This document shows positions 1-64,000 of a stretch of DNA of 64,000 bases, piece after piece. The notes below the pieces were generated by a model. The model had not been told where the DNA came from and searched no databases. It worked only from the letters and a program-made list of their open reading frames with translations. This stretch comes from Stegostoma tigrinum (taxonomy: Eukaryota). Both the position numbers and the translations under genes were made by a program. The stretch lies in contig NC_081380.1 of the NCBI RefSeq assembly GCF_030684315.1, positions 34,870,705 to 34,934,704 of the forward strand, written 5' to 3'. Each line of letters begins with the position of its first letter. Position 1 is the stretch's first letter.

Positions 1-53
1 AAAGTTTACAGCAATATGTATCCTGACTTTTTGTTTAATTTCTGATCTTCTAG

Positions 54-150
54 ACAAACCTGAACTAAATGAGGGAGATGATGGTCACACTTCTAGCAGA
101 TCTGCTGAATCTTGCTGTACTGGACAAGGGACTGTTGAAGATACTTGTAG
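54..150 (+). CDS. EXO5: EXO5 internal exon, low-complexity N-terminal region ([31 protein letters not shown])
   Basis: Acceptor ttctag at 52-53 and donor gtaatt at 151; open frame; phase-2 end joins the 1370 exon in frame. Confidence 0.75.
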
Positions 151-3100
151 GTAATTTTTAAGTATTTAATATCATTTATATATTACTGTGGCTAATCCTT
201 GTAGTACATTATAATAAGTCTTGGCTTGGAGATGTGGGTTAGATTGCTCATTTATCATTTAAATAGCTGAATGTGTCAATGCTTTTTATCAATTCAGCTA
301 TTCTAGCAATGTTAAACAAAACATTGTTGGTGCCTTCCTACAAGCTCCAACGCTGGCACTTGCAGTTCTTGTGAAATCCTTTCTTAATACTTTTCGGTGA
401 AATGAAAGAAGAAACAAAGGTGCAAAACACTAAATGGGTGAAAGCTTAGAAAGTGTTGTGTTGAAAGACATCTTTTCTCATAAGTCACTGAAAGCTAGCA
501 TTTGGGTGCAACAAGCAGTTCTGAAGGCAAATAGTATATTTGCCTTAATTGCAAGAGAAGTCTTGCTTCAATTGTATAGGAACATTGGTGACACCATACC
601 TCTAATATTGAATGCAGTCTGGTCCCCTTGCCTAAGGAAGGATATACATGCCATAGAGGGAGTACAGTCGAAATTCACCAAATTAAATGCTGGGATTGTT
701 GGACTGTTCTACGAGATACTTGGCCTGTATTCTCTGTTCAGAATTTCGAAAAGCAAGAGGCAATCTTATAGGAAGTGACACAGTTCTTAAAGGGATAAAC
801 TGTATATTACAGAAGGGATGCTTATTCTGTCTGCAGTGTGTAGAACCGGGTGATATAGCCTCTTATTCTGAGACTGTCTGGGACCGGGATGAGGAGGAAT
901 TACTTCACGTGTTGAATCTTTGGAATTCTCTTCCCTGAGATGGCTGAGTAAGCTCGCTCTTTAAGTAAATTCAGGGCAAAAAATTGCTATATTTCCAGTT
1001 ACCAATAACATTGAGGGATTTGAGACAACACGAGCATATAGCATTGAGGTAATTGATGACCCATGATTTAGAATGGCTGTACAGACTTAAAGGACTGAAT
1101 GACCTATTCATGCTCCTATGTTCTAATGATTATTTAGGAGAAGGAAACTGTTCTCTGTTTCAGGTAGAGCAATCTAATAACTAAAATGTCCATAATTGCA
1201 TGCTTTAACATCACACACCACCCCTGGTTTTGATAGCTGGTCGTTAATTGCAAGTATTTCCTATTAAAAGGAGAATTCGATGCTGAGGTGTTCTTTGCTT
1301 GCTTCTGCCCCCATAATTGGCAAGTAAATTTGGGCAATCAATCTTTCTCTTCCCCTCCCCTGACCCCAGTAGAAATGAGCAATCCTCTAATCAGTCTGAA
1401 CAGAAAAGCGAAATGCCGCCTGAGGGAAGTAGCACCAAACGGAGAAAGCAGGATGAAAGGATCCCGCTGGAACGCTTTGGCCGAAAATACCTGAATGTCA
1501 CTGACCTGACTAGACAGGTTTGGTGTGAGCAGCAAGTGGTGTATGGACTGGAACTGCCACACATTGAACAACTGCGAGAAGAAGTTCCAGTTGTGAAAGC
1601 AGGTAGCTGTCTACACCTGGCAAGAGGTAACTTTTTTTTTATGCTGAAATGAACATTGTTTGTCCCAGCATCATGGTGTAATAGCTGGAAACCACACAAT
1701 CCTAAGATGCAGACCTTCATCAACAATTCTGTGCTCTTGAAAAACAAAACCTGGCGGATGGTGGGAGGGGTGATTTGATACCGGTTTTAAAATTAGTAGA
1801 TGCAAAAAGAATGTTGTGGGGGAATAGCCTAACCAGAGGTCACTAATATATAGTGAGAAATCTAGTGGAGAATTCAGAAGAAACCTCTTCATCTAAAAGA
1901 TTGTGGAACCTGGTGCCATTTTGAGTGCTTAAGGTGTATAGAAAGATGCACTTAAGTGGAGACGAGACAAATGTGAGAAAGTGAATAGATGAGGAAAGCC
2001 GCAAAGCATCTTGAGTGGAGCTGGCATGGACCACGTGTCCTGTGACAACCTATGCTGTGCATTTTATATCAGTAAACAGGAATAAAGTGCTTTCCAGAAA
2101 AGAAAGGTGGTACAGCCAAGTGCTATTCATGTGCACCTTCTAACATTCAGTTCAAAAGCTCCTGTTACTGGTTGGCTGTATTTATCCATCCCAGCCCCAT
2201 TGATCAAAGGTCAACTGGTATCAACACGGGCATATAATAGCTTCAAAATTGGGAGGGGTAAGAGATAGTGTTCCAGTACTTCCAAGTAAAAAAAAATTGG
2301 TTTTTTTTTTCAGTGGTACCTTTTTTAAATTATTGGCAGTTGACTTTTGTTTAAATCTAGCACCGTAAATACACAGTGTACTTTTGCAAGTGTCCCTTTT
2401 TAATCTCCACTTTAAGTTTTTAAAATGTTTTGTTCTCTATGGTCAATAGATTTCTTCTTCCTCTTTTATGCATGCACCAAAAATATTGCTAAGTAATAGT
2501 TGCACTGATCTGCTTGCTTGCCTTCCTGGTCATTTTTCCTACGTATACAGCTCATAAGTGAGGGTATCTATTTTTCACTGTTTATTTCTTGCTTCTCACC
2601 TCCTTTCTTCTAAAGGCACCAATGTGCTGAGGGTCCACAGTCACTTCATCTTTGACTGTGTTTGCTTCCACAGTTGGGCTTGTTATTTGGTTCTGAGCTG
2701 CAGTGCAACCTAGTCCAATCCAATTCACATATTTAGGGGAGATGGTGTAGTGGTAATGCCACTGGACTAGTAATCAGGAGGTACAACCTAATACTTTGGG
2801 GATTACTGATTGAAAACCCATCGTGGCAGCTGGTGGAATCTAAATCTTAGTAATGGTGAATGATTGTCATAAAAACTCATCTGGCAATCTGCTGTTCTTG
2901 TGTTGTCTGGGTTGTTGCTGTCAGTCACATTTCACATGTGATGACTCTTAACTACCGTCACAAATGGCTACAAATTCAGACCTTGCCAACAATGACCGTT
3001 TCCTATTAAATAATTTATAGGGAACACATTTTCCAGCAGGGACATGGAGTAATGATCCGAAGTTGGAACTGTGTATTAGGCACTATTTTCTGCAATAATC

Positions 3101-6013
3101 TAACATGAATAGAGGAGGAATCAGAAGCTGATTCTACATCTGAATGAGGCTCCATTTATCTGTAGTTTGGTTAAATAAACTGCTGCCTGGGCAGACCTAA
3201 GGCTGATCTTGAGATTTAATTGAATCGCTGCTCCTAACAATTATTTAAGAACTAGTGTTGCTCCATTAATGAACAAAGTGGGCTGGGATTGAAATGTTTT
3301 CCTTTTTTAATGTAGATGTTTTTTGAACTTTTAATGACAGGGAGAGTTTAAGCCTATCTATCCAGTTTAATTCACACTGCAATTCTGCTGTGTGTTGTAG
3401 TCCTGGTATTAAAGAAGGTTCAGTAAAGTGTATTTCTGTTTCTTCTGCTTTAGAATTGGAGATCCAGGATATTGTCCCAATAAATGTAGAGAGCCGGGAA
3501 GATAGCTGGGCTGTGAAGATACTTAATCTCCTCTCAATGATCCAGTTCTTGCAAGCAGGTATGTTAAAGTATTGTCAGGTAGTTACCTTTAACAGTAGGA
3601 AGCTTCTTTCATCATTTTAAAAAAAAACCTCAAACATATTTTATACTACAAAGTAGCTTCCTGTAGCCAGGAAATCTGCTTCGGTGGCATTTTCCACAGC
3701 ATCATCCACTTTGCCTAATGTGCTGGAAAGGATTTTTTAAAAATTTGCCGCTTCAGAATATGACCAGCATCATAATGGTGAGATGTACCACCTATGCAAA
3801 CAGCTGAAAACTGTCTAGCTGAAAGATAATCAAGTTTGACTAATTGTCAACATAAGACTCAAATTTCTAACCATCAGCATGAGTAGTGAATGTCATTTGT
3901 GGCTGTCCATTCAACTGTACTGTAACAAAGTGATTTGGTTGTGTATTGAATAGGAGAGCGTGTCCGAGAGCTGCCAGTCTTTGGAGAGCTAGAGGGGATT
4001 TTTCTGGTTGGTGTTGTTGATGAGCTGTGCTATAATTCCAAAGGTGAACTGGAATTGTGTGAACTGAAAACTCGTGGTCAGCGAACATATCCCAGTGCAG
4101 CTCAAAGGAAGAGTCATCTGTTTCAAGTAAGTGGGTGCAGTAATTTGGAAAGAATCTGTTTTCATGGCTCACTTTAGTCGGTTATTTAAAACACCAACAA
4201 CGTCTTTTTGCATCATGCTTTACACCATTTTGGAACAACAATGACTGGTAATTGAATTGGTAAAGCGATATCCTAATTATGTTTTGTACCACTGCTTAGT
4301 AGGGTCATATCAACACAACACTTACTCTAACCTTACAGTTCAATATGTTCATGGAGTCTCTGCACATTAGTGCAACTTCAGAGTTGGGGTTGTGGAGATA
4401 CTTTCATGAACTGTCTGTTTGGCTTATTCGATAGCTGTCTCACCCATGGGTCAGAAAGTTTTAAGCCTCCCTTCAAGTCTCTAGTGAACAAACACGTCCA
4501 GTGCACTGAGATACTAGGAAGTGCAGATGCTGGAGAGTCCAAAATAACAAGGTGTAGAGCTGGATGAACACAGCCGGCCAAGCAGCATCTTAGGTGCAGG
4601 AAAGCTGACATTTTGGGCCTGGACCCATCATCCGATCAGAATATAGAAAATGTTGTTATATCCTTAAAAACAGTAAAGACAATATTTCCATACAATTTTT
4701 GTCTTGTAATCTCTAGCTACAAAATCTTGGTAGTCCACTGTACCGCTATGTGATTCAGTACAGTCTGATAAAGCAGCAGTCAGGATTTACAGGATTTCAT
4801 GTAGATTGAACTTAGGTTGGACTTAAAGACTTGATACGTAAATTCAACAATAATTGGCTGTTACATGTGTCTACACTATGCATATATTGGAAACACCGAA
4901 GGTTGGTTTCTCTCCAACTACAGAAATCAATTATTTCTATCATGTGCTGGTTTTTAACCCTGTAATTATAGTTACCGAATGTGATAGCTGCCTGATTCAA
5001 AATACTGCTTCATTTAGTCTCCCTGATCAATATTCCTCCTTCAACCAATTTCTCATTAATACTTGTGTGGCAGTCCTGCTGCACTGTCGCTGCTGTGGCT
5101 CCACACAGAACAGTTTTAGTGCTATTAAAAAGGGAGTTCTTCAATGAGAAAACCCACTGTTTTAAATGCCAGTATTTATTTCCTGGTGTTTGTTGTGTTT
5201 CGTGATCACGTTGGGTAAATTGAACATTATGTCACTACATTTCAATTGGGGAGCAGTTATAAATTACTGTCATGCCATTTAAGCATGGATTATAAACCTT
5301 TTTTTAAAAACAAGTGTGCTGCACAACCAGGAAACTAATGATGAGCTCTGCTGTGTGAAATGAATAGCAAAGGTATGTTGAAGTGAAATAAAGAACTGCA
5401 CATACTAGAGATCTGAAACAAAAAAACAGAAATTTGTGAAGAAACTCCATTCTAGTAGCATCTTGGAGATAGTAAGTCTATATTGGAGTGATGTTGGCTC
5501 TGTGTTATGATCATTTTCATAAAACTAAATCCTTTTTATTACCAGGTTAACATATACAAACTTCTCTTCGAGGCTATGATAAAAGGCAAACTGAACAAGG
5601 AAACCATCACTGACCACCTTCGCTTACGGACAGAGCAGCCCTTTAGTTCGGAGATTCTGATGCATGCTCAAAAGGTGGGATTTTCCATAAACACATTTGG
5701 TGACCTTCTGGATTTAATGTTGCTAAACCTGACGTATGCAGAGATCCCCAATATTGACACCATGAAGATAGAATACTGTTACCAAGCGGATGCCTCTCTA
5801 ATTGGAACAGAAGTGGTGTACTTTGAAGAGGAGTGGGTTAAAAGTGAGCTAAAGCATTATTGCTCCTTCTGGAAGGGCCAGAGGGAGGCCAAGGGTGTGG
5901 ATATTGAGGAGGCATGGAAATGTCGGTCTTGTGACTTTGCAGACATTTGTGAGTGGAGACATAGTAAAGCTGAAGAAGCTACGCAAAAGAATAGAGCAAA
6001 TAAAAGCAAATGA
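54..6013 (+). CDS. EXO5: Exonuclease V (5'-partial; coding exons 54-150, 1370-1626, 3454-3558, 3954-4126, 5546-6013)
   Basis: All introns are GT-AG with matching phases (2,1,1,0). The spliced protein has [57 protein letters not shown] and [15 protein letters not shown], i.e. a RecB-like nuclease core plus four Fe-S cysteines, matching the recalled human EXO5 sequence. Confidence 0.96.
430..1125 (+). mobile_element. CR1 LINE 3' fragment (decayed)
   Basis: [28 protein letters not shown], the CR1 ORF2 C-terminus. Confidence 0.85.
1370..1626 (+). CDS. EXO5: EXO5 exon (first Fe-S Cys, WCEQQ)
   Basis: Acceptor ccccag and donor gtaact; lies within ORF 1317-1652. Confidence 0.95.
3454..3558 (+). 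CDS. EXO5: EXO5 exon ([35 protein letters not shown])
   Basis: Acceptor ctttag and donor gtatgt. Confidence 0.95.
3954..4126 (+). CDS. EXO5: EXO5 catalytic exon ([58 protein letters not shown])
   Basis: Translated by hand (absent from the ORF track); acceptor aatag and donor gtaagt; carries the D...ELK nuclease motif. Confidence 0.95.
4507..4640 (-). mobile_element. Penelope pseudo-LTR fragment with degenerate hammerhead
   Basis: Matches 37064-37195. Confidence 0.8.
5546..6013 (+). CDS. EXO5: EXO5 last coding exon (CxxCxxxxxC Fe-S motif, stop TGA)
   Basis: Acceptor accag; lies within ORF 5507-6013. Confidence 0.96.
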   Translation, partial: VNIYKLLFEAMIKGKLNKETITDHLRLRTEQPFSSEILMHAQKVGFSINTFGDLLDLMLLNLTYAEIPNIDTMKIEYCYQADASLIGTEVVYFEEEWVKSELKHYCSFWKGQREAKGVDIEEAWKCRSCDFADICEWRHSKAEEATQKNRANKSK

Positions 6014-7129
6014 GGATCGCAATCAACATTTGGTTTTAAACCAGACCAACAGATTTGTCTTCTAACCAGAAGGAAGCCACCATCACGGTACTGCTGTAGG
6101 ATGTAAGCACAGTAATATCTGAATGCTCCTCGATTAATGCCAGCATACTGATTTCATTCTGTGACTTTGCTGTCCTGAACATAACTTTCCAAATATTGTC
6201 TGGGATATCCTGCTTGCTGCAGAGGGGATTTCCATTAACTCCTTTCTACTGCCTGACAGCAGTTTTCACTCTAATGTATTTTTGTGGCGAAGTGCCTTGT
6301 GATACTGTTAACTATTGGCATTAAGTTAGTGGCCTTTTGGGCAGATGTGATTTCCAACAGGCTAAGGTTAGTGTCTGTTTCAGCATTTGTTGATCTCTGC
6401 CTAAATGCTGCCACTTCTTTAAAAATGTAAACCTTGCCCATCATGTTTTTGTGTGCGAGTCTCCTGGCCTTAAATAGTTGATGTAAAAGTGAGGAAGAGG
6501 AAAACAGTTTCTGTTGTTCTAATCTGATAGGCCATGATTTTGAAGTATAGTGACTGTTGTAAAGTGGAGCTAGTAATTTTGTGTTGATGTACAGGCTGTA
6601 CAAGTGGTCATCATCACTAAGCTTGCCAAATTTCTCTTTTTCACATCTCTTTGCTGTCAGTTTTATACGGTACAACCTAAAAACATTTTATTGATCTTGC
6701 CCTCTCAATCCTTCTAATTCGGGAAACATGATTATAAACTGAGGAAGGAGTTTGAAAGAAAAAGTAATCACTTTTAGCTATCACTAATTTTCTGCCCTTC
6801 ATCTTCCCTATCTCCTTTTCCCCCTTACACCTCCCCTTTTGAAAGAACTAACTTCCTGGACGTACAAGCCTCCAGATGTCTCTAAATAGCCCTGATTCAC
6901 GGCTTTAGAGCAGGGGCATCACATACACTAAACTTATCGTCACCCAACATCTACATGCACCTAGCTAGGGTCGATAAACAGTGAATACTCCAGTAATTTT
7001 TGCATCTTCTCATTCCTCTTGCTTGAACTGTACTTTCCTTTCTCCTACTTTTGCTTGTGTGAGACCAGTCTGTTAATTGAAGACACATTGCGAATTGAAT
7101 TTGGAACTTTCTCGATGTGACTAGTTTGA

Positions 7130-8000
7130 TTCACCCGGTCCACGCTGACCATGTTTCCAAACTAAACTAGTCCCACTTGCTCATGCTTGGCCCATATTCC
7201 CCCCAAACCTTCCCTATTCATGTACTTATCCAAATGTCTTTTTAAATGTTGTAACTGTTGTACCTACATCCACCACTTCTGGTGGCAGTTCATTTTCACA
7301 CAAACCACTGAGTTTTAAAGAAAAAAGTTGCCATTATGTCCTTTTTCTTTCTAAAACTTTCTCCTCTCACCTTCAAAAACTAGCAGGCATCCCAACCAAC
7401 TAAGGAAAAGATCCTTGCTATTCCACCTCATTTATACCGGTCATGATTATATAAACCTCTAGAAGGTCACCCCCTCAACCTCCTATGCTCCAGTGCAAAA
7501 GACCGATGTTATTTTTTAATAACCCAATCTCTCCATTCCTGGCAACATCCTGGTCAATCTTTTCTGAACCCTCTCCAATTTAATAATGTCCTTCCAATAA
7601 GTGGGTGACTAGAACTGCACACAGTACTCCAGAAGAGGCATCCCCCCAGAGTCTTTTTCAACCACAACGTGACATCCCAACTCCTATACTCCAAGAAAAA
7701 CAGAAAGAACTGCAGATCCTGTAAATCAGGAACCAAAACAGAAGTTGCTGGAAAAGTTCAGCAGGTCTGGCAGCATCTATGAAGAAAAAGGAACTCCGTT
7801 CTGAGGAAGGGTCACCGGACCCGAAAGGTTAAATCTGATTTCTTTTTTTCCTTCAGATGCTGCCATACCTGCTGAGCTTTTCTAGCAACTTTGTTTTTGT
7901 TCCTATACTCAAAGAACCAAGTAATGAAACATGCTAAACACATCCTTAACTACCCTGTCTATCTGTGACACAAACTTCAAAGAACTATGTACCTGAACTC
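7130..8000 (-). mobile_element. CR1 LINE 3' fragment interrupted by a pseudo-LTR insertion
   Basis: EYRSWDV..EYCVQF-type sequence on the minus strand. Confidence 0.8.
7698..7900. mobile_element. Fold-back pseudo-LTR insertion with hammerhead core at 7801-7830 (+)
   Basis: Inverted arms; CTGAGGA-A-GGGTC-ACCG-GACCC-GAAA; TSD at 7682-7697 and 7901-7916. Confidence 0.85.
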
Positions 8001-8672
8001 CCTTGAAGGTAAAATGCTTCGGGATTATCTTGATATCATTAAATCTCTCAATCAATGTTGGATCATTGTGGAGTTGTATTCAGAAAGTCCATATTACAAG
8101 GGGTGAGACAATCCTTTCCAAGTAGGGCTCTGCCAGTTGTGGGGCTCCAGCATATGGTGCCATACCATGTGAATGTCTGTCATGCAAAAAACCTACTGAA
8201 AGTATTCTCTCTTTTTTTTTTGTAGGAGCAAGTCATCAGTCCAGACTTTTGGTTATAATTAATAACAAAGCCTGCAGGAATCTGAAGGGGAATAAAACTA
8301 GGGTGGTGGGGAAATGTTACTTTTGAAGTAAAGGTGATTCCATGAAATTAAGGCTAAGACTTCGTACTTAATCTTCAGGATGTTAGCATCTGCATGTTTA
8401 GCATGTGTTCATGCAAAATTCCTTTGTACAGTATTCAAAGCTAATTGTAATAGTTCATTTTTAATGGCACAAAAAGAATTTCATAGGAAAAGCTAAGCAG
8501 TGTTCCATAAGGTAATCACCGTCTTCTGTCTCTAAGAATTAAGCTACACTTACTAGTAAGCTAGATATTACAATTACTAAGTTCCAAAAACGTCCAGATT
8601 TTATAAGGACAGTTTTTGGTAAAGCAGAACTTATGGCCCTGGCTATAAAGTTCAATACACTACGTTTACACA

Positions 8673-9256
8673 TAGAAGTAAAGAACGATGGAAGCTGGAG
8701 TTCTGACATAAAAACAAAGTGCTGGAGAGAAGCAGCAGGTCTCGTAGCATCTGTGGAGAGAAAGAGACCGGAATTAATGTTTCAAGTCGAATAACTCTTC
8801 AGATCTAAAGATGGCTGGAAAATTATGGTTTTTATGCTTCAGACAATGAGAGGAGGAGCAAGTTGAACAGATGGTGAGGCTGCCTGGAGCAAAAGCCAAA
8901 AGGAGTGCTGATGGTAGAAGAGGAGAGCTGTAGATGTAGCATGTGTTTATGGAAGTTGTAAGTAGCAGAAAATAGGTCAGCTCTGCTACTAACCTCTACC
9001 ATTAACACCTGTTCTACATCTATATCTCTCCATTGCTATTAGTATCCTGTTGCCTTTTACTGTCGGCAGCCTCACCATCTGTTCAACTTTTTCCTCCTGC
9101 TGTTCCCTCTTTTTTTTTTGCGAACAGCAAAAAGGCTGTCATTTTCCAGCCCCCTTCAGTTCTAAAAAAATTCCATTGGACTTGAAACATCAATTCTGTT
9201 TCTCTTTCCACAGATGCTGCTGGATCTGCTGAGTTTCTTCACCATTGTATTATTTT
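8673..9256. mobile_element. Older fold-back pseudo-LTR-like insertion
   Basis: Inverted arms at about 8715-8825 and 9140-9245; candidate TSD at 8658-8672 and 9257-9271. Confidence 0.7.
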
Positions 9257-9576
9257 CACTACATTCACACACTTACACTGAATTTTTTCTTCATGGTTTT
9301 ATTCTCTAAATGATCACTAATGTAATGTCTCATGCATTCCTCTATCAGATTTCCTTAACTTGGAGTATCTTAATGTTATAATGTAAAATGCACTTTTATT
9401 TATAAATGAACAAAATTGTCTCATATACCATTTAAGTACGTTATTTTGTGAACTTTTGTAAAGCTCACATATTAAAATTGTTTGCAAAGTTTTGATTGAT
9501 CCTGTTTCCGATTTTTATCCTGCGATAGAAATGCAAATATTTCTATAACTTTAGCATTGCATGGATGATGTCTGTT

Positions 9577-9926
9577 AGGGGAGGCAATGGCCTAGTGGCA
9601 CTAATGCTGGACTAGTAATCCAGAGACACTGTTCTGTGGACCCAGGTTCAAATCCTGTAATGGCAGATGGTGGAATTTGAATTCAATAAAATATCTGGAA
9701 TTAAGAATCTAATGATGACTCTGAATCCATTGTTGATTATCAGGTAAAACCCATCTGGTTCATGAATCCCCTTTAAGGGAGGAAACTGCCATGCTTACCT
9801 GGTCTGGGCCACGTTTGACTCCAGACCCACAGCAATGTGGTTGACTCTTAACTGCTGTCTGGGCAATTGGGGATGGGCAATAAATGTTGCCTGTCCAGCG
9901 ATGCCCTCATCCCGTGAATGAATAAA
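9577..9926 (+). mobile_element. tRNA-derived SINE with LINE-derived tail (other copies at about 2736-3010 +, 45095-45590 -, 54480-54840 -)
   Basis: A box TGGCCTAGTGG, B box GGTTCAAATCC, tail ..CATCCCGTGAATGAATAAA; dispersed copies within the window. Confidence 0.8.
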
Positions 9927-10494
9927 GGGGGGAAAAAAAAACAAAAAACGTAGAGCTGTAGAGAGACGAAGTGCTTTTATTTTTGGGAATAATACTTATT
10001 TGTTCGTGGGCTATGGGTGTCTCCAGGCCAACATATAGTGTGCATTTCTAATTGCACTCGAGTGCTGGTGGACTGTTTTCCTGAACCATCGCAGTCGATG
10101 GGAGGTAAGTACACCCAGTGTACTGTTTAGAGGAGAGTTCCAAGATTTGGCCTGGCAACAGTGAAGGAGCAGCAACGTGGTTCCAAGTCCAGTTGGTGTG
10201 TGGCTTGGAGGTAATGCTCCTTGCTGCTGTTGTCCTTCTATTGGTGGTGGAGGTTGCAGGTTTGAGTGGTGCTGTTGAAGAACCCCCTGAGTGTTGCTGC
10301 AGTGCATGGGCATTTTCAGCAAATTGAAGGGTGTGCAGAACTGACACAGTTGTTGCAGTACATTCTTGTAGATGACACATGCTACCAGGTGGGCAATGAG
10401 TATTTTAAAGAAGTGAATGTGTTCAGATCAAGTAGGCTTTTTTAAAAAAAAGTTCTGGTACTGAACTGCTTGAGTGTTGTTAAACACTGAAAAC

Positions 10495-11260
10495 TAGGGG
10501 CAGGAGTAGGCTATTCATCATGTTCTAGTATTCAATAAAATCATGGATGCTCTGGTCATGTTTTGAGTTTCTCATTCCCATCTACCCTGAATCTTTTGAG
10601 CTTGTTGTCCAACAAAAATCTAACTAACTCTGTCTTAAAAGTATTTAATTACCTTGGAGGGGGGAAAAAAAATCACCTTTATCCTGAAAGGCTGACCCCT
10701 AATTTTTATACAGTGGCCCCTAATTCTGGGCTCACCCACAAAGGAAACATCCTTTGCTTGTAAAGGCTATTCAGCATCTTCTGCACTTCAATTCAATGAC
10801 CCCTCTCTCTTCTAAACTCCAGTAAAACTGCCAAGTCGGTCCAACTTTTCCTTGAAGGACAACACACTCATTCCAGGTATTAACCTACTATACTTCCTCT
10901 GATCCATCATGTTTTTGGATCCTTAAATAAGGAAACCAAAACTGCATATCATATTCAGAATGTTGTCTTATTAATGCTGTGTTTAACTGAGACAATGTCC
11001 TAACTTTACTGTTCATTTCCTCTCAATAAATGATAGTATGCCATTTAGTGTTTCTAATTACTTGCTGTACCAGCATACTCATGTTTTGTGATCTAAGCAC
11101 AAGAACACTTAGATTCCTCTCTGCCTCAGTTCGATAGTTGTTCTCTGTTTTGAATTGTACTGATTTTGGCAGAAAGATTGAAAAAAAAATGAAAAGCTCC
11201 ACACTGACCCACATTATACTCCTGCCAGATTTTTGCCCACTCACTCAATCAAGCGAACTC
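10495..11260 (-). mobile_element. Old CR1 LINE fragment
   Basis: Similar to 28050-29220. Confidence 0.7.
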
Positions 11261-11329
11261 CATCTGCATGTATTGATCTCTACTGAATGTTTTGAAAACA
11301 TTGAAGCAGATGCTGAAGCATGAGCTCTT

Positions 11330-13540
11330 TCATGCAACATTGTGCTCGCGTTGTCAACAAAATCTTAGGGCTTTGAGTGACTTGGGCTATGGCAAGATGT
11401 GCAGTAGGATCAGTCCAGTGAGGCCCTTCTTGACACTGGGAGCAACTTGAGCCATATTTATGCTTTTTCAGAAGTGAGGTGATTAGATTCAAGCTCAGCA
11501 GCGGTGTGTTGCCAACTGACAGTGATTATTGCTTGTTAAACATTTGACAGTAACCCATTAATCAACTTTCTATCTCAACAAACTTGCCCAACAAGTCCAA
11601 TATGTGGAAAAGTCAACTCTGATACCAACGTGTACCTACTGGACATAGCTTGCTTTTGTTCCGAACAGCCTCCATGCTGTGCTGTCTGAGACAGAGGTAA
11701 AGTTCAAGACTAGGCCCTCATCTAAAGATGTTGGCATCTGCCAAACCATCATAGTACTTCTCCAGATACAGTGGAATACCTCAGATGAAATACTTTGTAA
11801 GGTATACTGACAACTAGCATTGAAAGGCCTCAGCAGTGATGCTTTGTGTCCAGGTACAAATACCCAGCTCATGGATTGAACCAGGCTACATCTCAGGCCT
11901 TCTTGCTGGCTCAGGATCTACATATAGGCTCACAGCATCCATGGCTTGCAATACGTTGCCATGTTGCGCCTGTTAGCATTTTGGAGCTTTGGCCAAGGCT
12001 GTTACCGCTGTTCTGAGCTGCTCTTTAGTGCAGACACTCAAAGATTGCTTGTCGTTAGGGACTCTTCTGGAAAGGGTGACAGCTTGACAAATGGCACATC
12101 CAAGCATCAATTTAACTCGGCAGGGGAGCTGCCTCAGCACAGTCTGGTGAGGTGTTCAGTGGTCAGTCCATGAGTGCCTGTACCAGCAGTCGGGGGAGCC
12201 CAGTATTGTCAGTCGGAAATGATCAGGGGTCTGGTCCGTCATGCCCAGAGACCACTCATTAAAGTTGGTTACAGCTCTGGGACAAAAATGGTCCTGGGTG
12301 TCCAACTTTCAGGATGGCTTTACAGGAGGGGACTTGGGTGGTAGTTGGGGGGGGGGGGGGTATCAGAAATACTTGGACATCTCAATAATGTGGAATTGAG
12401 CAGCAAGGCATTACAAAAGGCCAAAGGTGAGGATTAAGGGTAAACACAGTTCCTCCACTTTCAAGGGTCCTGTGCAAGCTCTACCAGTTGCATCCTCATC
12501 TATCCTATCTGCAATGATGGTCTGTCCTGAATGCAGTGTGAGCCGGAGTATTTGATGTGTGTCCACTGTAGATAGGGTGCTGGTTTATTGCAGACAGACA
12601 TTTCTTGAAGGCACTAGGTGGCACCTTAAAGTTAGTGCATCCCAAACCTGGGTGTGGATCAACAGCGCTGATATGTCCCTCACGAGCATGTGGAGCATGT
12701 GTCGACTTATGGTGATGTGCTCAGCCTCCGCTGCAGGGTATGCCACCCTGAACTGTTCTGAGATCTAAGAAATGGCCCTTCTATTCCCGTTTTAGGTTAT
12801 TTCCACCAGGGATTGTGGAATGGGAACAGTCTGAGGAGGAAGAAGAAGCTGTGTTGCCCATTGTCAGAGCTCAGCTGTGTCTGGTGCTTCGGGCCAAACA
12901 AAACATCATTCATACCCACTTCCAATGGATAAGAGGCAGTAGACAATTGTGGACTGCAAATTAATTTTTGGTCATGCAGCATTGCTGGGGTAAAATTCAA
13001 CCTCTATTGATTTTGTTTGTATTCCTGTTTGCTTTCTGTAAACGAAAGCTCATGTTTGTATTTGTCCACTTACTTCCCAAATCTGATTAAAAACCAAAAG
13101 AACTGCAGATGCTGTAAATCGGGAACAAAAACAGTGACCCTTCCTCAGTCACTGGATCCAAAACGTTAACTCTGATCTTTTCTTCACAGTTGCTGCCAGA
13201 CCTGCTGAGCTTTTCCTGCAACTTTGTTTTTTGTTGCCAAATCTGCTGTTCCTGTACTGGCCAATGACAGGCTACGAGTCTATAGTGTGCTTTGGGAATA
13301 CTTCACATGTCCATAGCCTACATACCTCTGTACAGCTTCCAAGTATGCGGCCTGATGGTTAAACAGCAACTTAGGTGAAAGATGGGATTATATGTCCAAT
13401 GGAATGCCAGCCACATGCTGTGAGCAGTGTGGCATTTTTGGGGGTAGCTGTGCCATGATGTTGCTGCTAAGCGGGGCCATACTGGATTGCCAACACTTGT
13501 CTGGGTGCTCAGCAGCCTTTCAAAGGTAGCACAGGTGCAA
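11330..13540 (-). mobile_element. Highly decayed LINE, possibly L1/Tx1 clade
   Basis: ORF 11636-11872 (SISSEVFHCIWRS..SLDEG) resembles the post-RT 'IFxFIW..SLDKGG' region of Tx1-like ORF2; weak evidence. Confidence 0.35.
13086..13236. mobile_element. Pseudo-LTR fold-back fragment
   Basis: Same family as the 7698 insertion; TSD CCAAATCTG at 13077 and 13237. Confidence 0.75.
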
Positions 13541-14434
13541 GTGCTGTCAGTTTTTCAGTGGATAGATACCTGCTGAGCGACAAGTTGTTCTGGGAATGGT
13601 GCATGGTAAGGCAGAGCGGAAATCAGATGTTAGAGATGCAGTTAATGCAGTAAATTTGGTAAGATTAAACAAGAAAATATGCCAAGCCTCGTGGGGGGGA
13701 AAAAAAAATGCAACTTTAGCCAAAAAAATTAAATCATTTGTGTCTGCTTGATTCCCAAATTTGCACTCATGGAATTGGGAGATGCCTCCTATTTTTAAAA
13801 AGAATGAGAAATTCAGAGGAAAATATGAAGGTATTATTAGTGTAGTACATTGCAATTGCTTTACAGCGTAGAACTTAGCATTGCCAAAAACAGTCAAGGT
13901 TTTTCATCCTACACTCATCAGGATTGCATGCTACAAACCAGCCCTGTACAGCTGAATATCTAAAAGTTCAGACAAACGTTATGGCCTAGCCACATATTTG
14001 TGTTTTCAAGAAAAGCATGAAGATGTTACAATTAAAGATAGACTATCCCACATCCTCAAAGTAAGGTCACCACAGTGCAACTCTTTCATCAAAGGTAGGT
14101 GGGACTGGTGGTGGTTTAAACTGTGTGTCACCAGAGCTCAGGTGAGGGGAAGAGGCTGAGAAGGAGAGTCCTTCATGGTAACCTCAGCTGATGCAGGAAA
14201 TGAACCCACGCTGTTGGTATTTGCAAACCAGCCATCCAGCTAACTGATTCCTCAGTACTGAAATAGGCACAATGCTTTCATACAACAACAATGTGTGACT
14301 TTTGTGACAGTACACTACACAGTTTCACCATGTTTAATTCTAAACTTAATTATTATAAACAAATGGAGCTTGTGACAATTTTTCTGCAAAGCATTTGGCT
14401 GCTAGTGATGTTACAAAATGTCTGGAATTTAAAA

Positions 14435-15290
14435 GACCATAAAAAATAGGAACAGCAGCATGCTGGTCAGTCCCCTCAAGCCTGTACTGCCATTCAAAAG
14501 GATCACGACTGATCTGACACTCATGTCCACCTTCCTGCCCTTTCCCCAAACTCTTGATCTGCTTACTGATCAAGAATCTATCTATCTCAGCCTTAAATAC
14601 ACAAAAAGACTCTGTCCCTACATTCTCTGTGGCAAGGAGTTCCAAAGGCTCTTGTGAATTCCTTCTCAATCTTAAATTGGTACCTCTTTATTCTGGTCCT
14701 ATGCCCTCTGATCCTACAGGGGAAGCATCCTCTCAGCATTTACCCTGTCAAGTCCCTCGAGAATCCTACGTGTTTCAATGAGATCACTTCTAGTGAGAAG
14801 AGTCCCAATCCGTTTAGCTTTTGCTTCTGAAAGGATTGTTGTATATCAAGGATTATCCTAGTGAACTTTCTCCAACTAACTCCAAGGAAATGATATCTTT
14901 CCTTAAATAACAGGGCCAAACTGCTCACTGTATCCCAGATAGGGTCTCAACAGTGCCTTGTACAGTTAGTAGTAAGACTTCCATACTCTTGTAATCCAGC
15001 CTGTTGAAATAAAAGCCAACATTCCATTCAGGTCTGAGGAAGGATCATCAGACCTGAAATGTTAACTCTGTTTTCTCCTTCACAGGTGCTGCCAGACCTG
15101 CTGAGCTTTTCCAACAACTTTGTTTTTGTTCCAACATTCCATGAGCCTGGTAGATTACTTACTGCACCTAGTTGTGTGTTTCGGCCACAATCCCAAATAC
15201 CCTTTATGGTGCAGCTTTCAGTCTTCATATCAGTAACACGCTTTTGTTCTCCTTCTTAAAATGAACACCTTGGCATTTTCCCACATTATG
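14435..15290 (-). mobile_element. CR1 LINE 3' fragment
   Basis: FKAEIDRFL and LGLFSLE motifs. Confidence 0.8.
15028..15130 (+). mobile_element. Pseudo-LTR fragment with degenerate hammerhead (CTGAGGA at 15034)
   Basis: Perfect TSD CCAACATTCCAT at 15016 and 15131, interrupting a CR1. Confidence 0.8.
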
Positions 15291-15702
15291 CTCCGGAAAA
15301 TGCTGGAAATATCCAGTGGGTCAAAGGTCACTGGCATTGTCTTCAGTGTGTATCTGACTCAAATGTTTCAGACTCCCCTTTTCTCCCTTAAAGCTCCCTC
15401 CTTTCCATTCCACCCCTAACCCCAATTAAAGCTGTCCAGGAAACACCCACTGTACTTCCCCAACCTTAGCCCAGCACCCATTCGTAAAGGGCTGCTGTGT
15501 GAGTGTATTTGGACATCTTGAATGCATACGAAATACTGTTCCCAGTAATTTGTTTTTACAAACTCAAATTAAAGGTGGAATAGCACATCTGACACAATCT
15601 GTCATTGTGAGTGCTGCGCCTCCCGCTGAAACCTCGCAACGCTGCGTTCTCATTTCGAAACTGGTGTTCCTTCAAATTGCAATTACCAGACACTGCCTCG
15701 TT

Positions 15703-15720
15703 AAATCGAAACCGAAACTG
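15703..15720 (+). promoter_or_regulatory. ISRE / IRF-binding element
   Basis: AAATCGAAACCGAAACTG contains GAAANNGAAACT and ends 27 nt before the tapasin-like ATG. Confidence 0.8.
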
Positions 15721-15747
15721 TCGCTGCGCCTGGACCGACGATGCACA

Positions 15748-15793
15748 ATGTATCTGGAGGTGTTCCTGTTGCATTTTTGGATTGTTGCAGCCG
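15748..15793 (+). CDS. TAPBPL: Tapasin-like exon 1, signal peptide (MYLEVFLLHFWIVAA-G)
   Basis: Hydrophobic leader with phase-1 donor gtaaga; joins to give ...AAGIVQA-QNG, a plausible signal peptidase site. Confidence 0.85.
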
Positions 15794-18700
15794 GTAAGAA
15801 CGTCGAACGCTTCCAGGATGAAAGAGGCAGGACGTGTTTTAAGTTTTGACATTGGTCATTTGACGATTGGAAAGCGGCGTTTCGGACGAAACTAAATCTT
15901 GTGGGATCCTTAAAGGTCAAGACCAGGTTAAAATGGCAGCGCAGCTGCTTATCTTTCGGTTCCTGGTGATAGCTGCAAATGGTCTTGGATATAATGAACA
16001 CATCAGTACGCGATGAACGTCATTGGCTCACTATTTCAATGACGGGAGAATAAACTGGCTTTTGGAACCCTTCCCCCTTCTTTTCCAATTGGGAGAAGGT
16101 TAAAAGCTTATGCATAACACGGACCGAGGGTTGGGCGAAACATTTTTCTGATTGCCATTGTGATTGTGAAGATTTCCTCTTTAGGTCAATTTAGCTCAGT
16201 TTAGTTGGACTATTCCCCTGAACTACAAGGCACTGCCACCACAATGCAGTGCTGAAGGAGCAAGTTCTTCAGGGTGGGAGTATGGTGATAGGTGAGCACA
16301 GGTAGGGAGTGGTCAGTGAGGTGGGAGTGGGGGATAGGTGCGAAAGAAGATGGACAAGTTGTATAAGGACAGAGAGGCCAGGATGACAGGTAGGGTTGGT
16401 CATGGAATGAGGCTGGGGTGGTGGTGGGAGATTTTGGAACTGCTAAAGTCCACATTTAGGCCATTGGGTTGTAGGGTCCCCAGGCGGAATATGAGGTGCT
16501 GCTGCTGCTTCAGTTTCCGGGTGGTGCCATTGTGACACTGGAGAAGGCCCAGGATGGACACGTCGCCCAGGGAATGGGAGGGAGAGTTGACCAGAAGGTG
16601 GTCTTGTTGTTTGTTGCGAACAAAGCGGTCTCTGAGCCTCCGCTTGGTCTCTCCGATGTAGAGGAGGCCACATCGGGAGCAGCAGATGCAGTAGACCACA
16701 GTGATGGATGTGCAGGTGAACCTCTGTCAAATGTGAAAGGTTTGTTTGGGGCCTTGAATGAAGGTAAAGGGGGAGGTGAGGGGGCAGGCGTAGCACTTCC
16801 TGTGGTTGCAGGGAAAGGTGCCATGGGTGGTGGGGCTAGTGGGGAGTGTGGAGCAGATGAGGGAGTCATGGAGAGAGCAGTCCCTACAAAAGAGAGGTGG
16901 GAGTGGGGAGGGAAATATATCTTTGGTTATGGGGTTGGATTGCAGGTGGCGGAAGTGGCGGAGAATGATACATTGGATATGGAGGTTAGTGGAGTGATAT
17001 GTGAGGACAAGGGGGATTCTGTCTTTGTTTTTGTTGGGGGGGCGGGGATGAGAGGACAGAGGTGCAAGAAATGTGGTCGAGAGCATTTTCAACCACTGAA
17101 GGGGAGAAGTTACGGTTCTTGAAATAAGATGACAAATGGGATGTTCGGGAGTGAAACACCCCCGTCGTGGGAGCAGGCAGAGGTGGAGGAATTGGGAATA
17201 GGGGATTGCATTCTTGCAGGAAGGTGGGTGAGAGGAGGCGCAGTCTAGGTAGTTGTGGGAGTCGGTGGGCTTGAGATAGACATTGGTTTCGAGGCAGTCA
17301 CCAGAGATGGAAACAGAGGGGTCTAGGAAGGAGAGGGAGGTATCAGAGATGGTCCAGGTGAACTTGAAGTTGGGGTGAAAGGTGTTCGTAAAGTGGATGA
17401 ACTGTTCAAGCCCCTGATGGGAGTACGAAGCATTGCTGACACAGTCATCGATGTAGCGGAGGAAGAGGTGGGGGATGGGACCAGTGTAGCTGCGGAAGAG
17501 GGCCTGTTCCACGTATCCTACAAAGAGGCAGGCGTAGCTTGGGCTCATGCTGGTACCCAGGGTCACCCCCCTTTGTAGGAAGTGGGAGTTCCCTATCTTC
17601 CCCAGACACACCCCTCTTCTCTATTTATCTTCGAGCTCCCTTGCCCGTTCCGCTTTTCTGAAGAAGGGTCCTAACCTGAAACAGCAACTTTCCTCTCATG
17701 TTGCCTGGCTTGCTGTGTGTGTTATCGCTGAAGGTTTAAGGTTTGGTAGCCATAGTCTTACCTTAGGCTGCTTTCTACTGGAGAGATAGAGACAGAGAGA
17801 GATAACTGGTGCTGGTTTAACCTCAGCTGAGTGTAGTGGTAGTCCTTCATAGTAATCTCAGCTGTTGCAGGAATTGAACCCACGCTATTGGTATCTCTTT
17901 GCAGCACAACTGGCAATAAAACCAACTGAACTCAATGCTGTTGTAATGCTTTTCATGATTGATGGAACTGTAAAGTCCTTGTGAGAGACAGCTAGATGTT
18001 AAAATGTCGCTACCTCTAGGCAACTAGAGATGGGCAATAAATGCTGATCTAATCAATGATGTCTCCATCCCATTAACAAAATAAAGTAAAGAAGGGGTTG
18101 GCTAGCTCACTTGGTTGAGTACAGAGTGACACCAATGATGCGGGTTCAGTTCCTACATCGGCCGAGATCAATGTGAGAGTCCTGCCTTCTCAACCTTAGC
18201 CCCTCACCTGAGCTGTGATGACCCTCCGGTTAAACCACCCATCAATCATGTCGCTATCTCATGGACAAGCAGCCCTATGATCATCTGGGACCGTGATGAC
18301 TTCACCTTATCTTCATTTTAAAGAAGAACAGAGAGTTCTTTGTTATCTGTGGAAGATTTCTGGCCACTGAGGGAATGCAACTGATTCCAAGGATGGCAGG
18401 ATTGACATTGGAGGGAGATTGGACTGGTTAGGACTACATTCACTGGAGTTTAGAAGAATGAGGGGGAGATCTGCTAGAAACCTATAAAATTTTAACAGGA
18501 TTGGACAGGGTTAATGCAGTAAGGATGTTCCTGATGACCAGGAAGTCAAGAGCCAGACATCTCAGTACAAGGGTACAGGGTAGATCATTTAGGATTAAGA
18601 TGATGAAAATTTCCTTCGCCCTGGGAGTGGTGAGCCTGTGGAACTATCTGCCTTAGAAAGCAGCTGAGGACAAAAATATTTGATCTTTTCAAGAAGGATG

Positions 18701-21700
18701 TAGACATAGTTCTTGGGGACATAAAAGAGTATGTGGAGAAAGCAGAACACTGTACTGAGATAACAAGGTGTGGAGCTGGATGAACACAGCAGGCTGAGCA
18801 GCATCAGAGGATCAGGAAAGCTGACATTTTGGGTCTAGACCCTTCTTCAGAAATGGGGGCGGGGAAAGGGGATTCTGAAATAAATAGGGAGAAAGGGGGA
18901 GTTAGATAGAAGATGGATAAAGGAGAACAGTGTACTGAGTTGGATCAGAAACAGAAGTTGGTGGAAAAGCTCAGCAGGTCTGGCAGCATCTGTGAAGAGG
19001 AAGAGTTACTGCACCCAAAATGTTAACTCTGATTTTTTTCTTCACAGATGTTGCAGTTGCTTTTCCAGCAACTTCTGTTTTTGTTCCTGATTTACAGCAT
19101 GTGCAATTCTTTCAGTATTTATGTACTAAGCTGGATGATCAGCTATGATCATACTGGATGGCGAAGCAGGCTCCCGAGACTAAATGGCCAAATCCTGCAC
19201 CTATTTTCTGTGTTTCTCTGTGTCGTATACCACAGCAAAGACATCAGCCAATATCACCCATTTGTGTAATTCATTACAGTGAAGTTATATGGCCTGTATT
19301 TGGCTCTGTGTTCGATCAACTTACATTTAATGTGTTAGCTAACTTATGACTAACTTACTCAGAGAAAGGCACTCCTTGAGTCGTTTATGGAAATCTAACG
19401 GTTTTATTTAGGAGCTTTCTGTGAATTTGTGGACTGATTGAGTGGACAGAGTGAAGTGCAGTCTGGTTGAAAGCCTTTGGAACATACAACTGGCTCCATA
19501 ACATGGAGACCTATTCATACTTAACTTCATATTAGGGCTGAGGCTAGTTTAACGGCATTCAGTTCAATAACATAACATCGTTGTGCATGTACACTTACAT
19601 TTAAGACTACTTTAATTTCGGGAGTCACAAACTAATCCATGTAAAATGAATTAGCTTCAGAATATAACCCACTAATTGAAAACTTTAGGAGCAGAACAAA
19701 ATCCTAGCTAATATTCTCAAGTTCTCCAATCTTTTTGTAATATGGAAAATTGACCTTGTCAAAAATGGACTAAAATGTTCAATTTGTAATTTACTATATG
19801 TTTTTGAACTTTAAACTCATGGGCCACTGTGACATTATATGATGGGAGTCAATGTTAAAAGATTCGTTTATTCATTGAGGTGCCTGGGTAATTTGTGGAG
19901 TGTGGTATGCATTTGGTATTAAAAGTTTTTTTTATTTAGGTGCTTAATGTATTTTTAAGGAATTGTGCAGGCACAGAATGGACGCAGGATTCCAGGCAGA
20001 AAATTGGACTGCACGTTTGTAGAGCAAAAACAAAATGAACAGGCTGATGTTTTTGGGCCAATCGTCATCAAAAGGAAGGCAACCTTACTGTTTGGTGATA
20101 TTGCTACAAATGACGAGGCCATTATTTTTAAAGTTCAAGGTAAGGATGAAGCATATCTTCAAATTAATTCTCTCAGGCAAGCCCCCTCTGCTGTACATAG
20201 AGTAAAACAATGTAGAAGTGCTTTAATGCTCCCAAAGTTACTTGTATTAAAGTCCAACATTGTTTATTTTGTTAGAGTAGCAGATCTCCTATGGCATTGC
20301 TCATAAGAATTCAGACAATCCACTGATATCTAAGAAGTAATAAATGCTGTAAAACACAAGAGATATAAATTGTAACACCCACCATTCTATTGGAAAATTA
20401 ATAAATTAAGTGCAATACTGGTTTTATATCCAGCCTGATTATTTTTTATTGAAGTCACTGGTGAGTAATATTGTTCAGAGATTTAAACAGATGTTCCATA
20501 TGATCCATTGGTTTCCCAGCCAGCAAGTTCAGTCAAAAACATCCTCAAAACAAATTATTCTCCAGATAAATATAGGTATGCATCTCTTTAATTGTACAAC
20601 TCTAACTGAATCCAGGGTTTGAAGCTGAGCAAGGAAACTCGTAGGCTGATTCATGGCCAGCTCAAGGCAACACTTTAAAAGGACCAGAACCACATCAGCC
20701 CTGGTCTTTATTAAATGGCTGAACAGGCTTGAAGTATCAGATAGCCAACTTCTGTTCCTAAATTTTATGTTTCTGTGTCCTGCAGCACAGTTTCGGTGAA
20801 TGACTTCAACCTAGGCTTCCTGGATCGAAGGCAGGGACAGTACCACTAATGATCAAGTCTATAGTTTGTTTTCAATTAAACCAGTTTTTCTAATCAACTG
20901 TTCAGAGTTGTTATTACACATCTCTTGAGCAGGTAGGACTTGAATCCAGGGACGCAACCACTGTACCGCAAGAGGGTCCCCTTGTGTGCAATCAAGTGAA
21001 GCCTCAATGAATGCCATTCACCTGCATATAATTAAACATAATTGACATACAATTAATATGGGCTTTAGTGGACACTACTTACCTGCCCTTTTGATCGTAA
21101 TCCAATAGAATATAAAATTGATGCAATCATTTAGGTCTCATTATCAACCATAGGTTATGCGACTTGCCATGTCTGAGTACACAGTGTGAAAGAATGAACA
21201 ATCTTGCACACCCCATTTCAATTTGGTGCAAATGGAGCTTAACATAGTGAAGCAATTCATTTACTGAGACTTACCAATAAAGTGAAAATATAAGGGTATA
21301 CCTGGGCAGATTGCTGTGCTTAAGTTGGCTTCTGCATTTCTTACATTACTCTAGGGATTATTTGTCAAATGTAATTCCTTGGCTGAAAAACTCTCTTGGA
21401 GATATTTTGAGCTTTGTAAAGGTGCTGAACAGACGTTTCATGAAAGACAAGGTGTTAACAAGAATCCATTACTGGAAAAAAACAATTCTGCACAACCTCT
21501 GAAATTATAACATGACAAGGCTAGCTTACTCTTTAAGAGTGACCTGTTTCGATCAAAAGTTAGGCTGCATTTTCAATGTTTAGTTTGAAAACATCTTTTG
21601 GGACAGACGAGTCTACAGGTTCTTCAGCTCCCTGAAGTCAGTCTATTAAATATATATATTCAAGATGTAAATTCAATTTTTCAGAAAAATTTATAGGATC

Positions 21701-24700
21701 TTACAATGTGGGAGGAACAGCAAACTGTGCTTCATTAATGTTGAGACCTCTCTCTATATGACTAATTTCCATCATTTCTAATAATTTGCCGTTACTTATT
21801 ATGTGTATCAATTTTTTTTAACAGAGACTTCATTAGATGTTTTCCAGTATGTGGACAAAAAACTGGACGCATTAGGATGTGAAATTAATAGGTATTCTAC
21901 TCATGGCATCCATATGCCCTGGCCGCACGAGGGTAAGGAGGCTATTGAAGACATATGGTTCACACTGACTTTAAAGCATTTAAGTACCAGGTTCACTGTA
22001 ACCGGCTTCATGAGGAAGATAGATGAGCCCAATAGCCAGGAAGTTGAGAAAAGTGAAGCAAAAACTGATGGTGAAGATTTACCCATTGGTGACACTGACA
22101 CTCTGTTTGTTCAAGGTAATGTTTTAATGTTGACAAGCTGAGCGCATGTTCAGAGTGAGTGCTGCAAGAATGTGTGTGAGAGATGTGGGCAATATTTGTT
22201 TTGCATAAGCATATTAAACCCTATCAACTCCAGTGATAATACAAGAAATGAAACATCCAAAGAAATATAAACAACTTATGTCTGCATATTTAAGATGCTG
22301 AACTTCGGAGAACGTACAGTTTCAAATAGTTTTGGCTGAGTTATTAGCAGTGATTTAACTTTTACAAAAATGGACAGTCATTGCCTGTTTGTTTTTATTT
22401 GTTAGTGACCTATATTGTACACACCAGGACCCCATTGATCAGAACTAAACTGAAGCAAGACCTCATTCTGGACTGTGGCTACAAAATTGATCACAGTACA
22501 GACTTTAACGTTGACTGGCGGTATCAGCACAAAGGGAGCAAGAAGAAATTGTTTTCCTACAATGGGCGACATCAGCGGATTGAATTCATTGAGACAGGAG
22601 TTGAATTATTCATGGACCAGATCAAAAAGGGAAATGCTTCACTCCGTTTAAGAAACATTGGTATTAAAGATGAGGGATCCTACCTGTGTTCTGTATATGT
22701 GCCTCCACTCTTTGGAACACACACCATTGAGGTCGAGATTATGGGTAAGATGTTGAGTCTAGTGAATTAATCAACATGGAAAGTTAACAGATTAATGGAA
22801 ATGTACTCATTCATTTGGTAACAAAACAACACAGAAGTCAGAAGAAGGTTGAAAGGATCATTTTCATCTTACTGCCTCCTGAATAAAGCTGAAGTTGTTG
22901 CTCCAGTGGTAGTGCCTGGATTAATTATTCCAACCTACAGCAAGGTGCATTTTAACATCATGCAGAAATGTGGAGTGCAAATTGTTCAGAATTGTGCCAG
23001 AAAAAACATCTTCACCCTGGTTGTCAGGGAGGTATCTTCTAATCAACCTAGTCAAGGGTGTTGTGACCTCCAGAGCAGATGGGAATTGAACTATTGTCTA
23101 GTTGAGAGGTAGCATAACAAGAGCATTGCCGTGATTATCAGTGATCAGAGTGATTGCAATCCTGCTCAGCTATGCACCAAGTTGTTTCTAGTTACTGTAG
23201 AGGGACTCAGTGGCTTGCTCCTGGTCTTATGTTTTCCTCATTAGAAGAGGAGTCGTACCAGACACACAGTGTTAACTCTGCTCCTCTCTCCACAGATGCT
23301 GAATTTCTCCAGCATTCTCTGTGTTTGGATATGGGCCTGGATTGTGATTAAGTAAGCCAAATATAGCGAGTAAACTTAAGGAAGCAACACAGGATTACCA
23401 TTGTCCCTGTCCTGTAAATGGAGCAAATGCCAAAGCTTCACAGATGAATGTTGCCCTGGTGCTACCATCATAGCTTTGCCTCCAAAACAAATTGTTTCAG
23501 CAACTTTTTGTTACAGTGTGTTAACTGTGTAATGTGATTGTACAGGAAATATTACTATCAAAAACTGTTGAAACTGCTGATTTTTAAAAAAATTCCTGGT
23601 TATTTGTCATGTTCCCAATGAAAAGGTCTCTTATTCTAATTTGATTCTAATTAAATGGATTGAAAGCTAAAAATCCTAAGTGTCAAAAAGCTCCTGTGAA
23701 TCTTGAAGGTGTGTTTGCTCGTTGTGAAGTGTTGTAATACAGCTGTTTGCTTATGTTGTAGAGTCGCCCATTGTCTCTGTGAACCCTGATTCGGTTTCCC
23801 TTATTGAAGGGGATGAACAGAAGCTGGTCTGTGATACAGGGCGGTATTATCCACTTGATGTAGCGGTGAAGTGGCTGCGGCAAAAGAGTGCGAGGCACAT
23901 GCTGCCCGTTTACATGACGAATGTTGTCTTCTCCCCCCACAAGCGGAACATGGATGGCACCTACAACTTGACCAGTTATTTCAGGTTCACAGCATCCCTC
24001 CAGGACAATGGTGTTATGTATGTATGTCGCGTTGAGCACGCCAGCTTAGAGAAACCAATCAAACAGTACATCCAAGTGAATGTCGAAGGTAAGCAATGAA
24101 CAGAGTCCTATGCTACTTGCTTTTAATTGTTTGTGGTATGCAATATGCAATACAATTTGATGCCAGAACTGTTCATGAATTTTATTTAACCTCTCATATT
24201 TATATGGAAGCTGCACCACTTCAGTGAAAACATCTATTGTGGGTTTTGAAACCAATCTGGTCTATTCATTTAAACTGATTAGCCTTCCCAAAGGTCCATC
24301 TTTTGTCAGTTTTCTAGCAGTCATATGCTCTTGTTTTCTCAAAATCTGCTTCAGTCAGCATAAAGGACCTAAGGGAAACTAGGGATTCTGCACACATTGA
24401 CACATTTCTCTCCAGTGGAATTTAGATGGTCATGGTTAGTTACCCTTCATAATTTCCAAACTTTTACAATACTTTGTATCTTATGCAGATATTGTGGAGA
24501 ATGTTAAACTGGTTGTAAGAAAAGTTCTTGCAATTACTTTTGTAACTTTTTGTTTGTACATTCAGTATATCATCACTCCATAGTTTATGCCTCATTTGCA
24601 TGAGCAGCAATTCCTTTAGCCTGCTTAGGTTTGGCATTATGGGATCCATTGTCTAAAATGGCTATTGTTAGTGTCACCATCCTCTGACAGGATTGGTCAG

Positions 24701-27700
24701 TCTTTGACCCTTTTGTTCGCATTGGATCATTCTGGCTTCGCCAAGCAAACTGGGCTCCTAAGAACGCTTCACAGATAGTAAGAACTGCAGATGCTGGAGC
24801 CAGAGACAACACAGTGGAACACAGCAGGCCAGGCAGCATCAGAAGAGCAGGAACATTGATGTTATAGATCATGTTTTGCTTTGTTTTCTTTTAATGTGGC
24901 TTTCTTTCATTGAAACATAATGCTACAGATTTGGTACTAACAATAAAACAGAAGTTTATTGCACAGAAGGCATAACGTTAAAATAAGACAAAGCTAACTA
25001 AATTTAACACGGTTTGAAAAAAAATTAAAACACTTAGTGAAGCATAATCCCAGCCACTAGCCAAGACCATCACTTAACAAGGTCCAGAGAAATTCCTTCC
25101 TTATCAAATCCGTAGGTTTGACTTAACTGCATCTTCTCAGTTCTGGTCACATGAACTGTGAAGCTTTTTCACGTGACGAAGCAAACCATCAAGAGCTTAG
25201 ATTTTCTCAGTATTTAAATAATCTGCAGTGTTATTACCAAATACTGCTGGTCTGTTAGTTTCACAGACTACACTTTTCACGGAGGCAACTTATTTCCTTA
25301 ACTGCTCTGAAAAATCTCCCATTGAAGAAGAAGCTATACCTGTTTCTCACCCCAGTCAGGTTTTCCAATGATCTTCCCACAAGCTTTTGAACTAAATTTA
25401 AATTCTTACTCATCCTAGCATCTGCTAAGCTAATGACTTTTCTCTCTCTGGCCACAATCCCCCACAAGACAAACACACTTGCATTAACACTGTAGAAGGC
25501 AAATACTGGTTTAAGATTGTGCTTCTGGAAAGACTGACCTAGTTAATTTAAAATCTTTCACAAAAATAGACAAACACATGTGACAGAGATGGTAAGAACT
25601 GCCGATGCTGGGGTCAGAGGTAATACCGAGTAGAGCTGGAGGAACACAACAGGCCAGGCAGCATCAAAGGAGCAGGAAAGCTGATGTTTCGGGTCAGGAC
25701 CCTTCTTCAGACCCATTTCTGAAGAAGGGTCCCAATCCGAAACATCAGCTTTCCTGCTCCTTTGATGCTGCCTGGCCTGCTGTGTTCCTCCAGCTCCACA
25801 CTGTGTGTAAACACATGTGGCAGTAGTTCAAGATCCAAACTCTCAAAGGTTAGTGTATTTAAATTACACACTTGTCATCACAACATTGTTACCACTGTGC
25901 ATTGAATGTTGCTGGTGGTTAATGGCTTGCCAGTTAAGCAGACTGCTTTGTCCTGAATGCTGTTGGGTTTCGTGCGCATTGTAACTCCAAGTGGAGAGTG
26001 TTACATCATACCCCTGACTATTACCTCATAGATTGACAAACTTTGAGGAGTAAGGATGTTAGTCACTGTCAGCAGAATTCCATTTCTAGTCAGTGGAAAT
26101 ACCCATAATGTTAATAATACGAGATAAATGCCATTGAATGTTAGGTAGCAGGCTAGCTTTTGTCTTCTTAGAGATGTTCATTGTCTGGCAGTTGTGTGGC
26201 ACAAATGTATTTTGCTACTTATCAGATGAGCCTGATTGTGGTCCAGGCCTTGTCACACATGGACAAGAATTAAGTATCCGAGGAGTTGTAAATTGTACAG
26301 ACCATCATGTAATCATAAGTAATCTTGAAATTGTTGTACATTCAGAATATCGTTATTCCATAGTTCATTCCCTATTTGCATCAACAATGACTCCTTTAGC
26401 CTACTTAATTTTGGCATTATGGGCTCTACATTCTAACGTGGCTATTACCAATGTCACCACGAGACCCTTTGACAGGGAAGGATAGGCCAGTCAAACCATC
26501 AATATTCCCACTCTAGCCTTACGATGGCAAGAAGGTTATTGACAAAGCAGATAAAGGTGATTTGAGCCATGAATACTATTGTGAAGAACTCCCTGGGCTA
26601 AGATTATTGACGTTTAATGACCTAAAATTACCTTCCTTTGTACTAGACATGACTCTGACCAGCAGAGAGTTTTGCTCTGATTCCCACTAACTTCAGTTGA
26701 TTCCATTCTCGTCGTATTACTTCCTTAATGCCAATGGCAATCACAGTCATTTTCACTTATGGGTTCAGCTCTTTGGTGCTTGTTTGAACCAAGGCTGTGG
26801 TGACATCAGGAGCTAAACTGAGGACATTGCAAATGAAGCAGTGGAATTTCTTGCCATTTATATTAACTTGATTTTTAAACAATTGTTGGAAATTTCAACT
26901 AGAAAGATATATAACAAAACTTAAAACCATCAAAAGTTGGGATGAAATCTGGGGACTGGACATGATGTTGAATAAATAAGGGCTGCATAGTGTGTATAAT
27001 GATAGCAAGGTCAGAGGGGTTGTACAGGGTGGGGATGATGTGTTGATTATTTTAGGATTTTTTCCCCTTGGCGTCCTGTTATGCATTAACATGAATTAAC
27101 TTGGAAGTGGACATCCACTTGTCAGTGATCAAACAGTTTTGAAATTGAATAGAAAGGCCAATGAGTTAGCTTAACTTTCTGAAGAAGTATTTAAATCAGC
27201 TTTGCAACTGAGGAAATGAATTAAGTTCTACCAATAAACATATTGAGTGAAAAATGGAAGATCTGTTTTCTGGTATTGGTTTGAAGGATAAATGTTGGCT
27301 AAGATACGCTGCTCTTCTAATTCTCCTTTCAGGGCATCAACTCTTCACAACATGCACAGTGACCTGGAGTAGCAATCTCAAAATACTGATGCTCATTAAA
27401 TGTTTCTTTAATCCACAGCACAATCTCAGACACTTCAATTTATCTTACTGTCAATTGTGATCGTCTTTATCTGTGCTGTTGTGATCATGCTGCTTGTTTA
27501 CTTGAAGAAAGGTTAGTGTTCTCCTATTACAGAAGCTGTGCTGTTAGTCAGCATGCTCTGATTCAGACTGTCAACTTTCACTATAATCACCTTCTGTCTC
27601 GACTAATTTTCATTTGCTAGTACGGAACTGAGCTTTGCTGAAAAATGACGTGTTTTGACAATGCTTTTCATCTAATACCCATTAGGACATTTCAAAAGAA

Positions 27701-30700
27701 TATCAAGGAGAAAACAAGCATTTATATTGCATGAGAGGAATGTGTTGATTGGTTGGCAGTTGGATTCTGATTGGTAAAGGTGTTGCCATGAGATATGCAC
27801 CCATGTATGTAACACTGACAGTTAACAACCAGGCTTTGTTTACATTTTAAACTTGGCAGGTAGGCTCTGATTAGCCAGGGCGTTGCCCTCCGAACTGAAC
27901 CAGCAAACGGCTGTTGTAACAGGTGTATCCCATGTCCAAGTTATTTCTATCTGCAAAGATCAGGGCTTTGTGCATTAATGCAACTTCCAGAAGGTGACAA
28001 CACCACTATCCATAAGAGGACGCTTAATCAACTTCTCCTTTCATGCAATATAAGAACATAAGAACTGGGAGCAGGAGTAGGCCATCTGGCCCCTCGAGCC
28101 TGCCCCGCCATTTAATAAGATCATGGCTGGTCTTTGAGACTCAGCTCCACTTACCCGCCCACTCACCATAACCCTTAATTCCTTTACTATTCAAAAATTT
28201 ATCTAGCCTTGCCTTAAAAACATGCAGCGAGGTAGCTTCAACTGCTTCACTGGGCAGGGAATTCCACAATTTCACAACCCTTTAGGTAAAGAAGTTCCTC
28301 CTGACCTCAGTCCTGCATCTGCTTCCCTTTATTTTGAGGCTATGCCCTCTAGTTCTAGTTTCACCTAGTAGGGGAAACAACCTCCCCGCCTCCACCTCAT
28401 CTATTCCCTTCATAATCTTATATGTTTCTGTAAGATCTCCCCTCATTCTTCTGAATTCCAATGAGTATAATCCCAGTCTACTCAGTCTATCCTCATAATC
28501 CAACCCTCTCAACTCTGGAACCAACCGAGTGAATCTCCTCTGCACCCCCTCCAGTGCTAGTATATCTCTTTTCAAGTAAGGAGACCAAAACTGCACACAG
28601 TACTCCAGGTGTGGCCTCAGCAGGACCCTATACAGCTGCAGCATAGCCTCCCTGTTTTTAAATTCCATCCTTCTCGCAATGGCAGACAAAATTCCATTTG
28701 CCTTTTAATCACTTGCTGCACCTGCAGTCCCACCTACAGCGATTCATGCACAAGGGCACCCAAGTCCCTTTGCACAGCAGCGTGCTGCAATTTTTTGCCA
28801 TTAAAACATAGTCCATTTTGCTGTTATTCCAACTAAAATGGATGACTTCACACTTATCAACATTGTAGTCCATCTGTCAGACCTTTGCCCACTCACTTAG
28901 ACTATATATATCCCTCTGCAGACTTTCAATGTCTTCTGCACACTTTGCTCTACCACTCACCTTAGTGTCATCTGCAAATTTTGACACACCACACTTAGTC
29001 CCCAACTCCAAATCAGTTGAAGTGCCACCACTGATCCCTGAGGCACACCGCTAGTCACTGGATGCCAACCAGAAAAACACGCATTTACCCCTGCTGTTTG
29101 CTTTCTACTGGTCAACCAATCCTCAATCCATGCCAACACATTACCTGTAATCCCATGCAACTTTTATCTTATATAGCAGTCTTTGGTGTGTGCCTGCTGG
29201 CAATCCAGATACACCACATATGAATGTTGATTTTTGTTTTTCCCTTAAAGTACCCTTAAAAAGCCTTCCCAATCTCTTAAACATTCAATCTGTTCACAAA
29301 ATGATGTGGTTGTTGAGTTTTTAATTGCTTTCTGTCCTTTCCTTTGCAGTTGCAGAAAAAAACAAGGTAAGAGCAATATAATTTGAAATTTTACTAAAGC
29401 CGTAAAGTTTTGCAAAGAAATTATGCAAGAAAAGGATAATTTTAGAAGACCTATTGATATATTCACAATGCAGTTGTAAGTTTTTTTTTATTCCCCAGAC
29501 TACGAGAAAGAAATTAAACAGGTTGGGCCCAAACCTATGCGGTTTTTAAAAATGAGAGATGGCCCAAAGAGGCTTTGCGGAGGGGCTGATACTGAGAATA
29601 TGTTTCTCCTCCTGCAAGAATCTAGAACTAAGAAGCCGGGTTGCACAACAAGGGCTGCCTGATTTAAGGTGGAGGTGAGGAGACATTTCCTCTCTCCGAG
29701 GCTCATTTGCATTTGGAAGTCGCTTCCCTATAAGGAATAGTCAGTGAAGGTACTTAAGGCTGGCGGAGGTTGCAATGGCAAGAAGCTATCAAAGGAGCCT
29801 TGGTGAGTTGCTGTGATGAGTCTTTAGGTAATATTCACTGTTGCCACTGACTGTTGAAGATGGAGTGCCAACCAGGCGGGCTCTTTGTCCTGGATGATGC
29901 CAGGCTTCTTGACGGTTGATAGAACTCCAGCCATCTTGGCCGGTGGAGAATGTTCCATTACTGATTCATGCCTTGCAGTCGGTGGGCAGGCTTCGGTGAA
30001 TCAGGAATTGAGTTACTGCCACTATTTATATGATTGGTCCAGTTCAGTTTGTGGATAGTGGAGAATTCTGTGTTTGTGATACCGTTGAACATCAAGGGGA
30101 GATGGTTATGTTCTGTCTTGCTGGAGATGGTCATTGCCAGGCATTTGGGTGGCATGAAAATTACTTGCCACTTATCAGCCTAAGCCTGAGTGTTGTTCAT
30201 GTCTTGCTGCATTTTACATGGACTGCTTCAGTATCCAAGGAGTTTTGAATAGCACTGAACATTTGTGAATAATTGTTCACCTCTAGTTCCCTTGATACAT
30301 GTCCCCTCATCCCTAATCCCTGCTCCCCATGTGGCCCCAGAATGTGGCATACTCCCCCGACTAAGTCCTCAGCCACTTTTCTCACTTTTCAGGAAGGCAG
30401 GCAGCCAGGCCAGTGGTGAATTGAGGCCCTTAGCTGACTGGTCATGAACCACAAGGGCCTTATTCAGTGCTAAGCTGAGTAAGTGCCTACCGTATTTGCT
30501 AAAATGGGGGCAGATATCTCTGCAGACATATCTGTATGTCTTAATGACCTGCATAGACAGAATAGTCACACCTTTTGAATTTAGAATGGTCAAGTTTTTC
30601 CACTGCGTTGAGGTAGGAATAGATATGAGATGTTGGGCTGGAGATTGATGATGCAACTAATGGTCTGTGGAGTCGGAAGTTTGGATTAAAAATTTAAACC

Positions 30701-30859
30701 TATTAATTAAAGTCAATGTGATTCAATGAAGGGCTTTTTTTTATTCCCTTATCTTTCAACTATTCCGAATAGCCCTTAAACTTAACTTGTTGCTATAATA
30801 TGCCAGTGTATTTTCTAATGTTCTTCCTTTTATCTCTTCAACAGAAAAAGCCATATTGA
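15748..30859 (+). CDS. TAPBPL: Tapasin-family protein (tapasin-related/tapasin-like), 435 aa, 8 coding exons: 15748-15793, 19960-20139, 21825-22115, 22406-22744, 23762-24088, 27419-27511, 29350-29366, 30845-30859
   Basis: Exons sum to 1308 nt in one frame, all GT-AG. Domains: signal peptide; tapasin N-domain (LDCTFVE, CEINRY, WF); IgV (LDCG, VDWRYQHKG, DEGSYLC); IgC1 (CDTGRYYPLDVAVKW, DGTYN, YVCRVEHASL); TM; KKPY tail. The symbol is tentative because this is probably not the strict orthologue of human TAPBPR. Confidence 0.92.
16259..17726 (-). mobile_element. Decayed Penelope-like retroelement (Neptune type), 5'-truncated, with an inverted pseudo-LTR piece at about 17590-17726
   Basis: RT fragment (GVTLGT, LRYIDD, YLKPTDSH), C-x4-C-x2-C linker (PCNHRKCYAC) and GIY-YIG endonuclease (VYCICC..LYIGETKRRL); frameshifted; possible TSD GCTGAAGG at 16251 and 17727. 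Confidence 0.92.
18093..18310 (+). mobile_element. tRNA-derived SINE (other copies at about 14060-14250 - and 17790-17935 -)
   Basis: A/B-box-like head; shared GGTTAAACCAC body motif across copies. Confidence 0.65.
18375..19210 (+). mobile_element. CR1 LINE 3' fragment (interrupted)
   Basis: ggactacattcactggagtttagaagaatgagggg, typical of the CR1 ORF2 end. Confidence 0.8.
18760..19121. mobile_element. Two adjacent pseudo-LTR insertions of different subfamilies inside a CR1 3' end
   Basis: 18760-18923 (minus, with hammerhead) and 18946-19121 (fold-back), each with a duplication of about 15 bp. Confidence 0.8.
19960..20139 (+). CDS. TAPBPL: Tapasin-like exon 2, N-terminal domain with editing-loop region
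   Basis: LDCTFVE...KRKATLLF; acceptor tttaag and donor gtaagg. Confidence 0.9.
21825..22115 (+). CDS. TAPBPL: Tapasin-like exon 3
   Basis: CEINRYSTHGIHMPWP..WFTLTLKH; acceptor aacag and donor gtaatg. Confidence 0.93.
22406..22744 (+). CDS. TAPBPL: Tapasin-like exon 4, IgV domain
   Basis: C..W..DEGSYLC Ig V-set pattern; acceptor gttag and donor gtaaga. Confidence 0.95.
23762..24088 (+). CDS. TAPBPL: Tapasin-like exon 5, IgC1 domain
   Basis: YYPLDV..W and YxCxVxH Ig C1 signature; acceptor tgtag and donor gtaagc. Confidence 0.95.
25587..25808. mobile_element. Palindromic pseudo-LTR dimer with a hammerhead motif on each strand
   Basis: Arms at about 25630-25711 and 25718-25800; TSD at 25572-25586 and 25809-25823. 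Confidence 0.88.
27419..27511 (+). CDS. TAPBPL: Tapasin-like exon 6, transmembrane (AQSQTLQFILLSIVIVFICAVVIMLLVYLKK)
   Basis: Translated by hand; acceptor ccacag and donor gttagt; hydrophobic helix followed by a KK stop-transfer. Confidence 0.9.
28050..29220 (-). mobile_element. CR1 LINE ORF2 3' part and 3' UTR
   Basis: VTSGVPQGSV; MLQLYRVLLRPHLEYCVQFWSPY..LGLYSLEFRRMRGDL. Confidence 0.93.
29350..29366 (+). CDS. TAPBPL: Tapasin-like exon 7, 17-nt cytoplasmic microexon (VAEKNK)
   Basis: Long polypyrimidine tract plus tgcag acceptor and gtaaga donor; converts phase 1 to phase 0 as required for exon 8. Confidence 0.75.
30845..30859 (+). CDS. TAPBPL: Tapasin-like exon 8 (KKPY-stop)
   Basis: Strong polypyrimidine tract plus aacag acceptor, then AAA AAG CCA TAT TGA. 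Confidence 0.78.
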   Translation, partial: KKPY

Positions 30860-30904
30860 GACTGTTAAAGAGGATTCAGCATAAGTCCTGATAAGGAAAG
30901 AAAA

Positions 30905-31325
30905 GTATTTATGTGGACCTTTAGCACATCCTTGGAGCATTTGCAAAAGCGTCACCAGCAGTGAATTACTTTGAAGGGCTGAGAGTACAAACACATGCTG
31001 CAGGGAACATGTGCACAGCAACATCCCACAGAGAGCAAGCAATTGGCTGATTCATCAGTTTAGATGTTATTCTCAGAGAGAGGAATATGGATCAAGGCAC
31101 AGTATTAACTCTCTGCACTCGTTCAGGTAGATGCTTTACATCCACTTGAACGAGTGGAAATGGAGGACAGAGCCGCAGTTTAATGCCTGATCTGAAAGAT
31201 GGCCTTCATTAATGGCCCATTACTTCCTCAGCATCCTGAGGTTAGGTTCCAGATTGAAGCTGAAACTACAAGGTTCTGGTTCAGACCAGGAGTGCTCTGA
31301 ACTGAGCCAAGCTCATCGAGGCATG
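30905..31325 (-). mobile_element. Deu-domain SINE, antisense, just after the tapasin-like stop codon
   Basis: Resembles the reverse complement of the 36450-37030 family. Confidence 0.55.
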
Positions 31326-32227
31326 AATTTCGCCTTCACTTATCGCCAAACTATCATTCATTGCTGAGTGACAGAACCCACAGCGTACCTATAACAACAT
31401 AATGCTCATCTATCCCTGACCCAAGCGGCTGTAAATTCTCTATTAAGCTGAACAGGTTTGTGTTTGAAGTTGAAACTAAGTTTTTAGATCTGTTGTTTGT
31501 TGAACAGTCCATTCCAAATTGTTCTCTTCATCTTCCATTCTGTTTGTTCTAAATTATGGAGAACCAGTAGGGCATTCACTCGTGCTAAGGTGAATTTAGT
31601 TGCCAGCTTGATGCCAATCCTCTGTTTCTCCTGATGAGAAATATGGAAGCAAGCCAGCAGTATAGCTCCGGTCTGCTGGCCAGAAAATTGGTGATTGTTT
31701 TGTAACAATCCCATTTGGACACAAAGGTTACAGAAACATGAAAAACAGGTGCAGAAGTAGGCCATTCAGCCCCTTTGAGACTACACCACCATCAGTATGA
31801 TAATGGCCGATCATACAATTTCAGGATCCCACTCCCACTTTCTGCCCATACCCCTTGATCCATTTAGCGACAAGGGCCATGTCTGGCTCTCTCTTGAATA
31901 TATCTACCAAACTAGCCACAACAGCTTTCTGTGGTAGAGAATTCCACAGAAGTCTCAAAGTGAAGAAATTCTTCCACATCTCAGTCCTGAATGGCCTACC
32001 CCTTATTCTTAGACTGTGCCCCCTAGTTCTGGATTTGCCCAACATCAAGAAAATTCTTCCCGTGTCTAGCCTGTCCTGTCCCAACAGGACCTTTTATATG
32101 TTTCTATGAGGTTTCCCCTCATTCTTCTAAATTCCAGTGAGTAAAAGCCCCGTCGATCCAGTCTTTTTTTCTAATGTCAGTCCTGCCATCCCGGGAATCA
32201 GTCTGGCAAACCTCCGCCAGACTCTCT

Positions 32228-32326
32228 TATTTTCTGAAGAAGGGTCTAGGCCCGAAATGTCAGCCTTCCTGCTCTTCTGATGCTTCTTGGCCTGCTGTGT
32301 TCATCCAGCTCCACACCTTGTTATCC
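32228..32326 (+). ncRNA. Putative minimal hammerhead ribozyme (32234-32261) in a pseudo-LTR fragment
   Basis: CTGAAGA-A-GGGTCTAGGCCC-GAAA-TG-TC; core intact, stem I weak. Confidence 0.6.
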
Positions 32327-32334
32327 CTCAATGT

Positions 32335-32561
32335 AGGTTGTTCTGCTGTAATGCGTATTTCTTTAACATAAATTGGCTGTAATGCAAATGATGAATATTG
32401 GATCCTGTTTGGATAATACCAACTTTCTTCTGTACAAGTATAGCGACTTTCTGTAGCGATCTCGCTATAACGTGATTTTCTGTGGCAATTTTCTGTAGTG
32501 CAATTTTCTGCAGTGCGAGGTCATGCAAGAACACAACTATCACGTTGTAGGAGAACTACCT
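32335..32561. mobile_element. Non-autonomous DNA transposon (MITE, Tc1/mariner-pogo-like)
   Basis: Imperfect TIRs of about 21 bp (AGGTTGTTCTGCTGTAATGCG vs reverse complement AGGTAGTTCTCCTACAACGTG); TA next to the right end. Confidence 0.6.
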
Positions 32562-33494
32562 TTAGCAACAATGTCCTTCCTCAGACTAGGAGACCGAAAC
32601 TACACACAATACTCAAGCTGGGATCCCACCAACGCCCGGTATAACTGCAGCCAGACATCCCTACTTCTATGCTCAAATCCTCAGTTATGCCCAGTTTCCC
32701 ACTGCTGTTGTTCCGTGAAGACTATCTCCCATGAATGACATTCATCAAAAAAGTCTAATGGCAAAACAAGGCACCATTGACAACTCTTCATTCAATTTTC
32801 TTCAATAATTTAATCCAAGGCAGCAGTCTCTTTATTCCAGAGATATGCAATCAGTCCTGCACAGCCTTTACTGCAATTTTTTTTGGCTTGAATTTCCATC
32901 CCGAGTCAGCAGTACTGATTGGAAGCCTTGTTTTTGAGAAATCTTGTTTTCACGTTTCCCCTGAAAATATCATCCCTTACCATTTCTTCAGAACTACCAC
33001 TGAACACACCTTAGAATCCACTGAAATCCTTAAAGTGGGACCTTCTTATTTAGCATTGCCAAAAATCAGGACACACGTTTCCAGACATTCCTTACTTGGC
33101 TATAATTTATTACCAAGTCACGGACTAGAAGCTGTATTTCTTAAAACTATTATTACGATGGAGAAAATGGTGCCAAAGCTGCAGTTCTGGAAGTCTCACT
33201 CCCAAACTTGGTGCCCACTATTTTCATCATGAGGGTGTGTGTGGGGGCAGGTTGTGGATTACACAACTGTGCTGAACGGAGGCTGCTGCATATGAGCTGC
33301 CCTCAGTCTTTACGAGAGTGTTGTCCCCAACACGACCGTGTACATTTTACACTGCTGGGAGAAGGCCAAAAACTACAAAATAATTGAGAGGGTAGTACCC
33401 TTTGGAACCATCATGCACGTTAGAACTATCTTAATGTAACAGGAAGCGTTCAGACATTTAAAACATTAGCTTTGAAGTTTAAAAAAGTCTATGA

Positions 33495-33805
33495 TCATAG
33501 AATCCTGATAGTGTGGAAACAGGCCCTTCAACCCAACATGTCCACGCTGACCCTCAGAGCATCCCACCCAGACTCGTCCGCCTCTAACCCACCTAATCTA
33601 CACATCCCTAAACACTATGGGCAATTTAACATGGCCAATCCACCTTGCCTGCACATCTTTGGAATGTGGGAGGAAACTGGAGCACCCAGAGGAAACCCAT
33701 GTAGATACGAGGAGAACGTGCAAACTCTGCACAGTCGCCTGAAGGTGGAATTGAACCCGGCTCCCAGGCACTGTGAGGCAGCAGTGCTAACCACCGTGCC
33801 ACCTC
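33495..33805 (-). mobile_element. HE1-like V-SINE
   Basis: Reverse complement of the 60597 family. Confidence 0.85.
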
Positions 33806-35597
33806 AATGGTTTTTAAGAAATTGGTGCTTGGTGTTTCACTCTGCTATAAGCTGAGGGCTACCTTTATAAGAGGATGACTGCTTTCAGAAGCTAAAGTTA
33901 TCACAGCAGAGTGCCTCTCAGTTTGTATTTTAATTCACAACTCCAGATGCTTATGAAGACCTTGTTGCATGTTTATGAATGCAAATGTTTTTTTATATAA
34001 AGGATTAAGTTGTTGAAGAAATTTAAATAGAGCAAATGGATTTTTAATCTTGGAGAGTGTTTCTTCTCATCTGGCAGCTCCTGTGGCTTCATTTGCGTTG
34101 CTTCTGGGGCAGCAGGACTGAATTTACACCTGGCCACAGTCAGGTCATCCCGGCCACTTTCTGACAAGTCAGGTTTGCAGGCTTCCAATCAGTACTGCTG
34201 ACTCAGGATGAAAATTCAAGCCAAAAAAAATGCAGTAAAGGCTGTTCAGAATGTGACACATGAATTCAGGTGACCATTCACTGAATGAGATATTATTGAC
34301 TGAATGTGAATGGAAACAATGTGAATAATTGTCCCCTGTCTCCTGTCAGGACAAGTTACATACGGAAGTGGGCTATAGGACCTGACTTACTGTTTTGTTG
34401 AACTCTCCCCTGAAGCTGTGATATTCCCACTCTGTCCGTCAAGCCATAACCCGACCCTGAAGGATGCTCTTTATCTTCAATGAGTGGTTATGACAATGGT
34501 CCCCAGTGAGAGTATTCACGGTTTGAAACCTGGAAATTGAGCATTGTGGGATGGTGACATCATTGAGATGGTAAAACCTTTCAGCCAGTATGTCCCTGTC
34601 TACTGATATGGCCAAGACACCTCTCATGTGCAGTCTGTCCACATTGTTTTGAATGTTAGCATTGACCCATTCTTCTTTAACTTGGCTGAAGTGTTACATT
34701 TTATTCAGTTCTGTTCATTTTTTCCCCAAAATTTACATCTTTGTTCACGTTCTTTTTCAAAGAAGGTGATATAAGGAGAGCACATTGCTTGTAACGGTAT
34801 GAAGGTCGTGGACATTAAATGGGGATTCATTATAAATAGGAAAAGACTGAAACTACAGTTGTCGAGTTAGGAGATGTGTGCTTGTAATGCATTACTCTGC
34901 AAGTAAAGGGTCATAAAATATGTGTCAGTCCTATCCCTCACTGCCTGACATCCTGGAATGGAGCAGGACTCATTGTTCAAATGCACACGTTGCATATGAG
35001 GCCCAGAAGGTCACAGGGGGTGGGGTAAATGCCATCTGTACCACAGCGGTGTGCCAGAACGAGAAGCAGCAGCTACAAAACCAGCACACACCTAGGCCTG
35101 GCCTGACCTTCCTTCCACGCAGTTCCCTGGTGGAATGATTGTGCTCTGTTTGAAATCTGTGACCCTGATTTATTCTCTTTTCTGCATGCTCTCAGGTAGT
35201 TCTTTACACAGATACTGTTGCTGATTGACTCCAGGGTCTCTCAGTATTTATCTGCTTCAACATAAACGTTCCTCAATGTTGGAATTTTGTGGGAATATAG
35301 CATACTTTGTAGTTTAATTTCAAAGAGCTGTTTTCTTCCGACTGGGGTTTTGCTCAGAACTCACTGTTGTATTATCCCATGCTCTTTGTCACTGTTTGGA
35401 TTCCCTGCTTTACTCTGAGACCAACTGGAAGCTAAACTAAGTGCCGTCTTGAAACCAAATGTTTAGAACTATTCATATCACCTTGTGGTTCCCAACCCTT
35501 TCCCTTTGTCCTGGGATTCTTCACGAGCTAAAGATCAATCTCCTGGTCACTGCTTCAAGCAAATTGGGAGAAAGAAACAGAACAGCGTTAATAAGGA

Positions 35598-35753
35598 TAA
35601 TAAAATGTGAGGCTGGATGAACACAGCAGGCCAAGCAGCATCTCAGGAGCACAAAAGCTGACGTTTTTATCTACATCTTGTTATTTCAGGTTTAAGCATG
35701 CCATCTTACTTCATAGAGAATATCAGAGATAATGGGAACTGCAGCTTTAACCC
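35598..35753. mobile_element. Rearranged pseudo-LTR fragments
   Basis: Perfect 17-bp flanking duplication AACAGCGTTAATAAGGA at 35581 and 35754. Confidence 0.75.
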
Positions 35754-36216
35754 AACAGCGTTAATAAGGACTTTTTTTTCTCTCATTTTGTGAAAGATTT
35801 GTGTCTGGTAAAACTCCACTGCCTCCCACTTTTTCGTTTGGTATCATCTGCAATTCTGACCACTCTACACCAAGATTCTGAACTCAGGCCACCCAATCCA
35901 GCTGCCTCACTACAAATTAGTCTGACATTGAAATGTGCCTCAGCTTTGATGACAGGGAATCTAGCTAAATTACAGCAGAATACCACTAGGGGGGGAGCTT
36001 TACAAGCACTTGTTGCTTTCTCCCATTCGTAATGCAGTTGGGACAACATTTTCTGCTCTCTGTAAGTGTTCCATCTCCAGAGGTAAATTGTTTACATTGT
36101 CAATGAAAGTAATTTGCTTAGCTGTGTACATTACTCTATCTGGCATACAGTTTTTTGTAAAGGGAATGTCTGTGTAGTAAGAAAGAGCTGTACACGTGCC
36201 CTGATGTAATGAATTG

Positions 36217-36222
36217 AATAAA
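36217..36222 (+). terminator. Candidate poly(A) signal AATAAA, possibly the distal end of the tapasin-like transcript
   Basis: AATAAA followed by a T/GT-rich tract in unique UTR-like sequence; gene assignment is unproven. Confidence 0.3.
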
Positions 36223-36449
36223 GACTTGTTTTTACTGAGTTTATAAGAATCATAGGTAATGTACAGCCATTATTATTTGGTACTTGGTTATTTCACTGGA
36301 ATAAATGCACTAGTTCTATGACCTGTCAGATTTAACATTGGTTTAAAAATAAACGCAAGTAACAATTAAAGTGAGCAAGTCTCTAGTCATTTAATTCTTA
36401 ATCGGTAAATCAATATAATTTAAACAAAATCTTGTTGCCAATCTTATTC

Positions 36450-37030
36450 AGTGATGCTCCAGTGTGATATTGAGGAAATGCTACACTGTTGGAGTTGCTA
36501 TCTATGGATGAGAGCTTGAATTAAGACCCCATCCATTTTCTTGGGTGGACATAAAAGATCCCATGGCAATATTCAAGATGGACTAAGACATTCTCCCTTC
36601 CTGTTGAAACTTTTAGGCATTCAAATACCTGGGTGAGGCAAGGAAAGTCAACAATATTGAAAATGAGAAATAAAATCAAATCGGAAACTACTTTTTCATG
36701 TTCAGTCAAACTAGTGGGATAAGTTTTTAATCATCCGATAATAGCAAGGACCCTGATATGATCTTGTAACTAATAACAATATCATTAGGCATTTTATTCA
36801 TATGAATGTGCTAGTTGATATTTAACCCTCACCCAGCATAATTGAAATAATCACAAGATTTTTTAAAAAGTTTTTTTTTCTCATTAATGTTTATGGGATG
36901 TTACTTTGCACAAATTGATTGCTGCTTTTGCCTAAATGGTGACCATGCTTCAAAAGCAAGTGAATAATTTGTAAAATGTTTTGAGGTGTTCTGACCTTGT
37001 GAAAGGCATAATATAAATGCCATTTTAACA
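36450..37030 (+). mobile_element. Deu-domain SINE remnant (AmnSINE1/SacSINE1-like)
   Basis: GGATGAGA..GGTGGACATAAAAGATCCCATGGCA matches the recalled Deu core. Confidence 0.6.
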
Positions 37031-37063
37031 CTCCACCCTGCTCCTTGGCCAACATTCTGTCTC

Positions 37064-40020
37064 TGAGATAATGGGAACTGCAGATGCTGGAGAATCTGAG
37101 ATAACAAAGTGTGGAGCTGGATGAACACAGCAGGCCAAGCAGCATCTTAGGAGAACAAAAGCTAAAGTTTCGGGCATAGACCCTTCATCAGAAAAGGGGG
37201 AGGGGGAGACAGTTCTGAAATAAATAGGGCGAGAGGGGAGGCGGATCGAAGATGCAAACAGGATAAGACAGGTTAAAGGGGCGGGGATGGAGCCTGTTCA
37301 AGGTGATATAGGTGGGGAGGTAGGGAGGGGATAGGTCAGTCCGGGGAGGATGGACAGGTCAAGGGGACAGGATGAGGTTAGTAGGTAGGAAATGGAGGTG
37401 CAGCTTGAGGTAGGAGGAAGGGATAGGTGAGGGGAAGAACAGGTTAGGGAGGTGGGGATGAGCAGGGCTGGTTTTGGGATGCAGTGGGGGAAGGGGAGAT
37501 TTTGAAGCTTGTGACGTAACCCCGCGCACAGCCGACGCCGATATCACTCCACCCACAGCCTCTGCAACCAGCAGCTGCAGAGAAGACAGCCACACTGAGC
37601 ACTGCCGAATCGTCACCATCCCCCAAGTCTTTCCCCTGACTGAGGACGAATGGTAAGCCCTCAGTTAAGGGGCTCACCTTTGTCCCCCTCCACCCTCAAA
37701 TAATGAATACCAGTCACGTTTGGACATTGAGCAGTTTTTCCGCCACCTTCGCCTCCACGCTTACCTCTCTAACTGTGAGCCTAACCATCCCTCCACTGAT
37801 CCCTTCTCCCGCCTCCAACACAAGTCCTCCTCCTGAACACCACCCCCGGGCCTCCTACCCTCCCTCGACCTCTTCATCTCCAACTGCCATCGAGACATTA
37901 ACTGCCTCAACCTCTCCACCCCTCTCACTCACTCCAACGTCTCCCCCGCAGAACGGGCAGCCCTCTGCTCCCTCCGCTCCAACCCCAACCTCACCATAAA
38001 ACCCGCAGACAAGGGTGGCGCAGTGGTAGTATAGCGCTCTGACCTCGACATCGCTGAGGCCAGGCACCAACTCTCCAACACCTCCTCCTACCGCAACCTT
38101 GACCATGACCCCACCCCCGAGCACCAAACCATCATCTTCCAAACCATCCACAACCTCATCACCTCAGGTGACCTCTCACCCACAGCCTCCAACCTCATTG
38201 TTCCCCAACCAAGCACTGCACGCTTCTGTCTCCTTCCTAAAATCCACAAACCTGCCTGCCCTGGTCAACCCATTATATCCCCCTGCTCCTGCCCCACCGA
38301 ACTCGTCTCCACCTATCTGAACTCCATTTTCTCCTCCTTGGTCCAGGAACTCCCTACCTATGTCCGTGAAACCACCCACGCCCTCCAACTCCTCCAGAAC
38401 TTCCAATTCCCTGGCCCCCAACACCTCATTTTTACTATGGACGTCCAGGCCCTATACACCTGCATTCCCCATGCAGATGGCCTAAAGGCCCTCCACTTCT
38501 TCCTGTCCCGCAGGCCCAAACAGTTCCCCTCCACCGACACCCTCATCCGCCTAGCGGAACTCGTCTTCACCCTCAACAAGTTCTCTTTTGATTCCTCCCA
38601 CTTCCTACAGACAGAGGGGGTGGCCATGGGTACCCGCATGGGCTCAAGCTATGCCTGCCTCTTTGTAGGTTACGTGGAACAGTCCCTCTTCCGTACCTAC
38701 ACTGGGCCGAAACCCCACCTCTTCCTCTGTTACATTGATGACTGTATCGGTGCCGCCTCATGCTCCCAAGACGAGCTCGAACCGTTCATCCACTTCACCA
38801 ACACCTTCCACCCAACCTCAAGTTCACCTGGGCCATCTCCAACACATCCCTCATCTTCCTGGACCTCGCTATCACTATCTCAGGCAACCACGCAGAAACC
38901 GATATCCATTTCAAGTCCACCGACTCCCACAGCTACCTAGAATACACCTCCTCCCACCCACCTTCCTGCAAATATTCCATCCTCTATTCCCAATTCCTTT
39001 GCCTCTGCCGCATCTGCTCTCAGGATGAGGCATTCCACTCCTGTACATCTCACATATCCTCGTTTTTCAAGGACCGCAACTTCCCTCCCGCAGTGGTCAA
39101 GAACACCCTCGACCGTGTCTCCCGCATTTCCTGCAACTCCTCCCTTACACCCCATCCCTGCAATAACCGCCAATAGAGAATCCCCCTCGTCCTCACATAC
39201 CACCCCACCAATCTCCGGATCCAAAGCATCATCCTCTGACACTTCTGCCACCTGCAATCCAAACCCACCACTAAAGACATTTTTCCCTCCCATCCTTGTC
39301 TGCTTTCCGGAGGGACCACTCTCTCCGTGACTCCCTTGTCTGCTCCACACTCCCCTCCAACCCCACCACACGTGGCACATTCCCCTGCAACCGCAGTAAG
39401 TGCTACATTGCTCCCACACCTCCTCCCTCACCCCCATCCCAGGCCCCAAGAAGACTTTCTACATCATGCAGACGTTCATCTGCACATCTGCCAATGTGCA
39501 CATCCGCTGTACCCACTGTGGCTTCCTCTACATCAGGGAAACCAAGCGGAGGCTTGGGGATCACTTTGCAGAACACCTACGCTCGGTTCGCAATAAACAA
39601 CTGCACCTCCCAGTCGTAAACCATTTCAACTCCCCCTCCCATTCCTTAGACAACATGTCCATCCTGGGCCTCCTGCAGCGTCACAATGATGCCACCCGAA
39701 GGTTGCAGGAACAGCAACTCATATTCCACTTGGGAACCCTGCAGCCTCAATGTGGATTTCACAAACTCCCCTCCCCTCACTGCATCCCAAAACCAGCCCT
39801 GCTCATCCCCGCCTCCCTAACCTGTTCTTCCTCTCACCTATCCCCTCCTCCCACCTCAAGCCGCACCTCCATTTCTTACCTACTAACTTCATCCCACTCC
39901 CTTGACCTGTCCGTCCTCCCCAGACTGACCTATCCCCCTTCCTACCTCCCCACCTACACTCACCTCTACAGGCTCCATCCCTGCCCCTTTAACTTGTCTG
40001 TCTCCTCTCCACCTATCTTC
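37064..40020 (+). mobile_element. Decayed Penelope-like retroelement (Neptune type) with an inverted pseudo-LTR at its 5' side (about 37064-37514, minus strand)
   Basis: RT motifs KPADKGGAVV, FTMDVQALYT, GVAMGT, YIDD; GIY-YIG (CTHCGFLYIRETKRRL); stops and frameshifts; about 37260-37510 is the reverse complement of about 39765-40010. Confidence 0.94.
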
Positions 40021-40957
40021 TTCTGTATCAAATCTGAAACTAGTGGGACACAGGTCTTTTATCTTCTGACTGCAACATGGACCCTAGTATGATTTTGTAA
40101 CTAATGACAATATCATTATGTATTTTGCTGCAATGCCTCCAGGATTTTGCCCATCCCGAGTTACCTGTAAAGGACTTCCACATGACATGATATGGTTTCC
40201 TACAGTAGTACAAGCCATAATCTTGCTCGTTTTCAGATGGTTTCATGTGTAACATGGTGTGAGGTGTGACACATCCTCAAAACTTCGAACATACGTATAT
40301 AAATTCACATTTGATAAATAGAATGGGGTCTTTGATCTAGATTTTGTCTCTATTTTGTTGCTAGACTCAGTCATGTGGACACGTTATTGAAAATGAAGGT
40401 GCCGAAGGATGTGGGATTGCACATAGAAATCTGATTAGGGTAGAAACTGCCTGGCCTCAGTGTAGTAATGTCGATGATTTATTGAGTTTTAAAAAATCTG
40501 GCAGTATGGCAAAACAGAAAATAACAGAAGCATACAGCTTCCCCCATTGCCGCTTGCTAAAGAAAGATAGATCAGTCTTTTTAATGGACCGTTCTGCAGA
40601 CCAGCTCTGACTAAGGGTCACACAAGAAAGTTATTCTGCTAGTTCTATCTGTGCTGGTTAACAAGAACTACCTTACCAGCCCCGTTTTTGCTTTCCCTCC
40701 GTTAATTCCCTACTGATTTTATCTGTTTGGGTATTTATTCAATTCCTTTTAGCAAGTTATGATTCAGGCAATGCTGTTCAATTTATACTTACCTGCAGTA
40801 CGGAGAGATTTATCAGCACAACAAATTAGAAGTAGGCCATTTGGCTGTTGTTGCCTGCTCTGCTAATTGTTAACATTGTCGCTGATAGCGACCTTAACTG
40901 AACTTTCATGCCTACCCCAGGTAACCTTTGACCTCTGTTGTCCGTTAAGAATCAACC

Positions 40958-41205
40958 CTCAGTGTCCCTACCCCTGAACTGAGAGAGTCGGATTCAAGTC
41001 CCACCTGCGCCAGAGGTGTGTAATAACATCTCTGAGCTGGTTGACTGGAAAAATAGGGGGAAAAAAAATTAAAAAGCACTTGCAAGAGAGCCCTGTTGTG
41101 GCACAGTGGCAGTGTCCCTACCCCGACACTGAGAGGCCTGAGTTCAAGTCCCACCAGCTCCAGCAATCGCTAAAACATCTCTAAACAGATTGATTAGAAA
41201 AATAG
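40958..41205 (+). repeat. Tandem pair of short tRNA-like SINE units
   Basis: CAGTGTCCCTACCCC..TTCAAGTCCCACC..AACATCTCT occurs twice; a related minus-strand copy lies at about 20885-20975. Confidence 0.65.
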
Positions 41206-41271
41206 GTTTAAAAAAATCAAACTAACAACTAATTTAGAAATAATCAATGACCTCCTAACTCCACTGCCCAT

Positions 41272-42086
41272 TGTAATGAAGTCAGCCAGGTAGACCTCAT
41301 AGAATATGAGTTGGACCAGATTAACAGGCCCAGTTAGGGAGCCCTGGCTGGCAGATGATAAACAGGAGTTTCAGAGATGCTGACACTCAGGATCAGACAT
41401 GGACAGTCCCTGGCCAGAGCCAGGGACTTTCCACGTGTAAGTAAAGGGTGACAGTTACAGTCATTTTACAGTTGCATAGGACTTTGGTTCGACCACATTT
41501 GGAATACTGCGTACAGTTTTGGTCGGCACATTATCAAAAGGATGTAGATGCTTTGGAGAGGGTGCAGAGGAGGTTCACCAGAATGTTGCCTGGTATGGAG
41601 AGTGCTAGCTATGAGGAGAGGTTGAATAGATTAGGAATATTTTCATTAGAAAGACGGAGATTGAGGGGGGACCTGATTGACGCCTACAAAATCATTAGAG
41701 ATATAGACAGGGTGGATAGAAAGAAGCTTTTTCCCAGAGTGGGGGACTCAATTACTAGGGGTCATGATTTCAAGGTGAGAGGGGAAAAGTTTAAGGGAGA
41801 TATGCATGGAAAGTTCCTTACGCAGAGGGTGGTGGGTGTCTGGAGCATGTTGCCAGTGGAGGTGTTAGAGGTGGGCACGATAGTGCCATTTAAGATGTAT
41901 CTAGACAGATACATGAATGAGCAGGGAGCAGAGGGATACAGATCCTTGGAAAATAGGCGAAAGGTTTAGATAGAGGATCTGGATTGGTGCAGGCTTGGAG
42001 GGCCGAAGGGCCTGTTCCTGTGCTGTAATTTTCTTTGTCCTTTGGTGGCTTGGCGACTGGATGCCAGCCTCTGCGGAGATAGTTCA
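41272..42086 (+). mobile_element. Solo LTR (TG...CA) split by a CR1 insertion
   Basis: Starts TGTAATG and ends GTTCA; 5-bp TSD CCCAT at 41267-41271 and 42087-42091. Confidence 0.75.
41458..42040 (+). mobile_element. CR1 LINE 3' end
   Basis: ORF 41448-41969 (LVRPHLEYCVQFWS..RRRLRGDLI). Confidence 0.93.
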
Positions 42087-42484
42087 CCCATTGGGGCAGG
42101 GAATTCCACAGACCAATGGGCCTGTGACAGAAGAATGTTCCCCCTCTTAAACTAAGTGGGGAGACCCCTTATCTTTGTGCTGTGTCCCAAAGTACAAGTC
42201 TTTTCCACAAGCATAAACACCCTCACAACATCCAGCCTGTTAACCCCACCACTTCAATAAAATCACGTCATTCTTCCCAACTCCAAAGGATATAGGCCCC
42301 ACCTCTCCAATGTTCCCTCATGTCACAGCATTGTTAAAGGTGTGCTAAGTTAGATATTTAAATTATAATTCCATTGGCTGGTGGTACATGGAATGATTTT
42401 GTACAGAAGATTATTTTACTTAACAAAGGAACTGGCTGGAAGCAGCTGTTAATTTGCACCTGAAAAACCATATTCCAGTCCATG

Positions 42485-42641
42485 ATAACAAAGTGTGGAG
42501 CTGGATGAACACATCAGGACAAGGGTCTAGGCCCGAAACGTCAGCTTTTGTGCTCCTAAGATGCTGCTTGGCCTGCTGTGTTCATCCAGCTCCACACTTT
42601 GTTATCTCGGATTCTTCAGCATCCGCAGTTCCCATTATCTC
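42485..42641. mobile_element. Fold-back pseudo-LTR insertion with partial hammerhead (GGGTCTAGGCCCGAAACGTC)
   Basis: Inverted arms; TSD TTCCA(G/C)TCCATG at 42473 and 42642. Confidence 0.8.
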
Positions 42642-42939
42642 TTCCACTCCATGGAGTGTAAACAGAATCACCGATAGATACATAGAGACCAGGAGCGCAA
42701 AGAGGCTGTTCAGCCCCTCAAGCCTGCTTTGCCATTCAATATGATCAGCATTGCTCCTTCATCTCCCACAATCGCATTGAATGAGATTGAGATGGCGATG
42801 GTGTGAACAGAGGTGTGAACAGCTCCTTCCAAATTCTCCACGATGGAGATTGGACTATTCTGCAGTCATAGCTAGCATATGTTTGTTAACAGACCCTCCC
42901 CATTCCTCAGATGCATGTAAATTGTACAGTACATAATTA

Positions 42940-43105
42940 AGAAATGCCTTTGAGTTCATTATGACTGTGGAGAAAGTCAAACCCCAATGTTTGTTTGTTT
43001 TCCAGACAGTACAGAACTGAACTGCTTTAGTAACTGTGTATGCTTTAGGGACTGTGTATAATGTAAAAATTTTTAATGAATAAAGTATATTCCTGCTATC
43101 AAAAA
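42940..43105 (+). mobile_element. LINE 3' tail with AATAAA (second copy at about 48800-48880)
   Basis: CAGAACTGAACTGCTTTAG..ATGAATAAAGTA is shared by both sites. Confidence 0.55.
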
Positions 43106-43694
43106 ATAGCTGGGATGTTAAAAATGAAATCCCTCAGCTAACACATGAGGCTAAGGAGAAACAATGCAAGACATTCTGTATTCTTTGGAATGTACAACCA
43201 ACACATAGACAGATCCATATGATCCAGCCTTTAGCGTCTGTGGCTGCTGGATTCAAAAATGCAGAGATTGGTGCAGAGCAGTGAGCGGACACTGCGTTAC
43301 CACCCCACACCAACATCTTTCTCACTCTCCCTCCAACCGCTAAAAGATAATGGTGGTAACAAGGTGTAGAGCTGGATGAACACAGCAGGCCAAGCAGCAT
43401 CTTCGGAGCAGGAACGCTGATGTTTCAGGCCTAGACCGGCCCTGTTTGCGGTTTGTAAAACAATCGGTAAACCTCCTTGTTGCAAAGAGAATTTTAAAGG
43501 AAGATTTCAACTCAGCAACAGAGGTTTAATAACCAATATTACAAAGAGAACTGCTTCATTCAGGGCCAAAACGTAAAACCTTATGCATTTCCTTATTTTC
43601 AAATCTGCATTGTTAACTTAGGTTAACTCTTCAAAGTTGTATTTTTCTGCATGTTTGGGGTTTGAGTGTGTCTTGGTGTGCACTAGGATCACGG

Positions 43695-44010
43695 AATCAA
43701 ATAGCCTGGAAAAAAAATCCTTTGATCCTTATCATCCATGCTGACCAGATATTCTAAACTGAATGAGTCCCATTTGTCTGTGTTTGGCCCATGTCCCTCT
43801 GAACCTTTCGAAATCATGTACCTGTCCAGATGTCTCTTAAATGTTGTAATTGTACCCACCTCTACCACTTCCTGTGCCATCTCATTCCATATATGCACCA
43901 CCCTCTGTGTGATTAAGTTAGCCTCTCAGGTCCCTTTACAAACATTCTTCTCTCACCTTAAATGTGTGCCCTCTAATTTTGGACTCCCCTACCCTGGGAA
44001 AAAGACGTTG
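43695..44010 (-). mobile_element. CR1 LINE 3' end
   Basis: TFKRHLDRYM motif. Confidence 0.85.
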
Positions 44011-45704
44011 AAAGTGGCCAATATTTGTACATTTAAAAACATATTTTTAGTATATTTTTTACCAAAATTGGTTGTATCAATAAAACTAGTTTCATATTTG
44101 TTAACTCAGGATGTTTGATTTAATTCTTGCAAACTGCACAGGTTCAGCCTAGAACATAATGAATTGGCAATCCAGTATCATATTCTAAAATTGAAAAAGC
44201 CTGTTGCTGTCACCAACATAGTGGGATAAGAGAAAAAACCAGTTAATCCTCCTCACTTGGGTGTATCAATAACCTTTCTGTTTCCTCTGTGTGTGTTTTC
44301 AATTGCTGTGTGCTATGAAATGGTAGAATTATTTTGGTGACTGATTTATTTTGATAATGTATTTGCTGTATGGGTCGAGATCAAGGAACTGAAACTGCGA
44401 GAACTGAAGAGTCACTTATTTCGCCAAACTCGCCCTCTCTGTCAGTTTCTGGGGTAGTGAAGGCAACCGGTATTGTCTTCAAGTGGCCAAACTGCCTCTG
44501 ATTTGCCCCCTATCATTTCAGACACTTCAGTAAATCATCACATCGCTGACCATCCTGGCTTATTGCTCCTGTAGGAAAATACCTTTCTTTGCAGGATCTT
44601 GTGGGCCAGGCTGGGGAGGGGAGGAAGGTCTCTCCTGCAAAAGCGCTGAGTCACACATTGTCCCCCACCCCCTGCCAGTGCACCTTGTTGGCAAACCCCA
44701 CCCTGTGGCTCCACCCTCCTCAATGCAATCTCTCATCTTGAGCCTGGGCCCCTCTGCTCTCCAGAACCTCAGTTGGATGCAGTCCCAATAGCAGTCACAG
44801 TGTCCCCAGTGTTAAATACAGAAGATCTGCCTGATCTTAATTGACTCTTCACAGGCTGACCATCTCTGACCCTGTATCCTGTTTGATTTTATAAGAAGTC
44901 ATTCAGGGCTTAGGGATTCTACTGTGTCGTTTTAACCTGGGGTCTGTAGCCTCCAGAGGACTGTGAGTGAAGCCCCAGACTCGGAAGACTATCACCAGAT
45001 TGTTAGCTTACATTTATCTGAAATCTCTCAGTTGGAGGCCATGTTGAAAACAACCAAGAGAGTTCTCCCTGATTAATATTTGTCTTTCTTTTATTCTTTC
45101 ATGGGATGTAGGGTTTTGTTTAGCGATGTCAAAATTTATTACCCATCTCAAATCGCTTTTGAATGGAATGATTCATTAGGCCAGTTTAGTGGTCAGTTAA
45201 GAGTCAACCACATTGCTATTGGTCTGGAGTTACATATATTTGGTTCTGTCATGTAGACATCACTGGCCAGTCTTGCATTTATTGCCCATCCCTAGATGAC
45301 TCGGAGAAGGTTGTGGCCAATGTCCCTCTCAAAGTGTTGTAGTCCATTCAGAGCAGGAATAGCAGATTTCTTTCCCTAAGGGTGCACCTGTGAACCAGAT
45401 GTGTCTTTACAACAATCAACGATAGCTTCACCGTCACTGTTCCTGAGAATAGCTTTCAATTCCAGGCTTCTTTTTGATTAATTGAATTCAAATTTTGTCA
45501 CTTGCTGGGTGGGATTTGAACCCATTTTGCTAAAGCAATGGCCTGGGCCTCTGGATCGCTGTTTCAGTGACAAAACCATTACGTCATGCCCTCTCCGACC
45601 AAAACAACATTGTTAGAGCATATGAACTGGTTGTTATGATAATATTGTTTATGGGATCTTGCTCTGTGTGAACTTTATGCTGCATTTCCTACGTTCTGCC
45701 ACTA

Positions 45705-46652
45705 ACTATCTGGATGAGAATATAGAAGGCATGGTTAGTAAGTTTGTGGATGACACCGAAATTGGTGGCATTGTAGACCATGAAGAGGGTTTTTAAAATT
45801 GTAAAGGGATCTTCATCAAATGGGTCAATGGGCTGAAAAATGGCAGATAGAGTTCAATCTGGATAAATGCAAGGTATTGCATTTTAGTACTACAAACAAG
45901 GGTAGGGCTTATACATTTAATGGTAGGGCCTTAGGTAGCATTGTAGTACAGAGAGACATGGGGGTGCAGGTGCATAATTCTTTAAAGTTTGCATCACGTG
46001 TAGACAGGCTGGTTAAAAAGGCATTTGGCACGCTTGCCTTCATTGCTCAGTCCTTTGAGTATAGGAGTTGGGATGTTATTTTGATGTTGTACCGGGCATT
46101 GGTGAAGTCTCTTCTGGAATACTATGTCCAGTTCTGGTCACCTAGTTATAGGAGGGATATTACCAGGGTAGAGTGGGTTGAGAAGAGATTTACCAGGATG
46201 TTGGTGGGTATGGAAAGTATGAGTTATAAGGAAAGGCTGGATAGGCTGGGACTTTTTTCACTGGAGTGCAGGAGGGTGAGAGGTGACCTGATCGGAGTGT
46301 ATAAAGTAATGAGAGTATAGATAGAGTTGGTGGCAGTTGTCTTTTCCCTAGGATTGGGGATTTCAAGACTAGGGGGGCACATTTTTAAGGTGAGAGGAGA
46401 GAGATATAAAAAAGACATAAGGGCAAATTTTTTACTCAGAGGGTGGTTCACTTCTGGAATGAACTTCCTGAGAAGTGGTTGATGTGGGTACAATTACAGC
46501 ATTTAAAAGATAGTTGGATGGATATATGAATAGGAAAGGTCTGGAGGGATATGGGCAAGTAGCTAGTAGGATATGGGACTACTTTGGTTTGGGATTATAT
46601 TTGGCATAGATTGACTGGACCAATGGGTTTGTTCCTGTGCTGTATGACTCTC
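45705..46652 (+). mobile_element. CR1 LINE ORF2 3' part
   Basis: KFVDDT and WAEKWQIEFNLDKCKVLHF motifs. Confidence 0.92.
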
Positions 46653-46654
46653 TG

Positions 46655-48120
46655 AGTCGATTCTTTGCAGCATTCTTGAGTACGGGTGAGGTCCTGGAGG
46701 ACTGGAGAATTGCTAATGTTGTCCCCTTGTTTAAGAAGGGCAGCAAGGATAATCCAGGTAATTATAGACCGGTGAGCCTGACGTCAGCAGTGGGAAGCTG
46801 CTGGAGAAGATACAGAGGGATAGGATCTATTTACATTTGGAAGAAAATGGGATTATTCGTGATAGGCAGCATGGTTTTGTGCAGGGAAGGTCTTGTCTTA
46901 CCAACTTGATAGAATTCTTCAAGGAAGTAACAAAGTTGATAGATGAGGGAAGGGCTGTAGATGTCATATACATGGGCTTCAGTAAGGCATTTGATAAGGT
47001 TCCCCATGGTAGGCTGATGGAGAAAGTGAAGTTGCATGGGGTCCATGGTGTACTAGCCAGATGGACAGAGAATTGGCTGGCAACAGGAGACAGAGAGTTG
47101 TAGTGGAAGGAAGTTTCTCCAAATGGAGAACCGTGACCAGTGGTGTTTCACAGGGATCTGTGCTGGGACCACTGTGTTTGTGATATACATAAAAGATCTG
47201 GAGGAAGGTATAGATGGTCTGATTAGCAAGTTTGCAGATGACACTAAGATTGGTGGAGTAGCAGACAGTGAAGGGGACAGTCGGAGAATGCAGCAGAATA
47301 TAGATAGACTGGAGAAATGGCAGATGGAGTTCAATCCAGGCAAATGCGAGGTGATGCATTTTGTAAGATCCAATTCAAGAGGAAACTATACGGTAAATGG
47401 AAAAGCCCTGGGGAAAATTAATGCACAGAGAGATCTGGGTGTTCAGTCCATTGTACCCTGAAGGTGGGAACGCAGATCGATTGAGTGGTCGAGAAGGCAT
47501 ACGGCATGCTTTCATTCATTGGACGGGGTATTGAGTACAAGAGTTGGCAGGTCATGTTGCAGTTCTATAGGACTTTGATTCAACCACATTTGGAATACTG
47601 AGCACAGTTCTGGTCGCCACATTACCAAACGAATGTGGATGATTTGGTGAGAGTGCAGAGGAGGTTCACTATGATGTTGCCTGGTATGGAGGGCGCTAAC
47701 TATGAAGAGAGGTTGAGTAGATTAGGGTAGAAAGATGGAGGTTGAGGGGCGACCTGATTGAGGCCTACAAAATCATGAAAGGTATAGAGAGGGTGGATAC
47801 TAGAAGGTTTTTCCCAGAGTGGGGTCTCAATTACTAGGGGTCACGATTTCAAGGTGTGAGGGGAAAAGTTTAAGGGAAATAGGCGTGGGAAGTTCTTTAC
47901 GCAGAGAGTGGTGGATGCCAGTGGAGGTGGTAGAGGCGGGCACGATAGTGTCATTTAAGATGTACCTAGACAGATACATGAATGGGCAGGGAGCAGAGGG
48001 ATAAAGATCCTTGGAAAATAGGTGACAGGTTTAGATAGAGGATCTGGATCGGCACAGGCTTGGAGGGCCAAAGGGCCTGTTCCTGTGCTGTAATTTTCTT
48101 TGTTCTTTGTTCTTTGTTCT
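46655..48120 (+). mobile_element. CR1 LINE RT domain and 3' end with (TGTTCTT)n tail
   Basis: NYRPVSLTS, QHGF..SCLTNL, FSKAFDKVPH, SKFADDTK; frameshifted. Confidence 0.95.
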
Positions 48121-49245
48121 GTGACTACACCTGAAAACTATGTAGTTGGCTGTGAAGTGTTTTGGCATGCCCAGAGATGTTGAAAGGTGCTATATAATTG
48201 TTAAATCTTCCATTACAAACACACTAGTTCTATTCCTGAATGGGGAGAATAAGCGTTGCTGGGGATAATTTCACTTTAAATTAATTGCTGGGTGGAAAAT
48301 ATGCGATTGTGAGTTGGCAGCTCTTTTCACACTGGATATAATGTTCCTTTTCAGTGTGGACCTGCTGGTTTATTACAACCTTCATTATGTGTTTAGTGAT
48401 ATCATTTTCTAAGAGTAAGTGGCAGTTTCTTGGTAGCCAAAACTGTCAGCCCCCAAGACCGTGTTGCTATTTAAAAGTGGTGCCTGTACAGGGTAGTTTG
48501 AACAAAGTCCGCTGAACTATCACAGAACTTTTAACAACACAGAAAGAGGCCCTTCCGTCTGTACTGGCTCTCAAATCAGGGACCAACTAAAGCTTTGGGC
48601 AACTGCTGCCAAGATGCAATAGGGAAAGACCACCATCCAAGGTCTTTTTACTGAAATTAAATGGGTGTCCCTTCAGTTATCAGACCACCATCATAGCGTC
48701 TCAAATACATGTAAATATGGTCTTGTGCAAGTAAGAAATGTCATTAGTTTGATGTTAGAGCGAGCCAAACTCGAATACTTGCCCGTTTCTTCTTATGCTA
48801 CTGTGCAGAACTGAACTGCTTTAGGGACTCCATGTTTACATATTTATATTTATGAATAAAGTACGTTTTTGAAATGAGAAAAAGCTCTCCAAATCAGCAT
48901 ATTGCATAATGCCAGTCTTCTGTCTTCTTCTCGAAACTCAGGGTTTAGCTCCTTTCCAAACAAGCAGGTAATTTATTGGTGAATGGCTTCCACCTCAATC
49001 TCAATGCAATTCCTGATCCTAAGCATTCACTGAAAAAGTGCATAAGCTTTTCCTAATATTGTTTTTGCTTCTTTGACTGATTAATTTAAATCTGTACCTT
49101 CTCCTTTCTGAATAAGTACACTTCCTCAAGCTCCCAGCCTAACCATATTCCCTCCGGCCTCTATGTATGGAACTTATAGACATGTTATGAGCCCATCATA
49201 AGAAATACTTAATTTATGACTCAAATCATTCTGACACAAAATACA

Positions 49246-49251
49246 TTTATT
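49246..49251 (-). terminator. Candidate poly(A) signal of the minus-strand RAP1GAP2-like transcript
   Basis: tttatt (AATAAA on minus) at the end of a repeat-poor, UTR-like AT-rich stretch. Confidence 0.35.
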
Positions 49252-51229
49252 ATCTGTAGCATCACACGGAAACATGGGCAAAATATACAAACATGGATTT
49301 TTGATATCCTCCAGTTTTTACATCACAACAAAAGAAATTTGCCAAGGTAGCAATAAATTAATTATACAATATTTACATCCGTGGATAGATCAGGCAGCTT
49401 CATAAAGCTCTGTCACATCTCATTAACAGTTCCACACACATAATCCTAACCATTCACTTCAGTTCACCTCATAAAGGCCTCAATTGTAGGTCTCGATTCC
49501 ACTGTTTCAAATTTCAAATCTTCTGCATTCTGTGTTTGATCAATACATGTTGGCAGGACTGTAGCTCCAGGAACCTCTTGCATTTCAAAGATTACACCTA
49601 CTGGGGCATGTTTATATGTATGTGTGACAGTGGGTTGGAAGAAAAATCACATTACAGACACATTAGCATTAGGTTGTGTCTATTGGTGTTAAGTGATGCC
49701 ATCAACTGCAATGAGGATTGTGCTTTTAATGGCACCGTCACAAAGGCAAAAGAACGCCAAATGTTAGCGAAAATATTCAGAGAAATGGCCAACAAAATAG
49801 ACCCCAAGGAGACTTCTACTAGCAGGTCCCAAAGGGGCAAGGAAAAATGCTTCAGCCAGTGAGATGGCTGATGTGTTTGACAACTTGGTGACAGTCTGGT
49901 ACAGATGTACAGCCCGCCAGAGTTTGACAATATCAGATATGCCAATGCGCCAGGTCTCTGCAATCAGGGTTCCCTTACAGAGCCTGTCCAATCCATCTCC
50001 CTTTGACCTGCAACTTAGCTCAGCCCAGGGCTCAGGAGGGCAAAAAGCCTGGCTGACCAGCTCGTTCCTTGAGCTAATCTCACTGAGTGACAGAAATCCT
50101 GTGTGATTTTCACCACTCTGCAGCATCAGCAAGAACATGTCTCCCAACAATGAATATTCTCGTTGCTCTAACAGTGTGTGAAGTTTCAAACTCATGACTA
50201 TGGGGAAAGTGCCCACCAGTTAGAGGCTCACTGAATGTTTCATTCCCTCTATCCTTTGAGCATTTTAAACAAACAGAATTACAAATTAAGCTGAATTTTA
50301 TGGTTTATCTAAAAGACATAGTAAGATTTATCCAGACTTGAATACTTAATAAATATTTTCCATAAACCTGTCAGCCATTTTGCTCAATCTGACAATGGTG
50401 AAAGTCATACTCAGAAAATCAAGATGGCAGAACTGATGTCTGGTTATAGGCTGTGATAATACCTGAGATATTAAGGTGCAGCTTGTTCATTATATAAGGT
50501 AGATTCTTGTGTTTCTATTTCTCTGTTTATCATTCCTTTGTGGACAGTTTGATATTTTTGTAATGTCTGAAAGAAAATACATTCATGCGTAATGAGGTGA
50601 ATCCCTCTTGGGTGCCCATGCAGGGGGCGAGAGACTGTACAGGAAAGTGTGGGGAACCAGGATCTAACCTCTACCTGTCACCACACTAGGGCAAGAAGTT
50701 TTCCAAGATGCAAGAAGTGGGGAGTACAACTTTAAATTCCAACACCTGAGGATACTGTGGTTGATTACACGCGAAGTCTTGCAAATTCTTTTCAGATTTT
50801 AGTGACCTCACATAAGAATACAGAAGACTTGATTTTGATTTTGCACCATACAAAATGACTTTCATTAAACCAGTGATTAGACAGTCGCTGGGCATCAGGT
50901 AGGCTCCTAAATCTGCTGCCTCTAAAATCATGGGTGATTTATAGTCAATTCAATGAGATGTATCTTACAGAGGGCCAACATATGACAGAATCATCAGTTG
51001 TCTCCTGTGGATGTGATGTTAAAAATAATCGTTCCAGTTCTGAAATAAGGCCAAGAATACAAAATGTGTATTAAAATGCTTGGGAAATATTTTAGAATTC
51101 CACAGAGAAGATCTTGCCAGATTCTGTCCCTGCCTTTTTCTTCTAGGGTGAAGAGTTTTTACACGGTGCAGACTTCAGTGATAGACTGGATAATAACTGG
51201 TCAAGCACATTTCATTTGTGACAGGCTTG

Positions 51230-51620
51230 TGAGAGGAATAGACAGAAGGGACGAGTATGGAGTTAAAATGAGTAGAAAAGAGAGCAGTGAGTGAGTGGGG
51301 AGACATTAAGGAAACAGATAGAATGGAAATCCACTTGAATGAGAGAGAGAAAGAGAGACAAAGGAGCAAGAAGGAGAGAGAAAGTATAAATAAGTTGATG
51401 AGAATGAAAGGAGACAACACAACGAGAAGTTTAGATGGGCGACAATACATGTGGAAACCTAACAGAAAGGCTCGAGTTAGAGATTTAACAGGAAGTAGAA
51501 AGACAAGAGTAACTAGGAATTAGCAAGTGAGGGAGAGAGAGCAAAGGAGACATAGGAGATAAAGAAAACAGAAAAAAAGTGAGGATGAGTTAGAGGGAAG
51601 TGAGTGGGGTGAGTCAGAGA
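51230..51620 (+). repeat. Purine-rich (GA) low-complexity tract
   Basis: About 390 nt of strongly A/G-biased sequence. Confidence 0.7.
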
Positions 51621-54600
51621 TAATTGTCAAATCTTTGGTCCAGATTACTTCACATTCAGATCTGTAAGATAGTAGACCCAGTGTGATCCAATCCCTAAAG
51701 GATTCAAATGCTCATCGTGGCAGGGCACCCAGGCAGCCCTCTTACAGTTTTGTAATCTCGCATTCTTTTAACGTTGACACAAATTCCAACATGCAATTTT
51801 TATACTATGTTGTCTGAATTAGCTGATACTCAGTCTATACAGAGGTTATGACTTAATCCTCACAATAAAAACACTCCAAATCAGCTGGTGAGAACTGTAC
51901 ACATTTATCCACAGGTTTTGGCCCTTGATAGCGACAAATAAAAACATGGCAATTATTGTCAAAATCTTAACAGCAGAAAGGTTCTCTCGGTCACCCCTGG
52001 GCTGATTTGGGCAGCAAACATGGCATTTTTTTTTAAAAAAGCTCTCTCTACTAAATGGTGTTTGACAATTTCACTGTAACTATTAATTAATTAAAAATTC
52101 AACTTGAAGATACAATACTCACTGACCAATCATTTTCTGAGTGGTGTCACATTTCTGAAAGTGGAAAACATCATTCCACATCAAAGTGCGGAGTGTATCA
52201 AACACTATCCAACAGGAGAGTACCAATGTGAGGCCAGGCATTGAGGGCTTTTACAAAATAAAGGAGTTCTGTTTCTCGTGCCAATTTCAATACTAAATAA
52301 AGTAGGCTTGGAACAACAAGAGAGAACCAGGGAATAGTTGGCAGCTCTCCCAGGGCTAGAGGAGAATGTCTGCACCAAACTGCAATATTCTTGAATCTCA
52401 AGCAGGCTTTAAATTAAGAATTGAGGTTTACTTCTGTACAACAGACACTGTTTTGTGATGTTCACCTTCAGAAAGGGAAACAGAACGGGGACAAGACTAT
52501 TAAAAATTACTAGATGGGGTGGGCATGGTAGAGTTTGGATCTCTCACATATAGTAGTGGTTCTTGGGTCAGGGTGGCACCATGGGTTAGGGCACTTGTAT
52601 GTGGCAGCCTTGGGGTTAGCTCTAGTAATTGTTGGGGTTCAGGAGCACATGGCCTTGGTGCCACAGAAATGGGGTGGAGGGCAGCTCAGGTCAGATTCAC
52701 TTCAGTTCCCAAACTGTGCAACAGGTGAGAAATCATTTCTTACCATCCAGTGCTCAGCTAGAAGTGGCAATCTGGGAACAGATCTGGTGCCCACCGTCTG
52801 ACTTTCAAAACCCAAGGACCACATTGACCAAGAAAAGGAGATAAAATAAAACTGGAAAGGAAAATACTTGAAGCTTTCACATTGTTCAGGGAACAAACTA
52901 AAATGAATTATAATCTTGTTGAACACATTTTACTGTAATCCTTCAGTGATACATTTGCCCAGTACCGGGAAAGGCAGATTTTTTGTAACTTTGCACATAT
53001 TTAACATTTAAATGTAACATCAGATATACGTACGACAAACCTAGCAGGACACAATGGACAGTTTTGTTAATTGGCAGTGTAAACATGGTGAATAACAGGT
53101 TACAACGCAAAGTTTAGGCTCTGTTACAATTACTGTGCAAAGCAACATCAGCAGGGATTCAGGTACGGCCGCCCCACTGCCTCAGGATGACTAGACGAGG
53201 GAGGACGTGTTTGAAGATTGACATCGCTGTAGTCTCCTAGTTTTGCTGCTCTCTGTCCTCAGACAGGAGGCAGTTACATTACCCCAAATGTTTTCCTGAT
53301 GGGCTTGGAGGCCTCAAGGAGGTCTGTTTTTAGGATATGTCGGAGCTCCTTCAATATCCATCCCAGGTACATCCCATTGCAAGTTGTAAAGAAGCATGCT
53401 TATGACTTTTAAAACAGTATCTCCAATGGTCAAGTGGCCAAAGGAAGCTACATTTCAGAAGGCTGCAGAACCACACAAGGGAAGGACAGGTAGGGGACAT
53501 TGAAGGTTATCCATACGGTGTTGCCTCGTACACACATCAGACTGCTTAAACCATTACAATTACACATCACCAAGTGGGTCCTAAATAGGTTTACTGTGAA
53601 GCTGGAGTGGACTACCTGAACCCCAGTAACAGCAGATATAGGACAGAGTTTCCTGGCAATTTCCAGCCTCCCAGGGCACGGGAGGGTGTGCTTCACTTGC
53701 AGAAAGGACGGGATGCAGCTCAATGTGAACCAGCTGTAGCTATGTTTGCGGCGAATGCAAGTTTCCACTAGATGTTGGAGAGAATGAAGGGCGCCTTTAC
53801 TGTCAATGGATTATCCCTGAAATGATGTTCACTGGAAACAATTGTAGAGAGTACCGTCAGCAGGACACTCAAGATTAATGAAATTAATTATTTTCAAAAT
53901 AAATTTTAATAACAGTTTCAAAACTAGGCTTTGGTCTGTGTCATCTCACAAACTTTAATGTCTTTATGTGAAATTGCTTTGTGCACTATTTTAACTTTAT
54001 GACCTTGACAATTTTAAATTGTTTACAGCCTCCATTTAAACAAGAGTAACTAAACATTAGCTAATAACACTTTTATAAGAAATTTACAGTGCACAGTTTT
54101 CTGTCTTTGCAACAATAGCATTGACTAAAGTTATTTTCCTCATAAAATTACAGGATCCAGTAGGTGGAAATATGAGAAAGTGAAGTTTGTAACTGGTGCT
54201 CATCTGGATCCAGTTATGTCTGGGTATGACTTGCTGGTCAATACCAGTTAATAATATGTGGAATAGTGGGAGAAAACGCATCTTAATCGTCAAATATTCA
54301 ACACTTCCTTGGTTTTCTCTCCAGATATTACACACAGATATCCTCTCCATGCAGTTTTGTTCACATCTGATTAAAGACAGTGGTATCAAGAGGCGAACTG
54401 ATTGTACACAGTGCCTAAGGCTACTTTTCAGAGACCAGCAACTCAGTTCAGAAATTGATATGAAATCTTGTTGGGCTATTTTTTCATTTATCTGCCATGG
54501 GTTGTGGGTGTTGCTGGCAACTCCAGTATTTATTGCCCATCACTAATTGCCCTTGAACTGAGTGGCTTGATAGGTAATATCAGAGTCAACTATATCACTG

Positions 54601-55189
54601 TGGATCAGTGTTCCTATGTAGGCCAGAATAGGTAAGGAAGATAGACTTCCTTCCTAAATTAGTGGATCAGGTGAGTTTTTTTTGATGTTTTGTTATAGCT
54701 GCTGGGTCGCCATTACCAACTAGCTTTATATTCTAGATTGATTAATTTAGCAGCGATGGTGAGATTCTGAACCGATCTCTTCACCCTGGGTCACTGAATT
54801 ACTTACCCAGCAATATTAGCATTATGCCACCATTTCCCCACATTCATCAACTGCACAGATGGTCATGGATTTAGAACCTGAGCTATGAAGGCAGCTTATT
54901 GTCTTGCTCCGTTCCAGAGATAAAATTAGTCCTGAGGGAGCTAAAGGGCTTCAAGGAAACCAGAGCAGGAAGTTTAAGAGAAAGAGATGGTAAGCGGTTA
55001 GGTTAACGTTAATGATCTTGACAGATCTGGCAGCATCTTGGATGGAAACATAAAGTTTACATTTTGAGTCCAAACAGTTCCAGAGAAATGTCAGACCGGA
55101 CTTGAAATGTTAACCCTGTTTTTGTCTCCACAGATGCTGTCAGATCTCAAGTATCTCCAGCGTTTTTTGGTTCTACCACTAAATTGATC

Positions 55190-56640
55190 CTGAGGTGAGA
55201 GGGTCATCTTATGAGGAGGGATTGAGTAGAATGGACCAGTCTTCTCTGGAATTTATAAGAATGATAGAACATCTCATTGCAACGTATAAAGTCCTTACAG
55301 ACCTTGATTAGGTAGATGCTGTTACCCCTGGCTAGAGAGTTTAGCATCATTGGTCCCACGTTAAGCAGATGGCTTTTGAAGATTGAGACAAGGAACTTCT
55401 CTATACATAATGTTGTGAAGCTTTGGATTTCTCTACCTCAGAGACCAGTGAAGTCAATGGGTGTATCCAGGACTGAGTTAATGCGTTTTTATATGTTCAC
55501 TGAGTCACGGAATACAGGGACAAAGTGTAAATGTTGAGATGTTGTCTCAGCCATGATCTTACTGAATGATGGGTCACTCTTCAGTGGGTATAATTTACCC
55601 CAGCTCCCATCTCTTGTGTTCTACTCCGCACCTGCTGTTTTCATTTTAGATGTGCAACGTTTGTTTACTTTAGTAATCAGCCCAGTGAACTTTCGCAGCA
55701 CCTGACTGAGGTAATTGTTATCTTTCCTTTGGCAAAGAGACAAAATATTGTGTATGGAATCTCCTATAAAGTGCTCCAGGATTATGTAGAGTGCCCAAAT
55801 TTGTATAAAACTGCAGCAAGGTTTCCGCTAGTAAATACCTACTATCCATACCCTGAAGTCTTCTACCTCCCATTTAATTCCTTACCTATTTACTTGACTA
55901 ATACTTGGAATGGACTGGCATTTTATGACAGAAGATTGAACAGGCTAGGATTGTATTCACTGGAATTTAGAAGAGCAAGAAGTGACTTGAATGGAACATA
56001 TCACAGAGTCACAAAGTCACAGACTCATACAGCATGGAAATAGACACTTTGATCTAACTTGTCCATACCAATCAGATAATCTAAATTATTCCAGTTCCAT
56101 TTGCTAGAATTTGGCCCATATTCCTCTAACCCCTTCCTATTCCTATACCCATTCAGATGCCTTTTAAATATTGTAATTCAGATTCTGAGCGGTCTTGACA
56201 TGGAAGATGTGGAGAGGTTGAACGAATCAAGAACTAGGGGTGACTGTTTAAAGAAAAGCGGTTACCTTTTTAAGATAGAGACAAATAATTTTTTGTTTAG
56301 AGGATCAAAGAGTCATAGAGGTCTACAGCACATAAAAAGGCCCCTCAGCCCATTGCATCCGAATAAGTCAAATATACTCCCATTTCCCAGCGCTTGGCCT
56401 ATAGCCTTGGCATTATGAATCTTTGGAACTGTCTTCCTCATAATGCGGAGGATAAGAAGTTTTTGAAATTTTTAAGTCAGAGGGAGATGGATTCTTGCTC
56501 AGCAAGGGGTAAAATGTTATTAGGAGTAGACAGGAAAATGGAGTTGTGGTTACAATCAGATCAGTGATGGTCTTATTGAATGGTGCAGCAGGCTTGAATG
56601 GAGGGTGGCTGACTCCCGTTCCTAAGTCACATGTTCTGAC
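55190..56640 (+). mobile_element. Cluster of CR1 3' fragments, with a minus-strand piece at about 56005-56175
   Basis: LGLYSLEFRR and SRTRG motifs. Confidence 0.75.
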
Positions 56641-57719
56641 ATATTTCAAAAGGAATATGTTGATAGAACACACACATATCAGGAATGGAGATGAAGCAAA
56701 TACAAGGACTGACCTTACAAGTGCAAAATGTCGGGGGTGGGGGGCACTGACTCTGTTAGTGACCCTGCTGAAAACAATTGGAATAAAATTAACTCAGCTG
56801 CTGGTTAGCTTTTAAATGATTACTAACAATAGAAACATGAACCAGTTGTGAATTCAACAAAGTTAGATCACAACCACTGCTCCTCATTTCAAAATGCTGC
56901 AATACCTCTTTAGTGACCTCGTCCAGATAAAAAACCTCTCTTTTCTCACATGTTCCCTGGCAACCTGCTTTTCCTTTGTATATAATGAGCCAGTTAAATC
57001 ACTCCTGCTCGCCACAATGTTGCTGACCTTTCCTTTTCTTCCTCCCTTCCACCCACCCTTTTCCCCAGATTCTAAATCTGTAACTTCCTGCCAGCTCGAT
57101 GACAGAATGTAGATCTGAAATATTAACCCTGATTCTCCCCTCACAAATGCTCAAAGACCTGCTGAGTATTTCCACCATTTTCTGTTTTTGTTTCAGATTT
57201 TCAGTATCTGCAGGTTTGTATGTTGTCAGTAAGGGAGGCAGAGCACTACAGGATGTTCTAGATAGCCTGTGGGCTGGATGGAATATTGTATACTATATGG
57301 GCAGATACAATATGGGATTAATTGAACACTGTACTGATGCATGAAGGCTTAGAACCCAGCCTGCCTAGGAAGCTATTTGCTGAGAATGGGCTTACATCAC
57401 CAAAAGAAGGCCATTAACTACCAGCTTTTTGCCTGAGTAATTCAAACGTAATCCCAATACTGCTGTTTTCTCTGCCTCACCTGTTTATCTCACTACTTCT
57501 CTTCAAAGATTCCACGGTCGCTGTCTATGCCCAGTGTCTCCAACTACCCCCATTGAACCCTCTCAGAACAATGTAAACATAAATTCACTGAGCCTAGAAG
57601 CTGCTTAACGACTATGATCGTGACGAAGGTTATCGTGAGAAAATGCTTTAACTGAGAAGTTATTCAATGTGTCAAATTCACGACAAAGAAAGGGCCGGAC
57701 TTGGTGGCCCGGTACTTAC

Positions 57720-57796
57720 TGGATTTGAGCTGTAATGGAGTTTATCAAATCTGAATTTCAAAGTAGTTCTTGGAGAAGTTTTACACTTGGCTGTAT
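57720..57796 (-). CDS. RAP1GAP2: RAP1GAP2-like exon (DTAKCKTSPRTTLKFRFDKLHYSSNP)
   Basis: Acceptor cctccacag and donor gtaagt; lies within ORF 57678-57869. Confidence 0.9.
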
Positions 57797-60700
57797 CTGT
57801 GGAGGAAAATAAACTTTCAAAACATGTAGATTGACAATGCGGTGTACAGTGACAAGAGGAATCTTTCATGGCAATAGCTGTTGGAACTTTGTTTCAGATT
57901 TCTTTATCGTCACTTGGAAGATACATGGGCCAAAGCAGGACCAGGTTGGGGGGAGTAGAGGAGATCAATCAAGATGCTATGATTAGCCCACTGCACACTC
58001 TGAGCATACACCACAGCTAGCCTGAACCATATCTCACCATCTTCAGATGTTGCATGCACCAAATTAAAACCTTTCTGAATTGTAAAGGTTTTTCTTTCTC
58101 AGGCAAGAAATAGAAGGCCAAGTTGCACTATTTTCTCATCCTCATGTAAGCTACACTTCAGGACTCCTCTTTCAGAGTTTGGCAGTTGTATAACCTGGTT
58201 TCATGCGACTTCTGACTCGGTTTCACTTATATAGCTCATGGTTTTATTAAATAACCTGAAACCACAGCAATCTGATAGTCAGATACTCCGAGGTTCAGTG
58301 ACAGTTCTACCTCAGGAAAATGTGTGTTTTATTAGTAATTAGGATATGAGAGCTTGTTGGTAGGGTAATATTCATCATCAACTCATAGTTGCTTTGAAAA
58401 GATGATGCGGGCCTCCTCCAGGTTTGATACAGTCTAGTTTCTTGCTAGACTACTTAAACTATTAAGAACACAAGGACAAGAGTTATGCCAGTGGTTCAAT
58501 GGTTAGCACTGCTGTCTAACAGGTTTGATTCTGCCCTCAGATGACTGTCAATGTGGAGTTTGCACGTTCTCCCCGTGTCTGCACGGGCACCCTCTGGGGG
58601 CTCTGGTTTCGTCTCACAGTCCAAAGATGTGCAGGGTAGGTGGATTAGCTGTAGTAAAATTGTCCACAGTGTCCGGGGATGGGTGTGCTAGCCACAGGAA
58701 ATGCAGGGTTGGGTCTGGGTGGGATGCTCTTCAGAAGGTTGGTATGGGCTGAATGGCCTACTTCCACATTGTATGGATTCTATACTATGAGTGAATAGAC
58801 CATTCAGTCCCTCAAGTCTGTTCCACTAGGTAATGAAATCATGGCTTATTTGTGACCTTATATACCTGCCTTTGGCCTTTTGCTTCACAAAAATCTGTTT
58901 ACCTCAGACTTAAAACTAACAATGATCTAGCCATTTGTGGAACAGAATTCCAAACATTTACCACCATTTGTGTGTACTTTCTAAGATCTCTCCTGAATGG
59001 TCTGGCCCTAATTTTCAGACAATGCCCCCTAGTTCTCAAACTTCCAACCGATGGAAATGGTTCATCTTTATTCAGAGAACAATTACATTGGTGTAGGACG
59101 GGAGTCACATTTTGACGAAACCAGCCTCTACTCCCAGAGTTTTAAAATTGCATTCAAGTTCCCATGGTGAGACTGGAACTCACCTTCTCTAAACTTTTGG
59201 ATTTCCAGTGCATTAGCACAATCCACACATTGCTGAAAGCTCTCAAGCTCAGTCCTCTCTGTCTCTGCAACAAATATTTGTTTTTGTATTCGCTGTTGGG
59301 GTGTGGGCATTGCTGGCTAGACCAGCATTGATTGGTCATTCCTAATTGCTGTCAAGTAGATGGTGGTGAACTGCTGTTTGCAATCTCATTGAGGTGTATA
59401 GACTTCCACAGGGTTGTTAGGAAGTGAGTTCCAGGATGTCTGCATGGTGTGTGGCTTAGGGGAGCAGTCCAGACAGACAGACTAGGGTATACAACTAGGT
59501 TGCAACTTTGAATGGGAACTAGCATTATGGCTTAACCCCTCGATGGTCCTGTGCAGTTGATGGGGCAATTGGCTAAGCTTTCAAGATGTCAGGTAAGAAT
59601 GTAGAACTCCAGAAATGCCGACCTGTGGGGCTCTTGCACAAGCCTATTTGATTTGGGCTGCTTTGGTTTTCACTGCCATAGACAAAGACGTCTTGTCGGA
59701 AAGGAGATGCTATGGATGGCTGATTACCCTGTACACAAAGAGAAAGTGTAAACCAGTTAGGCACGTGATATAATAATGATCAGTAAGTTGTACTCTACCA
59801 TGCATTTACTCAATAGCTGTAAGAATCATAATGAGGCTATCAGCATCTACAGTGAGTATGGGGCAAATTGAAATCCTAGCATTCTCACACACACAGTTCA
59901 ACATAGAAGTTCAGAGGCTCCTTTTAGAGATTCTCTGCTCTTCCACAAGATGTACTGTTTCTCATTCTTGCCTAAAATGTTGTGCAGAAATCACTCTAAC
60001 AACATGAACTAGCCAACTAACTCCAGACTAAATGGGCTAAAAAATTAGGGCTGATACACTTAAGAGCAGATGAGTCTTTAATGATGTAAGAAGTGATAAT
60101 TATTGCTCAATAATCACTCTGCCCTGAAAAATTCACAGGATGCCTCATTTCCTTAGAGGAATATTTGAAGTTACACAGAATTAATGCTTTGGACAAGAAT
60201 AATCATGCTGAACAAGCACCACTATATCAACAAATGCACAATGAGAATTAACCTCACCCCGAAACTGTGTACAGCTTTTCCCATGGCACTGCCTGTATAT
60301 ACTCACTGTGCTGGACTCATAGTCCTCCAAAGCTTCATTGTCTCCAGCCGTGCTGCTGAAACTACTTGTGCTCGATGAAGAACGGGAGATGTTGCCCTTG
60401 CCGTTCTCCTTGAGTTTGCTATAGGTCCTGGTGAAGAATGAAGAGAGTCAGCGTGAGAAGCTAGGGCCATGCCACCTTCCCCACTTGGGCGGAAAATCGG
60501 AGAGTGCTGTCAATGGTGGCTACAAACAGGATTTGAGGGTGAATGCCTGTGGGAAGTGAACTAGCCTCAAAAAGAAAAGGTGTATGAGCAACATACAGGG
60601 CGGCACGGTGTCTCAGTGGTTAGCACTGCTGCCTCACAGCACCAAGGACCCCAGGTTCGATTTCACCCTCGGGTGACTGTCTGTGTGGAGTTTGCACATT

Positions 60701-61698
60701 CTCCCTGTGTCTGTGTGGATTTCCTCCGGGTGCTCCAGTTTCCTCCCACAGTCCAAAGATACGCAGGCTAGGTGGATTGGCCATGCTAAATTGCCTGCAG
60801 TGTTCAGGGATGTGTACATTAGTTTGGTTATAGGGGGATGGGTCTGGGTGGGATGCAGTGTGGGCTTGTTTCCACACTGTAGGGATGCTATGAATATACA
60901 TGGCTACAGCATTAGCAGATTGGAAGGGACATGTATCTGGTGTTTGGGAACATAAATCAGCATGGGAATCAAGGGTTATGGGGAAAAGGCAGGAATGTGG
61001 AGTTGAGGATTTTCAGATCAGCCCTGATTCTATTGAATGGTGGAGCAGGCTCAACGGGCCTATTTCTTATGGTATTATGGCCTAAGACTGAAAGGAGACT
61101 TTTCATAGAGCTGTTCAAGAACATGAGGGCTCCAGATAGAGAGGGAGGTAGGAAGAAATAGTCCTCACTTGCGAAAGCTTTAGGAATGAGAGGCCGCAGA
61201 TTTAAATAATTAGCAAAGGAAGCAAGAACAATACAAGGATAGGCTTTTTTGATGCAATGAACAGTTAAGATCTGGAATGCATTGTTTGTAAGTGTTACAA
61301 AGGTGGCAATTAAACTGTCATCAGAAAAGGGAGAATGTGTAAGGCTATGGGCAGGAGGCAGGTTGATAGCACTGAACAACTGCTCGTTTGGACAGCGAGG
61401 TAGGGACAAAATGGGCCAAATGACCTCCCTGGGCATTGCAATGATACTAAGAACTTCTGGCTGCATTTCCTACTGCGAAGCGTGTCATTAAAGGTGCAGT
61501 TCAGATCCAAACATCAATGAAAATGTCAAGAGAGGAGTGTCCTTGTGTTACTCCTGGCATTTTACACTGCACTGTGAAGATTACCTGTCTTTGTTGGGAC
61601 CCATTTCAGGAGAGCTTGGATTGGACGACGTTTCCCATCTGACGTCCGATGAGATCTGACTACTTTCAGGTGTCTTCGACAAACTCGAGAGACTTTCG
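57720..61698 (-). CDS. RAP1GAP2: Rap1 GTPase-activating protein 2-like, C-terminal exons 61698-61585, 60427-60307, 59728-59623, 57796-57720 (5' part outside window; terminal exon unresolved)
   Basis: The spliced peptide ..KTPESSQISSDVRWETSSNPSSPEMGPNKDRTYSKLKENGKGNISRSSSSTSSFSSTAG..GNQPSIASPFRQDVFVY..KSPTDTAKCKTSPRTTLKFRFDKL matches the recalled RAP1GAP2 C-terminus (ETSSNPSSPE, KLKENG, ISRSSSSTSS, SPFKQEVFVY, LKFRFDKL). Phases are consistent (2,0,1). Confidence 0.88.
58487..58790 (+). mobile_element. HE1-like V-SINE
   Basis: Same core as the 60597 copy. Confidence 0.8.
58790..59070 (-). mobile_element. CR1 3' fragment
   Basis: RTRGHCLKIRARPF motif. Confidence 0.75.
59623..59728 (-). CDS. 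RAP1GAP2: RAP1GAP2-like exon (GNQPSIASPFRQDVFVYGSENQSSPNQIGLCKSPT)
   Basis: Acceptor tgtacag and a weak donor gtcggc; lies within ORF 59573-59764. Confidence 0.87.
60307..60427 (-). CDS. RAP1GAP2: RAP1GAP2-like exon (TYSKLKENGKGNISRSSSSTSSFSSTAGDNEALEDYESST)
   Basis: Acceptor ttcaccag and donor gtgagt on the minus strand. Confidence 0.9.
60597..60890 (+). mobile_element. HE1-like tRNA-derived V-SINE
   Basis: A box TGTCTCAGTGG, B box GGTTCGATTTC, V-domain core (GTGTGGAGTTTGCACATTCTCC..TTTCCTCCCACAGTCCAAAGA). Confidence 0.88.
61585..61698 (-). CDS. RAP1GAP2: RAP1GAP2-like exon (ESLSSLSKTPESSQISSDVRWETSSNPSSPEMGPNKD)
   Basis: Acceptor tctccgacag and donor gtaatc on the minus strand. Confidence 0.9.
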
Positions 61699-61859
61699 CT
61701 GTCGGAGAAAAATGCAAGTCAATATGTCAGTGCCGCAGCTTGAGAGCATTCTTCCTGTACATTTATGTTACGTTAGTGACACTGAAAATCTTGGTCTTAT
61801 CTCCTGGTGCAATGAAATCAATTCCTTATACACTCCAAACAAATGGTACATTCATAGCT

Positions 61860-62060
61860 AAAGAAGAAAACTGAAAGAACTGTGGATACTGGAAATCAGA
61901 AACAAAAGCAGAGATTGCTGGGAAAACTCAGCAGTTCGGCAGCATCTGTGGAGAGAAACCGGAGTTAATGTTTCGGGTCCAGCGACCTGTCTTCAGAACA
62001 GTTCTCCAGAACTGATTTCTCTTCACAGGTACCACCGGGCCTGCTGAGTTTTCCCCAGCA
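61860..62060. mobile_element. Fold-back pseudo-LTR insertion with hammerhead core on the minus strand (61964-61996)
   Basis: Minus strand reads GTT-CTGAAGA-C-AGGTC-GCTG-GACCC-GAAAC-ATT-AAC. Confidence 0.75.
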
Positions 62061-63102
62061 ATGTGCATTCATCATTGCCTGGCTTTGGCACAAGTCAGGT
62101 TTTGCTCTGTGTGAAAGTTGACCTATAGAAGGATCTACCCAATAGGAATGGAGGAGAGCATAAGTATCAAAACAGACCATGGCCTGTTTCTGTGGTTGAA
62201 AAACTCTGTCTTGTTCCGTGCAATTGCAGTCTTTCCCTGCTATAATAGAGCTATAATTGGTGCAGGTTACCAAGATTAAGGAACCCTTTATGTGAAACGT
62301 AAGACAGCTACCACAAAAGAGCAAAGCCTGACTGTGGGAAAGGACATGAGGGTAATCCTTCCTGCTTGGAGAGCAGTAATGTGATCTTATCTGCTTTCTC
62401 TAGTATTTAAATGAAACATATCTCTTTGACAGTGTCAAATGCATTATCCCACCCAAGTTCTAGGTCTTCCATTAAATGTATGCATCAGCAACTTGCATTT
62501 ATCTAGCACCCTTGACCTAAAAATCCAATCCAAGGCATTTCATAGGAAATGTAATACCAGGACTGGTCACTGAAAGCTTGGTCAAAGGGGTGAGTCTTAA
62601 GGCATATCTTAAATGAGAAGAGGGTCAGCAATTTAGGAATGGAATTTCAGAGTTTAGGGCCTTGATTGTTCATGGAATGGCTGCTAATGATGAAGAGAAG
62701 GGAATCTGCAGAAGAAAGCACTGCAAGCAAAGTGGAGTCGAGGCTGAAATGAGATCAGCGATGATGGTATGAAATGGTGCAGCAGGCTTGCTCCTAGTTC
62801 TTATGTTCTTATATTGTAGGTATGCAGAGATTGCAAAAGGTTCTTAGACTACAGAGAGAGGAATGAGCAAAACCACTGGAAAGTTTTGGTAATATGGACA
62901 ATAATATTTAAATTAAGGACTTGTTAATCAGCACATCGACACAGAAGTCCACCAAAGGACACGGACACTGAAGAGGTTACATATATGGTAACTCATCCAG
63001 TAATATCGCTTACCAGAATTAACCTTCCATGGTACCTATTAATAGCAGAGTCTTCTCTGGCCATTAGACTTGGGCTGCTTGGATTTATAAATAGAGGAAC
63101 TT

Positions 63103-63425
63103 CATAGAATCCCTACAGTGTGGAAACAGGTCCTTTGGCCCAACAAGTCAACACTGACCCTCAGAGCATCCCACCCAGATCCATCCCGCTATAACCTATT
63201 TAATCTACACATCTCTGAACACCACGGGCAATTTTGCATGGCCAATCCACCTAGCCTGCATATCTTTGGACTATGGGAGGAAGCCGGAGCACCCAGGGGA
63301 AACCCACACAGACACAGGAAGAATATGCAAACTCCACACACGCAGTCACCTGAGGCTGGAATTGAGCCCAGGTCCCTGATGCTATAAGGCAGCAGTGCTA
63401 ACTACTGAGCCACTGTGCCACCCAG
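63103..63425 (-). mobile_element. HE1-like V-SINE
   Basis: Same core as the 60597 copy. Confidence 0.85.
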
Positions 63426-64000
63426 GAACAGAATATAACAAGAAAGCTAGCATTGCTAGGGCTTGATCGTCCATGATTAGTCCTTAGTAGGGGTATTGTG
63501 GAGCATCCTAGGTATGAGAATTTCAGGAATGATGTAAAGACATTAGAAAGGATACCAGATGTCATCAGGGATGAAGGATTTTAGCCAAAACGGAGGGAGT
63601 TGGAACTAAAGAACTTAGAAGAGAGTACAGTACCACGGGGAAACAGGCCCTTCGGCCCACCATGTCTGTGCTGACCATGATGTCACTCTAAACTAATCCC
63701 ATTTCCCTGCACATGGTCCCCTATATCCCTGTATTCCCTGTCTGTTCACATGTCTGTGTAAATACCTCTTGAACATATTATCAAGAAAATAAGAGGATTT
63801 CAGAGAGTAAAACAGGGAATAAATAGTTTTAAAATCATTGGAACTGCAGCTACAGAGAAGGTGAAGCAAAATGGTATTATTCAGAGAATATTTACATCTC
63901 AATGTTCTACCTGAAAAGATGCAAGTTGATTCCCTCAATAACTTTAATAGGGAGTTGAATGAGTAGAGTCATAAAGTCATAGAGCTGTACAGCGTGGAAT

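Follow-up and report, generated by a model that had tools for sequence, protein, structure and literature searches.

The short repeated units scattered through the window, that is, the whole 64-kb stretch of DNA analyzed here, are of a known kind: pseudo-LTR (pLTR) ends of Penelope-like elements (PLEs) with the published metazoan minimal hammerhead (PMC4209133). We consider it probable that they are terminal pLTR pieces of Neptune-type PLEs, and that they were inserted by the element's own enzyme from RNA that had not been cut by the ribozyme.

Distribution and parentage of the repeated units

A profile search with models made from the window copies recovered related units at all 20 positions listed by the sequence-only reading, the arm scoring 30–135 bits at every locus against a best score of 9.8 bits in the background (10 shuffled windows and the reversed window). 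It also found a copy absent from that list at 9157–9256 (50.6 bits), for a total of 21 loci, comprising 19 short loci and two arms inverted onto ORFs. The claim of high abundance was borne out, while the stated unit size of 100–600 bp was not, the 19 short loci spanning 81–222 bp (median 135). Seven of these short loci are inverted pairs and one more (35596) is a multi-piece insert, arrangements that the first reading did not mention. Its two families do exist, distinguished by C (family A, GUC) or U (family B, GUU) at the cleavage position, with 11 family B loci and 10 family A or A-like loci in the window. The loci and adjoining features are listed below (RT, reverse transcriptase). Separately, one host exon in the window is 100% identical to a zebra shark protein.

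4506..4636, minus: family A solo arm with tail; core decayed; 5' end about 1 nt ahead of C3
5387..5467, minus: family B solo arm with tail; old; begins downstream of the hammerhead
7697..7900, unstranded: family B inverted pair; left arm tailed, right arm short with hammerhead (C3 7801); 16-bp target duplication (7682–7697 / 7901–7916)
8672..8805, minus: family B solo arm with tail; hammerhead degenerate (C3 8802)
9157..9256, plus: family B solo short arm, decayed
13090..13232, unstranded: family B inverted insert in three pieces (tail and 5' half of the core, both antisense, then a short arm in sense orientation); target duplication of 9 bp
15028..15131, plus: family B solo short arm; core nucleotides kept, stems weakened; C3 15034, predicted cut after 15063; 12-bp target duplication sets the 5' end 6 nt before C3
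16442..17593, minus: second Neptune-type ORF fragment (C-terminal half of RT, CX4CxxC linker, GIY-YIG), decayed and 5'-truncated; 3' UTR extends to ~16260
17608..17724, plus: A-like arm, inverted relative to ORF 16442–17593; C3 17658; cut site decayed; TATTTAT 36 nt upstream of C3
18757..18927, minus: family A solo short arm, extending 75 nt upstream of C3 (18851); TATTTAT 35 nt upstream of C3; 16–21-bp target duplication; located at the left target duplication of the neighboring insert 18946..19119
18946..19119, unstranded: family B inverted pair; left arm short, starting at most 1 nt from the cut site, right arm tailed; 15-bp target duplication
23244..23328, plus: family B solo short arm, badly decayed; flanked by V-set and C1-set exons
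24773..24862, minus: family A solo arm with tail; starts within the hammerhead
25585..25806, unstranded: family A inverted pair, hammerheads head to head (C3 25710 minus, 25719 plus); left arm tailed; 15-bp target duplication; predicted fold a single long hairpin, −167 kcal/mol
32231..32325, plus: family A solo short arm; best-kept hammerhead in the window; core nucleotides kept; C3 32234, predicted cut after 32261; stem III with one CpG change, stem I of 2 bp
35596..35749, unstranded: family A insert in several pieces (short arm in antisense, short end in sense, ~40 bp of DNA unrelated to the unit, tail in antisense); target duplication of 17 bp, perfect
37063..37514, minus: inverted terminal arm of a long element (last ORF codons, 3' UTR, TATTTAT, hammerhead); C3 37191; TATTTAT 35 nt before C3; short end 37098–37100, tail end 37065
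37552..39770, plus: Neptune-type ORF, decayed and 5'-truncated (RT, CX4CxxC linker at ~39385–39410, C-terminal GIY-YIG)
39771..40020, plus: 3' UTR of ORF 37552..39770, ending ~60–70 nt before the expected hammerhead start
42484..42641, unstranded: family A inverted pair; left arm short, right arm tailed; 5' half of core missing; 94% identical to the long element's arm; 12-bp target duplication
43354..43437, minus: family A solo short arm; starts within stem II
55015..55176, unstranded: family B inverted pair, old; tail in neither arm
57094..57228, plus: family B solo arm with tail; a pyrimidine-rich run from ~57030 is of ambiguous membership in the insert
61862..62062, unstranded: family B inverted pair; left arm tailed with hammerhead (C3 61996), right arm starting exactly at the predicted cut

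The units near 17590 and 37064 had been described as attached to full elements, but both adjoining ORFs are 5'-truncated and decayed. The ORF at 37552–39770, interrupted by stops and frameshifts, lacks ~160–180 N-terminal residues relative to RT and GIY-YIG proteins of 890–900 aa, which it matches at 43–48% (72–77% for Chiloscyllium punctatum proteins), and of the ORF at 16442–17593 just 400 C-terminal residues remain (40% to P0003 over 400 aa by tblastn). Both long loci align to their relatives over RT and endonuclease, and Pfam finds RVT_1 and GIY-YIG in those relatives; the window's own endonuclease piece, in which decay is too far advanced, had no Pfam match, and no solved structure resembling the RT piece was found. 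At both loci the arm with the hammerhead runs opposite to the ORF, and 37266–37506 is the inverse of 39758–39999 at 89% identity, comprising the last codons of the ORF and its 3' UTR. No full-length intact ORF in a tandem arrangement occurs among the window copies, a statement that concerns these copies rather than the family. Both ORFs have a C-terminal GIY-YIG and a CX4CxxC linker, the final Cys of which lies across a frameshift in the 37552 ORF, and the linker motif is also present in 50 of 57 long relatives. These features point to the Neptune-type partner proposed earlier, an assignment made from domain order and linker motif and not from a tree with named references. Nematis also has a CX2-5CxxC linker (PMC8557442), and Neptune and Poseidon are the only PLEs that bioRxiv 10.64898/2026.07.22.740005 reports from vertebrates.

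Family A short copies share 86–94% identity with the arm that terminates the ORF-bearing element at 37063, which supports the Penelope pLTR origin through sequence shared with the end of an RT and GIY-YIG element. Family A is thus a stub of an autonomous family, and for this family the suggestion of a separate non-autonomous one is not supported. Read depth likewise climbs in steps between the N-terminal end of the ORF and the terminal unit: summed word depth in the hammerhead bin of run X1 is 2 times the value for the 3' UTR, 12 times that for an RT bin and 104 times that for the N-terminal bin (1.2, 4 and 33 times in run X6), figures that are summed contig depth rather than copy number and in which upstream subfamily divergence could cause part of the drop. 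No family B copy in the window is linked to an ORF, and at most one of the eight B pieces that reach the core extends more than 10 nt upstream (57094, ambiguous). Family B probably has a similar origin, from a related element that is absent from the window.

Several other readings of these sequences were set aside. A SINE reading was dropped because no tRNA was found, and a retrozyme reading because there is no head-to-tail tandem array of the unit, the pairs being inverted. The AG of the polypyrimidine-AG runs is not kept across subfamilies, so their reading as splice sites was rejected, and a sigma-70 promoter scan was disregarded as inapplicable to a vertebrate. A profile of the N-terminal 150 aa from 48 relatives, searched in six frames, found nothing, and the tail therefore cannot be called coding.

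A minimal hammerhead and its decay

Collectively, the copies appear to carry a minimal hammerhead of the published type, with a type I core (CUGANGA / GAAA / UH, an extra base after A9, and G10.1–C11.1). The motif written down from the sequence at first is a fair reconstruction across copies, although no single copy matches it as written; eight copies in the window match a relaxed core and none has the whole motif intact. In metagenome loci the same core closely follows the ends of RT-endonuclease ORFs, and a search of viral contigs with the core pattern gave 0 matches. Decay at CpG sites, also claimed earlier, is evident at the two motif CpGs, where 10 of 44 positions read CG, 31 read TG, CA or TA, and 3 are other. 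In stem III, ACGU is retained in 3 of 22 arms (42485R, 35598 and 13086R, none with an intact 5' half of the core in that arm), with CpG-type changes in 17 and other changes in 2. Five of 11 family A arms have the CA form of stem III, which could be a subfamily state rather than decay.

Among 15 aligned motifs the first pair of stem I forms in 14, the second in 13, the third in 8 and the fourth in 5, and family A has U-A and U-G only. The first two pairs change on both sides, the first being A-U in seven motifs and U-A in seven, a signal inflated by related rows; the alignment comprises two related groups, with outgroup rows selected through a pattern in which core and stem II are constant. The check with Rfam Hammerhead_1 that had been suggested is unusable here, since no hammerhead family appeared among 11 Rfam matches with E up to 10; the top matches were miRNA models on inverted pairs, far under their cut-offs.

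To call these units "ribozyme-tagged" overstates their function: no copy is wholly intact, the inverted pairs that were folded close up into long hairpins and most inserts cross the cut site. It is very unlikely that the stubs still function as ribozymes, cleaving host transcripts or giving rise to small or circular RNAs in the manner of retrozymes. Core nucleotides are present at 32234 and 15034, two arms start at the cut site, and run X5, whose kind is unrecorded and which is not taken as a sign of expression, is richer in terminal unit relative to ORF than the DNA runs. Yet beyond the lack of a whole motif and the 2-bp stem I of family A, the best copy scores −0.4 kcal/mol when folded as a hammerhead (stems I and II only) against −20.9 for a competing arm fold, long hairpins result for each of the three inverted pairs tried (−78 to −167 kcal/mol), and the units lack a tandem partner. 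Even in dimeric form, minimal hammerheads are reported to cleave only weakly (PMC4209133); one of nine dimers from frogs was active (bioRxiv 10.64898/2026.07.22.740005), and in the anole the ribozyme required the element's protein (PMC11167929). The ribozyme is likely under selection in master elements only, with the genomic stubs likely silent.

Insertion ends and the origin of short inserts

Arms with and without a tail occur in both families, and their two fixed 3' ends lie 33–35 nt apart genome-wide. Loose ends in run X1 fall at 37065 in 2157 contigs and at 37098–37100 in 4754 (flank agreement 0.37–0.40), and 37098 is the top loose end in related organism B too. Target duplications of 9–21 bp stand above background at 8 of 21 loci (control, 9 of 420 mismatched flank pairs), leaving 13 without a detectable duplication. 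The insert at 32231 sits in a LINE-like repeat, two other copies of which are too diverged for an empty-site reading. At the two-arm loci the 3' ends face outward in 9/9, with exactly one tail in seven, none in two and both in none; the one-tail rule is not significant (P ~0.06 for six of seven short pairs). The predicted cut site is crossed by 22 of 28 arms, two others beginning at most 1 nt from it and four further downstream, which suggests that the templates were likely uncut.

Drawing on PMC4209133, PMC11167929, PMC8557442 and PMC3846280, we propose that the endonuclease would nick both target strands ~9–20 bp apart, and that reverse transcription would begin inside the element RNA at either of two sites, with or without the tail. 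Two internal RT start sites have been demonstrated in vitro for the anole element PAc (PMC11167929). Priming of one strand would give a solo arm and priming of both an inverted pair, synthesis mostly stopping within or just ahead of the hammerhead. After insertion, methylation-driven CpG loss would strike G12 and the stem III palindrome. This mechanism leaves unexplained the ORF arms, which at both ORF loci end ahead of the hammerhead and tail, with a significant target duplication at neither.

Trimming of longer insertions by deletion or recombination, with inverted pairs arising from self-priming on an antisense template, is improbable. Both ideas are raised in PMC3846280, and the 13 loci lacking duplications, together with ORF arms that lost or never had their ends, would suit them. 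However, intact duplications directly flank five of seven short inverted pairs and two solos, so that these were inserted at their present size, and recombination between direct pLTRs would not yield inverted pairs with two different 3' ends. Self-priming may nonetheless have produced the inversions. We also think it rather unlikely that family B, possibly together with some of A, represents a genuine non-autonomous element, whose short master RNA would start at the hammerhead, have its own transcription and depend on Neptune proteins for copying in trans, the proposal of the sequence-only reading. Seven of eight core-reaching B pieces share no upstream sequence past ~6 nt, PLE derivatives of this type exist (MRC1, PMC8557442; retrozymes, bioRxiv 10.64898/2026.07.22.740005), and PMC3846280 reports that rotifer pLTR sequence sufficed for mobilization in trans. 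The absence of an ORF from all 11 B loci is unsurprising when only 2 of 10 A or A-like loci have one, and family A has similar short ends yet a long parent; the scattered 5' ends inside the unit and the lack of tandem arrays or a tRNA head also speak against a separate element.

What sets the 5' ends admits a further explanation, which we advance tentatively. Element RNA may start ~4–6 nt before C3, with a TATA-like box 35 nt upstream and an initiator overlapping stem I; reverse transcription from the internal sites, which lie close to the RNA 5' end, would then run off it, and many of the stubs would be complete copies of the first 100–140 nt rather than truncations at random points. Eleven of 29 pieces end 0–8 nt before C3, which amounts to ~13 ends per 100 nt at risk; the corresponding values are 1.7 within the hammerhead and 0.7 for everything downstream (Poisson P 4e-7, for an interval picked after the data had been viewed). 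TATTTAT lies 35, 35 and 36 nt before C3 in three far-reaching copies that are 69–80% alike, the duplication at 15028 places the 5' end at −6, and depth drops 5 to 12-fold from the hammerhead bin to the next upstream bin in 3/3 contig runs. Family B copies have a common (t)cagtt lead-in, which with C3 we take to read as an initiator consensus. A rotifer pLTR with a TATA box and initiator-like sequence is reported in PMC3846280. Set against this, 6 of the 11 ends are junctions within inverted inserts, where fold-back or microhomology could set them, four pieces extend beyond the proposed start, and RT stalling at a folded or protein-bound ribozyme would make a similar pile. In the commonest metagenome family, examined by eye, most matches run at least 60 nt upstream and no TATA box stands at the spacing; the internal promoter of D. 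virilis Penelope is TATA-less (PMC2377424). The idea is drawn from window copies and coarse depth bins. It is possible, if less than even, that shark genomes hold hundreds of thousands of such run-off Neptune stubs, each pair with a single tail, as the Penelope counterpart of strong-stop DNA; if so, they would be a very large in vivo record of PLE priming and of pLTR origin.

Relation to known Penelope-like systems

The PLE transposition cycle is poorly understood, with one in vitro study, and a genome with many small, duplication-flanked inserts permits the counting of RT starts, nick spacing and 5' end positions. It also carries a warning, as "ribozyme" counts in shark genomes would consist mostly of dead stubs, missed by Rfam. 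The minimal hammerheads of metazoan PLE pLTRs, as described in PMC4209133, have the same CUGANGAH, G-C closing stem II, GAAA and loopless palindrome; CGUC and CGUU endings are common in its Fig. S3, as here, and a 2-bp helix I has precedents in Culex, D. virilis and Oikopleura. Most motifs there are solos from truncated PLEs, some 100–700 bp apart on opposite strands, and no cartilaginous fish appears in part of its table and two of its three supplement files. With decayed copies counted, the 21 loci in these 64 kb would correspond to a density far above that implied by its 4,000 motifs in coelacanth and 9,000 in Xenopus, but that study counted intact motifs only, a rule that gives about 0–2 in the window.

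The Neptune clade, as described in PMC8557442 and PMC3846280, shares the order of RT, zinc-finger-like linker and C-terminal GIY-YIG. It likewise shows heavy 5' truncation and target duplications, with solo pLTRs, a copy inverted at the 5' end and a 30–40 bp tail, usually at one end. Unlike in those descriptions, most inserts here are only the terminal 80–220 bp, including ORF-less inverted pairs. PAc, a Poseidon element of the green anole studied in vitro (PMC11167929), has the same two internal start sites defining the tail, both target strands are nicked and extended, and hammerhead cleavage is dispensable, unprocessed RNA being the main template. It belongs to a different clade, and its ORF starts inside the hammerhead; a comparison of the pLTR here with the N-termini of relatives gave no match. 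Its start site shows no strand difference, whereas the pairs here tend, not significantly, to one tail. Non-LTR retrozymes (PMC7229834; bioRxiv 10.64898/2026.07.22.740005), reported in one chondrichthyan genome, are also non-coding, hammerhead-bearing and related to PLE pLTRs, but form head-to-tail tandems, often with canonical type I hammerheads, and are expressed as circles, whereas here the units lie scattered, either single or paired head to head, and their motifs are minimal and decayed. The motif, the architecture, the tail and the solos have each been published before; less familiar is the stopping of so many pieces just before the core, where a TATA-like box would place the transcription start.

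Units, parent element and genomic setting

All 20 positions at which the sequence-only reading had placed related units were recovered by self-comparison and by profile searches built from window copies, and a profile search added a unit at 9157-9256. The total of 21 loci comprises 19 short loci and two arms joined to ORF fragments. Every listed locus has an arm scoring at least 30 bits, against a best score of 9.8 bits in ten shuffled windows and the reversed window; seed copies match their own profile by construction, and the non-seed loci (5390, 17654, 23245, 24775, 35598, 55015 and 9157) score 30-67 bits. The short loci measure 81-222 bp, rather than the 100-600 bp first claimed, sum to 2,628 bp (4.1% of the window), and consist of 11 single arms, seven inverted pairs and one multi-piece insert (35596). 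The proposed division into two subfamilies by cleavage triplet was confirmed: ten loci, including the A-like 17608 arm, carry C at the cut (family A) and 11 carry U (family B). Downstream of the cut, copies differ from the column majority at 10% of positions in family A (70/688) and at 23% in family B (184/810), the latter inflated by alignment gaps.

In inverted orientation, the arm at 37063-37514 repeats the 3' end of the downstream ORF (37266-37506 against 39758-39999, 89%). This ORF (37552-39770) contains stops and frameshifts and aligns from about residue 170 to proteins of 890-900 aa with a reverse transcriptase (RT) and, at the C terminus, a GIY-YIG domain, while the ORF at 16442-17593 on the minus strand covers the last 400 residues only. 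Neither of the supposed full elements at 17590 and 37064 is thus full length. The suggestion of a Neptune-type partner fared better, given this alignment and a CX4CxxC linker in both ORFs; a linker motif of this type is carried by 50 of 57 long relatives, and PMC8557442 describes such a linker as marking Neptune and Nematis. Short family A copies match the 37063 arm at 86-94% identity in the closer subfamily and at about 74-82% in more distant ones, and are therefore ends of this autonomous family, not the separate non-autonomous family originally envisaged. None of the 11 family B loci in the window is joined to an ORF.

The window has a GC content of 42% and a CpG observed/expected ratio of 0.27; its DNA is vertebrate. 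The exon at 5546-6010 encodes 155 aa that are 100% identical to a Stegostoma tigrinum exonuclease V protein (other sharks, 83-89%). Units 4506 and 5387 lie antisense to this gene, and unit 23244 lies in sense orientation inside the V-set/C1-set gene. Further repeats include decayed LINE RT pieces and four copies of a SINE-like repeat of 270-320 bp. The features outside the units are:

5546-6013: host exon, the last coding exon of exonuclease V
22354-24099 (one listing gives 24096 as the end): V-set and C1-set exons, which we take to be tapasin-like in appearance
32857-32928 and 34179-34249: inverted repeat of 72 bp (94% identity, spacing 1.3 kb) with no relation to the hammerhead units
7139-7695, 28046-28704, 41445-42044, 45708-48119, 33495-33803, 60598-60864, 63101-63423: other repeat families (LINE RT pieces, SINE-like)

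The hammerhead motif and its decay

Across copies the motif runs from CUGANGA through a single additional base, stem II (GGG/CCC) and GAAA to CGU followed by C or U. Fig. S3 of PMC4209133 gives the minimal hammerhead consensus of metazoan Penelope-like elements (PLEs) as CUGANGAH G...C GAAAN palindrome NUH; CGUC and CGUU are frequent endings there, and helix I measures 2 bp in several species. Judged by sequence, the window motif is this published hammerhead. The core as previously written stands as a cross-copy reading, and eight copies fit a relaxed core, but the full motif occurs in no single copy, and the proposed Rfam check returned no hammerhead family matching the window at E up to 10. 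The decay of CpGs was borne out: the two CpGs of the motif lie at G12 and in the stem III palindrome, and CG is retained at 10 of 44 such positions, with TG, CA or TA at 31. The best kept copy, 32234, has the core nucleotides, but its stem III contains U-G and its stem I has 2 bp; folded as a hammerhead (stems I and II) it is predicted at -0.4 kcal/mol, compared with -20.9 for the arm's most stable fold. Three inverted pairs, when folded, gave predicted long hairpins (-78 to -167 kcal/mol). The stubs are likely inert. Both arms at 25585-25806 share an identical stem III change, representing either a subfamily state or one arm copied from the other.

The core pattern was matched 46 times across 44 metagenome loci, 18 of which also contain the C-terminal part of an RT-endonuclease ORF, and had no match in the viral contigs searched. 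Seven window motifs, chosen as best kept, were aligned with eight metagenome outgroup motifs that represent each sequence type once or twice. Among these 15 motifs, the first pair of stem I is A-U seven times and U-A seven times. The stem I covariation score is higher than in 499 of 500 shuffles and in every slid control, although the rows fall into two related groups, the outgroup core and stem II were set by the search pattern, and the score is not a probability. This covariation supports a stem I that is short but probably real. Arms at five metagenome loci (L033, L034, L044, L013 and L040) are inverted as in the shark copies, and a GCATC motif is found repeatedly close to the ends of several metagenome families.

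Insertion footprints, 5' ends and abundance

Of the 21 loci, eight lie between direct repeats (9-21 bp, score at least 9); the corresponding figures are 9 of 420 for mismatched flank pairs and 0.7% for random pairs. The repeats occur at five of seven short inverted pairs, two of 11 solos and the multi-piece locus, and at neither ORF locus. The 3' ends face outward in all nine two-arm loci, of which seven have one tail (the optional 33-35 nt beyond the short 3' end), two none and none both. A tail at a single end has been described previously (PMC8557442 and PMC3846280); here 5 of 11 solos have one, and the one-tail excess in pairs is not significant (P about 0.06). The predicted cut is crossed by 22 of 28 arms, a count that leaves out the core-only fragment at 13086; two arms start within 1 nt of the cut (18946 left, 61860 right) and four further down. 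Because so many arms cross it, templates were likely uncut or religated. This resembles the anole element, for which PMC11167929 reports that insertion did not need cleavage and that both strands were nicked, with extension starting at two internal sites.

The units show a common origin with the Neptune-type end, and also two 3' ends, target duplications, outward-facing inverted arms and decay. We hypothesize that staggered nicks would be made at the target, that priming would occur on one strand or both from two internal sites, that synthesis would end early, and that CpGs would be lost after methylation. Between 20 and 105 nt after the cut, a AGAUGCUG block and a GCUG-N8-CAGC hairpin are kept in both families, as is the block's complement CAGCAUCU in the tail, with differing spacers; taken together, they are a candidate for the structure behind the two RT start sites. 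At 18739-19136 a family B insert has a family A insert directly at its left target duplication, which suggests that the same target was used twice, and at 35596-35770 about 40 bp of unrelated DNA lies between element pieces within a perfect 17-bp duplication, pointing to DNA captured by template switching.

The 5' ends of 29 pieces, placed by local alignment and by eye, fall 0-8 nt before C3, the first core nucleotide, in 11 cases, inside the hammerhead in ten, further downstream in four and further upstream in four (including 57094, an ambiguous case scored as long). Ends are about eightfold more frequent at 0 to -8 than inside the hammerhead (P 4e-7; interval picked afterwards). TATTTAT stands 35-36 nt upstream of C3 in each of the three family A or A-like copies long enough to include it. 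The usual TATA spacing would place a start at about -5, and family B has an initiator-like lead-in before its core. Together these features suggest possible run-off at the 5' end of the RNA. However, six of these 11 ends lie at inner junctions within inverted inserts, four pieces extend beyond the proposed start, the main metagenome family has no such pile of ends, and the D. virilis Penelope promoter is TATA-less (PMC2377424); RT stalling at the folded ribozyme would give a similar pattern.

Beyond the window, four public runs were compared with 36900-40200 at 80% likeness. In run X1, from the same organism, 399,609 contig pieces match, and loose ends with unrelated flanks occur in at least 2157 contigs at 37065 and at least 1753, 1863 and 1138 at 37098, 37099 and 37100. 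These two 3' ends, 33-35 nt apart, differ by the Penelope tail size, and the top loose end in a related organism is also 37098 (640 contigs). Summed word depth, which is not copy number, rises 104-fold in X1 and 33-fold in run X6 from the N-terminal to the hammerhead bin; immediately upstream of the hammerhead it jumps 5 to 12-fold in X1, X5 and X6, a jump to which subfamily divergence may contribute. In bisulfite run X21, 144,706 of 12,836,656 reads (1.1%) touch this one element, mostly partially. If the window is typical, its 328 loci per Mb, extrapolated to about 3 Gb (near the whale shark genome size in 10.1101/443036), would give about a million loci.

The best-supported X1 joints link the 37065 tail end to the 37098-37108 short end on opposite strands (283 contigs, five positions); these tail-to-tail joints, unlike the head-to-head pairs of the window, may represent insertion at the ends of earlier copies. 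The ORF arm at 37552-40020 ends about 60-70 nt before the hammerhead, as the ORF arm at 16240-17593 likewise ends before hammerhead and tail, both of which sit on the short inverted arm in each case. There is also a contig joint from 40028 to the tail end at 37065, a hint that the 3' UTR may hold a favoured site for insertion or for starting.

Comparison with known systems

A literature search, mostly without subscription journals, found no paper devoted to shark PLE hammerheads. PLE expansion in whale shark introns is already in the literature, and bioRxiv 10.64898/2026.07.22.740005 reports retrozymes and PLEs in one chondrichthyan; its supplements may list these families. The units are not a retrozyme, which would form a tandem array, none being present in the window, nor a tRNA-derived SINE, as no tRNA was found. 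The original observation was partly confirmed, and the original interpretation of the units is partly supported. In their testable membership features, the units are those of an endonuclease-positive PLE with a minimal hammerhead, and their mode of working, as predicted from sequence, is alike.

What the first reader, a model, noticed from the sequence alone, without database searches (positions are those of the whole stretch)
15748..30859. Complete shark tapasin-family gene that is neither classical tapasin nor typical TAPBPR
Seen: a TAPBPR-like ectodomain (disulfide-type IgV, WRYQHKG, YYPLDV) combined with tapasin-like traits (C-terminal KKxx; N-glycan sequon GNAS at the position of tapasin's IgV glycan). 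Neighbours are EXO5 and RAP1GAP2-like, not MHC genes (tapasin) or CD27/VAMP1 (human TAPBPR). Motifs such as RYSTxGIHxxWP and the KKPY end fit my recollection of a third tapasin-like lineage in fish and other non-mammals whose function is essentially uncharacterised. Inference: an ER-retained, TAP-independent MHC-I chaperone or editor, perhaps for non-classical class I.
Basis: partly seen in the sequence, partly recalled or inferred. Interest (0 to 1): 0.75.

Follow-up and report, generated by a model that had tools for sequence, protein, structure and literature searches.

The report
Shark gene for third tapasin (TAPBPL)
This is an intact shark gene for TAPBPL, the already named but functionally untested third member of the tapasin family of MHC class I helper proteins; its sequence suggests it likely stays in the endoplasmic reticulum and likely holds class I molecules apart from the TAP peptide pump, and it shows that sharks already carry this third paralogue.

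Summary
Eight GT-AG exons (15748-30859, +) encode 435 aa: signal peptide, tapasin N-domain, IgV, IgC1, TM and a KKKPY end. The protein is identical to the zebra shark RefSeq 'tapasin-related protein-like'. Trees place it in TAPBPL (100/100), the third lineage named by Grimholt 2018 in bony vertebrates. Grouping it with TAPBPR is rejected (p-AU 3e-33). Zebra shark has a separate classical tapasin, and four other sharks have a separate TAPBPR.

The IgV disulfide, WRYQxxG, YYPLDV and the GNAS sequon also occur in shark tapasin, so they are family-ancestral.

What distinguishes the protein: no tapasin TM lysine or linker for TAP, no TAPBPR C94, none of the cysteine Grimholt called TAPBPL-unique, and a changed TN6 class I-binding patch (D-R-Q-T). 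The E-R-Q-Q form is in 29 of 30 TAPBP/TAPBPR and 0 of 34 TAPBPL. A consensus ISRE lies 28 nt before the ATG.

Likely role: an interferon-inducible, ER-retrieved chaperone for immature or atypical class I, off TAP. Binding is untested. The lineage is known; I found no shark record of it in the searched literature.

The parts
15708..15719 (+). ISRE-consensus element, 28 nt before the ATG (predicted interferon/IRF site)
   Evidence: Only exact GAAANNGAAACT match in the window; 0.39 expected per window, 33 of 100 shuffles had at least one. Pattern chosen after seeing the site. Lies on a CpG-rich patch 15601-16000 (o/e about 1.1 vs 0.27).
15748..15793 (+). Exon 1: start codon and most of the predicted signal peptide (aa 1-16)
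   Evidence: hydrophobic N-terminus; identical to RefSeq P0234
19960..20139 (+). Exon 2: N-domain part 1 with C33 and the loop equivalent to the tapasin editing loop / TAPBPR scoop loop (aa 16-76)
21825..22115 (+). Exon 3: N-domain part 2 with C94 and the TAPBPL signature (Y-S-T..W-P; T101 and W108 in 34 of 34 TAPBPL); L123 in place of the TAPBPL cysteine (aa 76-173)
22406..22744 (+). Exon 4: IgV domain; C196-C267, TN6 positions D209/R211/Q213/T277, sequon N249 (aa 173-286)
   Evidence: Pfam V-set E 3e-11
23762..24088 (+). Exon 5: IgC1 domain; C309-C374, YYPLDV, TC2/TC3-equivalent region, second sequon N354 (aa 286-395)
   Evidence: Pfam C1-set E 3e-11
27419..27511 (+). Exon 6: TM helix about aa 402-423, uncharged, with C413
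29350..29366 (+). Exon 7: 17-nt cytosolic micro-exon; skipping it would shift the frame and remove the dilysine signal
   Evidence: included in 4 of 4 contigs
30845..30859 (+). Exon 8 coding part: KKPY and stop, completing KKKPY (both KKxx and KxKxx)

Best explanation
This gene encodes shark TAPBPL, the third tapasin paralogue, which is likely an interferon-inducible, ER-retrieved chaperone that likely grips immature or peptide-poor MHC class I/b2m outside the TAP complex and would hold it in the ER until it folds or is loaded. Shown: the intact gene, its orthology, the domain order, the KKKPY tail, an uncharged TM, the changed TN6 patch, the sequon and the ISRE-consensus site. Predicted: a tapasin-type fold. 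Inferred steps: (1) induction through the ISRE; (2) COPI retrieval by the dilysine tail; (3) no docking on TAP, because the tapasin TM lysine and acidic linker are missing; (4) no ERp57 or UGT1 disulfide link, because there is no free luminal cysteine, though the N249 glycan could still engage calreticulin; (5) class I is bound on the usual concave face, but loss of the Q272-equivalent weakens capture of folded peptide-class I, favouring chaperoning of nascent or atypical class I over TAPBPR-style editing.
For: Orthology: full-length ML tree of 30 rows gives TAPBPL, TAPBP and TAPBPR each 100/100. It includes Grimholt's own kiwi TAPBPL reference XP_013817376.1 (P0244) and human TAPBPR. AU test rejects window+TAPBPR, p 2.65e-33. 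Fold: AlphaFold2 mean pLDDT 85.9; top matches are tapasin and TAPBPR complexes over the whole ectodomain (Foldseek E 1e-25; VIA Z 25.8, rmsd 3.3, 316 aligned to 3f8u_D). Tail: dilysine in 33 of 34 TAPBPL, 8 of 11 TAPBP, 2 of 19 TAPBPR (TAPBPL rows chosen for complete C-termini). TM: K/R at the tapasin site in 8 of 11 tapasins including zebra shark; window TM has no charged residue; Grimholt reports the same loss. TN6: E-R-Q-Q in 29 of 30 TAPBP+TAPBPR, 0 of 34 TAPBPL; window D-R-Q-T. Human TAPBPR-TN6 (E205K, R207E, Q209S, Q272S) loses binding to folded HLA-A2 but still rescues surface HLA-A2 in tapasin-knockout cells, read there as chaperoning of nascent class I (PMC9956121 passages). Salmon TAPBPL genes are virus- and IFN-gamma-induced (PMC12234341 passages); ISRE match here.
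Against: I found no binding or localisation data for any TAPBPL. The window keeps R211 and Q213 and a conservative D209, so it is far milder than the four-residue TN6 mutant, and editing may be intact. In amniote TAPBPLs the patch is degenerate, which could mean the client is not class I at all. The structure model used an alignment containing TAPBP and TAPBPR, so the fold match is not independent, and a fold shows no function. One ISRE match per window is not rare by itself (33 of 100 shuffles); only its position is notable.
Confidence: 0.52

Rival explanations
1. TAPBPL is a true peptide editor like TAPBPR, ER-confined, with its TN6 patch retuned to a particular (possibly non-classical) class I lineage.
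For: The loop after C33 is as long as in TAPBPR and shark tapasin and has a hydrophobic tip (26 residues over the aligned span vs 24 in human TAPBPR and zebra shark tapasin). R211, Q213 and L266 are kept. [D/E]-R-Q at the first three TN6 positions in 12 of 13 chondrichthyan TAPBPL suggests a constrained binding face.
Against: The Q272-equivalent, invariant in 30 of 30 TAPBP/TAPBPR, is Q in 1 of 34 TAPBPL. No class I lineage with a matching distribution was identified: UT is absent from non-mammals (PMC4509613 abstract).
Confidence: 0.25
2. TAPBPL replaces tapasin in an alternative peptide-loading complex on TAP, with CALR-like and ERp57-like paralogues (Grimholt's speculation).
For: Dilysine tail and N249 sequon as in tapasin. 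PMC5824609 proposes alternative complexes and reports similar expression profiles in salmon.
Against: No TM lysine or tapasin-type acidic linker in the window, while zebra shark tapasin P0219 has both. No free luminal Cys: the extra TAPBPL Cys is in 0 of 13 chondrichthyans.
Confidence: 0.1
3. The client is not class I. It may be a class II or W-type MHC molecule (sharks lack DM), or another Ig-superfamily protein; or an exon-7-skipped form may act at the cell surface as a B7-like ligand.
For: DM is reported absent in sharks and most bony fish (PMC9586880 passage). TN6 is degenerate in amniote TAPBPL. Exon-7 skipping removes the dilysine, and a basking shark RefSeq isoform has such a tail (P0233). 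B7-H6 was the best PDB sequence hit.
Against: TAPBPL persists in tetrapods, which have DM. 4 of 4 contigs include exon 7. B7-H6 falls outside a 100/99 tapasin-family clade.
Confidence: 0.1
4. It is simply the shark TAPBPR orthologue, as the RefSeq name suggests.
For: RefSeq name 'tapasin-related protein-like'. No carpet-shark TAPBPR appeared among the 120 listed of 145 hits.
Against: AU test p 2.65e-33. White, horn, basking and sevengill sharks each have both this gene and a distinct TAPBPR. TAPBPR C94 is absent. Identity is 35% to kiwi TAPBPL vs 26-27% to shark TAPBPR.
Confidence: 0.02

Closest known systems
TAPBPL (TAPBP-like) of Grimholt 2018, PMC5824609: gar, teleosts, frog, turtle, birds, opossum. 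Not the human gene symbol TAPBPL, which is TAPBPR.
   Same: Same clade; same N-domain signature, [K/R/P]KPY-type tail, no TM lysine, sequon at the tapasin N233 position.
   Different: Cartilaginous fish are not among the sequences of that paper's Fig. 6 or Text S4. The cysteine it calls unique to TAPBPL is absent in 13 of 13 chondrichthyans. The shark form keeps more of the TN6 patch than amniote forms.
Tapasin (TAPBP), including zebra shark XP_059495426.1 (P0219) and human structures 3f8u and 7qng
   Same: Predicted fold, dilysine ER tail, IgV sequon; 31% identity to zebra shark tapasin.
   Different: No TM K/R or acidic linker for TAP; TN6 is D-R-Q-T instead of E-R-Q-Q; no MHC gene was recognised in this window.
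TAPBPR (human TAPBPL gene; shark P0081, P0268-P0270; structures 5opi, 5wer)
   Same: Predicted fold, uncharged TM, long N-terminal loop; TAP independence inferred.
   Different: Has a dilysine tail (2 of 19 TAPBPR do); lacks C94 (present in 18 of 19 TAPBPR); changed TN6; separate clade.
B7-H6 (NCR3LG1)
   Same: IgV+IgC1 pair; best PDB sequence hit, E 9e-29.
   Different: No tapasin N-domain; outside the tapasin clade. The hit reflects the divergence of the human tapasin and TAPBPR sequences in the PDB.

Membership tests
Tapasin family | Signal peptide, N-domain, IgV, IgC1, TM with six conserved Cys | tested here: met
   C33, C94, C196, C267, C309, C374; Pfam; structure matches span residues 27-392
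TAPBPL (Grimholt 2018) | Clusters with reference TAPBPL sequences, apart from TAPBP and TAPBPR | tested here: met
   100/100 with kiwi XP_013817376.1 and Xenopus laevis
TAPBPL (Grimholt 2018) | ER-retention dilysine (some members) and no TM lysine | tested here: met
   KKKPY; uncharged TM
TAPBPL (Grimholt 2018) | Extra N-domain cysteine described as unique to TAPBPL | tested here: not met
   L123 in the window; Cys in 11 of 34 TAPBPL and 0 of 13 chondrichthyans. It is also absent from frog, turtle and opossum in Grimholt's own alignment, so it is not a universal criterion.
TAPBPL (Grimholt 2018) | Conserved synteny with bony-vertebrate TAPBPL loci | not testable with these tools
   No eukaryote genome held; only gar LG22 coordinates seen
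TAPBP (classical tapasin) | TM basic residue and acidic linker for TAP docking | tested here: not met
TAPBP (classical tapasin) | Member of the TAPBP clade | tested here: not met
   zebra shark has a separate tapasin on another contig
TAPBPR | C94 (UGT1 link) and no ER-retrieval tail | tested here: not met
   K87 at the C94 column; KKKPY present
TAPBPR | Member of the TAPBPR clade | tested here: not met
   p-AU 2.65e-33
MHC class I chaperone/editor (function) | TN6 patch E-R-Q-Q | tested here: inconclusive
   2 identical, 1 conservative, 1 lost
MHC class I chaperone/editor (function) | Binds class I/b2m and chaperones or exchanges peptide | not testable with these tools
   No class I or b2m sequence among the session's proteins (motif check); needs experiment

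The most novel reading that the evidence does not exclude
TAPBPL is the earliest-branching tapasin paralogue and a natural 'TN6-variant' chaperone dedicated to a separate MHC client class (a non-classical class I lineage, or class II/W molecules in DM-less fish). It would define a third, TAP-free ER loading route kept from sharks to marsupials and lost in placentals, possibly with an exon-7 switch that releases it from the ER. The rooted V+C1 tree favours TAPBPL-first (94/86), but the alternatives are not rejected (p-AU 0.13 and 0.14).
Probability: 0.2. Interest if true: 0.8.

Novelty: new member of a known kind. Interest (0 to 1): 0.4.

Why it matters
It puts all three tapasin paralogues in the last common ancestor of living jawed vertebrates. 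The white shark has TAPBP in the MHC, a TAPBPR, and this gene at a third locus. The published range I saw for TAPBPL covered bony vertebrates only. Databases and at least one shark MHC paper use 'tapbpl' or 'tapasin-related' for TAPBPR, which hides this lineage.

The function of TAPBPL is an acknowledged open question (PMC12234341, PMC9372762 passages). The residue contrasts found here (Q272-equivalent lost, no free Cys, no TM lysine) give direct mutants to test, and shark TAPBPL is among the least diverged forms to express. A specialist would find it useful rather than very surprising, since the lineage is named and the gene is already in RefSeq.

Tried and rejected
1. Special link to B7-H6: it was the top PDB sequence hit, but the tapasin family is monophyletic to the exclusion of B7-H6-like rows (100/99). 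Rejected.
2. TAPBPL as a substitute for a missing shark tapasin: sharks have TAPBP. Rejected.
3. Marsupial UT class I as the dedicated client: UT is absent from non-mammals. Rejected as sole client.
4. TAPBPL-first rooting: preferred but not significant.
5. Own-genome search: no genome held, so zebra shark TAPBPR and synteny could not be checked. No carpet-shark, ray or chimaera TAPBPR among the 120 of 145 listed hits; this was a word-limited search and shark TAPBPR hits sit on small contigs, so it shows no loss.
6. Naming the downstream gene by Pfam (0 hits in 16 non-repeat ORFs) and the Atlas: uninformative.
7. No RNA holder on record was listed; the contigs used are 'RNA?' guesses from related organisms.
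8. The careful 41-row mixture-model tree did not finish; its quick tree agrees with the finished 30-row tree.
9. No complex prediction was run, because no class I or b2m sequence was in hand.
10. Earlier-findings look-up returned nothing.
Full report
OBSERVATION. Reading 15000-32000 and fixing splice sites gives eight exons at 15748-15793, 19960-20139, 21825-22115, 22406-22744, 23762-24088, 27419-27511, 29350-29366 and 30845-30859. All introns are GT-AG and the product is 435 aa without a break. Pfam finds V-set in exon 4 and C1-set in exon 5 (E 3e-11 each). The model is 435/435 identical to XP_048413578.1, 'tapasin-related protein-like' of the zebra shark Stegostoma tigrinum, so the gene is already annotated under an uninformative name. 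Contigs from runs guessed to be RNA, from related organisms, cover exons 2-5 or 3-5 as consecutive pieces in 3 of 4 runs (table cut). They continue from exon 5 through 6, 7 and 8 in 4 of 4 runs, confirming the KKKPY end. EXO5 lies upstream on the same strand (PF09810). A minus-strand gene ends downstream; its RAP1GAP2 label is recalled, not tool-verified.

IDENTITY. Grimholt 2018 (PMC5824609; I saw the abstract, passages and supplement parts 26-27) named a third lineage, TAPBPL, in gar, teleosts, frog, turtle, alligator, birds and marsupials, lost in placentals. No cartilaginous fish is among its listed sequences. The best non-chondrichthyan hits to a shark profile are coelacanth, frog, ratite and turtle proteins of this lineage, and one cluster holds her kiwi reference XP_013817376.1. 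I assigned group labels by motif and name before building trees. A finished full-length tree of 30 rows gives TAPBPL, TAPBP and TAPBPR each 100/100 with the window protein inside TAPBPL. Forcing it into TAPBPR is rejected (p-AU 2.65e-33), and a quick 41-row tree agrees. Zebra shark has a separate tapasin on a different contig (31.9 vs 50.1 Mb). Heptranchias, Heterodontus, Cetorhinus and Carcharodon each have this gene and a distinct TAPBPR. For the white shark, PMC10751288 (passages, supplement rows and part 96) places tapbp on chr19 and a 'tapbpl' on chr40 with a2m, cd4 and lag3. I infer that the latter is TAPBPR, while the orthologue of this gene sits on a 171.6-Mb contig. A zebra shark TAPBPR was not found, and no genome was held to look for it.

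THE MOSAIC ARGUMENT. I compared 34 TAPBPL, 11 non-mammalian TAPBP and 19 TAPBPR proteins. The TAPBPL rows were chosen for complete C-termini; truncated or alternative-tail models such as P0001, P0012, P0020, P0022, P0027 and P0050 were left out, which inflates the tail count. The IgV cysteines are in 11 of 11 tapasins, WR[YLFHR]QxxG in 10 of 11 and YYPLDV in 6 of 11. The N249 sequon is in 28 of 34, 9 of 11 and 13 of 19. These traits look TAPBPR-like or tapasin-like only against the human proteins. The informative features are as follows. A dilysine tail is present in 33 of 34, 8 of 11 and 2 of 19. The tapasin TM K/R is in 8 of 11 tapasins, zebra shark included, while the window TM is uncharged and lacks the acidic linker. 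TAPBPR C94 is in 18 of 19 TAPBPR and absent here. The extra cysteine that Grimholt called unique to TAPBPL is in 11 of 34 TAPBPL and 0 of 13 chondrichthyans, so the shark protein has no free luminal cysteine. The TN6 quartet (human TAPBPR E205, R207, Q209, Q272; defined in PMC9956121 passages) is E-R-Q-Q in 29 of 30 TAPBP and TAPBPR but in 0 of 34 TAPBPL. The window has D209-R211-Q213-T277, most bony fish and coelacanth/lungfish keep E-R-Q with a changed fourth residue, and amphibian and amniote forms are degenerate.

STRUCTURE AND REGULATION. AlphaFold2 on a 55-row alignment gives mean pLDDT 85.9. The best matches are tapasin and TAPBPR complexes across the ectodomain (Z 25.8, rmsd 3.3, 316 aligned to 3f8u_D; Z 23.9, rmsd 3.0, 305 aligned to 5opi_C). 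This is not independent of the alignment and shows no function. The window's only exact ISRE-consensus match lies at 15708-15719, 28 nt before the ATG (0.39 expected per window; pattern chosen after seeing it), on a CpG-rich patch. Salmon TAPBPL genes are induced by virus and IFN-gamma (PMC12234341 passages).

MECHANISM. Most likely this is an inducible ER-resident class I chaperone working apart from TAP. The anatomy is shown. Retrieval by the dilysine tail and the lack of TAP, ERp57 and UGT1 links follow from the roles of those residues in tapasin and TAPBPR as summarised in PMC5824609. Class I binding and a bias to nascent or atypical class I are inferred. The analogy is human TAPBPR-TN6, which fails to bind folded HLA-A2 yet still rescues its surface expression in tapasin-knockout cells. 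The shark change is much milder than that mutant, so a retuned editor remains a real rival (0.25). An alternative TAP-bound complex (0.1) and a non-class-I client or surface isoform (0.1) are less likely. Skipping exon 7 would remove the dilysine, and one basking shark RefSeq isoform has such a tail, but all four contigs seen include exon 7.

LEADS THAT FAILED. B7-H6 outranked TAPBPR in the PDB sequence search, and PMC13262535 notes that NCR3LG1 clusters near the tapasins (passages). A rooted V+C1 tree of 43 rows keeps the tapasin family together (100/99) with B7-H6-like rows outside. That tree puts TAPBPL first (94/86), but the other two orders are not rejected. UT class I does not match the distribution (PMC4509613 abstract).

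NOVELTY. The lineage is known and described as functionally undefined (PMC9586880, PMC9372762, PMC12234341 passages). Searches listed no paper describing it in cartilaginous fish or its TN6 change; I read passages of only some of the listed papers. The library lacks most subscription journals and theses (one thesis on the tapasin family is cited in PMC9586880), so this may exist in print. PMC6523485 passages added nothing, and PMC8103088 (human TAPBPR under the symbol TAPBPL) was seen only as a search listing. Verdict: new member of a known kind, interest 0.4.

Noticed in passing
window 15741-15743 (+): Out-of-frame ATG 7 nt before the start codon opens a 43-codon upstream frame overlapping exons 1-2; it could damp translation if the transcript starts upstream of it.
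   Followed up: partly
window 29350-29366; P0233: Skipping the 17-nt exon 7 gives a tail without the dilysine; a Cetorhinus RefSeq isoform X1 has a tail consistent with this skip. Several bird and frog models also have alternative tails.
   Followed up: partly
window 1317-6013 (+): EXO5 here is split over at least three exons with PF09810 hits; 5' and middle exons were not mapped.
   Followed up: partly
window about 57700-61700 (-): Four exon-like frames of a convergent gene resembling the RAP1GAP2 C-terminus (resemblance recalled); not named by Pfam or the Atlas.
   Followed up: partly
PMC10751288 Supplemental Table 1; P0009: The sawfish 'tapbpl' on chr21 is not on the a2m chromosome (chr46) and may be this TAPBPL lineage rather than TAPBPR; P0009 lies on a 39-Mb contig. 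Unverified.
   Followed up: no
one search hit list: No TAPBPR from carpet sharks, rays or chimaeras among the 120 listed hits; this may be an assembly gap or a real loss.
   Followed up: no
P0001 (whale shark): The RefSeq model ends just after the IgC1 exon, reading into the intron, with no TM; probably an annotation artefact.
   Followed up: no
window 16200-17620, 28000-29200, 37300-40100, 45800-47500: Degraded retrotransposon-like fragments with reverse-transcriptase-like frames (RVT_1 E 3e-4 at 38035-38937, below the Pfam cut-off), two of them inside introns of the gene.
   Followed up: no
window exon 6, C413: A cysteine in the TM helix is shared by most shark and ray TAPBPLs at or near this position; possible palmitoylation or dimer site, untested.
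   Followed up: no
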